In this document: positions 1-16,478 of the stretch, piece by piece | How the letters are laid out: every line of letters begins with the position of its first letter | Numbering within the stretch: the first letter of the stretch is position 1 | IMG/VR virus record: IMGVR_UViG_2802429235_000005 | Location: 1-16,478 of that record | Direction: 5' to 3' (one strand) | From: a virus | Lineage: Duplodnaviria > Heunggongvirae > Uroviricota > Caudoviricetes | Length of the DNA: 16,478 nucleotides | The notes under the pieces: model-generated | What the model saw: only the letters and a program-made list of their open reading frames with translations | Database searches by the model: none | What the model was told of the DNA's origin: nothing | Made by a program: the position numbers and the translations under genes

Positions 1-792
1 ATGTCCTTAAATGGAGTCAGTGCTGCGATGCGTGAACGGGTATCGCAACAGTTAAAGGAAATTGAACGGCGGTATGGTGTGAAAGTGCTGTACGCCTGCG
101 AATCAGGGAGTCGCGGCTGGGGATTTGCTTCGCCAGACAGCGATTATGATGTGCGTTTTTTGTATGTTCATCCGCTGGAATGGTATCTGCGGGTGGAGTC
201 GCCGCGCGATGTTATCGAACTGCCCATCGACGACGAGTTGGATGTTTCAGGCTGGGAGTGGCGTAAGGCGCTGGGATTATTGAAAGGCGCGAACCCGACG
301 CTGATTGAATGGCTGGACTCACCGGTGGTCTATCAGCAAGACGAAGAAACGATAACGGCGCTAAAAGCAATGGTGCCAAAGTGGTTTTCTCCGCTACGTG
401 CGCGCTGGCATTATTATTCGATGGCACGGAAAAACTTTCGTGGTTATTTGCAGGGCGACGAAGTTCGGCTGAAAAAATACTTTTACGTACTGCGCCCGCT
501 ATTGGCTGTGCGCTGGGTCGAATCGGGTAAAGGTGTGCCGCCAATGCGCTTTGCCGAGCTACTGGCGGGAAGCGAACTTGATGCGCCGTTACGCGCAGAA
601 ATAGACGAATTGCTGGAACGTAAACAGCGCGCAGGAGAAGCGGAATATGGTCCGCGCTGTCCATTGCTACATGCGTTTATTCGTGCAGAACTGGCGCGTG
701 GAGAAATTCCACCGATGTTACCGGACAGCAGAGACGGAGATGTTCGGGAGCTAGATAATTTGCTGTATCAAACAGTAATGCGCCGGGCATAA
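1..792 (+). CDS. Predicted Pol-beta superfamily nucleotidyltransferase (COG3541/PF10127-like)
   Basis: 263-aa ORF starting at window position 1 (true start may lie here or upstream). N-terminal 'ESGSRGWGFASPDSDYDVRF' fits the G-S-x(9-13)-D-x-D nucleotidyltransferase signature. Stop TAA 790-792 sits in the loop of GC hairpin 781-801. Convergent to the tail operon. Confidence 0.65.
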   Translation: MSLNGVSAAMRERVSQQLKEIERRYGVKVLYACESGSRGWGFASPDSDYDVRFLYVHPLEWYLRVESPRDVIELPIDDELDVSGWEWRKALGLLKGANPTLIEWLDSPVVYQQDEETITALKAMVPKWFSPLRARWHYYSMARKNFRGYLQGDEVRLKKYFYVLRPLLAVRWVESGKGVPPMRFAELLAGSELDAPLRAEIDELLERKQRAGEAEYGPRCPLLHAFIRAELARGEIPPMLPDSRDGDVRELDNLLYQTVMRRA

Positions 793-801
793 AGCCCGGC
801 G
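781..801. terminator. GC-rich hairpin between convergent genes (8-bp perfect stem cgccgggc/gcccggcg, 5-nt loop); likely intrinsic terminator for the plus-strand gene
   Basis: Perfect inverted repeat 781-788/794-801 followed on the plus strand by tgatttatt (U-rich). Contains the stop codon of the 1-792 ORF. Lies just past the stop (808-806) of the last minus-strand gene. Confidence 0.55.
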
Positions 802-805
802 TGAT

Positions 806-1261
806 TTATTGCTGGTATTGCCAACTGCTGACTAAAGCGTACAAGTGGTTTGGAGAATAGCGCCAGCTTTCCTTCAGTTGCAGAAATTCAGCACAAAATT
901 CACTGCAAAACAGGCGATCGCGCTGTTCTTTATTACCGGTAATAATTCCTAATGCTCCGCGCCAGTCATATTTCTTGCCATCATGTTTACGGAAAAAAGT
1001 TTCCACATCCTGAAGGCTGGCCTGGAGCGGCAGCATATCCCACTTATCCGCTGGCAATGGCATTATCTTTCCGCGTACACCGCGATCGCGCAGTGATGCA
1101 GAGTAACAAAGGTAACTCTTTTCACCATGCGCCACGGCTAATTCACAGTGGGAATAACTACCGTGTGTGATTTTACGGGTAAGCCAGTCAGCCAGTCGGG
1201 CAATACCACGGTGCTCTGTTCGGCCCTTATAACAAGCGAGCCAGACAGTGGTTTTACTCAT
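806..1261 (-). CDS. Hypothetical cargo protein; possible permuted NlpC/P60-type (YaeF/YiiX-like) Cys/His hydrolase
   Basis: 151-aa ORF whose ATG (1261-1259) overlaps the TGA of the upstream fibre chaperone (ATGA coupling). Motifs 'GSYSHCELAV' (S-H) and 'LFCSEFCAEF' (C-S-E) occur in the His-then-Cys order seen in permuted papain-fold amidases. Family assignment is by eye only. Confidence 0.5.
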   Translation of the reverse strand: MSKTTVWLACYKGRTEHRGIARLADWLTRKITHGSYSHCELAVAHGEKSYLCYSASLRDRGVRGKIMPLPADKWDMLPLQASLQDVETFFRKHDGKKYDWRGALGIITGNKEQRDRLFCSEFCAEFLQLKESWRYSPNHLYALVSSWQYQQ

Positions 1262-1965
1262 GGTTGCCAGCCTGTGGAGTAATCGTAGTCGAGCACCGCC
1301 TGAATATCGTCCAGAGCTTCCACCGCCGCGATATGACGCTGGGCGTTGGCGAACAGGCGCATATCGTGATCCATTGTTACCGATTCAAACTGAGCGGCGA
1401 TTTCGTTGGTTAACTCAATCAGACCGTTATTTTTAGTTTTCCACATTAAACCTGGAAGGATTTTTTTCTCCGCTCCCATTTTAGTGAGCGAGAGCTGTTG
1501 GATACGGCTATTTGTATCACTGTGGAAATGATGGTTGTTGATGATGATGTAATCGGTTGTGATGGCATCGCGTTGATTTTTGATTGCAGAGTATTTCGCC
1601 TCTTTAGCATCAGTTATGGATGGTTGCCATTTTTCACCATCCCAACGTTCAAAAGAACCTGTTGGGGAAATGATGGTGACAGTTTCAGGTAATTGGCCCA
1701 ATTCTTGAGTAATAAGCTGGCTACCATCAACTTTGTTATAAACAGTTTGCCCGCGATGATCTTCAATGAGCTCCCATTTTTCATTCACCCAAACAGGAGT
1801 AAAACCTGAAACCTTTTCGGGTGGTGAATTTAATGTGCAATGATTTGGCAAACCTGTATTAGGTGCAATGTATGCATCAGACTCACCGATATATTCTTGG
1901 GTGTCTTGTGAAAAGTTATAAACAGTCAGTATTTGAGCTTCATCGGAAAATGTAAAAGTATTCAT
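1258..1965 (-). CDS. Tail fibre assembly chaperone (P2 gpG / Mu gpU functional analogue)
   Basis: 235-aa ORF immediately downstream of the tail fibre gene with ATGA overlap (fibre stop 1964-1962, ATG 1965-1963). Position and size are typical for a fibre chaperone. Sequence looks more AT-rich than the baseplate genes. Confidence 0.6.
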
Positions 1966-3542
1966 GCTAGCCTCACAATATAATTGAATGCGATATTTTT
2001 AACGGTGTTTTCGGTATTGCCGGTATTATTAATGGTTATAGAGTGGTTATGGGCCCCAAGTGCAATTGAATGTGAATGGGTGCCGAGAGTAACAGTGTGC
2101 GAATGGGAACCAATTGTAATACTATGAGCGTGTGATGGAACATTAATAGCCAAAGATGATCCGGTACCAGGGCCATATGATGTCCAGTCGCCTTGGCCCT
2201 CTGGTGAAGATGTCCCTGTTCTTACTGTTGCAGTTGCCGAGCCTGAGCCAGATGAACTTGTTTTTTTATTACCATAGTTAAATGCTGATGTAGTTTTAGT
2301 ACCCAAGTCTGTTAAAACTGTGGTTTTCGTCCCTAAATCAGTATTCGAAATACTACCCGTATGGTTGTGCGATTTAACCCCATCCAGTTCAGTAGATAAT
2401 ATATTACGCCCACTGCTGGGTTTCCCTTTAATTATCCATCCACGCATATCAGGAATAACGCCAGATGGATATGCAATTGCCAGTTTGGGATATGAGGCTT
2501 TATTAAATGTCTGACCTGTCATCAGGGCGTAGCCAGAAGGTACAGAATCAGACGGCCAGGGAATAGGCATCCCTACAGGACAGCTTTCCGCAGCAATAGC
2601 CTTATCCATCGCTGCCTTAACCGCATTTGGTGTTGCAGCTTCCGTCGTACTGGTGCTGTTGGTCGCATTATTAAGCTTCACGACCCCTTTTTGTGTCAGC
2701 GTACTGTCGGGGATACCTGTTATTTGCCCCCAGGCATGGGTATGGCTGGCAGGTGCCGCAGCATTGGCCTTATCCATTGCGGCCTTAACCGCACTTGGCG
2801 TTGCAGCTTCCGCCGTACTGGTGCTATTTGTCGTGTTGTTAAGTTTAACGATCCCTTTCTGCGTCAGCGTACCGTCAGGGATACCAGTAATCTGATTCCA
2901 GGCATGAGTATGACTAGTGGCGGCTTTACTATTTGCCAGGTCATATGCCGCTTTTACCGCTTTTGGCGTGGCCGCTTTGGTTTCATCATCGCTATTGGTC
3001 GCATTACTCAGCAGCGTAAAACCTTTCTGCGTCAGCGTCGCATCAGGATGATTCCGTGATTGTTGATGTTCTTTCAGCGTTTCATCGACATATTCTCTGG
3101 TTGCTATAACGACTGAAGGGTCGATCAAAAGCGTCACCGCGTCAGCATTGGTCACTTCCATAACTGCGCGAATAACAATTTGCTTACTGGCACCCGCAGG
3201 TAATAGCGGTTTATAGGTTTCCGGAAATTTGCCAATAGCAACTAGTGTGCCGTCAGCATCCAGTAGCCCAACCTCGCGGACGTACCAGCCACCTACTTGT
3301 TCAGGAATAATCGTCTCTGCGATAACCCAGGCTGGATTATCAGGCGCAATTTTTAAGGTATTTAGTTGCCCACGCCAGACTTCATGCACAACTTTGGTTT
3401 GACTTTCTGTCGGCTCGACATAATGACCATTGCCATCGCCGACCACCATAGTTTGTAGGCGGATCTGTTTTTGCTCCGCCAGCGCAGAGGCAATTTTTGA
3501 TTTGCCTGCGGTGGTTAATATTGTAAAAAATTCACTTGCCAT
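1962..3542 (-). CDS. Tail fibre protein (P2 gpH-like N-terminal anchor, central tandem repeats, C-terminal HxH-rich tip)
   Basis: 526 aa. N-terminus '[37 protein letters not shown]...EVWRGQL' resembles the conserved P2 gpH-type fibre N-terminus. Three ~56-aa tandem repeats ('TLTQKG..L.NATNS...AATP.AVKAA.D.A'). C-terminal '[35 protein letters not shown]'. Confidence 0.9.
2583..3044 (-). repeat. In-frame tandem repeats (about 168 nt, 2.75 copies) inside the tail fibre gene
   Basis: Protein residues 167-320 form three consecutive copies of the same motif. The same periodicity shows up in the antisense plus-strand ORF 2653-2895 ('[14 protein letters not shown] ... [15 protein letters not shown]'). 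Confidence 0.85.
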
Positions 3543-3544
3543 AC

Positions 3545-4261
3545 TTACTCCGGGTATACAGACATAATTTCGGTACTCCAGTATCCTGTGCCGACATGAA
3601 TCGGTTGGGATTGTGTAATGCGATCAGGTTGATACGGAAAGAGATTTATGTATTCCTCAACACAGTAACCTGTCGCTAAAAATAGTGTCGATGACTGCCA
3701 AATACTCTCCGCAATAGGGGGTAATACAGTAATAACCTCCCCACCCTGGATTGCGCTGCCAATAACTGGCATTTGACTTTGGTTAATAAGCCAGATGGTA
3801 ATGCTTTCAAGTTTTGAACGAACATTTTTATATTCGTGAATTAATGCGATAAGTGCATTAAATTCATCTTCATTTAATCCTTTTTCCTCTAGTGTAATAT
3901 CAACCTTAAAAAAATAAGCCTTCCCCCCATATTCAAACCATTCTGAAATAGTTCCTGGTAGCGAAAGTATTTCCAGCACCCGCCGTACCGCCCAAATCGT
4001 TCCTTTATATTTATGCAGCTCAATGGCTTGCTTAATTAACTCGCGCTTCTCCCGTTCATCAGTGGTAAATAACCAACCTTCCAGCCCCTGAACGTGAAAT
4101 TGTTCTGCAAGCGTAGGCAAAGCCGAAGCATCAACCAGGTCTACCAGATAAACCATCAACGCCGTCAGATCGAGTTGGGCAAAACGCTCGGCAGCGATAT
4201 TTGCCAGAGTTGAAAAACGCTCATCGCTGGCAAGCGGCGGTGGCGGCAGCAATTTATCCAT
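3545..4261 (-). CDS. Baseplate protein, P2 gpI-like (Mu gp48 position)
   Basis: Sits between the gpJ-like and fibre genes. Internal '[26 protein letters not shown]' block and C-terminal '...GGEVITVLP' match the gpI pattern. ORF track start 4276 is TTG; ATG at 4261 has a GGAG 6 nt upstream, so 4261 is preferred. Stop TAA 3547-3545. Confidence 0.7.
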
Positions 4262-5369
4262 CGCTGACTCCGGCAATCGTGACGTCTATCGCGGTGCATT
4301 CCGCCCACTCATGCGCCTGCAAAATACGTTTTGTAGGCATATTCAGCGCAACGTCATAAACACCATCGACTTGTAACACTTTGATTATCTGGTTTGGCAC
4401 AATGTCCTGTCCCAGATGTGTTTGGCGCTGTTGCGTCCAGAGGCTAATCGCTTTATGCGCCTCAGCCAGCGTTGTTTCCTGATCGGCGGTGGTAAACAGC
4501 GTGAGCTGCGCACGGATCTCATACGGCACCCTAACGGCGCATTTCGCACTTACTTTGTCGGTCAGCGGACGTTTTTTCTCCTTGCTAACCTCCAGTTCAA
4601 TTTGCGCGAGCAGTTCCACGCCCGGCAGACCATTCAGCGTTAGCGGGTAGATCTCCACGCAGCCTTCTGGTAATCCTTCGTCCGGCCCCAGTACCGCGAC
4701 GTCAATAATCGACTGGCTTACGGAAAGCGTATGAAAGCGGTAGGCACCATAGCTGCCCGCATTGCTGAAACTTTCCGGCGCCAGTTGGATCCGCTGGCGT
4801 AGTGCGTCATCGCTCTCTTCACCGCAGCCGCCGGTTGAGGCCGTCAGGTTGGTCACGCTGATATCGTAATAACCAATCCTGTCAACAAGGGCGCTAATCT
4901 GTGCAGGCTGCCAGCCATTGCCCGCTTCGCCTGTTGCCAGACTGGTGGCGGGAACGGCGATATGCAAACTTCCCGCCGGAATCAGAACATCTTCATCGGT
5001 AGCAAACATCACGCTGTCAGAGGCGCTGGCACGTGTTCCTTGTGGAATTAGAATGTTATTTCGATTCTTACTGGCTACCGAAAACTGCAACGTGGTTTTT
5101 GCCGGTTGTGCAGGTAAGCGGTGAACGCCCACCAGCTCACCTAAATAATCCAGCATTGGCGCGCGGGAATACGCGACCAGATTCTGTTTCGCCGCTTCCT
5201 GAATGGCGATGCGTACAAGGTTTTCACGATAGGCAAAAAGGTCAATCAGCAACCGCTCGGCCTGTGCCGGGTAGAGCTTTTTGCCGCTGGCATCTTCATA
5301 CTGCGCAATCATCTCGCTGGTAATTTGCGCAGGATCGCGGTCAATAAAATCGGGTTCGGCTATCGCCAT
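4254..5369 (-). CDS. Baseplate wedge protein, P2 gpJ-like (Baseplate_J family)
   Basis: 371 aa. ATG 5369 preceded by GGAGGTG. Overlaps the gpW end by 10 nt and the gpI start by 8 nt. Conserved gene order W-J-I. Confidence 0.8.
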   Translation of the reverse strand: MAIAEPDFIDRDPAQITSEMIAQYEDASGKKLYPAQAERLLIDLFAYRENLVRIAIQEAAKQNLVAYSRAPMLDYLGELVGVHRLPAQPAKTTLQFSVASKNRNNILIPQGTRASASDSVMFATDEDVLIPAGSLHIAVPATSLATGEAGNGWQPAQISALVDRIGYYDISVTNLTASTGGCGEESDDALRQRIQLAPESFSNAGSYGAYRFHTLSVSQSIIDVAVLGPDEGLPEGCVEIYPLTLNGLPGVELLAQIELEVSKEKKRPLTDKVSAKCAVRVPYEIRAQLTLFTTADQETTLAEAHKAISLWTQQRQTHLGQDIVPNQIIKVLQVDGVYDVALNMPTKRILQAHEWAECTAIDVTIAGVSDG

Positions 5370-5719
5370 AACACCTCCGTTGAGTTGATTACGCCGTCAG
5401 CGGCGCGCCATTGCACACGTAACGTCAGATGTTCCCCGTCGATTACCGGTGTCACCTTCAGCAACCGGCAGCGCGGTTCCCACTGGCGGATGGCCTCTAC
5501 CGACTCCCTTACCACATGCGGAATCGCCCGCTCGATGGGATAATCGATGTAGTGCCACAAGTTGCTGCCAAACAGCGGTCTGTGGGGATCACTGCCGCGC
5601 GGTGTGCGCAGAATGATGTGTATTGCCTGGTGAATATCATCCAGTCCGCAGACGTATTCTTCAGGCCGCTGCAAGGCTGGTTGCCAGTGCAGCGTAGAGG
5701 GGCGTGTTGTCGTGTTCAT
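5360..5719 (-). CDS. Baseplate protein, P2 gpW / T4 gp25-like
   Basis: 119-aa ORF directly upstream of the gpJ-like gene. Size and the 'LFGSNLWHYIDYP' region fit the gpW/gp25 family. Confidence 0.75.
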   Translation of the reverse strand: MNTTTRPSTLHWQPALQRPEEYVCGLDDIHQAIHIILRTPRGSDPHRPLFGSNLWHYIDYPIERAIPHVVRESVEAIRQWEPRCRLLKVTPVIDGEHLTLRVQWRAADGVINSTEVLWR

Positions 5720-5780
5720 GAGGGTATTTTCGCCCTGAACAGGCGGCGGGGATATTAAAGCGATTTAAAAAACTGATTGA

Positions 5781-5812
5781 TTAAAAAGAGAAAACCCGCC
5801 ATCAGGCGGGTT
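5781..5812 (-). terminator. Intrinsic terminator-like hairpin plus U-tract between the gpV-like and gpW-like genes
   Basis: Minus-strand RNA reads TGA-cguuu-AACCCGCC-ugau-GGCGGGUU-UUCUCUUUUUAA: 8-bp GC-rich stem (plus-strand 5793-5800/5805-5812), 4-nt loop, then a U-rich run. Confidence 0.55.
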
Positions 5813-5817
5813 AAACG

Positions 5818-6519
5818 TCAGTGTGAATGGTGGTTGGAGTTGCCACCGCTGTCCTGCAATGTGCCGCTGGCCTGAACGTTACCAATCACATTAACATTGC
5901 CAGTTATCGTGGCGGCGTTGCCGATGCCTCCACTTCCTGCCATGCCACCAAGCCAGGTGAGTTTTTTCATCACTGTGACGTTGCCGGTAAAGGTGCTCAT
6001 GGGCGCATCTACCGTCACTGCTGCCGCTTTAACATCGACCTTACTGGCTTCAATGCTGACATCGGTGGCTTTCACATCAACAGTGTCGGAAGTCACGGTG
6101 ACGTGTTGGGCTTTAACCTCAACGTTGGGCGATGTCAGGCTGGTACGGTCAATAACCTCAATCACGATTTTTTCGATGCCACCATTAATCGTAAGCTGGT
6201 GGGTGCTGCGGTCATATTCAAACGCTGCGCCATCAGAAAACTGGACATAGCGTTTGTCGCGCGATGCTACTGGCGCGGTATCTACCGTTGAATATACTGC
6301 GCCCAGCACCACGCCATCTTCACCGTTATCATCCAGCAGAACTTCCACCTGTTCGCCCATATCCGGTAGCCAGTAATCCTTATTGTCCTGAGAATTGCGC
6401 TGCAGCACCGCAAGCCAGTTACTCTTCAGATTGTCACACTCTGGTAGCGTGACCCGCACCCGAACGCTGGTTTCGTCAATATCGCTGATAATCCCCGTTT
6501 GCCGGGTTACTCCTTTCAT
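5818..6519 (-). CDS. Baseplate hub/spike protein, P2 gpV-like
   Basis: 233 aa. 'DYWLPDMGEQVEVLL' and 'QFSDGAAFEYD' match gpV-type motifs. Followed by V/T-rich beta-helix-like periodic repeats and a His-rich C-terminal tip 'NSNHHSH'. AGGAGG upstream of ATG 6519. Confidence 0.8.
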   Translation of the reverse strand: MKGVTRQTGIISDIDETSVRVRVTLPECDNLKSNWLAVLQRNSQDNKDYWLPDMGEQVEVLLDDNGEDGVVLGAVYSTVDTAPVASRDKRYVQFSDGAAFEYDRSTHQLTINGGIEKIVIEVIDRTSLTSPNVEVKAQHVTVTSDTVDVKATDVSIEASKVDVKAAAVTVDAPMSTFTGNVTVMKKLTWLGGMAGSGGIGNAATITGNVNVIGNVQASGTLQDSGGNSNHHSH

Positions 6520-6528
6520 ATTGCCTCC

Positions 6529-7569
6529 TTACTGGCTGGTCGCTGGCCCGCGTGAAACGTCGATTTCAGTGGTATAGCCGCTGCGCACAAAACTGTGAGT
6601 AGATTTATCAATCAGCCACTGACCGGAAAGCACACCAAAATCGGTTAGCTCGATTTTATTGCCTGCCGTCAGTTCCGGGCAGCCCATCATCCTGAGCGTT
6701 CCGGTTTGTTGATATTCGTTGTGGCTGTCGAGCGCGGCGTTGGCCTTTGCCTGCGCCGCGCCAACGTCCGGCGCCCGACTGTTCAGTTTCAGCGTGTCGG
6801 CACTGGTGCCGACTCCACGGGCAGACGGCTTTTGCTGGCTGTCGTGAGTGTAGATAACCAGTTCTTTTTTCTTACTATTTTGATGCTGTACGGTGGCGTT
6901 TTTGTAGATGCGGTTAATGGTATCTTTGAAGGTGAAATGCGAAACGTCTTTGCGGTCGATCTTTTTCACCGGCGCCAGGCAGCGCAGCGTGGGTAAATGC
7001 GAAAAAATCAGCTCTTTGGTGGTCACCTTTACCGCATAGCCATATTCGCTGGCCAGGCGCTTGAGAAATCCGACATCGGTTTCGCCGTACTGTGTCACCC
7101 GGTCAATCGTCAGCGGCTCGATTTTGCCCACCAGCGTCAGGCCGTGAGTTTGCGCGATACGGCTGGCGATGGCTGAAAGCGTTGTCTCTTCAAAGCCCTG
7201 ACTGTTACGGGTGCGCAGCGCCTGATTGACGGAAGTGGCGATGCCATCAATATTTACCGTGGAAGGTGGTGCTGAAATGTCAATTTTATCAATGATATAT
7301 TGACCACAATCGAGCAGTTTTTCCCCCTGATAACCTATGTGCAGCGCCAGCGTATCGCCTTTGCCGGGATACCACTCTTTTATCCAGCGTCCATCGGTGT
7401 CATCCAGTGTGATCGCGATGGTATCCGACTCGTTTTTAATACTGTCCTGGTAACTGATGCTGGTGACATAAGGCGTGATGTCATAAGTGATATCTTTATG
7501 CCCATACCACAGGGTAAAAATGGGCGCGAGCGTGGCAAAGACGCCGCCAGTTACGCTTATCTCAGCCAT
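6529..7569 (-). CDS. Tail protein, P2 gpD-like (late control D family)
   Basis: 346-aa ORF between the gpX-like and gpV-like genes. Start ATG 7569 overlaps the gpX-like end by 13 nt. Size and position fit gpD / Mu P. Confidence 0.75.
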   Translation of the reverse strand: MAEISVTGGVFATLAPIFTLWYGHKDITYDITPYVTSISYQDSIKNESDTIAITLDDTDGRWIKEWYPGKGDTLALHIGYQGEKLLDCGQYIIDKIDISAPPSTVNIDGIATSVNQALRTRNSQGFEETTLSAIASRIAQTHGLTLVGKIEPLTIDRVTQYGETDVGFLKRLASEYGYAVKVTTKELIFSHLPTLRCLAPVKKIDRKDVSHFTFKDTINRIYKNATVQHQNSKKKELVIYTHDSQQKPSARGVGTSADTLKLNSRAPDVGAAQAKANAALDSHNEYQQTGTLRMMGCPELTAGNKIELTDFGVLSGQWLIDKSTHSFVRSGYTTEIDVSRGPATSQ

Positions 7570-7766
7570 GGTGGGATCTCCGATACGGTCTTGTTGACGG
7601 TAATGACCGGAATAATGAGCTGAATACCGGCAGGCAGTACCGGATAAATGGCGACATGTGGATTGGCGGCGATAATGCGTTCATAAGCCAGTGCATCACC
7701 GTAGTAATGCCATGCCAGGTTATCCCAGCGTTCGCCGTCGGTGGTGATATGTTCAAGGTATCGCAT
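7557..7766 (-). CDS. Tail protein X, P2 gpX-like (LysM-like)
   Basis: 69 aa. 'TTDGERWDNLAWHYYGDALAYERIIAANPHV' follows the gpX pattern (G-D-x-LD ... YYG ... ANP). TAATG overlap with the upstream gene. Confidence 0.7.
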   Translation of the reverse strand: MRYLEHITTDGERWDNLAWHYYGDALAYERIIAANPHVAIYPVLPAGIQLIIPVITVNKTVSEIPPWLR

Positions 7767-8719
7767 TACCAGCTCCTCGTAATGGTCGCGGCAGCGAGCT
7801 GAGTCACTGCGGGAGTGGTTTGCTGTACCGTTGTACGCGCCTGCTCAACCAACGTTGTGGCTTTATCGAAAGTTGCTTCGGCGATGGCGCTGGTGATGCT
7901 GCCAAACAGTTCTTGTGCATGGTCAACCAGTGTCCCGGCGTCTTCGGCACAGTCGCGGATGCCCGGCATGTTACCCAGCAATGCTTTAATCTGCGCCGAC
8001 AACGCTTTTGGTAATCCTGCCAGCGTTTGCAGATCCATCGGCTGTTTAAACAGGGTTTCGATGGCATCAATAGTCTTTTTCAACGACTTAATTATCTTTT
8101 CACACTTTTCTTTTAACGCTTTGGCCTCTTTAATCAGTGCTTTGACCTTTGCCACTGTTTTTTTAATATCTTCAATGGATTGCGCCAGTTCATCGATCAT
8201 CTCTTTGGCTTTGCGCATACCTTCTTCAATGGCGTTCAATATCTGATCCAACCAGGACTCCACCTTGTCCGGAAAATCGCTCGCCTTTTCGTCAATATTA
8301 GGCTCCTGGGTGGTAATCGCCGGGGGCAGGAGTGGGTTTTTCGGATCGCCGGTATACTCCTGGAGCGACATTGTTCCGCTTTGGGCAATGACATTGCCCC
8401 AGGGATCGGTGTGCTGGTGAGTGGCGGTTAACTCTGTAATTACAAACCAGCCGCGATAATCACCGTTGCCAAACACCAGCGCCATTGCTTTGTGGGCAAG
8501 CATGGCTTCACGCAGTCGATTCAGCTCTGTTGTGGGTTGGCAAAACTGGCTGTGCAGGGAAAATTCCAGCGCCAGCATGTCCAGCTTATCGCCAATAAAC
8601 TGCACGCCAGGTTTGCCTTCAATACGGGCATGTGTGGCGTAATCCACGCCCATTGTGCTTTTAAAGCCGTCCCAGAATGTGACAACTTTAAATTCAATCT
8701 CACCTAAAACGGCATACAT
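7766..8719 (-). CDS. Tail protein, P2 gpU / Mu N (DNA-circularisation protein N-domain)-like, with coiled-coil-rich C-terminal half
   Basis: 317-aa ORF immediately after the tape-measure gene (TGATG overlap), the conserved position of gpU/N. The C-terminal half is heptad-like and K/E/A-rich ('KAKEMIDELAQSIEDIKKTVAKVKALIKEAKALKEKCEKIIKSLKK'). Confidence 0.5.
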   Translation of the reverse strand: MYAVLGEIEFKVVTFWDGFKSTMGVDYATHARIEGKPGVQFIGDKLDMLALEFSLHSQFCQPTTELNRLREAMLAHKAMALVFGNGDYRGWFVITELTATHQHTDPWGNVIAQSGTMSLQEYTGDPKNPLLPPAITTQEPNIDEKASDFPDKVESWLDQILNAIEEGMRKAKEMIDELAQSIEDIKKTVAKVKALIKEAKALKEKCEKIIKSLKKTIDAIETLFKQPMDLQTLAGLPKALSAQIKALLGNMPGIRDCAEDAGTLVDHAQELFGSITSAIAEATFDKATTLVEQARTTVQQTTPAVTQLAAATITRSW

Positions 8720-11079
8720 CAGGCATACCCCCGGCGCTGTTGCTGCGCCATTACGTCGTTAATCATTCTTTCCAGTTCGCGTTTACTCATCGTCAATACG
8801 TTCTGAATGTCTTTAGTGGTGTTTTGTCCGTTACCCTGCACGGTAATTTGTGGCGAAAAATTCACCTGGACTTTTCCTGGGGAACGGGAGGGTAGCGTCG
8901 CCGGTTTGGTTACGGATTTACCTGATAAAGAGGCCGACGCGGGTTTTGCCACTGGCGCCGATGACGGCGTTGTCGTTTTGCTGGATGGCGCGAGTTGTTT
9001 GCCCACTGGAGGCGTTAAAAGCGCACCGGCAACGCCTGGAACAACGGTCGCGGGGGAGACTGATGCGGTATTAGTCGTGCCTGTAACAGTCGCAGCCGAT
9101 GCTTCTGTGCCGATCCCCATTGTGGCTTTTAGCCAGTCTGGCATGGCGTTTTTGACCTGATCAATAATGCCTTTCAGAGCGGGGAAAGCATTCATTATGC
9201 CGTCGGCCAGGCTAGCCAGTATATTGCTGCCGAACTCGCTAAAACTCGCAGGCATCTCAACACCAAACCAATTCATCACACCGGAAAAGGCGCTGTAGAA
9301 CAGCCCCAGTGGCGACCAGTCGAGAATCAACCGGCTAATACCTGCAATGCCACCGTCAAAGGCCGTGGTAATACGTTTCCAGATGGCGGAAAAGAACCTG
9401 GTGATAGGTTCCCAGTTGCGATAAATCAGATAAGCCGCGCCCGCAATCGCAGTGATGACCAGACCAATGGGATTCATCAGTAGCACCCGGCCTAGTGAGA
9501 GAACGGTTCGACCAACCAGTTTCAATGCTCCGATCAGGCCACGACCAAGCAGTTGCGTTAGCCATTTTGCGCCGCCACCCAATGACTTAACCGCCAATAG
9601 CACCTTACTCGCTGCGCCTCCGGGCGCCAGACTTGCCCTGACTTTCAGGAAGATATCGACCAGACGAATAAACGGCGAGGCGATGAAGTTCGCGCCCAGC
9701 TTTAAAACATTCAGCGCGCCGTTAAACAGCCAAATCGCCCCGACGATTTTCGCAATGTTTTGCACCAGCGCCGGATGTTCGCGTAGCCAGGCGCTGAACT
9801 GGCGAATAACCGGCGCAAGGCTTTGCGCCAGCTCGCCAATCGCCGGCATAAGTTGTAAGCCAATGCTGAGCCATAAATCATTTAACGCCAGTTGTAACGC
9901 TTTAGTCTGTTCAATGGGCGAAGCCATTTGCGCAGAAAAGTCGGCATCAATCAGATTCTTGCTGGTGGCTTGCATGGCAGAGGCTTTTAGCTGGCGATAC
10001 TCTTCCATGTTCGCCAGCATAGGGGCCAGGAATTCCACCGTTTGTGCATCGCCGAACATTTCGTCCAGATTAAACTGCGTCACCATCGATTGCAGCGCAG
10101 TGCTGCGGGCAGATAAATCTTCAATCTGCATGGTGCGTTTGAAGGTATCGAGGATCGCCGGATTCATCTTCTCAAGCTGCATTTGCACGATATGAGTCAT
10201 GGCTTCGCTAACACCCATACCGTTTTGCTGATGCTCAAGCAGAGAACCTTGCAGATCGACGCCCTGGCTGGCGAACCAGCTATCGGTTTTTTTCGAAAAG
10301 GTGGTTTGCAGAAAATGGTCGAAATTCTCCGCCGCTGTACTGGCGCTGGCACCGTTTTTCATGGCGATCTGCATGGTGGCGGTCAGTTCAGCCATACCTT
10401 CCAGACCCTGAGTGCCGGTTTTACCTGCAAATTTCTCTATCCACTGCGTTTGTTCGGCAATGGCAGGCCCACCGCTTTTGGTCACGCTGTACATCATGTT
10501 TTGCGCGGCGTTGAAATTTTCCGGGGCAATATTCAGTCGATCATGAGTCGCGAGCGCGGCTTTCGCCCATGTTTCGGCGCTGTCGCGCGTGGCGGTGGCG
10601 GCTTTGGCGATCTCCGGCATATAGCGGTTGAGATCCTGCAAGGACGATACATTGCCTTCAACTAAGGTCAGAGCGGCGGACTGTAACGTGGTCTGCTGCT
10701 GGTTAAAATCCATACTCCAGTCGCGCAGATTCAGGCTGAGCGTCTCGCGAGTGGCATCACTCATCCCACCTTTGGCCGCCATATTGACCATATTGTCCTG
10801 AAACTCATACGGTAACTTCCAGTCGGGGGCTTCAACATTGAATACTTTGCTAAATTGCCCGGCAAATGTTTGGGTTTTCTCCATCAGATTAGCGCGGCTG
10901 CGGCTATTTTCCTCCAGGCGGAGAGCGGAATCGGCAAGTCGCTGCGTTAGTTTGATAACTGTCGCTTGCTGAGTAGAGAGAGTTAACAATGTTCTGGCGT
11001 TGAGTGAGCCGTAACGGGCTATTGCCTGCGTCAACGTCTCATTACGCGCCTGAAGCTGGGTAATAATATCGTTGGCCAA
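8719..11079 (-). CDS. Tail tape measure protein
   Basis: 786 aa, the largest ORF, between chaperone and U-like genes. Internal hydrophobic segments and a P/S/T/A-rich low-complexity region near the C-terminus. Apparent TTG start at 11079 preceded by AAAGAGAAA; an in-frame TAA lies 5 codons upstream, so the ORF cannot extend further 5'. Confidence 0.85.
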   Translation of the reverse strand: MANDIITQLQARNETLTQAIARYGSLNARTLLTLSTQQATVIKLTQRLADSALRLEENSRSRANLMEKTQTFAGQFSKVFNVEAPDWKLPYEFQDNMVNMAAKGGMSDATRETLSLNLRDWSMDFNQQQTTLQSAALTLVEGNVSSLQDLNRYMPEIAKAATATRDSAETWAKAALATHDRLNIAPENFNAAQNMMYSVTKSGGPAIAEQTQWIEKFAGKTGTQGLEGMAELTATMQIAMKNGASASTAAENFDHFLQTTFSKKTDSWFASQGVDLQGSLLEHQQNGMGVSEAMTHIVQMQLEKMNPAILDTFKRTMQIEDLSARSTALQSMVTQFNLDEMFGDAQTVEFLAPMLANMEEYRQLKASAMQATSKNLIDADFSAQMASPIEQTKALQLALNDLWLSIGLQLMPAIGELAQSLAPVIRQFSAWLREHPALVQNIAKIVGAIWLFNGALNVLKLGANFIASPFIRLVDIFLKVRASLAPGGAASKVLLAVKSLGGGAKWLTQLLGRGLIGALKLVGRTVLSLGRVLLMNPIGLVITAIAGAAYLIYRNWEPITRFFSAIWKRITTAFDGGIAGISRLILDWSPLGLFYSAFSGVMNWFGVEMPASFSEFGSNILASLADGIMNAFPALKGIIDQVKNAMPDWLKATMGIGTEASAATVTGTTNTASVSPATVVPGVAGALLTPPVGKQLAPSSKTTTPSSAPVAKPASASLSGKSVTKPATLPSRSPGKVQVNFSPQITVQGNGQNTTKDIQNVLTMSKRELERMINDVMAQQQRRGYA

Positions 11080-11171
11080 AATTGTTTCTCTTTAAATATT
11101 GATAATGGCCCGCTGGTTATTTTTCTAAAAAAAAGGGGCAGGGAAGAAATAAACCTGACGGGCTTGGAAAA

Positions 11172-11194
11172 CTCGCAGACATCAGGTCTGCGAG
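11172..11194 (-). promoter_or_regulatory. 9-bp-stem hairpin in the chaperone / tape-measure intergenic region
   Basis: Plus strand ctcgcagac-atcag-gtctgcgag. On the minus strand it is followed by UUUUCC (weak U-tract). It contains the stop of a +1-frame ORF that overlaps the chaperone gene end. Confidence 0.35.
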
Positions 11195-11269
11195 TCATAT
11201 TCGATTTTTATTTGGGCGTTGGCTTCATCCAGCCAGTTGCTAAAGTCATCGACGGTAAGGGCGTCTATC

Positions 11270-11587
11270 TCACTGGGCGGAAAGCGAAACCATCTTGCCA
11301 GTAACGCCATCGCTTGCCATAACAGTGGCAGATTCTGTAGCCACGCTAAGCATGGATTGAAATCGTTTCTGCAATGCCTGGTAATCCAGCAAATCCATTT
11401 CAGCTAAATCTTCTGGCACCAGTCCGGTCATTGCAGCCATTAGCGGTTCATCCCATTCTTCTGGTTTTTCGCTGATCCGGCGCGCGTTGCGCATATCTTT
11501 TACTTTCAGGCGACGTAATTGCAGAGTGTTAATTACGTCTCCCGCCGCTGAAGTAAACGGGAACTGTAAGGTATAATGTTCTTTCAT
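11270..11587 (-). CDS. Tail assembly chaperone (P2 gpE-like position)
   Basis: 105-aa ORF between the tube and tape-measure genes. AGGA 7 nt upstream of ATG 11587. Position is the conserved chaperone slot; no canonical -1 slippery heptamer found. Confidence 0.5.
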   Translation of the reverse strand: MKEHYTLQFPFTSAAGDVINTLQLRRLKVKDMRNARRISEKPEEWDEPLMAAMTGLVPEDLAEMDLLDYQALQKRFQSMLSVATESATVMASDGVTGKMVSLSAQ

Positions 11588-11615
11588 TTTGTATCCTTAT
11601 TGGTCATGCGGAAAT

Positions 11616-11631
11616 CGGGGCCGTAGCCCCG
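11616..11631 (-). promoter_or_regulatory. GC hairpin between the tube and chaperone genes (possible attenuator)
   Basis: cggggc-cgta-gccccg, a 6-bp perfect GC stem with 4-nt loop, 7 nt after the tube stop and not followed by a strong U-tract. Confidence 0.4.
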
Positions 11632-11637
11632 AATAAC

Positions 11638-12162
11638 TTAGCCACCGATGTTATTGCGATAGGTACTTAATTGATCCACGCCGTTAACGCGGAAAATATT
11701 CGCCAGGTAATCCAGTTCCAGTAGTGTTTCACCATCGACCACCTGTTTAATATAGGTACAACCAAAGGCGCTGCTGAATTCCGGGTTTTCATTCTGTTTA
11801 AATGTTCCCAATGGATTCTTTTTAAACATAACAGTCAAATGAGTGACTAACGCTAATTGATTCGCTTTCCCCTGGGAGTTATAGCAATCAATACTGGAGC
11901 GGCACTGTAATGCTACCGCCTGCCACGGGTTTGCCGTTTTACGCATGACGTCCTGATAAAAGGAGTTCCATTTAATTTCCCCTTCCAGTTTATCGAAACC
12001 TGCCGGGAGTTCGATTTTGCCGACCATGCCCAGTGCTTTATGCTCCTGCATAATTAAACTGACATCCGGTAATTTAATTTCGGTTGCACGACCTAAAAGG
12101 TTATTACCATCGAGATAAATATTGGCATTGGTAATACGGTTAATTTGAATTTTTCCAGCCAT
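11638..12162 (-). CDS. Tail tube protein (P2 FII-like)
   Basis: 174 aa. N-terminal 'IYLDGNNLLGRATEIKLP' and C-terminal 'VDGETLLELDYLANIFRVNGVDQL' match the FII tube pattern. TAATG overlap with the sheath gene. Confidence 0.8.
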   Translation of the reverse strand: MAGKIQINRITNANIYLDGNNLLGRATEIKLPDVSLIMQEHKALGMVGKIELPAGFDKLEGEIKWNSFYQDVMRKTANPWQAVALQCRSSIDCYNSQGKANQLALVTHLTVMFKKNPLGTFKQNENPEFSSAFGCTYIKQVVDGETLLELDYLANIFRVNGVDQLSTYRNNIGG

Positions 12163-13586
12163 TAGCTATTGCTCTCCAGAGAGACTAAATATTCAGAGGT
12201 AATTTCAGTTTCAAACGTCAGACGTTCCAGCGGCGGTGGCGGGGTGAATTTATAGCTCAGCAATAAATGCCCGGCACTGAGTTCGGTCGGTGAATTTCGC
12301 GCCGGATCGTACCAGCACTCAAAGCCAAGCAGTGCGCCGTCGGCAATCAGCTTACGGCCCCAGGTATTTACCGACTCGGTCAGGGCATCAATTAGCGCCT
12401 GATTAATCGGCATATCGATATACTGCTGGCTGAAATAACGGATCGACTCGTTAATCACATCACCCGTGCGGCGAACGTTTTCAAAGTTACGCATATGGGT
12501 CACGGTTGGCCATGCCGCAGTGCGGTTGCCCCATAAACGCAGACCAGAGCCGTAACTATTGAAAACTGTGGTAATGCCGTTTTCGTTGAGCTGATTCACT
12601 TCACTTTGCGGGTCATCAACCATTGCGGAAAGTGAACGTTCGATACCGATAATGCCCTGAATTTCCTGGTTTGAGTTGCTCCACCAGAAACCTTTCTCCA
12701 GGTCTACTTTGGCACGCAGTCCGGCAGCGCGTGAAGAGAGCGGTTCGAGAACTTCCTGGTTGGTTGCGCCGTCATAAACTTTGACGTGCGGATAGCACAA
12801 ACGCGCACGGTCAGAACTGGTGTTGAAGTTGATTGCGCCTTTCGAGCCGCGACCAGCCAGCACCTGCTGGAATGTAGTACCGATTGGGGCGTCAATGTAG
12901 GCGATAGCACCGAGTTTTTCCGCCTGAGCAATCAGTTCGGTGGTGACCGATTTTTGCGTACAGAAAACGGGAGCAAGCAGGATTTTGGCGTAGAAACCAT
13001 ACAGGTTATAGGTATCCTGTAGCAGTTTCATCCCAGTGCGATCGCCTGCGGTATTAACGGCGCCAATAATATCGGCTGCGGTAACTTTTGTTGGATCGGC
13101 CCATGAGTAATAGGCACAAACTTTCGCTCCGGCAGGGATCTCAGTCTCTGCACGAGTGATTATTCCTGTTTGTTCATCAACATGAAACGCTGTGCTGCTA
13201 TACGTAGTGGCTGATGTTGAAGAGGGTTTCAGGACGACATTACGCACCGCACGATGAGCCAGTTTTGCCTGGTTGTTGGAATCAAAAGTGATACTCTCAT
13301 TGCTGATGCTGGAGCCATGTTTTGCCGGATCCAGTACGTTAATCACCACCACCGTACCGGCGCCGTGGTCATAAATCGCCTTCAGCGCCTGCGGGATAGT
13401 AAAGTTAGCCTGAGTCGAGCCAAACTGCGCGGCATCGCTTTCAGAAAGGCACAATGTTGGTTTGTTTACCGGACCGCATGGTGCACTACCGATTAAAGCG
13501 ATTACAGCGGATTTTACCGCTTTAACCGGGCGCGGACCGGTTTCAATTTCAATGGTTTCTACACCGTGCAGGTAATTAGCTGCCAT
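12162..13586 (-). CDS. Contractile tail sheath protein (P2 FI / Mu L-like)
   Basis: 474-aa ORF directly upstream of the tube gene. ATG at 13586 preceded by AGAGGAAA; the ORF-track start 13592 is a TTG two codons earlier. Confidence 0.85.
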   Translation of the reverse strand: MAANYLHGVETIEIETGPRPVKAVKSAVIALIGSAPCGPVNKPTLCLSESDAAQFGSTQANFTIPQALKAIYDHGAGTVVVINVLDPAKHGSSISNESITFDSNNQAKLAHRAVRNVVLKPSSTSATTYSSTAFHVDEQTGIITRAETEIPAGAKVCAYYSWADPTKVTAADIIGAVNTAGDRTGMKLLQDTYNLYGFYAKILLAPVFCTQKSVTTELIAQAEKLGAIAYIDAPIGTTFQQVLAGRGSKGAINFNTSSDRARLCYPHVKVYDGATNQEVLEPLSSRAAGLRAKVDLEKGFWWSNSNQEIQGIIGIERSLSAMVDDPQSEVNQLNENGITTVFNSYGSGLRLWGNRTAAWPTVTHMRNFENVRRTGDVINESIRYFSQQYIDMPINQALIDALTESVNTWGRKLIADGALLGFECWYDPARNSPTELSAGHLLLSYKFTPPPPLERLTFETEITSEYLVSLESNS

Positions 13587-13773
13587 GTACAATTTCCTCT
13601 CCGTTATTTTGTTCTTCCTGAGTGATGACAGGAGTCAGGTGATTGCGGGCAATCATGGTCATAACCCACTCGTTTTCTTCTGGCAGATCAATTTCACTGT
13701 TCGGCCACAATAAGATTTCTTGTCCGTCGGCAAGGGTGACGCCGCTTGCCGGGCCGTTGTAGATGTATTTCAT
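13576..13773 (-). CDS. Small conserved-position protein (Mu gp38-like slot), function unknown
   Basis: 65-aa ORF. ATGA overlap with the upstream gene and 11-nt overlap with the sheath start, so it is translationally coupled on both sides. Confidence 0.5.
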   Translation of the reverse strand: MKYIYNGPASGVTLADGQEILLWPNSEIDLPEENEWVMTMIARNHLTPVITQEEQNNGEEIVHGS

Positions 13774-14225
13774 TCAGTTTCCTCGTAATTAACTTCAGTA
13801 AGCAGGGTAAGGTCCGTGCTTTCCCGTTTTGCGATAAACAGCGATCTGGTCGCCATTTCCAGGATGTAGCGGCAGAAACCACCGCTCTCGCCTGCATTGA
13901 TTTCTGTTTCAAGCCAAAGAAGACGCTCGCAATCAGGAAGCTGGATCCCCCCCAATGCGCTGCGTATGCGATCCAGTGCGTTTAACGCGCCACAATTTTT
14001 GCCAACAATAACGGTGGCAGTTAAACGGAGCGTTTGCTGTTGCACGAGGGCATCACTGCTTTCAGGCATGGCAAATAGAGAACCGCTATAATTAATAATC
14101 ACTGTAACTTTCTGCGTCTGCGGAATATATTTATTGGCATCAACCGATGAAATAAATACGTCCATTTCGGGATTCTGTTCACGTAATCTGGTCACAACAG
14201 AATTAATTACAGATAAAATTTCCAT
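13770..14225 (-). CDS. Tail-associated protein (Mu gp37-like slot), possibly tail completion/terminator
   Basis: 151-aa ORF, first gene after the lysis-cassette terminator. AAGGAA 8 nt upstream of ATG 14225. Function inferred from position only. Confidence 0.5.
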   Translation of the reverse strand: MEILSVINSVVTRLREQNPEMDVFISSVDANKYIPQTQKVTVIINYSGSLFAMPESSDALVQQQTLRLTATVIVGKNCGALNALDRIRSALGGIQLPDCERLLWLETEINAGESGGFCRYILEMATRSLFIAKRESTDLTLLTEVNYEETE

Positions 14226-14330
14226 ATAGGGTGTTCCTTAATTACTGCTCACTTCGTTATCGTTGAAATGTATTCTGAAGCAGTGAAGGTGAAGAATCTT
14301 TTAATGTGATTTAGAGAAAAAATTGAATGG

Positions 14331-14366
14331 CTATAAAAATCCCCACACTTACGTAAAGGTGGGGAT
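14331..14366 (-). terminator. Intrinsic terminator after the lysis cassette
   Basis: Minus-strand RNA has stem AUCCCCAC / GUGGGGAU (plus-strand 14339-14346 / 14359-14366) with an internally palindromic loop, followed by UUUUUAU. Begins about 5 nt after the spanin-like stop. Confidence 0.6.
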
Positions 14367-14370
14367 GTAT

Positions 14371-14685
14371 TTAATAGCTGCCACGTTGTAATAGCTCTAT
14401 TTTGCTATATAAGGCATCCAGCTTTGCTTCTAATACTGCCTGGCCACGAAGATAATCTTCTCTGCGGACATAATGCAGCGGAAGCTCGGCACGAAATTCG
14501 AGAAATTCTCTTTCCAGTTTCGACCAGCTTGTTTCTGATTCCCGGCGCGCGTTTTCCAGAGATTCAAAACGCTCATTAAGTCTTTTTTCAATTTGCGCTA
14601 ACAGCAATTTTCCGGCAGCAAACATTAATCCAACGAAGGAAAGCATAAGGGAGATCACTTCCCAAAAATCGATACTGAGTTTCAT
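14371..14685 (-). CDS. Lysis accessory protein, Rz-like i-spanin candidate (N-terminal TM helix plus coiled coil)
   Basis: 104 aa. 'VISLMLSFVGLMFAAG' transmembrane segment followed by a charged heptad-rich region. Immediately downstream of the lysozyme gene; GAGGGG upstream of the ATG. Confidence 0.45.
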   Translation of the reverse strand: MKLSIDFWEVISLMLSFVGLMFAAGKLLLAQIEKRLNERFESLENARRESETSWSKLEREFLEFRAELPLHYVRREDYLRGQAVLEAKLDALYSKIELLQRGSY

Positions 14686-14697
14686 CGGCCCCTCTGA

Positions 14698-15303
14698 TTA
14701 GTGAAGACAGCTTGCCTGCCCCCAGAGTAAGTAGCGGGCGGCATGTTGATAGAGGATCATCTTCGGATAGTGACGATTTTCTCGCCAGTTTGCGGCACTA
14801 CGCCCGGCGTTGACGTGCTCAACATGACCAAACCAGATGGTGGCATCTAACCCTTTGGATGCGGCCAGTTTTTTATCCCGATTAACCCATCCCTGACCAC
14901 CGTTATAGGCGCTTAGGGTAAACGCCATACGCTGGCAGCCATTTTTCGCCGAGATGTTTTTCCACAAATGCTGGTCATATTGCACCAATGCGCGAATCGC
15001 CCAGGTTGGGTTATAGGGCTTGTTTTCACGTAGCTGTGGATACAACTGGCTTATCCATGTCGCTGTGGCAGGCATAAATTGCGCCATACCCTGTGCGCCG
15101 ACGGGGGAACGCGCCATTGGCTGCCAGGCTGATTCCTGGTGCAACTGCCCGGCGAAGTCTGCCACCGGGGCGTTCAGTCCCCAGACTTCTCGTGCAGTTC
15201 GAATCAGTTCGTTTCGCCATGCCAGAGATGCTCGCGGCGGTTCAGATGCGTTAAGCGGGAAGAACGCGAACAGAGTAATTAGCGCGAGAAATTTTACCTG
15301 CAT
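14698..15303 (-). CDS. Lytic transglycosylase (SLT family) with N-terminal signal sequence; endolysin candidate
   Basis: 'QESAWQPMARSPVGAQGMAQFMPATA' matches the SLT catalytic motif (E-S ... G-A-x-G-x-M-Q-x-M-P-x-T-A) and 'LSAYNGG' the AYNxG motif. N-terminus 'MQVKFLALITLFAFFPLNA/SE' from ATG 15303 (AGGA 7 nt upstream). The ORF-track 5' extension to 15402 is rejected. Confidence 0.8.
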   Translation of the reverse strand: MQVKFLALITLFAFFPLNASEPPRASLAWRNELIRTAREVWGLNAPVADFAGQLHQESAWQPMARSPVGAQGMAQFMPATATWISQLYPQLRENKPYNPTWAIRALVQYDQHLWKNISAKNGCQRMAFTLSAYNGGQGWVNRDKKLAASKGLDATIWFGHVEHVNAGRSAANWRENRHYPKMILYQHAARYLLWGQASCLH

Positions 15304-15305
15304 CA

Positions 15306-15593
15306 CTAAAGTCCTAACGCGACGGAAAGGCAGACGGCTGCAACGATGATAGCCCGACGAATCATTGCCGCCGCGCAGCATCGCGCCTCTTCCCAGGGGC
15401 AAAATGAGTCAGGCCGCGCCCAGGGAAACAGACTGCGATCGAGCCAGTATCCCAGCACAGCGGCGAGCGAAACCAGACTTAGTTTATAAATGACAACCGG
15501 GATCTGTGCGGAAGATGTACAGCCGATCGCGACAAACAGCGCGACGGAAGCGACCAGCCAGCCGGAAAGACGGGGAAAAGTGACTTTTTTCAT
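15306..15593 (-). CDS. Holin-like small membrane protein
   Basis: 95-aa ORF with AGGAG 7 nt upstream of ATG 15593. Two or three hydrophobic segments. Immediately precedes the lysozyme gene (stop TAG 15308-15306, lysozyme ATG 15303). Confidence 0.5.
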   Translation of the reverse strand: MKKVTFPRLSGWLVASVALFVAIGCTSSAQIPVVIYKLSLVSLAAVLGYWLDRSLFPWARPDSFCPWEEARCCAAAMIRRAIIVAAVCLSVALGL

Positions 15594-15889
15594 ACGATAT
15601 CTCCTGATAAGTGAGCGTTTAGTGTCGCCAGATCCCTCCAGTGAAGAATGAAAAAAGCTTTAATAAATAACTTTAAAAAATAGATCCTCTATAAATGAAC
15701 ATGCTTGCTAATAAATCCACCCATTAATAAAAGAGCAAAAGGTGTCCTGGAGAATAAGCGCGTCATTATGCAGGGAAAAGAGGATGGTGAATCGTAGGAA
15801 TAGCCCATAGTCATTTGATTTTTAAAGTTTGTTTAAGAAAGTCAGCGACTGTGAGGGAAACGATCTTTTTACACTACAGGTAAAAATAA

Positions 15890-15909
15890 TACTGTATGCA
15901 CATACAGTA
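15890..15909. promoter_or_regulatory. LexA (SOS) operator, near-consensus
   Basis: TACTGTATGCACATACAGTA: CTGT-N8-ACAG palindrome matching the enterobacterial consensus TACTGTATATATATACAGTA at about 17/20 positions. Located in the divergent control region. Confidence 0.7.
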
Positions 15910-15930
15910 TCGTGTAAAATGATACTCCAG

Positions 15931-15961
15931 TTGACAAGAAACATAACGCAAACAATATATT
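15931..15961 (+). promoter_or_regulatory. Candidate sigma-70 promoter directed toward the Mor-like gene
   Basis: Perfect -35 TTGACA (15931-15936) followed 17-19 bp later by an A/T-rich -10-like AATATA/TATATT (15954-15961). Gives a roughly 170-nt leader before ATG 16131. Confidence 0.35.
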
Positions 15962-16130
15962 TATTTTGTGAATTTATGACGTTCATTAATATTAAAAATT
16001 TATATTTTTGGTGATTGTTTATTTGTTTGTTGAATGTATTGAGTAGCAGTAATGACAACTGCTTAGCGTATATCCGTGGTTTTACACGCATCGGGTCTTA
16101 TACAGGATGCAAGATATATGGAGATGAAAA

Positions 16131-16478
16131 ATGATACGAAAATCAAAAGAGATGGCCCGGACACCGGAGATCATTAACGACCTGGCGTTTCATGCATCGC
16201 AAGTTCTGATTGAGAGCATCAATCTCGACAGTTCATCGGCGGAAAATGTGGGCTTTGCCATTGCCGACCGAATGATGCGTAACTGGGGTGGGCAAAGCAT
16301 TTATTTCCCGAAAGGGATCTCCGGACGGGCGTCGGAGCGTGACTACCAAATCTATAGCGAGTGCGATGGTCGCAACTACGCCGAATTAGCGAAGAAATAT
16401 AATCTGACGTTGCAATGGATTTATAAGATAGTGAAACGCGTACATGCGGAAAAGCAACAGCGCCGTAGTAATTCGTAA
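16131..16478 (+). CDS. Mor/C-family transcriptional activator (phage Mu middle/late activator family)
   Basis: 115 aa. 'NWGGQSIYFPKG' and C-terminal 'DGRNYAELAKKYNLTLQWIYKIVKR' (HTH) fit the Mor/C pattern. GGAG 7 nt upstream of the ATG. Divergent from the lysis/tail cluster. Confidence 0.65.
   Translation: MIRKSKEMARTPEIINDLAFHASQVLIESINLDSSSAENVGFAIADRMMRNWGGQSIYFPKGISGRASERDYQIYSECDGRNYAELAKKYNLTLQWIYKIVKRVHAEKQQRRSNS

Follow-up and report, generated by a model that had tools for sequence, protein, structure and literature searches.

The window analysed here is the whole stretch of viral DNA IMGVR_UViG_2802429235_000005:1-16478, 16,478 nucleotides long, and from position 806 to 16478 it holds a complete head-less contractile tail cluster whose best match in E. 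coli is about 94% identical. The cluster runs along the minus strand in the order holin, lytic transglycosylase, sheath, tube, tape measure, baseplate (the V/W/J/I genes), tail fibre, tail-fibre assembly chaperone (Tfa) and, last, a small gene for a protein of 151 residues, which we call the enzyme; a membrane protein accompanies the lysis genes. The features used in this study are collected in Table 1.

Table 1. Features of the window around the enzyme gene, with predicted catalytic codons
Feature	Position	Strand	Remarks
RlaP (RNA-repair-pathway Pol-beta nucleotidyltransferase), convergent host gene	1-792	+	E 1.4e-97
GC-rich hairpin, 10-bp stem	779..803	both strands scanned	Terminator scan; 3 nt past the enzyme stop, overlaps the RlaP gene stop
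Enzyme gene	806..1261	-	151-aa ORF; soluble, basic (pI 9.2) protein of 17.6 kDa, very probably a permuted NlpC/P60 (YiiX-like) Cys/His/Tyr enzyme
Cys119 codon, predicted nucleophile in F-C-S-E	905..907	-	Invariant; aligned to YiiX Cys128 and to ICSEF of 3kw0; start of model helix 119-126
Tyr98 codon, predicted oxyanion/P1-carbonyl Tyr typical of NlpC/P60	968..970	-	Invariant; aligned to YiiX Tyr115
His38 codon, predicted catalytic His in Y-S-H-C-E	1148..1150	-	Invariant; aligned to YiiX His49 and to SH of 3kw0
ATGA, enzyme start and tfa stop	1258..1261	-	Plus strand reads tcat; junction of the termination-reinitiation type
Tail-fibre assembly chaperone Tfa, 235 aa	1258..1965	-	Caudo_TAP-like N-part (Pfam Caudo_TAP E 2.3e-6), DUF4376 C-part (Pfam DUF4376 E 1.7e-13); Pfam and PHROG tail-fibre assembly families
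Tail fibre gene, 526 aa	1962..3542	-	Pfam Phage_tail_fib E 9e-59, Phage_fiber_2, Collar; first of the fibre-chaperone-enzyme trio
Mor activator	16131-16478	+	

Clusters of this type occur in E. coli and related enterobacteria. In E. coli the site lies between slipin/RlaP and lysC, which makes the cluster a candidate R-type tailocin. Of 5426 complete E. coli genomes, 196 had the sheath gene, and a separate count of the enzyme gene at a coverage of at least 80% also gave 196; the E. coli copies of the enzyme gene are intact and are always annotated as "hypothetical protein". IMG/VR holds further contigs of ~15-18 kb with the cluster, carrying orthologues down to 75% identity. No description of the tail cluster was found in the literature that was searched. 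The ST131 tailocin (PMC9205054) and kosakonicin (PMC6629978) have been described as R2-pyocin/P2-related clusters and apparently differ from the head-less cluster described here. A slipin-family gene (L001, 16169-17296) and the RlaP gene directly adjoin the tail cluster; RlaP itself had no match in PADLOC.

The enzyme gene is joined to the tail operon at its last junction. The minus strand reads ATGA at 1258-1261, so that the ATG of the enzyme gene (1261-1259) overlaps the TGA of the Tfa gene (1260-1258), as the preliminary description of this locus had stated, and a start at the chaperone stop is conserved in the family. Upstream of the junction there is only a weak AGG, and a promoter scan of the upstream tfa sequence found no sigma-70-like or promoter-like site between tfa and the enzyme gene. 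The enzyme is translated from the late tail mRNA, without a promoter of its own. The earlier claim that this is the last gene of the tail operon also holds: its stop is followed by the hairpin and then by the convergent host gene. The hairpin is terminator-like and marks the end of the operon, and it looks like one bidirectional terminator for the enzyme and RlaP units.

The enzyme gene is real and is under purifying selection, with dN/dS of 0.03-0.2 when compared with orthologues of 75-98% amino-acid identity in clusters of the same type. Its GC content is 0.48, against 0.43-0.47 for tfa and the fibre gene, and shows no compositional deviation. The protein has neither a signal peptide nor a transmembrane segment (the hydropathy maximum is 0.34 in a 19-residue window, and beta1 begins at residue 6).

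Fold and predicted active site

Scans of the protein with Pfam, NCBIfam and PADLOC gave nothing significant, and for this reason a family profile was needed. Pfam returned no match at E<=1 and PADLOC no family at E<=0.1, and NCBIfam gave only a sub-threshold hint of YiiX (NF007458, E 0.2, 11.1 bits against a cut-off of 216). Among 41 homologues, PF05708 matched a single one, at E 0.073. Two alignments were used, one of these 41 homologues and a wider one of 80 representatives with a mean column identity of 28%.

The profile of the 41 homologues matched the YiiX-like structure 3kw0 of B. cereus in an hmmsearch against the PDB (E 9.6e-5), and the alignment keeps both motifs in register, pairing YSHCE with FSHTG and FCSEF with ICSEF. 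When the 80-sequence family alignment was compared with the YiiX family alignment, hhalign gave a probability of 95.5% (E 1.4e-8) and paired H38, Y98 and C119 with H49, Y115 and C128 of YiiX, which are three of the four YiiX catalytic residues given by Xu et al. 2011 (PMC3142127). The conserved Tyr of NlpC/P60 proteins has a role in holding the P1 carbonyl (PMC3142127). An alpha-B-like helix at residues 20-32 also aligns with YiiX in the hhalign comparison.

The S-H and C-S-E motifs noticed earlier are part of Y36-S37-H38-C39-E40 and F118-C119-S120-E121, in the permuted order in which the catalytic His is N-terminal to the Cys. All of Y36 to E40, as well as C119 and S120, are invariant in the 41 homologues, and across the 80 diverse representatives the sole invariant residues are H38, W74, Y98 and C119. 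Since H38 and C119 are invariant, the motifs are not a chance occurrence. His38, Cys119 and Tyr98 form an invariant set of predicted catalytic residues.

The AF2 model of the enzyme (pLDDT 81.8, pTM 0.81) has the papain-like alpha+beta core, with the His on the N-terminal beta-sheet and Cys119 as the first residue of helix 119-126. The nearest viral models in BFVD are uncharacterised phage proteins and one protein annotated as "YaeF/YiiX C92 family". Altogether the enzyme very probably belongs to the circularly permuted NlpC/P60 papain-like superfamily, with YaeF/YiiX as its nearest relatives. The preliminary description had spoken of a permuted amidase of the YiiX type. Its fold assignment agrees with the profile matches, with the papain-like model and with the conservation of the His and Cys positions; its amidase chemistry is one among those of the fold, which also include phospholipase and acyl-transferase activity.

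One part of the YiiX active site is not seen in the same form. The triad Glu64 of YiiX and of BcPPNE aligns with S54 in the hhalign comparison and with position 55, a Ser or Ala, in the hmmsearch comparison. Candidates for the third triad residue which are nearly invariant in the 80 representatives are E40, S54, S56 and D59. The crystal structure of YiiX contains a bound fatty acid, and in BcPPNE a free lysine occupies the S1' site, where Ser48, His49 and Asp68 bind it (PMC3142127). At the positions of Ser48 and Asp68 the enzyme has S37 and D59.

The family and its relatives

The family is large, with 4,275 clusters at 50% identity (E<=1e-3). Nearly all of the 150 best representatives consist of a single domain and are 132-187 aa long, and a search for domain fusions that would hint at a substrate found mostly start-codon artefacts and small extensions among the longer members. 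One protein of 254 aa (P0234) has a C-terminal extension of ~120 aa with an HExxH-type motif (AHEHVHCEQQ), and it may be a permuted papain-like domain fused to a metallopeptidase-like module.

The enzyme matches PHROG 1128 (E 7.8e-58), which is labelled "enoyl-CoA hydratase/carnithine racemase-like" and is placed in the category "moron, auxiliary metabolic gene and host takeover". An enoyl-CoA hydratase or crotonase identity was rejected: neither the enzyme nor its homologues match the Pfam ECH family, the fold is papain-like, and the name is an inherited annotation. The wrong crotonase-type name has spread in databases, to records such as gp51 of SuMu (L002, 5944-6465) and ORF70 of Pm86 (L003, 5001-5456).

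The nearest characterised proteins are E. coli YiiX (2if6), BcPPNE (3kw0) and the proteins of PF05708 (Peptidase_C92). They share with the enzyme the permuted papain-like core with His before Cys, and 3kw0 and the enzyme both have an "xSH" strand, a "D-G-V-R" turn and an "xCSE" helix start. The enzyme is about 150 aa long against about 200 aa in YiiX, ~50 residues fewer; residues 25-132 alone align, to YiiX 36-145, so that the C-terminal region of YiiX has no counterpart. The YiiX alignment includes a hydrophobic leader and runs on for about 50 residues more at the C-terminus; the enzyme has neither feature. Unlike YaeF/YiiX proper, the enzyme falls below the curated thresholds of PF05708 and NCBIfam NF007458. 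The genetic setting differs too: yiiX is chromosomal and flanked by rpmE and metJ on the opposite strand, whereas the enzyme gene is encoded by phages and tailocins and is linked to tfa. Because its members fail the YiiX-family thresholds, are shorter, lack the leader and are so numerous, the family was treated as separate; it is a distinct, un-named group inside permuted NlpC/P60, with YiiX as nearest neighbour and without a Pfam model.

Further off than YiiX are the permuted NlpC/P60 proteins that act on lipids: LRAT/PLAAT (7zot), the T6SS effectors TseH (6v98) and Tox-Act1, the RID domain of MARTX (5xn7), CLN5 and LnsA of S. aureus. Tox-Act1 is a phospholipase, and LRAT/PLAAT proteins are acyl-transferases or phospholipases (PMC12994826). 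The proteins of this group are secreted toxins or enzymes anchored in a membrane, often with an immunity partner, whereas the enzyme is cytoplasmic, has no partner and is encoded inside a structural operon. The viral permuted NlpC/P60 proteins, poxvirus G6R and the picornavirus 2A H-box/NC proteins (Aichivirus 2A, 7zv6), belong to eukaryotic viruses, stand in an unrelated context and have much lower similarity.

Linkage to the fibre chaperone across loci

Two sets of loci were used to examine the gene upstream of the enzyme. The first comprised 83 loci (IMG/VR plus four annotated records), and the second comprised 71 loci with an upstream ORF, from species-representative genomes and metagenome contigs of Enterobacterales, Pasteurellaceae, Neisseriaceae, Moraxellaceae, Pseudomonas and some alpha- and beta-proteobacteria. 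In the first set the enzyme starts -11 to +3 nt from the upstream stop at 78 of the 83 loci, with the exact 4-nt ATGA overlap at 46, and the upstream ORF is about 155-295 aa long. The gap is -11 to +7 nt at 61 of the 71 loci in the second set. With both sets pooled, ~90% of the 154 loci start within -11 to +7 nt of the upstream ORF.

That ORF is usually the chaperone. Starting from the window's Tfa, an iterative HMM search identified 131 of the 154 upstream ORFs as Tfa homologues, and Pfam recognised DUF4376 or Caudo_TAP in 6 of the 10 upstream-ORF representatives tested. The C-terminal domain of Tfa is DUF4376-like in 79 cases and of other helical types in 51, and the junction sequences vary as well. 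Since both differ, the start-at-stop junction has been kept, or re-created, with different partners.

The same arrangement is seen in individual phages. SuMu has the order fibre, Tfa, gp51, com, and Pm86 and Mcat7 have the homologue in the same position after Tfa. In phages pAN and AP1 a Tfa-like gene is followed by the enzyme homologue and then by the lysis genes. Distant homologues also lie within fibre modules, one of them in a P2-like locus between the fibre genes and the sheath gene. The exception is gp184 of the Ralstonia jumbo phage FLC1-1B (L164, 3495-3932; 32% identity), which stands alone: the closest gene upstream is on the other strand and there is no tfa in the vicinity, so the family can exist outside fibre modules. 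Avibacterium paragallinarum NCTC11296 has four Tfa-enzyme pairs (L133-L136), for which the scan gave identical coordinates, identity and E-values; their enzyme ORF is shorter and scores lower than at other loci (118 bits), and the four copies presumably sit in multiple related prophages.

A related Tfa was found in 154 phage records, and just 2 of these are also among the enzyme matches listed, so in general Tfa can function without the enzyme, which is an optional accessory and no universal assembly factor.

A comparison between enterobacterial strains (the window against L005, L007, L010, L014-L016, L089 and L090) showed that Tfa is a mosaic. The first third of the protein is only 14-16% identical and the N-terminal two thirds have been swapped, while the last third (the DUF4376 end) and the enzyme are 95-97% identical across the same strains. 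The exchange of the N-part and the conservation of the C-third place a recombination boundary inside tfa, and because the last third of Tfa and the enzyme are conserved together, the enzyme belongs to the conserved backbone and lies outside the host-range cassette.

A search of the literature on the enzyme gene, DUF4376 and E. coli tailocins found no study of the enzyme gene. The gp51 homologue goes unmentioned in the proteomics study of SuMu virions (PMC3447690), which therefore provides no evidence on particle association.

Candidate roles of the enzyme

Permuted NlpC/P60 enzymes that have been characterised take the acyl group of a fatty-acyl ester or amide onto the Cys as an acyl-thioester, which they then hydrolyse or transfer to an amine or alcohol. 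By analogy with these relatives, we infer that the enzyme would work alongside the fibre-chaperone module in the cytoplasm, as a thiol acyl-hydrolase or acyl-transferase. In the proposed mechanism, Cys119 would be activated by His38 and would attack an ester or amide carbonyl held by Tyr98, giving a thiol acyl-enzyme. The acyl group would most likely be a fatty acyl group, to judge from YiiX, LRAT/PLAAT, Tox-Act1, RID and LnsA. RID attaches acyl groups to the N-epsilon of lysines, and LnsA has a part in the N-acylation of lipoproteins. The acyl group might then be released to water, as in a hydrolase, or passed to an amine acceptor, as in a transferase. Made together with Tfa, the enzyme may act on or travel with the complex of fibre and Tfa at the tip, with the effect that this tip is processed or modified, or that the envelope met by the tip is conditioned.

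The association with the fibre module is proposed because the enzyme is made with Tfa, solely while the cell assembles tails. Across hundreds of phages and tail-like killing particles the gene begins at the chaperone stop, which makes an accessory enzyme of the fibre module more likely than a chance passenger. The linkage to tfa in phages of the Entero-, Pasteurella-, Neisseria-, Moraxella- and Pseudomonas-type points in the same direction, as do the retention of the gene in the head-less cluster (with its matching counts for sheath and enzyme) and the low dN/dS. On the other side stand the two enzyme-bearing records among the 154 with a related Tfa, the stand-alone copy in the jumbo phage and the fact that Glu64 of YiiX is not conserved as Glu; accessory genes of any kind also tend to land at the end of a late operon. 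Weighing these points, we regard a role as optional accessory of the fibre module as possible and still doubtful. The explanation taken as a whole, in which a permuted NlpC/P60 enzyme with acyl chemistry serves as an accessory of the fibre module, is a tentative one that falls a little short of being probable. A more specific form of it, in which post-translational modification of the receptor-binding tip is the enzyme's dedicated task and its Cys119 acyl-thioester adds or removes a fatty acyl group at a lysine or an N-terminus of the fibre-Tfa complex, is quite improbable.

The preliminary description took the gene for something other than a tail gene, perhaps a moron or an immunity factor. 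Such a cargo gene would be unrelated to tails and would have landed at a permissive operon end, where it would benefit the host through defence, immunity, superinfection exclusion or virulence. The optional occurrence of the enzyme beside Tfa, the moron category of PHROG 1128 and the stand-alone jumbo-phage copy would all fit. So would the P2-like locus with the gene between fibre and sheath genes, which is where P2 carries its Z/fun moron. The likeness to Z/fun-type morons consists in the place at the end of, or just after, the fibre-chaperone genes; unlike them, the enzyme gene has no promoter/terminator cassette, overlaps the preceding stop with its start and does not deviate in composition. 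There is no PADLOC match, and the overlap or close abutment is maintained across several types of Tfa C-terminal domain. Expression from a late lytic operon means that only dying cells make the enzyme, which is hard to reconcile with a gene that benefits the lysogen. A toxin-immunity pair was considered separately and rejected, for no partner or immunity gene lies next to the enzyme gene and the next gene is the convergent host gene. With the linkage to tfa and the purifying selection, the cargo reading has little in its favour; it is neither supported nor refuted, and we think it rather unlikely.

The remaining alternatives differ in the substrate. A late lipid hydrolase could weaken the inner membrane, or alter lipids or lipoproteins of the envelope, and in this way aid the burst or reduce re-adsorption of progeny to debris. 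Permuted NlpC/P60 proteins include true phospholipases such as Tox-Act1 (PMC12994826), late expression would limit toxicity, and in pAN and AP1 the gene directly precedes the lysis genes. In the window, however, about 13 kb separates the enzyme gene from the lysis cassette of holin and transglycosylase, which is at the opposite end of the cluster; the gene is kept beside tfa and not beside a lysis gene, and the protein has no membrane-targeting segment, all of which make this role unlikely. Ser37 and Asp59, which match two residues of the Lys-binding S1' site, would instead suit a counter-defence isopeptidase that strips a host-attached modifier (e.g. a ubiquitin-like protein or another acyl-lysine adduct) from tail or fibre proteins during assembly. 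Such an enzyme would be co-expressed with the fibre proteins, and would be an optional accessory as anti-defence genes usually are. Yet the enzyme is much closer to lipid-binding YiiX than to PPPDE, PADLOC showed no link to a defence system, and retention in a chromosomal tailocin would be hard to explain, as the host would not attack its own particle; we consider this very unlikely. Least credible of all is the canonical function of NlpC/P60, in which a particle-borne peptidoglycan amidase or endopeptidase would help the tail to penetrate. Membership of the superfamily speaks for it, and other phage tails do carry cell-wall hydrolases. This role was considered and rejected as very improbable: the topology is permuted, the characterised members with it act on lipids and not on peptidoglycan peptides (PMC3142127, PMC12994826), the cluster already has a lytic transglycosylase, and the gene adjoins the fibre chaperone gene, away from the spike and tape measure genes.

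Tail-fibre modules are thought of as a fibre and its chaperone, and here there is a recurrent third component, an enzymatic one, that starts at the chaperone stop. The family occurs in Mu-like, P2-like and siphovirus prophages and in the head-less tail cluster. What is new is a widespread variant of the YiiX-like family with an unreported and strongly conserved link to the tail-fibre chaperone. Should the enzyme modify the fibre tip, or else the envelope with which this is in contact, host range and adsorption would be affected, which would be relevant to the engineering of tailocins and phages with swapped fibre/chaperone cassettes. If it were in fact a modifier of the tip, the tip of some phages and tailocins would be lipid-modified or enzymatically matured and would engage the outer membrane in an altered way, and a tail-fibre module would for the first time be known to include an enzyme for acyl modification. 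For YiiX-type enzymes, the linkage offers a simple genetic context in which to find a physiological substrate.

Two other features of the tail cluster were observed. The C-terminus of the fibre (~2030-2135 on the minus strand, within ORF 1962-3542) has a run of HxH repeats, which resembles the metal-binding HxH needle of fibre tips of the T4 gp37 type. A stretch of ~190 nt on the minus strand (11079-11270), between the ORFs of the tail assembly chaperone (11270-11587) and the tape measure (8719-11079), holds no ORF of at least 90 aa; this is the usual place of the -1 frameshift extension of the tail assembly chaperone.

What the first reader, a model, noticed from the sequence alone, without database searches (positions are those of the whole stretch)
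806..16478. Headless lysis-plus-tail cluster under LexA and Mor control: candidate R-type tailocin
In this single transcriptional direction the lysis cassette is followed, after one terminator and 145 nt, by a complete contractile tail gene set with intact reading frames and tight coupling. There are no capsid, portal, protease, terminase, replication or integrase genes where a Mu- or P2-like phage would carry them. The order sheath-tube-chaperone-TMP-U-X-D-V-W-J-I-H-G in one block is the contiguous arrangement seen in pyocin and Mu-type tail modules rather than P2's split layout. Together with an SOS operator and a dedicated activator, this is the architecture of phage tail-like bacteriocins. 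R-pyocins, carotovoricin and a Mu-derived Pseudomonas syringae tailocin are precedents.
Basis: partly seen in the sequence, partly recalled or inferred. Interest (0 to 1): 0.8.

Follow-up and report, generated by a model that had tools for sequence, protein, structure and literature searches.

The report
Headless SOS-wired phage-tail (tailocin) gene cluster
This is a phage-derived gene cluster that has kept only a contractile tail, a cell-lysis cassette and one activator, sits beside the housekeeping gene lysC in Escherichia, Salmonella and related genera, and most likely makes a DNA-damage-induced killing particle related to carotovoricin of Pectobacterium.

Summary
On the minus strand, 806-15593 encodes a holin, an SLT endolysin and a membrane protein. 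A terminator and a 145-nt gap follow, then 17 tightly coupled contractile-tail genes. A complete Mor-family gene lies divergently at 16131-16478, and a perfect 20-bp LexA box lies in the spacer.

A 99.98%-identical scaffold and E. coli genomes show lysC about 54 nt beyond mor and yjbD/rluF on the other side. There are no head, terminase, transposase or integrase genes.

The tail is of the BcepMu type (Mu-like transposable phages with P2-like tails). Compared with BcepMu, the island lacks the head block, Rz/Rz1 and the whole early region.

The same island sits beside lysC in Salmonella (LT2 STM4198-4219), Superficieibacter, Phytobacter and Dryocola. All genes are intact, with dN/dS of 0.01-0.24. 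The LexA box is conserved in all seven loci and absent from the related phages.

Late-promoter motifs shared with BcepMu-type phages precede the holin gene and gp37.

The closest known system is carotovoricin, described as a 'Mu-type tailocin' (sheath 75-76% identical). I found no paper that describes this locus as a tailocin.

Verdict: a new member of a known kind. Particle production and killing are untested.

The parts
16131..16478 (+). mor: Mor/C-family late transcription activator, 115 aa, complete
   Evidence: PF08765 E=7e-38. PHROG 532 'late transcriptional activator'. 49% identical to BcepMu gp1. 82-90% identical in Salmonella, Superficieibacter, Phytobacter and Dryocola.
15890..15909 (.). 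LexA (SOS) operator, a perfect 20-bp palindrome TACTGTATGCACATACAGTA
   Evidence: 0 of 200 shuffles. A near-consensus box lies at the same place in all 7 orthologous loci. It is absent from BcepMu, PhiKM, the Pectobacterium clusters and the Brenneria/Lelliottia clusters.
15891..15920 (.). Promoter-like hexamers overlapping the LexA box. Toward holin: -35 TTTACA (15918-15913) and -10 TACAGT (15896-15891). Toward mor: -10 TAAAAT (15915-15920).
   Evidence: Promoter scan gives 9/12 for the minus-strand site. The 10-mer CATTTTACAC next to the box is nearly invariant: identical in six of the seven loci and differing at two positions in Dryocola. The direction of firing is not resolved.
15815..15836 (-). 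Late-promoter-type motif CTTAAACAAACTTTAAAAATCA ('block 3'), a possible extra Mor site
   Evidence: Motif scan. Conserved in Escherichia, Salmonella and Phytobacter. Its role is unknown.
15621..15677 (-). Putative Mor-dependent lysis promoter: TTTAAAGTTATTTATTAAAG (15677-15658) ... ATTCTTCAC ... GACACT (15626-15621)
   Evidence: Invariant block in 7 genera, 65-85 nt upstream of the holin ATG. Unique in the window. It occupies the same position as the TTAAAC-N4-TTTAAAATC motif upstream of holin in PhiKM, BcepMu, Lelliottia, Brenneria and the Pectobacterium clusters.
15306..15593 (-). Holin (95 aa)
   Evidence: PF13272 E=1.6e-28. PHROG 1528 holin E=6e-37.
14698..15303 (-). SLT-domain lytic transglycosylase endolysin (201 aa) with a hydrophobic N-terminal signal or SAR-like segment
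   Evidence: PF01464 and PHROG 669 endolysin. N-terminus MQVKFLALITLFAFFPLNAS. 52% identical to BcepMu gp22.
14371..14685 (-). gp25-like membrane protein (104 aa: N-terminal TM segment plus coiled coil), a lysis accessory of unknown role
   Evidence: PHROG 462 E=6e-34. 46% identical to BcepMu gp25. Sequence.
14333..14366 (-). Intrinsic terminator after the lysis genes (hairpin 14366-14339 plus T-run)
   Evidence: -15.5 kcal/mol, z = -3.6. The stem is kept by compensatory changes in Salmonella, Superficieibacter and Phytobacter.
14270..14314 (-). Putative Mor-dependent tail promoter: CTAAATCACATTAAAAG ... ATTCTTCAC ... GAATAC
   Evidence: ATTAAAAG and AATAC are invariant in 7 loci. The same motif precedes the head-protease gene in the complete phage PhiKM (5041) and in the Pantoea stewartii prophage L029 (6344), and precedes gp37 in the other headless clusters.
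13770..14225 (-). Gp37-family protein (151 aa), probable tail terminator
   Evidence: PF09646 E=3e-33. PDB 2GJV (= STM4215) E=3e-53. The tail-terminator role is from my memory of the literature.
13576..13773 (-). gp38-like 65-aa tail protein
   Evidence: PHROG 895 E=1e-34. 45% identical to BcepMu gp38.
12162..13586 (-). Tail sheath (474 aa)
   Evidence: PF04984 and PF17482. 72% identical to BcepMu gp39 and 75% to phage PhiKM.
11638..12162 (-). Tail tube
   Evidence: PF04985 E=5e-56.
11183..11587 (-). Tail assembly chaperone (gpE-like, 11270-11587) with an overlapping out-of-frame extension ORF (about 11183-11311)
   Evidence: PF10109. The open +1-frame extension is seen. A 42-aa overlapping ORF is called in L082, L083 and L085. 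No slippery site was identified.
8719..11079 (-). Tape measure protein (786 aa)
   Evidence: PF10145.
7766..8719 (-). gpU-like tail protein with a C-terminal coiled-coil extension (317 aa)
   Evidence: PF06995 E=6e-34. PHROG 788 E=2e-128.
7557..7766 (-). Tail protein X
   Evidence: PF05489 E=2e-23.
6529..7569 (-). gpD baseplate hub
   Evidence: PF05954.
5818..6519 (-). gpV spike
   Evidence: PF04717.
5757..5812 (-). V-W spacer: terminator-like hairpin (5812-5793) and a late-promoter-like motif TTTTTTAAATCGCTTTAATAT (5777-5757)
   Evidence: The motif is conserved in PhiKM and BcepMu. Salmonella carries gtrABC inserted in this spacer.
5360..5719 (-). gpW/gp25 baseplate wedge
   Evidence: PF04965.
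4254..5369 (-). gpJ baseplate
   Evidence: PF04865 E=4e-63.
3545..4261 (-). gpI baseplate / fibre attachment
   Evidence: PF09684 E=1e-33. Called as 238 aa in L080.
1962..3542 (-). Tail fibre (526 aa)
   Evidence: PF12571, PF03406 and PF07484. The C-terminal part is swapped between closely related contigs, with fibres of 386-586 aa.
1258..1965 (-). Tail fibre assembly protein
   Evidence: PF02413 and PF14301. PHROG 1807.
806..1261 (-). 151-aa protein of unknown function, last gene of the operon (STM4198 orthologue)
   Evidence: PHROG 1128 E=8e-58. No Pfam, NCBIfam or PDB match. 78% identical in Salmonella.
779..803 (.). Bidirectional terminator marking the left boundary of the island
   Evidence: Homology with E. 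coli genomes that lack the island ends right after this hairpin.

Best explanation
The cluster is a domesticated remnant of a BcepMu-type (Mu-like transposable, P2-like-tailed) prophage. It has been reduced to three modules: a lysis cassette, a complete contractile tail, and the late activator Mor. It is fixed next to lysC.

Proposed mechanism:
1. In undamaged cells, host LexA sits on the single operator between the divergent mor and lysis genes (operator shown; binding inferred).
2. DNA damage leads to LexA cleavage and mor transcription (inferred).
3. Mor activates phage-type late promoters. One lies upstream of the holin gene and one in the 145-nt gap upstream of gp37, and there is possibly a third upstream of gpW (motifs shown and conserved; activation inferred).
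4. Tails assemble without heads. The holin, the exported SLT endolysin and the gp25-like protein lyse the producer and release DNA-free contractile particles (inferred).
5. The particles bind related bacteria through a swappable tail fibre and kill by membrane puncture, as R-type tailocins do (inferred by homology to carotovoricin).

In short, it works like carotovoricin, with host LexA taking the place of a dedicated repressor.
For: Gene content and order match BcepMu minus three blocks: gp26-gp36 (the head block), Rz/Rz1, and the early region.

The host genes lysC and yjbD/rluF abut the island in a 99.98%-identical scaffold and in E. coli. The boundaries were mapped against an E. coli genome that lacks the island.

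The same architecture sits at the same lysC-pgi locus in Salmonella (LT2 STM4198-4219), two Superficieibacter species, Phytobacter and Dryocola.

All 20 genes are intact. dN/dS is 0.01-0.24 while dS is saturated between genera. Flanking housekeeping genes show comparable dS.

The LexA box is conserved in 7 of 7 class-A loci. It is absent from the related phages and from the other headless clusters.

The late-promoter motif is shared with BcepMu-type phages. It lies upstream of holin. The promoter that precedes the head-protease gene in complete phages here precedes gp37 directly.

Fibre and assembly-protein cassettes differ among contigs that share an identical gpD.

The sheath is 75-76% identical to the conserved headless Pectobacterium cluster. 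That cluster matches published descriptions of carotovoricin as a 'Mu-type tailocin' related to the Mu-like prophage ECA41 (PMC13566846; PMC11974492).
Against: No experiment is available: no particles, no killing and no induction data were found for this locus.

No Rz/Rz1 spanin or other lipoprotein ORF is present, so outer-membrane disruption and release are unexplained.

By consensus scoring, the better promoter overlapping the LexA box points toward the lysis genes (9/12), not toward mor. The LexA-to-Mor wiring is therefore an inference from logic.

The island is patchy in E. coli (188 of 5426 complete genomes). In one complete genome (CP057804.1) gp37 and gpU were not called, so some copies may be decaying.
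Confidence: 0.7

Rival explanations
1. It is an inert, decaying prophage remnant. The tail and lysis genes are leftovers with no present function and are not expressed as particles.
For: The island is present in only 188 of 5426 complete E. coli genomes. RefSeq marks the fibre gene as a pseudogene in strain 20. gp37 and gpU were not called in CP057804.1. The spanin is missing. No functional report was found.
Against: All 20 ORFs are intact in six genera, with dN/dS of 0.01-0.24 at saturated dS. A host-type LexA operator is conserved in 7 of 7 class-A loci and is absent from the phage relatives. Promoter and terminator elements are conserved, with compensatory changes in the terminator stem. 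The fibre in strain 20 is in fact one uninterrupted ORF.
Confidence: 0.08
2. The cluster makes functional tail particles, or simply causes regulated lysis, for a purpose other than killing bacterial competitors. Possibilities are SOS-triggered explosive lysis that releases public goods or vesicles, action on non-bacterial targets, or supply of tails to a capsid-only element.
For: The killing function is inferred only by homology. The lysis cassette has its own promoter and terminator, so it could act separately. The 151-aa terminal gene has unknown function.
Against: There is no effector or toxin cargo gene and no AAA+ ATPase of the Afp/PVC type. The tape measure and fibre set are of phage/R-tailocin type. 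The head-joining adaptor gp36 is deleted, and the terminator-like gp37 is the fastest-evolving gene, which argues against joining to heads. Fibre-cassette swapping fits selection on bacterial surface receptors.
Confidence: 0.17
3. The window is one arm of a complete Mu-like or P2-like prophage whose head and packaging genes lie just outside it.
For: The window alone ends at the mor stop codon, so it could not exclude this.
Against: Scaffold L080 (99.98% identical) has lysC 54 nt after mor, and RlaP, yjbD, rluF, ccdA and pepE after the fibre end. E. coli strain 20 has only housekeeping genes for 16 kb on each side. There is no tRNA or integrase.
Confidence: 0.01

Closest known systems
Carotovoricin Er (Ctv) of Pectobacterium, an R-type 'Mu-type' tailocin
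   Same: It derives from the same phage lineage: the sheath is 75-76% and the tube about 76% identical to the conserved headless Pectobacterium cluster. The layout is the same, with holin, SLT and gp25-like genes followed directly by gp37, gp38, sheath and onward to the fibre. The promoter that precedes the head-protease gene in complete phages lies directly before gp37. The holin-upstream late-promoter motif is the same. Both are inducible by DNA damage according to the literature (PMC13566846, PMC11974492).
   Different: Carotovoricin keeps Rz/Rz1 and the window does not. The Pectobacterium loci have no mor within 10 kb upstream of the sheath gene and no LexA box there. From my memory of Liu et al. 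1994, not verified here, carotovoricin is controlled by RdgA/RdgB encoded elsewhere. The window has no fibre-inversion system. In the sheath+tube tree the two form separate clades, so head loss may have been independent. The left deletion endpoints also differ.
Burkholderia phage BcepMu and the Bcepmuvirus relatives (E. coli phage PhiKM, Klebsiella phage KP12)
   Same: Homologues are found for all lysis and tail genes tested (holin, SLT, gp25-like, gp37, gp38, sheath, tube), except that the tape measure gave no qualifying match in BcepMu (34% in PhiKM), and for mor, in the same order. Identities are sheath 72-75%, Mor 44-54% and holin 56-66%. The late-promoter motifs are shared.
   Different: These are complete transposable phages. 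They have transposase A/B, a repressor, terminase, portal, protease, capsid, the adaptor gp36 and Rz/Rz1, all of which the window lacks. They have no LexA box.
R-type pyocins of Pseudomonas aeruginosa (P2-related) and the Mu-derived R-syringacin of P. syringae
   Same: The concept is the same: a chromosomal, headless contractile-tail cluster with its own lysis genes, induced by DNA damage, with killing range set by the fibre.
   Different: The phage ancestry and gene order differ: R2 has the P2-like split order, whereas here the order sheath to D comes before V-W-J-I-H. Pyocins are regulated through PrtR/PrtN, not through a LexA box plus Mor. Pyocins encode spanin-like lysis genes (from my own knowledge).
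S. Typhimurium LT2 genes STM4198-STM4219 (annotated phage-tail genes; STM4215 structure PDB 2GJV)
   Same: It is the orthologous island at the same lysC locus, with 59-96% protein identity, the same LexA box and the same promoters.
   Different: The Salmonella copy carries gtrABC inserted between V and W and has a different fibre C-terminus. In the papers I could search it is treated only as a PCR marker or as a structural-genomics target, not as a tailocin.

Membership tests
R-type tailocin (phage tail-like bacteriocin) | Complete contractile-tail gene set: sheath, tube, chaperone, tape measure, hub, spike, wedge, fibre, fibre chaperone and terminator | tested here: met
   Pfam, PHROG and PDB matches for every component. 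All ORFs are intact.
R-type tailocin (phage tail-like bacteriocin) | No capsid, portal, terminase, replication/transposition or integration genes in or next to the cluster | tested here: met
   tblastn with BcepMu TerL, portal, MCP, gp36, TnpA/B and repressor found nothing in the window. The flanks are lysC and yjbD/rluF.
R-type tailocin (phage tail-like bacteriocin) | Own lysis cassette for release | tested here: inconclusive
   A holin, an SLT endolysin and a gp25-like protein are present. Spanin Rz/Rz1 is absent and no lipoprotein ORF was found.
R-type tailocin (phage tail-like bacteriocin) | Maintained by selection as a host trait, not decaying | tested here: met
   dN/dS is 0.01-0.24 in all genes across six genera. 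The chromosomal position is orthologous.
R-type tailocin (phage tail-like bacteriocin) | Stress (SOS) induction | tested here: inconclusive
   A conserved consensus LexA box lies between mor and the lysis genes. No expression data are available.
R-type tailocin (phage tail-like bacteriocin) | Production of DNA-free contractile particles that kill related strains | not testable with these tools
   This needs induction, EM and spot-killing assays.
Carotovoricin-type (BcepMu-derived, 'Mu-type') tailocins | Tail and lysis proteins homologous to the Pectobacterium carotovoricin cluster and to BcepMu-like prophages | tested here: met
   Identities to the Pectobacterium headless loci: sheath 75-76%, tube 76%, holin 55%, SLT 59-65%, gp25-like 65-67%. 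That these loci are carotovoricin is inferred from PMC13566846 and PMC11974492, not from the Ctv sequence itself.
Carotovoricin-type (BcepMu-derived, 'Mu-type') tailocins | Lysis genes joined to gp37 through the promoter that precedes the head-protease gene in complete phages | tested here: met
   The motif yTAAA-N5-ATTAAAAG lies upstream of gp37 in the window and in L016 and L046. It lies upstream of the protease gene in complete phages.
Carotovoricin-type (BcepMu-derived, 'Mu-type') tailocins | Rz/Rz1 spanin in the lysis cassette | tested here: not met
   An Rz homologue is present in all Pectobacterium loci and absent in the window and all class-A loci.
Carotovoricin-type (BcepMu-derived, 'Mu-type') tailocins | Invertible tail-fibre segment with a DNA invertase (from my knowledge of Ctv) | tested here: not met
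   The window has no invertase gene and no long inverted repeats around the fibre genes.
Complete Bcepmuvirus prophage | Transposase A/B, repressor and head morphogenesis genes | tested here: not met

The most novel reading that the evidence does not exclude
The lysC-adjacent island is an ancient tailocin locus, inherited largely vertically. It would have been domesticated before Escherichia, Salmonella, Superficieibacter, Phytobacter and Dryocola diverged. It was rewired from a phage repressor to the host LexA repressor while keeping the phage activator Mor, and it releases particles without a spanin. If so, workhorse strains such as S. Typhimurium LT2 (STM4198-4219) and many Escherichia strains carry an unrecognised SOS-inducible killing device. 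In Salmonella the gtrABC O-antigen-modifying operon embedded in the cluster might act as self-protection.
Probability: 0.45. Interest if true: 0.7.

Novelty: new member of a known kind. Interest (0 to 1): 0.55.

Why it matters
Tailocins shape strain-level competition and are being developed as precision antibacterials. For Escherichia and Salmonella, native R-type tailocins are essentially undescribed in the literature I could search.

This locus is widespread. It is found in E. coli, E. albertii, E. marmotae/E. ruysiae, S. enterica including LT2, and other Enterobacteriaceae. It is under strong purifying selection and carries swappable fibres, so it is a plausible determinant of gut strain competition after DNA-damaging stress such as antibiotics or inflammation.

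It also shows domestication in steps. The head block, the spanin and the early region were lost, the late activator was kept, and a host LexA operator is present that the phage relatives lack. A Lelliottia element that still has its transposase looks like an intermediate.

The hypothesis can be tested directly in standard genetic systems.

Tried and rejected
- Part of a larger prophage: rejected from the flanks.
- Same as the published 'ST131 tailocin' (PMC9205054): rejected. That element has the P2/R2-pyocin gene order and lies in a prophage.
- Kosakonicin (PMC6629978): the relationship could not be tested, because no sequence was in hand.
- The 89-aa ORF at 15822-16091(-): treated as spurious. 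It has no family match, spans the operator, and gene callers do not call it in L080-L085.
- A hidden spanin or lipoprotein ORF: none found. The only lipobox-like hit is the first TM segment of the holin itself.
- An invertible fibre segment: none.
- Rfam families and tRNA genes: none.
- Extra copies of the invariant holin-promoter block in the window: none at up to 3 mismatches. Only the looser late-promoter motif recurs.
- Link between Mor and RdgB of Pectobacterium: the homology search returned only close Mor relatives, and the 1994 and 1992 papers are not held. The link rests on my memory.
- PGAP's pseudogene call for the fibre in E. coli strain 20: not supported, because one uninterrupted ORF is present.
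- A single origin of all headless clusters: not supported by the sheath+tube NJ tree, but recombination could confound that tree.
- Source species: not among the GTDB representative genomes. Exact-protein look-ups point to E. ruysiae or E. marmotae.

Full report
**What is in the window**

Apart from a plus-strand RlaP-type nucleotidyltransferase gene (1-792) and a plus-strand Mor-family gene (16131-16478), the long ORFs lie on the minus strand.

Reading the minus strand from 15593, the genes come in this order:
- a holin (PF13272; PHROG 1528);
- an SLT lytic transglycosylase (PF01464; PHROG 669 'endolysin');
- a 104-aa protein with one TM segment and a coiled coil (PHROG 462);
- a 145-nt gap;
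- Gp37 (PF09646), a 65-aa protein (PHROG 895), sheath, tube, gpE-type chaperone, a 786-aa tape measure, a long gpU-like protein, and X, D, V, W, J and I;
- a 526-aa tail-collar fibre, a fibre-assembly protein and a 151-aa protein of unknown function.

Most neighbouring genes overlap by 1-23 nt.

The gap contains a hairpin of -15.5 kcal/mol (z = -3.6) followed by a T-run.

A perfect palindromic LexA box, TACTGTATGCACATACAGTA, lies at 15890-15909 in the 537-bp mor-holin spacer. The extended pattern was found in none of 200 shuffles.

**Is it really headless?**

The window ends at the mor stop codon, so flanks were needed.
- An ENA metagenome scaffold (L080) is 99.98% identical to the whole window. 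It shows lysC starting 54 nt beyond mor. On the other side it shows RlaP, a small ORF, yjbD, rluF, ccdA and pepE.
- E. coli strain 20 carries the island at 92% identity between yjbD/rluF and lysC, with only housekeeping genes for 16 kb on each side.
- Comparison with an E. coli genome that lacks the island places the left boundary right after the terminator at 779-803. It places the right boundary just before the lysC stop codon. That genome has a zeta-toxin gene in the slot instead.
- tblastn with BcepMu terminase, portal, capsid, adaptor, transposases and repressor finds nothing in the window.
- No tRNA gene is present.

**What it derives from**

The sheath is 72% identical to gp39 of Burkholderia phage BcepMu. 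It is 74-75% identical to the sheaths of E. coli phage PhiKM and Klebsiella phage KP12, all in or near the genus Bcepmuvirus.

BcepMu has this order: mor (gp1) and the early operon leftward; repressor; holin gp21; SLT gp22; Rz/Rz1 gp23/24; gp25; gp26; terminase; portal; F; G; protease; capsid; gp35; gp36; gp37; gp38; sheath; and on to the fibre.

The window is this genome minus three blocks:
- gp26-gp36, which is everything for heads and head-tail joining;
- Rz/Rz1;
- all early genes between mor and the holin gene.

Retention starts exactly at gp37. Its Salmonella orthologue STM4215 has a solved hexameric structure (PDB 2GJV). From memory, that structure was interpreted as a myophage tail terminator.

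**Conservation**

A scan of species-representative genomes with the sheath protein, followed by tblastn with marker proteins, gave three kinds of headless relatives and many complete prophages.

| Class | Layout | Where found |
|---|---|---|
| A | mor <-> holin-SLT-gp25L-gp37-...; no Rz | the window, E. coli, S. enterica (orthologues STM4198-STM4219 of LT2), two Superficieibacter species, Phytobacter massiliensis, Dryocola |
| B | headless with Rz; no mor nearby | 11 Pectobacterium species and Samsonia |
| C | headless, still carrying transposase A/B and mor | Lelliottia, Brenneria |

In every class-A locus mor abuts lysC-pgi.

For the 17 genes from mor through gpI, class-A orthologues are full length or nearly so (coverage 0.67-1.00) in all five loci compared. 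The only in-frame stop is one in the Phytobacter gpI alignment. The fibre aligns only over its N-terminal 42-61% outside E. coli, and the fibre-assembly protein and the 151-aa protein have orthologues only in E. coli and Salmonella. Where dS could be estimated, dN/dS was 0.01-0.24, apart from 0.36 for the 151-aa protein against E. coli. dS between genera is saturated at about 1-2. Flanking lysC, pgi, yjbD and rluF show similar dS.

This pattern fits long co-divergence with the host and maintained function. It does not fit decay.

gp37 is the outlier. It is 41-59% identical between genera, against 79-95% for sheath and tube, with dN/dS of about 0.2. Loss of its head-side partner would explain this.

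Among contigs that share an identical gpD, the fibre, gpI and fibre-assembly genes differ, with fibres of 386-586 aa. This is the usual signature of selection on receptor specificity.

Exact-protein look-ups name E. ruysiae, E. marmotae, E. albertii and E. coli. The window's flanks are 87-93% identical to E. coli, so the source is a non-coli Escherichia.

In E. coli, 188 of 5426 complete genomes carry at least 80% of the island.

**Regulation**

A near-consensus LexA box sits at the same place in all seven class-A loci. It is absent from BcepMu, PhiKM and the class-B and class-C loci. The box thus distinguishes class A from all the phage relatives and other headless clusters examined.

Next to it is a 10-mer, CATTTTACAC, that is identical in six of the seven loci and differs at two positions in Dryocola. 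This 10-mer can be read in two ways. It can be a -35 (TTTACA) for a promoter firing toward the holin gene, with the LexA half-site TACAGT as -10 (9/12). Or it can be a -10 (TAAAAT) for a promoter firing toward mor, with a weak -35 inside the box.

Sequence alone does not settle the direction. I favour LexA control of mor for three reasons. The island has no other regulator. Constitutive Mor would be lethal. Mor itself is under strong purifying selection.

A block invariant in all seven class-A loci, TTTAAAGTTATTTATTAAAG...ATTCTTCAC...GACACT, lies 65-85 nt upstream of the holin ATG. A related motif, TTAAAC-N4-TTTAAAATC, lies at the same position upstream of the holin gene in PhiKM, BcepMu, Lelliottia, Brenneria and Pectobacterium.

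In the 145-nt gap, after the terminator, all class-A loci keep TCTAAA-N5-ATTAAAAG...AATAC. The terminator stem is kept by compensatory changes.

In the complete phage PhiKM and in the Pantoea stewartii prophage (L029), this same motif lies in front of the head protease gene. In all headless clusters it lies directly in front of gp37.

A third, similar motif lies between V and W and is conserved in PhiKM and BcepMu.

By analogy with Mu, where Mor and C activate promoters that lack a -35 (my own knowledge), these are most likely Mor-dependent late promoters.

**Comparison with what is known**

The class-B Pectobacterium cluster fits published descriptions of carotovoricin:
- a defective prophage encoding a 'Mu-type tailocin', aligned to the Mu-like prophage ECA41 (PMC13566846);
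- present in 83% of Pectobacterium genomes and shown to make killing particles (PMC11974492);
- said to share ancestry with a Salmonella Typhi prophage (title of Yamada et al. 2006, cited there).

The window's sheath is 75-76% identical to it.

The window differs in four ways: it has no Rz/Rz1, no fibre invertase, mor in cis, and a LexA box.

In an NJ tree of sheath plus tube, class A groups with Lelliottia. The Pectobacterium clade is separate, and the headless Brenneria loci nest among complete Brenneria prophages. Head loss may therefore have happened more than once, although recombination could mislead this tree.

The 'ST131 tailocin' of PMC9205054 is a different, P2-ordered prophage.

Ten literature searches found no paper that treats the lysC-adjacent cluster of Escherichia or Salmonella as a tailocin. 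STM42xx genes appear only as PCR targets, in mutant screens, or as a structural-genomics protein. Subscription-only papers were not searchable.

**Verdict**

The element is best filed as a new, uncharacterised member of the BcepMu-derived ('Mu-type', carotovoricin-like) R-type tailocins.

Its distinctive features are direct LexA wiring, a retained Mor activator, loss of the spanin, and a fixed position next to lysC across several enterobacterial genera.

Headlessness, completeness, conservation and the regulatory sequence elements are shown. Induction, particle assembly, release and killing are inferred.

Noticed in passing
L079 11131-13966 (S. Infantis; LT2 STM4204-4206): In Salmonella the O-antigen glucosylation operon gtrABC is inserted inside the tail cluster, in the V-W spacer. 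In the window this spacer holds only a terminator and a promoter-like motif (5720-5817). It could protect the producer's LPS from its own particles.
   Followed up: no
window 13770-14225: The Gp37-family protein (orthologue of STM4215, PDB 2GJV) evolves much faster than its neighbours. It is 41-59% identical between genera, against 79-95% for sheath and tube, with dN/dS of about 0.2. This fits loss of its head-side partner gp36.
   Followed up: partly
window 14686-14697 (SLT/gp25-like junction): The Rz/Rz1 spanin genes lie between the SLT gene and gp25 in BcepMu, PhiKM and the Pectobacterium cluster. They are cleanly absent here, leaving 12 nt between the two genes. They are also absent in all class-A loci and in the Lelliottia element.
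   Followed up: partly
window 1-803; L001 14868-16792; L004 4828-5754: yjbD-lysC is a variable hotspot in E. coli. A slipin gene plus an RlaP nucleotidyltransferase gene occurs in about 1635 of 5426 genomes. A zeta-toxin family gene occupies the tail island's slot in strain cq9. The window's own genome has ccdA/ccdB-type genes between rluF and pepE.
   Followed up: partly
L007 (Lelliottia wanjuensis) 2850-9362: This is a headless, spanin-less BcepMu-type element that still carries mor and transposase A/B. It has no LexA box and is not next to lysC. It is sister to class A in the sheath+tube tree and looks like an intermediate stage of domestication.
   Followed up: partly
window 15815-15836: A second late-promoter-type motif (CTTAAACAAACTTTAAAAATCA) lies about 55 nt from the LexA box on the holin side, far upstream of the holin gene. 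It is conserved in Escherichia, Salmonella and Phytobacter, and its role is unknown. It might be a site for Mor autoregulation or a second lysis promoter.
   Followed up: no
window 5757-5777: The late-promoter-like motif in the V-W spacer lies only about 37 nt from the gpW start codon, here and in PhiKM and BcepMu. If it is a promoter, the gpW mRNA would have a very short leader or none.
   Followed up: no
phage-collection records OR845313, OR845311, OR845696 (E. coli O157:H7 ATCC 43895) and OR851066, OR851449, OR850955 (S. Kentucky): Short unannotated 'phage' records match parts of the cluster at 75-96% identity. One S. Kentucky fragment matches the C-terminal 195 residues of the sheath at 95.9% amino-acid identity. 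That is far above the 83% of S. Infantis and hints at exchange between genera.
   Followed up: no
L001 17962-19665: RefSeq annotates the tail fibre of E. coli strain 20 as two pseudogene fragments, but one uninterrupted ORF covers it. It is 93% identical to the window's fibre with no stop codons.
   Followed up: yes

Follow-up and report, generated by a model that had tools for sequence, protein, structure and literature searches.

A minus-strand tail cluster with a chaperone gene between the tube and tape-measure genes

The window, a term used below for the whole stretch of 16,478 nucleotides that was analysed, is, according to Pfam and profile matches, a tail and lysis cluster, with all tail genes on the minus strand. 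Domain and profile annotation of positions 806-16478 revealed no head genes. The activator of the Mor type is followed by a holin, an SLT transglycosylase, a Gp37-family gene, and the sheath, tube, chaperone and tape-measure genes, and 3' of the tape measure lie gpU-, X-, D-, V-, W-, J- and I-like baseplate genes, a tail fibre gene and a fibre assembly gene. The genes that delimit the region of interest are as follows.

16131-16478, plus strand: Mor-family activator, divergent from the tail genes
13592-12162, minus strand: sheath
11638-12162, minus strand: tail tube (PF04985, E 5e-56), adjoining the chaperone gene on its upstream side
11587-11270, minus strand: chaperone (PF10109)
11079-8719, minus strand: tape measure (PF10145, E 3e-10)

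The position of the chaperone gene, between those of the tube and the tape measure, is that of tail-chaperone frameshift pairs. A chromosomal cluster carried by 195 of the 5426 complete E. coli genomes shares 90-97% identity with the window over the junction region, and 76% identity was found with the Salmonella STM4210-4215 region. Matches to NCBIfam models were not obtained, and no sequence-related solved structures were found. Overall, the cluster resembles either a tailocin or a BcepMu-like prophage that is defective. Related viral contigs span just 13-17 kb. At the other end of the window, a gene for an RlaP-family nucleotidyltransferase (positions 1-792, plus strand; PF10127, E 1e-97) is found on the opposite strand, beyond the tail-fibre assembly gene and a 151-aa ORF (806-1261).

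The frame-0 chaperone product and the absence of a -1 signal

The frame-0 ORF of the chaperone gene (11587-11270, minus strand) encodes a short product of 105 aa, equivalent to gpE of phage P2, and ends with a TGA at 11272-11270. Its residues 5-80 match PF10109 (Phage_TAC_7) with an E value of 7.1e-19 and 68 bits versus a cut-off of 25, and the product also matches phrog_166, "tail protein", with an E value of 1e-33. On the comparative data described below, residues 1-76 of this short form are a conserved domain and residues 77-105 an unconstrained tail. Codons 78-105 of frame 0 (11270-11356) display visible selection only for staying open, and the sequence of this C-terminal tail seems to be dictated by the overlapping frame. 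In some relatives the tail of the short form ends five codons earlier.

As stated in the preliminary description of this DNA, the -1 frame is closed two codons beyond the chaperone stop, by a TAG at 11267-11265, and the gene contains no in-frame slippery heptamer of the type X_XXY_YYZ. XXXYYY runs are likewise absent from all frames of the gene, in which the longest homopolymer is an A5. A -1 frameshift was rejected on account of the missing heptamer and of the immediate closure of the -1 frame. The tail-chaperone gene pair of tailed phages is known to use -1, -2 or +1 shifts (PMC5009743), and a forward shift, a recognised option for tail chaperones, would be a variation on this familiar device and not a missing feature. 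The earlier view that the expected frameshift is lacking is thus right for the -1 direction but not overall, since the shift would run forward (+1) instead.

A conserved E'-like peptide in the +1 frame

The +1 frame is open on the minus strand from 11403 to a TGA at 11184-11182, with the peptide ...EIDALTVDDFSNWLDEANAQIKIEYDSQT, and it runs for 29 codons past the chaperone stop with the peptide that had been quoted for it. By itself this open stretch of 73 codons is weak evidence, being expected in ca. 3% of random sequence according to our estimate; the +1 ORF is considered to be more than a chance occurrence because it is conserved and has homologs, and not on account of its openness alone. 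The part of it that would be translated as an extension is the following.

11182-11358, minus strand: +1 coding region equivalent to E' of P2, 58 codons (NPCLAWLQNLPLLWQAMALLARWFRFPPSEIDALTVDDFSNWLDEANAQIKIEYDSQT) plus the TGA at 11184-11182

This region overlaps frame 0 across 11358-11270.

The best match of the +1 peptide of the window is PF06528 (P2 GpE), with an E value of 3e-4 and 20.6 bits, which is below the curated cut-off of 23. The same family is the top match in 7 of 10 lineages, one of which (L141) reaches 31.9 bits and lies over this 23-bit cut-off. A match with an E value of 1.6e-20 was also obtained to phrog_8286, a family of small phage ORFs to which no function is assigned. 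When the modelled fusion of the chaperone with the +1 peptide was compared with P2 gpE+E' using hhalign, 121 columns were aligned, covering P2 residues 4-137 of 142, with an E value of 7.9e-6 and a probability of 84%. These profile matches indicate that the +1 peptide is likely a homolog of P2 gpE' (PF06528).

The peptide is kept in all 27 close viral-contig loci and in 78 of the 80 loci of a profile scan, which mostly come from the same contigs as the set of 27; two exceptions among viral-contig loci correspond to one in-frame fusion and to one indel inside E'. It was also found in the Escherichia phage PhiKM, in Klebsiella KP12, in Ralstonia YO107_2, in the Pseudomonas phages Bise and Komp_PAO1_1, and in the Burkholderia phages BcepMu and phiE255, and it occurs in 17 of 17 high-GC loci. 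A scan of reference genomes, for which the peptide patterns were too strict, recovered 5 close loci. In total, conservation of the +1 frame extends to more than 100 related loci. The preliminary description had named this conservation as a test of its proposal; the comparison was run and, in close relatives, homologs do conserve the +1 ORF with no -1 ORF.

In current records the extension is either missing or annotated by itself. The NCBI pipeline annotates nothing between the chaperone and the tape measure in E. coli A37, and E' occurs as a stand-alone small ORF in phiE255 (gp16), in Komp (CDS0016), in BcepMu (gp42) and as phrog_8286. Among annotated proteins, full-length matches to a chaperone-E' fusion are limited to singletons with indels or deletions (P0001-P0004, P0042). 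Two of these, P0001 and P0002, are 134-aa in-frame fusions joined exactly at a C run (TESS joined to LLWQAM), and probably represent indel errors or mutant alleles. C6-C7 runs were observed in the dual-coding stretch of some lineages (L009, L010), ca. 30 nt 3' of the TTT codon discussed below. Finally, in one metagenomic relative (L077, IMGVR_UViG_3300002920_000058, around position 1500), the chaperone and E' occur in one frame (...DAFRAMLDTGDDLWRAAGLLARWFRFQPSEID...) with the site GCC_TTT_CGG, which points either to a locus that can do without the shift or to an indel error in the contig.

Selection changes frame at codon 76

Synonymous and nonsynonymous differences were counted per codon in both frames for 23 distinct junction sequences. 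The synonymous fractions given below derive from pairwise counts of substitutions and are therefore not phylogenetically independent.

Upstream of codon 76: 0.88 in frame 0, 0.11 in frame +1
Codon 77 to the internal ATG: 0.13 in frame 0, 0.48 in frame +1
Four codons L-W-Q-A before the internal ATG: 0.00 in frame 0, 1.00 in frame +1 (410 synonymous, 0 nonsynonymous)
Internal ATG to the frame-0 stop: 0.20 in frame 0, 0.73 in frame +1
Frame-0 stop to the E' stop: 0.07 in frame 0, 0.58 in frame +1

As read from these substitution patterns, codon 76 is shown to be the exact point at which purifying selection leaves frame 0 and acts on frame +1. The internal ATG that serves as a landmark in this list is the following.

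11308-11310, minus strand: ATG in the +1 frame, encoding a Met within the E' domain and not a start codon

This ATG raises the question of whether the +1 ORF is made separately, with no frameshift, as a product of 42 aa starting at 11310. Such an ORF (11182-11310) does appear in the ORF listing, its ATG is conserved within the enterobacterial group, and the stand-alone annotations of E'-like ORFs mentioned above would agree with this scheme. Nevertheless, the +1 codons before the ATG behave as coding sequence, as seen with the L-W-Q-A codons and with the Cys and Trp residues that are invariant farther upstream, and relatives from the PhiKM, Ralstonia, Bise and BcepMu groups have G, K, V or L in place of the Met, no start codon being conserved across lineages. 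Separate initiation is disfavoured because coding-type substitutions in the +1 frame precede the ATG and because the Met is missing in distant relatives. In addition, the ATG at 11310 has no well-spaced Shine-Dalgarno sequence, an AGG being merely 2 nt away, and a separate start would leave the invariant CGA_TTT_C described in the next section unexplained. We consequently regard separate initiation as very unlikely. A frame change within the chaperone gene is the reading that we retain: as in other tail-chaperone pairs, the 3' part of the first ORF is shared with a second one that has no start of its own and can be reached by a change of frame only.

Stop codons found in individual lineages further delimit the place of this change. 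In two loci (L039 and L044), +1-frame stops occur 3 codons upstream of a TTT codon, and in the Bise group the frame-0 stop occurs 9-10 codons downstream of it. The shift is thereby bracketed to 12 codons, in which TTTC are the sole nucleotides common to all lineages.

The candidate shift site CGA_UUU_C

The sequence at which the two frames would be joined is the following.

11359-11365, minus strand: proposed +1 shift site CGA_UUU_C, comprising Arg75, Phe76 and the first base of Gln77

Its position differs from that assumed in the preliminary description, which looked for a shift near the end of the chaperone gene: codon 76 is located 29 codons before the stop. It is also the single in-frame TTT_Y of the chaperone gene of the window.

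Codon usage at this site was compared across 73 distinct coding sequences of enterobacterial origin. Phe76 is encoded by TTT in 73/73, followed by a C, and Arg75 by CGA in 71/72. Elsewhere in the gene, Phe9 is encoded by TTC in 43 sequences and by TTT in 17, Phe11 by TTT in 25 and by TTC in 13, and the other Arg positions are mainly CGC or CGT. TTT_C is retained in the high-GC phages BcepMu, phiE255, Bise and Komp, with TCC_TTT_CGC, GCC_TTT_CGC, GTG_TTT_CGG and GCA_TTT_CAA as the sites of high-GC relatives, and this retention at 60-67% GC is observed although TTT represents only ca. 21% of the Phe codons in long ORFs there. Overall, TTT_C is invariant in more than 90 sequences. CGA is not retained outside the Enterobacterales, where GCA, TCC, GCC or GTG is found, and one Lelliottia locus has CGG. 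The near-invariant CGA of the enteric sequences suggests that the codon 5' of the UUU may play a helper role.

Features that usually stimulate +1 shifts were not seen at the site. The UUU is followed by CAA or CAG, and in other lineages by CGC, CGG or CUG, so that the next codon is not a stop and not evidently starved, and no Shine-Dalgarno-like element is apparent in the sequence upstream. Conserved RNA structure 3' of the UUU_C was not detected either: RNAalifold gave no covarying pair, the z-score of the window is -1.0 and the predicted fold varies between lineages. Because neither a downstream structure nor an upstream Shine-Dalgarno-like element was found, the shift probably has a low efficiency, which would fit a minor form of the chaperone.

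The spacer between E' and the tape measure

From the frame-0 stop to the TTG at 11079 there are 190 nt. The preliminary description had reported a gap of this length and had considered it to be untranslated; the length is correct, but the gap divides into 88 nt of E' coding sequence and a spacer of 102 nt (11181-11080). This region contains two predicted hairpins.

11170-11196, minus strand: hairpin 1, an 11-bp stem (9-bp core plus one A-U and one G-U pair) with the E' stop in its loop
11108-11163, minus strand: hairpin 2, a long imperfect stem with GCCCG...CGGGC at its base and the T8 run in its apical loop

The location of the +1 stop inside a hairpin was thus rightly noted before: the TGA lies in a 5-nt loop, and the 9-bp core pairs 11194-11186 with 11180-11172. 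Hairpin 1 is predicted for every one of the 15 aligned relatives; one of its pairs shows a compensatory exchange, from GC to AU in 5 sequences, several others change to or from G-U, and the hairpin folds in all 6 representatives. Hairpin 2 is present in the minimum-energy folds of the same number of representatives (6/6). For the whole spacer, z-scores were -3.65 in the window, -3.89 in one relative (L007) and about -1.4 to -2.6 in the others. In a terminator scan hairpin 1 failed, having a weak U tract, and hairpin 2 likewise has no terminator pattern; no Rfam family was detected in 10950-11650. The hairpin at the E' stop was considered as a frameshift stimulator and rejected, being located ca. 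165 nt downstream of the shift site; the hairpins are too distant downstream to have an effect on the shift.

The homopolymer reported earlier is indeed present, as a T8 on the minus strand at 11134-11127, and varies from T5 to T8 among relatives. As a slip site, whether ribosomal or transcriptional, it was rejected on account of its variable length and of its location after the E' stop. The T8 run and both hairpins are part of the spacer between E' and the tape measure and not of the shift.

The TTG start that had been proposed for the tape measure (11079-11077) is also retained, as no other standard start codon (ATG, GTG or TTG) is available once the in-frame TAA at 11094-11092 has been passed. 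It is preceded, 7 nt upstream, by a Shine-Dalgarno-like GAGA (11090-11087); together with TTTTGGCCAACGA it is invariant in close homologs, and the same start is used in the NCBI annotation of E. coli A37.

Where the group is represented by complete phages, E' and the tape measure are separated by a small antisense gene. It encodes a multi-pass membrane protein in one locus (L025:3378-3713, minus strand) and in phiE255 (gp17, L043:1972-2214), and a hypothetical protein in Bise (L041:1882-2172). The E'/tape-measure junction looks like an insertion spot for accessory genes, which in the window holds just the two hairpins.

Two predicted chaperone forms and the alternatives to a +1 slip

Taken together, the frame relations, the homology to gpE', the change of selection at codon 76 and the conservation of CGA_TTT_C constitute strong comparative evidence for a forward shift in the chaperone gene. 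From this evidence we consider it probable that the gene directs the synthesis of two proteins with a common N-terminus by means of a +1 slip at CGA_UUU_C, and we infer that the event is ribosomal and of the +1 rather than of the -2 type.

According to this scheme, the majority of ribosomes would read frame 0 through the TGA at 11272-11270 and produce the short form of 105 aa. A minority would move one base forward at CGA_UUU_C (11365-11359), where the peptidyl-tRNA-Phe would pass from UUU to the overlapping UUC with perfect re-pairing; as an alternative step, the CGA/UUU pair would be translocated by four bases. Reading would then resume at AAU (11358) in the +1 frame and continue until the TGA at 11184-11182. 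The predicted product is an E+E'-like fusion of 134 aa, ...LQKRF-NPCLAWLQNLPLLWQAMALLARWFRFPPSEIDAL..., in which KRF is joined to NPCLAW, and the tryptic peptide spanning this +1 junction would be FNPCLAWLQNLPLLWQAMALLAR. In the model for lambda and P2, the tape-measure protein is the partner of the short form, and the tube protein is brought in by the domain that only the long form has (PMC5009743). By analogy with G/GT of lambda and E/E+E' of P2, the abundant short form would here coat the tape-measure protein, recruitment of the tube protein would fall to the additional domain of the rare long form, and a fixed ratio of both forms would set up tail assembly.

The same frame could also be entered by a shift of the kind found in phage Mu, in which ribosomes would move back by two bases within codons 73-79 and the product would gain one extra residue at the junction. 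The Mu gp41 chaperone, for which a -2 frameshift was reportedly verified by Xu, Hendrix and Duda in 2004 (PMID 15469818), has the same frame relation, and its site, GG_GGG_CGA, also contains the CGA that is near-invariant in the group of the window. Re-pairing after a -2 move is however impossible here, since UUU would be placed on GAU, CGA on AAC and AAA on GAA, nothing is conserved across lineages two bases upstream of the site, and the Mu product has no detectable kinship with that of the window (hhalign probability 0.9%, E 0.064). A -2 shift is in our opinion very unlikely, and the +1 slip on UUU_C is the movement considered in what follows.

Decay was envisaged as well, given that the cluster is devoid of head genes and that the NCBI pipeline annotates nothing in the 190-nt interval: the +1 ORF would be the remnant of a defective prophage, with the short chaperone alone being made. 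Against this, purifying selection clearly acts on the +1 frame, and practically every copy of it is intact, those of complete phages among them, which makes such a situation highly improbable. Transcriptional slippage, whereby a base gained or lost by the RNA polymerase would join both parts in some mRNAs, is suggested by the nearby T8 and by the C6-C7 runs inside the overlap of some relatives, but is hardly credible, as the T8 is past the E' stop and not conserved, the C runs are lineage-specific, and slippage at the A5, the longest run of the gene, could not reach E' because the last +1-frame stop is downstream of it.

Implications of a probable +1 site in the chaperone gene

If the +1 slip is correct, its consequences would concern annotation first. 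The NCBI pipeline misses the extension and phage records split it off (phrog_8286, phiE255 gp16, BcepMu gp42 and gp43), so that, once the site is recognised, an essential protein of tail assembly could be annotated correctly across widespread phages and tail-only clusters. For studies of recoding, the locus would offer a natural +1 site that evolution has validated, that lacks an obvious stimulator and that has a conserved 5' CGA, and in the engineering of tailocins the ratio of short to long chaperone would need to be preserved.

More speculatively, and with a likelihood that we place below even, CGA_UUU_C, or more generally NNN_UUU_C, may act as a compact +1 signal that needs no stimulator, to which the enteric CGA, through its inosine-adenine wobble, would add the effect of an enhancer by making the frame less strictly maintained during translocation. 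Should this hold, the signal would serve contractile tails and tailocins throughout one lineage, that of the BcepMu-like phages of Burkholderia, Pseudomonas, Ralstonia and Enterobacterales, and would be among the very few natural bacterial +1 sites with neither a stop nor a starved codon, and one Phe codon in a single family would serve as pivot for -1 (P2) or +1 (this group).

The principle of a two-form chaperone made by frameshifting is already well known. The shift site of this lineage is apparently undescribed: no description of it in BcepMu-like tails was found in the literature searched, which extended neither to the first paper on BcepMu nor to Xu et al. 2004.

Comparison with known recoding systems

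The closest counterpart of the junction in terms of product is that of phage P2, whose gpE and gpE+E' were reportedly described by Christie et al. in 2002. The P2 genome (GenBank AF063097) and the window share the position of the gene between tube and tape measure and a two-domain product (PF10109 followed by PF06528); moreover, the P2 shift point, Phe84-Leu85, aligns within two residues of Phe76 of the window, with a UUU Phe codon in both. In P2, however, the shift is -1 and takes place on T_TTT_TTG, 7 codons before the stop of E, whereas in the window it would be +1 and take place 29 codons before the stop. A further difference is that E' of P2 overlaps the start of gene T, whereas that of the window is separated from the tape measure by the structured 102-nt spacer.

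Mu gp41 resembles the window by the frame of its extension (+1 being equivalent to -2), by its position in the operon and by the CGA of its site, but two tRNAs slip back on GG_GGG_CGA in Mu and the window has no such run. The resemblance with G/GT of lambda lies, by analogy, in two forms, the short one abundant and the long one rare, that share their N-terminus and are encoded just upstream of the tape measure; the direction of the shift differs, and lambda has a heptamer. The heptamer of lambda, G_GGA_AAG, is used for a -1 shift just before the stop by the Pasteurella phage AFS-2018a, whose chaperone belongs to the same Pfam family as that of the window.

For the site itself, the nearest parallels come from unrelated genes. 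UUU_Ynn is notably prone to +1 shifts in bacteria and is the site proposed for YopN-TyeA, and the cassette of influenza PA-X is UCC_UUU_CGU (PMC5009743). The argI error site, the Yersinia YopN-TyeA site and PA-X all have, like the window, a zero-frame UUU followed by a pyrimidine, on which tRNA-Phe can re-pair with UUC; PA-X in addition needs a rare A-site codon, whereas none is evident in the window.

In BcepMu (AY539836), gp41, gp42 and gp43 belong to the same family and have the same arrangement as in the window, gp42 being the +1-frame E' ORF. Its site, UCC_UUU_CGC, nearly copies the UCC_UUU_CGU of PA-X. In the GenBank record (L042 1510-2271), gp42 is labelled as the equivalent of lambda G and gp43 as the slippage product; contrary to these labels, the comparative data would join gp41 to gp42 at TCC_TTT_CGC. 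A single family would display three recoding signals, T_TTT_TTG in P2, G_GGA_AAG in AFS-2018a and UUU_C (+1) in the group described here, and the comparison of P2 with the window suggests that the end of the PF10109 domain is a pivot for shifts in both directions.

Follow-up and report, generated by a model that had tools for sequence, protein, structure and literature searches.

A near-consensus LexA box as the probable SOS switch of an enterobacterial phage tail-only island, acting through a Mor-family activator gene

How would a set of phage tail and lysis genes be switched on in DNA that encodes no repressor of its own? The question is raised by a 16,478-nt stretch of viral DNA (referred to below as the window), in which a contractile-tail operon (806-14225, minus strand) and a lysis cassette (14371-15593, minus strand) are accompanied by a divergently read gene, mor (16131-16478, plus strand). 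The tail operon comprises gp37, sheath, tube, chaperone, tape measure, gpU/X/D/V/W/J/I-like, fibre and fibre assembly genes, and the cassette encodes a holin (15593-15306), an SLT-domain endolysin (15303-14698) and a lipoprotein (14685-14371). The window has intact reading frames for all 19 tail and lysis genes and for mor. In E. coli the island lies between yjbD and lysC, and its annotation across this interval lacks genes for a capsid, packaging, replication, an integrase or a repressor. With a full contractile-tail set, its own lysis cassette and core-gene flanks, the island is, as known here from its genes, an R-type tailocin-like cluster; the literature searched contained no report of particles or killing by it. 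With no repressor, integrase or capsid gene encoded, the one evident sensor is LexA.

About 200 of 5,426 complete E. coli chromosomes (about 4%) match the window at about 94% identity, and one E. coli scaffold (L080) does so at 99.3%; carrier strains include E. coli A10 (NZ_CP028764) and 2021CK-01784 (NZ_CP104371). The Salmonella LT2 counterpart is STM4198-STM4219, and the island is also found in Salmonella 14028. A lysC-pgi-adjacent layout is common to Salmonella, Dryocola, Phytobacter, Superficieibacter, Enterobacter and metagenomic lineages, and the same lysC site is occupied in at least six genera. In the Salmonella copy (L002, 7321-10156) a gtrABC O-antigen glucosylation cassette (STM4204-4206) lies between the baseplate genes gpV and gpW, and the annotated gp37 is shorter. 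A slipin-family gene and a gene for an RlaP-like nucleotidyltransferase (PF10127, E=1e-97) are found inside the yjbD-lysC insertion, upstream of the tail cluster (window 1-792; L001 3599-5523); they may represent an unrelated accessory or defence module.

The product of mor, of 115 AA, is a Mor/C-family transcription activator with a C-terminal HTH. It matches Pfam PF08765 (E=7e-38), PHROG 532 'late transcriptional activator' (1e-35) and the Mu Mor structure, PDB 1RR7 (E=5e-8), and more than 11,000 assembly blocks contain the identical protein.

A first-pass annotation of the window had described a near-consensus LexA operator with a CTGT-N8-ACAG core and TA flanks, to be checked with a position weight matrix. 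The sequence TACTGTATGCACATACAGTA at 15890-15909 agrees with that description base for base and forms a 9+2+9 palindrome. The CTGT-N8-ACAG core occurs only once in the whole window; as a bare core is also present in 29 of 200 dinucleotide shuffles of the window, however, the core alone is weak evidence. For scoring we used a LexA matrix of 25 E. coli SOS boxes, listed after Lewis 1994 and Fernandez de Henestrosa 2000 rather than taken from a curated file. With this matrix TACTGTATGCACATACAGTA scores 24.6 bits, above recA (23.2), sulA (22.9), lexA (19.4-19.7) and polB (12.0), the consensus reaching 30.5 bits. The second-best site anywhere in the window has 10.6 bits, and none of the 200 shuffles attains 24.6 bits (top shuffle, 19.0). 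The heterology-like index of TACTGTATGCACATACAGTA is 4.18.

We then compared the DNA upstream of Mor homologues in a genome set with one genome per species, in which loci with a Mor identity of at least 80% were taken as close. All six close relatives in this set carry a box of 22.5-29.5 bits, located 240-311 bp before the mor ATG; boxes of 19-30 bits precede mor in the window, E. coli, Salmonella, Dryocola, Phytobacter and two Superficieibacter. On viral contigs, 22 of 25 further close copies have a box of 19-27 bits; the close viral copies lie on contigs of 5-17 kb, most of which end at mor. Overall, 28 of the 33 close copies that we examined have the box, at 239-311 bp before mor, and none of 123 Mor genes at distant loci has one. 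No LexA score above 8.1 bits was obtained at the 68 distant loci in genomes (Pectobacterium, Pseudomonas, Burkholderiales, Pasteurellaceae and others), and none above 7.5 bits for the 55 distant Mor genes from Mu-like viral contigs, many of them on contigs of 35-45 kb, typical of whole Mu-like phages. A count of intact operators made with an 81-nt megablast query is too low, since the variable centre of the box breaks the 28-nt words. The close copies without a box are those of Enterobacter (L085/L086, 2230-2300) and three from viral contigs (L109, L113 and L114). In the Enterobacter copies both the box and the adjacent motif GTGTAAAATG are lost and the late-promoter block, the A/T-rich block on the holin side, is degenerate, a joint decay that speaks for the control scheme proposed below; the holin, endolysin, gp37 and mor ORFs are still open.

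Within the box, conservation is distributed unevenly. Among 12 lineage representatives the CTGT and ACAG arms are invariant, at 2.00 bits per position, and the central four bases have 1.00 bits per position; the 40 bp left of the box have 0.50, and bases +13 to +40 of the right flank 0.47. At least eight centre alleles were counted in all, five of them within E. coli. Invariant arms combined with a free centre and scrambled flanks fit selection for LexA binding, and would not be given by a hairpin or a chance palindrome. Enterobacterial LexA recognises exactly this CTGT-N8-ACAG type of motif, and the hosts here are enterobacteria. The score together with the phylogenetic footprint makes it very likely that TACTGTATGCACATACAGTA is a functional LexA operator. 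As an SOS box it is ordinary, though strong and previously unlisted.

Which promoter the operator covers was examined on both of its sides. Starting 2 bp right of the box, GTGTAAAAT is conserved at 1.95 bits per position in 10 of 12 lineages (L003 and L101 left out), and the invariant motif GTGTAAAATG occupies 15912-15921, directly right of the operator. The -10-like TAAAAT announced just after the box is indeed present at 15915-15920, 5 bp from it, and is its conserved partner, both hexamer and spacing being unchanged in 10 of 12 lineages. The proposed rightward mor promoter (15892-15920, plus strand) would consist of CTGTAT (15892-15897), a 17-bp spacer and TAAAAT, so that the left half-site of the box doubles as a -35-like element. 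With a predicted start near 15927, which in Salmonella corresponds to about 209 nt before the STM14_5073 ATG, the box would span -37 to -18, and a pyrimidine-purine step is seen 7-9 nt past the TAAAAT hexamer in most lineages. The -35 is poor and the combined sigma-70 score is about 3.8. In L101 the right flank has been replaced, yet a rightward promoter (GTGATT-17-TATATT) is predicted with its -10 inside the box, and a rightward promoter is predicted under the box in every box-bearing lineage examined.

The first-pass annotation had pointed to a TTGACA -35 directed at the Mor-like gene, about 20 bp past the operator, without choosing the promoter that is occluded. A position of the operator on a promoter facing this gene is supported here, though by way of CTGTAT-17-TAAAAT and not through TTGACA. 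The latter hexamer is present (15931-15936) and, with CAATAT (15953-15958) or TATATT (15956-15961), forms a promoter-like site at 15931-15961 on the plus strand. It starts 21 bp past the box, which therefore lies upstream of it and not over it, and it is confined to Escherichia copies, other genera having GTGAAG or AGAAAG. Being specific to Escherichia and downstream of the box, TTGACA cannot be the conserved target, and we rejected it as such; in Escherichia this promoter could bypass LexA. A mirror promoter, TTTACA (15868-15873)-16-TACTGT (15890-15895) on the plus strand (15868-15895; score 5.9), has the left end of the operator as its -10; it too is found in Escherichia and is absent from other genera.

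Further conserved elements lie left of the operator. The block GTGAGGGAAACGATCTTTTT (15851-15870), which contains GATC (Dam) sites, is situated 22-33 bp from the operator in Escherichia, Salmonella, Phytobacter and the L101 lineage; the Salmonella and Phytobacter copies have the form CGATC-T5/6-GATCG. Another element, an A/T-rich block at 15818-15841 (plus strand), is an inverted second copy of the holin-side block at 15658-15681, to which 18 of its 24 bases are complementary, and the two 24-nt copies share an exact 11-mer (AACTTTAAAAA / TTTTTAAAGTT). Escherichia, Salmonella, Phytobacter and Dryocola all retain the 15818-15841 copy, which is followed after 20 bp by a -10-like GATCTT (15862-15867) and after 48 bp by the LexA box. 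On the other side, in the mor leader (16080-16125), GCACC and GGTGC, about 50 nt apart, could pair just upstream of the mor ribosome-binding site; they are kept in most genera, and the window reads ACAAC and GATGC. An RNA structure in this leader was considered and dropped, as it amounts to one 5-bp stem with no compensatory changes. Intergenic small ORFs were discarded as well, none of them falling within DNA alignable across genera, and an Rfam scan of 15400-16478 at E<=1 matched nothing. The African ST313 strain D23580 has a C>T SNP relative to strain 4/74 (4/74 position 4458827) in the STM4218-STM4219 spacer, which is the Salmonella regulatory region (PMC6333337 supplement).

Sites at which Mor could act are found upstream of both the lysis cassette and the tail operon. 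The candidate lysis promoter (15621-15681, minus strand) has the A/T-rich block at 15658-15681, which is invariant, followed after 31 bp by a -10-like GACACT (15626-15621). This hexamer reads GACACT or GATACT, there is no -35, and no indels occur between the holin ATG and the A/T-rich block in seven copies from five genera, the sequence farther upstream being scrambled. An intrinsic terminator (14333-14364, minus strand; CCCCAC...GTGGGG plus a T-run) follows the cassette, so the tail operon probably has a promoter of its own. The terminator is present in Salmonella and Superficieibacter, and is deleted precisely in E. coli 2021CK-01784 (L001, about 18954-19070). A candidate tail-operon promoter (14272-14320, minus strand) comprises a block ending ATTAAAAG (14305-14298), 20 bp and a -10, CAGAAT (14277-14272); upstream of gp37, xAxAAT and the upstream block are invariant in six copies, with no -35 hexamer. 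A search of the window with up to 3 mismatches gave no additional copies of the late-promoter block. The holin and gp37 upstream regions are thus plausible activator-dependent promoters.

The promoters activated by Mu Mor have a -10 and no -35; Mor binds there to a 16-bp dyad centred at -43.5, just upstream of which lies an A/T-rich alpha-CTD site (PMC4390567). Inspection of the holin and gp37 promoter regions revealed no Mu-type 5-6-5 dyad at -43.5. Instead, these regions have A/T-rich blocks with TTAAAG-type repeats, which span about -44 to -67 for holin and about -33 to -49 for gp37. As no such dyad was recognised, we infer from family homology and the conserved -35-less regions that the lysis and tail promoters are under the control of Mor, a step to which we give moderate confidence.

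These elements can be joined in the following scheme. In the undamaged cell, a LexA dimer on the operator would cover -37 to -18 of CTGTAT-17-TAAAAT and block transcription of mor, which begins about 200 nt downstream. If the established SOS mechanism applies, DNA damage would activate RecA, LexA would cleave itself and mor would be transcribed. Mor would then act on the -35-less promoters of the holin/endolysin cassette and the gp37/sheath operon, and late-gene expression would yield tail particles and lysis of the producer cell. We consider it likely that TACTGTATGCACATACAGTA represses mor, and probable that, as a functional LexA operator of the high-affinity type, it serves through mor as the master switch of the tail-only cluster. 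This suggests that DNA damage directly triggers a tailocin-like, self-lysing weapon.

One published expression dataset, the only one found, bears on the induction of mor by DNA damage. In Salmonella treated with nalidixic acid, STM14_5073 rose 4.08-fold, from 49 to 204.5 TPM (PMC8072944 Dataset S1). We take this 348-bp plus-strand CDS, about 21 kb beyond yjbD, as the mor orthologue by its size, strand and position only. In the same comparison 1,091 genes went up, ribosomal proteins among them (PMC8072944), so this increase is not SOS-specific. The list of genes raised at least 2-fold includes no lysis or tail gene (STM14_5045-5072), and STM14_5073 is absent from the authors' table of 48 SOS genes (PMC8072944). 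The first-pass prediction that DNA damage de-represses the activator thus agrees with the direction of the change, which is modest and not SOS-specific. In the literature searched, no paper described this island or its regulation; start-site data for it were found neither in the PMC6333337 supplements nor in PMC4643027, and PMC7067206 omits the island. The 'SOS boxes' tested by EMSA in the ExPEC vesicle paper are weak, non-canonical and at other prophage loci (PMC9621596). The 'ST131 tailocin' (PMC9205054) was considered as the same island and rejected, being a complete P2-like prophage.

Promoters are predicted across the box on both strands, and its main target might instead be the leftward one. 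LexA would then directly repress, in the manner of colicin operons, a transcript with a leader of about 290 nt running into holin and endolysin, and mor would be controlled secondarily or not at all. This sigma-70-like promoter (15891-15918, minus strand) consists of TTTACA (15918-15913), a 16-bp spacer and TACAGT (15896-15891), with a predicted start near 15884, facing holin. It is the best sigma-70 match over the box (8.0 vs. about 3.8 rightward), and no other promoter was predicted at a constant position throughout the seven regions first compared; it scores 8.0 in six of them and 5.4 in Dryocola (TTTACA-17-AACAGT). Its -35 (read as TGTAAA) belongs to the invariant motif, and no terminator was found between it and holin. 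Yet TACAGT is inherent in any consensus LexA box, and the invariant T and G beyond TGTAAA are accounted for only by the rightward TAAAAT. The sequence around the predicted leftward start is rich in pyrimidines, and its leader is not conserved; in the Salmonella nalidixic-acid data mor is up, and holin and endolysin are not. Two lineages tell the two promoters apart: L100 (AGCTGT; -10 TACAGC) and L101-L103 (ATCTGT; TACAGA) keep the box but no longer have the final T that is essential to the leftward -10, and L101 has no matching leftward -35, while a rightward promoter is still predicted under its box. The mor-facing promoter is therefore the common denominator. We regard the leftward promoter as unlikely to be the main target and its additional use as rather unlikely too; where used, it may add direct LexA control of the lysis cassette in most lineages.

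Two other readings would remove LexA control of a working cluster altogether. The palindrome could be kept for a reason other than LexA, as the site of another dimeric regulator, as a cruciform or hairpin, or as a target of recombination or insertion, and it is indeed near-perfect, with an ISL3-family element inserted exactly in its centre in several E. coli genomes. A hairpin, however, would show co-variation of centre and outer stem, where we see invariant CTGT and ACAG arms around a free centre; a terminator is a poor fit to a palindrome with no T-run and an unsuitable 2-nt loop; the island carries no regulator gene besides mor; and the motif is exactly of the type that the LexA of the host recognises. 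This reading is very improbable. So too, we believe, is the reading of the box as a LexA-binding relic in a decaying prophage remnant whose cluster is silent or non-functional, to which the loss of the box in several lineages and its splitting by the IS in others, the gtrABC interruption of the Salmonella copy and the lack of induction of the Salmonella late genes by nalidixic acid could be attributed. Against it stand the intact tail, lysis and mor ORFs of the window and the shared lysC site across genera. Moreover, the arms are invariant across genera while the neighbouring intergenic DNA is change-saturated, which argues for ongoing purifying selection.

The centre of the box shows patterns of its own. 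The centre alleles ATGCACAT, ATGTGCAT, ATGTGTAT, ATATGTAT, ATGTACAT, ATATATAT and ATATGCAT are alternating purine-pyrimidine sequences that differ from the consensus by transitions only, the exceptions seen being those of Dryocola (TTATTTAT), L108 (ATGTAAAA) and the L101-L103 lineage (ATATTTAC/ATATTTAT). Symmetric changes (G9 with C12, A9 with T12) occur in several alleles. The ISL3-family element that splits the box has the ends GGGTCTTCCC...GGGAAGACCC and a 406-AA transposase. In L079 (441-452 and 1766-1780, equivalent to window 15896-15903) its 8-bp target duplication, ATGTGTAT, corresponds to the N8 of the box, and the CTGT and ACAG half-sites are separated. The insertion is also found in L081, L083 and L084, and the left IS junction in three complete E. 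coli genomes; CP024826 and CP195049 are examples with an ISL3-split operator. In L083 the same IS site carries a different centre allele, ATGTACAT, and the left side is rearranged, suggesting independent insertions.

A more elaborate and, in our judgement, quite improbable proposal is that the control region works as a commitment switch, in which a weak LexA-occluded promoter would supply a little Mor, Mor would activate its own gene and induction would become bistable. A second, -35-less mor promoter would then be formed by the block at 15818-15841, 20 bp and GATCTT (15862-15867), reading through the vacated operator. Under the same proposal, the 8-bp centre of the box would be a recurrent ISL3 target by which lineages disarm the weapon.

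With regard to other studies, a genome-wide Salmonella SOS survey left this near-consensus box unlisted, though its own data show the gene induced (PMC8072944). Among tailocins of Enterobacterales, the regulators of Dickeya P2D1 are stated as still unknown (PMC12297226), and no regulator is given in the kosakonicin and Dickeya papers. One strong LexA box before the island's only regulator offers a simple model for how DNA-damaging antibiotics could set off the making of tail particles and autolysis in these species.

In colicin operons (colE1 cea-kil) LexA represses bacteriocin and lysis genes through a strong SOS box, and in the island, too, host LexA would gate a lethal release programme with no element-encoded repressor. 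The SOS boxes of colicins are tandem, lie just downstream of the -10 and exert one-step control. The island, in contrast, has a single box over the -35 and spacer of an activator gene, and its product would be a phage-tail particle; as the box sits on the promoter of the activator gene, its control would be a two-step cascade. Such a cascade resembles that of R/F-pyocins (PrtR/PrtN) and maltocin (MpsR/MpsA/MpsH), in which damage removes a repressor and a small activator then turns on tail and lysis genes (PMC12297226); the island shares this logic. Pyocins, however, use a dedicated CI/LexA-like PrtR and PrtN with P-boxes, whereas the island would use host LexA and an unrelated activator of the Mor/C family, the sole regulator annotated between yjbD and lysC, where no PrtR/PrtN-type genes are annotated. 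The island thus belongs to neither the pyocin nor the colicin control scheme. With Mu it has in common the activator family (1RR7) and candidate targets with a -10, no -35 and A/T-rich DNA upstream; Mu itself has mor in its early operon, controlled by the Mu repressor and not by LexA, whereas here it lies under a LexA box. A further parallel is with phage antirepressors (186 Tum, Fels-2, Gifsy GftA), where LexA holds a small trigger gene off until the SOS response sets in (PMC7067206, PMC8072944): the island likewise has one host-LexA operator on a small trigger gene in a phage-derived element. Antirepressors inactivate a phage repressor, whereas the trigger of the island would itself be the late-gene activator, in an element with no repressor, replication or capsid module. 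The kind of LexA operator is thus already known, and what is new is the combination of parts.

Follow-up and report, generated by a model that had tools for sequence, protein, structure and literature searches.

A Mor/C-type activator gene opposite the tail genes of a BcepMu-like island: inherited orientation, a predicted late promoter and a possible link to LexA

A phage-like stretch of 16,478 nucleotides, analysed here in full and called the window below, carries lysis and contractile-tail genes on one strand and, at its far end, a single activator gene on the other. This raises the question of why the only regulator should face away from the genes it presumably activates, and of how those genes would be switched on. 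An earlier note on this DNA answered that the cluster had been rewired into a compact two-tier SOS switch. The regulator gene, mor (16131–16478, plus strand), is an open reading frame of 115 aa with an ATG start and a TAA stop that forms the final codon of the window. Its product matched the Pfam Mor family PF08765 at 129.3 bits (cut-off 24.9; E = 7.1e-38) over profile positions 2–103 of 107, and phmmer searches of the PDB aligned its residues 46–109 with chain positions 58–121 of the Mu Mor structure 1RR7 (E = 5e-8) and matched it to the Mu C structure 9L0X (E = 7e-5). These matches bear out the previous assignment of 16131–16478 to a Mor/C-family regulator, whose size fits the family and which is predicted to carry a C-terminal helix-turn-helix DNA-binding domain homologous to the Mor and C structures of Mu. 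Its closest phage homologs are BcepMu gp01 (49% identity) and the ‘C’ protein of PhiKM (44%), and all three agree fully or almost fully in the helix region (L)QWIYKIVKRV.

By the measure of its substitutions, mor is a functional gene under purifying selection. Alleles within E. coli differ by synonymous changes only (dN = 0, dS = 0.22), while between genera dN is 0.07–0.13 and dS is saturated, with dN/dS far below 1. The ribosome-binding site GGAG (16120–16123, plus strand), which lies inside the block ATATGGAGAT, is invariant in all aligned genera, and the identical Mor protein is encoded on thousands of contigs.

What follows mor beyond position 16478 had been named as decisive for reading the locus, with a second activator, head genes or host genes as the options, and inspection of that DNA settled on the last. 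In all eight contigs read, the convergent host gene lysC lies 54 bp past mor and is followed by pgi, yjbEFGH, psiE and malGF; in contig L005, which matches the window at 99.5% identity, the stop codons of mor and lysC flank a perfect 13-bp hairpin (GGTGAATAGCGAC/GTCGCTATTCACC). The genes lysC, pgi and yjbEFGH also stand 3′ of mor in E. coli A37, Salmonella SARB27, Dryocola, Phytobacter and Superficieibacter, and no second activator or head gene follows mor in the eight contigs or in these genera. mor is thus the final gene of the island, which in E. coli A37 spans the interval from yjbD to lysC. It is also the only regulator gene, as the earlier note had it: neither the window nor the complete A37 island holds another, including a dedicated RecA-cleavable repressor of the S24 peptidase or cI-like type, and the A37 island has no capsid, terminase, integrase, transposase or repressor gene. 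Copies 90–95% identical to the window occur in 197 of 5426 complete E. coli genomes (∼4%), always on the chromosome, and the holin–mor–lysC layout recurs in Salmonella, Dryocola, Phytobacter, Superficieibacter and Enterobacter-like contigs. One further locus, a 57% homolog (L029), was not used because its assembly is ridden with frameshifts.

The genes opposite mor all lie on the minus strand. The lysis unit begins with a holin (15306–15593; PF13272, E = 1.6e-28) homologous to BcepMu gp21 (66% identity), continues with an SLT-domain lytic transglycosylase, the endolysin (14698–15303; PF01464), which is homologous to BcepMu gp22 (52% over 202 aa) and whose start, giving 201 aa, was taken from the gene calls, and closes with a gp25-like membrane protein of 104 aa (14371–14685), for which tblastn gave 45% identity to BcepMu gp25 and 50% to its PhiKM homolog (34040) over ∼105–112 aa. 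At the end of this unit is an intrinsic-terminator-like hairpin, CCCCAC...GTGGGG with a T run (14332–14373, minus strand; inverted repeat I2), and the GC hairpin and T run are kept as a structure in most genera. The tail operon opens with a Gp37-family protein (13770–14225; PF09646, E = 2.9e-33), a homolog of BcepMu gp37, and its remainder (806–13773) is collinear with BcepMu gp38–gp52, with Pfam matches for a gp38-like protein, sheath, tube, chaperone, tape measure, gpU, X, D, V, W, J, I, tail fibre and fibre assembly. With this full contractile-tail and lysis set the island, judged by gene content, has what the genomic definition of an R-type tailocin names.

It could be argued instead that the locus is a decaying prophage remnant, inert debris in which a LexA box and mor persist without coordinated function. 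Portal, major capsid, terminase, transposase and repressor genes are all absent from the island and the window, the Rz/Rz1 spanin is missing from the island, some island copies carry IS insertions or lack the operator described below, and the island is found in only the 197 complete E. coli genomes counted above. Yet all tail, baseplate, fibre and lysis reading frames are intact, the same gene order is kept at lysC in E. coli, Salmonella, Dryocola, Phytobacter and Superficieibacter, mor has accumulated no nonsynonymous change within E. coli against a dS of 0.22, and non-coding blocks of the locus are conserved despite saturated synonymous sites. On this balance we regard inert debris as improbable.

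The divergent orientation of mor turns out to be ordinary once the island is compared with the right phage relatives, and ancestry explains it. The island is collinear with BcepMu throughout, with identities beyond the lysis genes of 27% for the Gp37-family protein and gp37, 44% for gp38 and 72% for the sheath and gp39. In both BcepMu and the E. coli Bcepmuvirus PhiKM, the early operon ends with the Mor/C gene and runs against the direction of the lysis, head and tail genes, so the orientation of mor is inherited, not rewired. The premise that Mor and C genes share the orientation of the late genes in Mu-type phages is right for Mu itself but wrong for BcepMu and PhiKM, and the argument from divergence to rewiring fails, since these phages already have the gene opposite their late genes. 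A deletion of early genes between mor and the holin gene, together with a deletion of head genes between the lysis unit and gp37, would turn such a phage into the exact layout of the window. The first, a loss of ∼10 kb (transposase, repressor, gemA and others), would have left mor 537 bp from the holin gene, and the second would have put the ancestral late promoter directly before gp37 and the tail genes. On these comparisons the island is a domesticated, headless BcepMu-type prophage whose early and head regions have been deleted. Intermediate stages of deletion are represented by a Brenneria prophage, in which the early operon is complete and ends gemA–mor beside host DNA, and by a Lonsdalea remnant, in which the early operon is partly lost. 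The gene gemA precedes the mor relatives of BcepMu, PhiKM and Brenneria; a gemA remnant 5′ of mor was considered and ruled out, as tblastn gave no signal upstream of mor, and the early region is absent from the island. The idea that the 537-bp spacer itself is phage-derived DNA was likewise dropped, since blastn-short found no similarity to PhiKM, BcepMu or IMG/VR phage loci.

How an activator encoded at the edge of the island might reach the tail operon is suggested by the DNA upstream of the Gp37 gene. A putative Mor/C-type late promoter there (14272–14323, minus strand) consists of the element ATTTTTTCTCTAAATCACATTAAAAG (14323–14298), an interval of 20 nt and the −10 hexamer CAGAAT (14277–14272). 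It has no −35 hexamer and no LexA box, and it lies ∼40 nt before the Gp37 start, directly past the hairpin of the lysis unit. The motif scored 35.8 bits with a position weight matrix against a shuffle maximum of 9.6, and it was the sole match in the window to the nhmmer profile (E = 5.8e-5). A regular-expression harvest over all fetched loci returned 38 distinct instances, drawn from lysC-type islands, from a second island type and from full-length phages, and in every instance counted by hand (∼12) an nAnAnT hexamer follows exactly 20 nt after ATTAAAAG. Islands of the second type (type 2) start with the holin, keep an Rz-like gene and have a carotovoricin-like gene order without an adjacent mor. 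PhiKM has the motif between gene G and the head gene that comes next (5114–6229), where Mu has its P_I promoter, and BcepMu carries TAAAGCCGATTAAAAGA upstream of both the holin gene gp21 and the head gene gp32. BcepMu stems from a different bacterial class, yet it has the late motif.

The late element is 23 nt long and A/T-rich, spans about −55 to −33 and overlaps the −35 region. The C-dependent late promoters of Mu also have a −10 hexamer without a −35, with a site that overlaps the −35 region and is centred at −43.5 (PMC2582627), and cryo-EM complexes of Mor and C show the recruitment mechanism (bioRxiv 10.1101/2025.05.02.651988). In its predicted geometry the gp37 promoter matches the Mu C sites and would fit recruitment by a Mor/C protein. 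Because the helix region shared by the island Mor, BcepMu gp01 and PhiKM C fits the shared DNA motif, we infer that the gp37 promoter belongs to Mor and that Mor would bind the motif. Of the two regions proposed earlier as Mor targets, one contains the late promoter element at 14298–14323; in the other, the holin-proximal region 15594–15700, nhmmer detected no canonical late motif, and a dependence of the lysis genes on Mor is accordingly not supported. Since the gp37 promoter has no LexA box, any SOS dependence of the tail genes would have to run through Mor or through read-through of the terminator.

The same promoter weighs on the idea that Mor is a co-opted host regulator, resembling RdgB, which mainly controls genes outside the island and is next to the tail genes for historical reasons. 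In its favour, the BcepMu-type homolog of phage phiE255 is annotated ‘DNA-binding protein RdgB’, the rdgA and rdgB genes of Pectobacterium lie outside the carotovoricin cluster (PMC13566846), and carotovoricin-like loci occur without an adjacent mor. However, the phage late-promoter motif sits before this island's own tail operon, and mor and the tail cluster have been inherited together at one chromosomal site across genera, which makes a main role elsewhere very improbable.

The second half of the question, what would turn Mor on, leads to the spacer between mor and the holin gene, which is 537 bp long and AT-rich. It contains a predicted LexA operator, the 20-mer palindrome TACTGTATGCACATACAGTA (15890–15909; I12), whose core at 15892–15907 is the only CTGT-N8-ACAG site in the 16.5 kb of the window. 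The divergence of mor from the lysis and tail genes, with a LexA-box region in between, is thus as had been described. The operator departs from the LexA consensus TACTGTATATATATACAGTA in the central spacer alone, with the TA on its flanks and its CTGT/ACAG arms intact. One such site in 16.5 kb would not be remarkable on its own (0.16 expected by chance; at least one in 29 of 200 shuffles), and what makes this one credible is its conservation across spacers. In the 43 homologous spacers, which represent 33 distinct sequences, the box is kept in register in 28 of the 33, covering at least five genera. The spacers that are box-less come from an Enterobacter-like lineage (L032, L033, L056, L057 and L059), which keeps mor and the late motif, and from a single copy that carries an ISL3/DUF1706 insertion. 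The regulatory regions of PhiKM, BcepMu and the Brenneria and Lonsdalea elements (L115 and L116) contain no comparable LexA box. LexA may bind here, and the operator looks derived while the orientation of mor is inherited.

The position of the operator relative to the promoter-like sites of the spacer is less simple than a LexA-to-mor switch would suggest. A promoter scan reported one site between holin and mor, the holin-directed σ70-like site TTTACA (15918–15913), 16 nt, TACAGT (15896–15891) on the minus strand (15891–15918), of which the operator covers the spacer and the −10. It has nine of 12 consensus matches and is the best conserved of these sites, with an unchanged register in 10 of the 12 spacers taken as representatives; its −35, read as TGTAAA, is invariant in two of the alignments but is missing from the L044/L045 lineage and from the box-less Enterobacter-like lineage. 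In the opposite direction, a mor-directed candidate on the plus strand (15893–15920) combines TGTATG (15893–15898), 16 nt and TAAAAT (15915–15920), with its −35 inside the operator. It has 7–8 of 12 matches, with a poor −35 (three of six), and its register is conserved in most genera, where TGTAT[AG] lies inside the operator 16 nt 5′ of TAAAAT. The octamer TGTAAAAT is common to the −10 of this candidate and the −35 of the opposing site, and the decamer GTGTAAAATG beside the box is kept in most box-bearing spacers, the exceptions being the L044/L045 lineage and single-base variants in L009 and L051, which is conservation beyond the need of either promoter. From this arrangement 15893–15920 would be a promoter of mor, and the operator, which overlaps the −10 and spacer of the leftward site and the −35 of the rightward one, would sit on a back-to-back pair and could repress both.

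Other sites in the spacer also point towards mor. A second plus-strand candidate, TTTACA-16-TACTGT (15868–15895), mirrors the leftward promoter within inverted repeat I7; it has eight of 12 matches and occurs in E. coli sequences only, not being conserved in Salmonella, Phytobacter or Superficieibacter. A third, TTGACA-16-CAATAT (15931–15958, plus strand; nine of 12 matches), is independent of the operator and lineage-specific, with an equivalent in L041 and different sites in other genera. In every lineage, promoter-like sites that escape the operator lie between it and mor, and if active they would make mor independent of SOS.

These sites give substance to a simpler alternative, in which LexA represses only the holin-directed promoter, the leader transcript reaches the lysis genes, the tail genes are served by read-through, and Mor is a booster or a bystander. 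On the mor side of this account, one or more LexA-independent promoters would be kept low by silencing of the AT-rich DNA, with Mor amplifying expression or being dispensable. The sole scan-passing and best-conserved σ70 site on the operator faces the holin, keeping its register in 10 of the 12 representatives, so LexA could control the lysis unit directly; lineage-specific σ70-like sites past the operator face mor; and the holin-proximal region lacks the canonical late motif. Read-through would, however, have to cross the terminator-like hairpin and T run between the lysis and tail units, and the tail genes are preceded by an activator-type promoter of their own that has no −35 hexamer. The leftward leader also holds a short hairpin and U-run in several lineages (in Salmonella, CUCACG-AUCG-CGUGAG-UUUUU), which might attenuate transcription before it reaches the holin gene. 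Finally, if Mor were made constitutively, its action on an intact late promoter would carry a cost, and yet selection on mor is strongly purifying. Taken together, we judge control at the holin-directed promoter alone to be unlikely.

The DNA between the operator and the holin gene contains two further conserved elements. Block E (TGATTTTTAAAGTTTGTTTAAGAAAG, 15816–15841) is conserved in E. coli, Salmonella, Phytobacter and the Enterobacter-like lineage, and block D (GCTTTAATAAATAACTTTAAAAAAT, 15657–15681), 64–88 nt upstream of the holin ATG, is the best-conserved non-coding element of the spacer; the two form the arms of inverted repeat I6 (11 of 11 pairs). Block D is near-invariant across genera despite saturated synonymous sites, and it keeps a fixed distance of 31 nt to a −10-like hexamer of a putative proximal holin promoter, GACACT (15621–15626, minus strand; GATACT or CATACT in other genera), within the column block AGT[AG]T[CG]. 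The distance from this hexamer to the holin ATG is 27 nt; for the −10-like hexamer of PhiKM it is 25 nt. By eye, blocks D and E resemble the late motif (TTTTTAAAG...TTAAAG), and they were considered as extra Mor sites; we do not claim them as such. Neither block was detected by the late-motif matrix (threshold 9 bits) or by a gapped nhmmer profile, and the distance from either block to its nearest −10 is not the 20 nt that the late motif keeps. A 41-aa reading frame in the leftward leader (15689–15814) was rejected as a gene because the region is gappy and unconserved between genera, and Rfam reported no known RNA family in 14200–16478.

The reading that we prefer, and hold to be slightly more likely than not, is a cascade triggered by SOS: LexA would keep both mor and the leftward leader silent, and Mor, once made, would turn on the tail operon at its ancestral late promoter. 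The place of the phage repressor as sensor would be taken by one LexA operator, which the phage relatives checked lack, and this operator would lie on the back-to-back pair formed by the mor-directed promoter (−35 in the operator, −10 TAAAAT) and the holin-leader-directed one (TTTACA-16-TACAGT). DNA damage would activate RecA, LexA would be cleaved and mor transcribed; Mor would then bind the late element of the gp37 promoter (23 nt, A/T-rich, about −55 to −33), recruit σ70 RNA polymerase as Mor and C of Mu do, and switch the tail operon on. The lysis unit, comprising holin, transglycosylase and gp25-like protein with its own terminator, would be fed by the operator-controlled leftward promoter, by the proximal promoter associated with block D, or by both. 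The link from LexA through Mor to the tail genes is plausible but unproven, and the promoter that would serve mor and the production of particles are presumed in it. Of the two-tier SOS switch first proposed, the conserved, derived operator and a Mor/C-type tail promoter without a LexA box speak for the idea, while the best promoter on the operator, which faces the holin, speaks against it.

A bolder version, which we offer tentatively, is that LexA would fire the leftward leader (lysis) and mor (leading to the tail) at once, with TGTAAAAT providing one promoter with its −35 and the opposing one with its −10, in a feed-forward loop created by deletion of the early region. The island would then be an unrecognised functional tailocin at lysC, present in Salmonella (STM4198–4219), some E. 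coli and other Enterobacteriaceae. Should the cascade be real, a Mu-like transposable phage would have been reduced to a host-controlled weapon, its repressor and early operon deleted, its late activator kept in place and host LexA installed as the sensor. An island of Salmonella LT2 and of ∼4% of complete E. coli genomes, annotated long ago but unstudied, would also gain a testable function. With the orientation of mor explained by descent, what stands out in the locus is the substitution of LexA for the repressor and the late-promoter motif, which is now defined for the Mor/C-type activators of the BcepMu group.

Comparison with known systems shows how much of this logic would be shared. BcepMu and PhiKM, which have the closest homologs of Mor, also place that gene at the terminus of the element, opposite lysis, head and tail genes, and have the late motif in the form TAAAG-N-ATTAAAAG, 20 nt, then the −10. 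They differ in that their Mor/C gene closes an early operon of ∼9 kb, where it follows gemA and is under a phage repressor; the island has lost the early genes (gemA included), the head genes and Rz/Rz1, and a separate upstream region of 537 bp, with the LexA operator, precedes mor. Mor (middle) and C (late) of phage Mu share with the island Mor the Pfam family and the type of target promoter, a −10 without a −35 and an element near −43. Mu, however, uses two sequential activators that are both co-oriented with the late genes, whereas the island has one in the opposite orientation, and the DNA motif of Mu differs from the A/T-rich motif of the island. Mu is not known to be LexA-controlled.

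RdgB of Pectobacterium is a Mor-like activator of pectin lyase, and RdgA is a dedicated RecA-sensitive repressor, in contrast to the island, which has a LexA box and no repressor gene. Among the best 120 matches of a profile search, Pectobacterium RdgB did not appear, while Mor proteins of the Brenneria and Lonsdalea prophages did. Carotovoricin of Pectobacterium is described as an SOS-regulated ‘Mu-type tailocin’ in which holin and lytic transglycosylase come first, before sheath, tube and the others (PMC13566846, PMC13195805). The type-2 loci, which are carotovoricin-like by gene order alone, share with the island the late motif before gp37; the carotovoricin cluster differs in having no adjacent mor, regulators encoded elsewhere and a retained Rz-like gene. 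For the R- and F-pyocins, removal of a repressor upon DNA damage, expression of an activator and induction of tail and lysis genes are reported (Matsui 1993, cited in PMC12297226). The island's proposed logic follows the same order of repressor loss, activator, and tail and lysis genes as PrtR/PrtN of Pseudomonas aeruginosa, but PrtN is not a Mor-family protein, the sensor is the cI-like PrtR and not LexA, and the tail is P2-like. As it has no dedicated repressor gene, the island would resemble PrtR/PrtN and RdgA/RdgB in its working without being a member of either, and host LexA appears to take the place of the repressor.

Two reported elements were considered as possible descriptions of this island and set aside: the E. 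coli ST131 ‘tailocin’ (PMC9205054) is a complete P2-like prophage, and BceTMilo (PMC5411513) is P2/KL3-like. A review of kosakonicin gave no regulatory or locus data. Our literature search found no functional study of the island and no report of bactericidal particles from it; in the searchable literature, STM4213 and STM4219 are mentioned in screens and arrays only, with nothing on the regulation of STM4219, and the supplements of Salmonella transcriptome papers did not contain the terms for STM4217–4219 as a source of transcription-start or expression data. The annotation of Salmonella SARB27 equates mor with STM4219 of Salmonella Typhimurium LT2, its ortholog, and the island with STM4198–STM4219. 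The LT2 copy occupies the same site by lysC (STM4220), encodes a Mor that is ∼88–90% identical and shares the LexA box and the late motif; it differs by a gtrABC insertion between the baseplate genes.

In an Enterobacter-like lineage (loci L032/L033, L056, L057 and L059), mor, the conserved spacer block E and the Mor/C-type late motif ahead of the Gp37 gene are all retained, the spacer between the divergent holin and mor genes has neither a LexA box nor TGTAAAAT, and the second conserved block, D, is degenerate. Since both the LexA box and TGTAAAAT are missing and block D is degraded, the island in this lineage may be under different control, or may be decaying. In one E. coli-like genome, an ISL3 transposase and a DUF1706 gene have been inserted between holin and mor, and the strict LexA-box pattern was not found in its 2429-bp spacer (L008, 7571–10001).

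The putative 5′ leader of mor contains a hairpin, AGCAGT-AATGACA-ACTGCT (window 16041–16061), that could act as an attenuator; other genera carry a different stem (GGT..ACC) at this position, followed by a T-rich run. An 18-nt direct repeat with 83% identity is formed by AATGTATTCTGAAGCAGT and AATGTATTGAGTAGCAGT (window 14267–14284 and 16033–16050); on the opposite strand from one of the two stands the gp37 promoter, whose −10/start region it overlaps, and the other lies ∼90 nt upstream of mor. At the other end of mor, just outside the window, the convergent mor and lysC stops are separated by an inverted repeat of 13 bp without mismatches (10361–10392 of L005, a contig 99.5% identical to the window), which probably serves both genes as a bidirectional terminator.

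Two partly deleted BcepMu-like remnants appear to represent intermediate stages in the conversion of a phage into a tailocin. The Lonsdalea locus (L116, 1822–7393) keeps the holin, the repressor, a few early genes and a mor gene adjoining host genes; an IMG/VR locus (L065, 1–6000) has lost its head genes and retained early regulators. In the lysC-type island, the Rz/Rz1 spanin genes (counterparts of BcepMu gp23/24) are absent, and the SLT gene is directly followed by a gp25-like membrane protein gene (window 14371–15593). In contrast, an Rz-like gene is retained in the holin-first, carotovoricin-like islands and in phages (compared at L073, 1221–1580, and L027, 12513–13112).

Within the tail operon, the tape-measure gene (window 8719–11079) has 786 codons in the window and L005, whereas the majority of the remaining E. 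coli-like copies have 791, a length polymorphism of the tail-length ruler. In the Salmonella copy of the island, a gtrABC-type O-antigen glucosylation module, STM4204–4206 (L028, 6451–9286), is inserted between the W and V baseplate genes. At its distal end the island borders an RlaP-family nucleotidyltransferase gene (window 1–792, plus strand; PF10127, E = 1e-97); a slipin-family gene is found there as well in E. coli A37 (L026, 636–2560). Both may be unrelated cargo in the interval that separates the tail-fibre end from yjbD.
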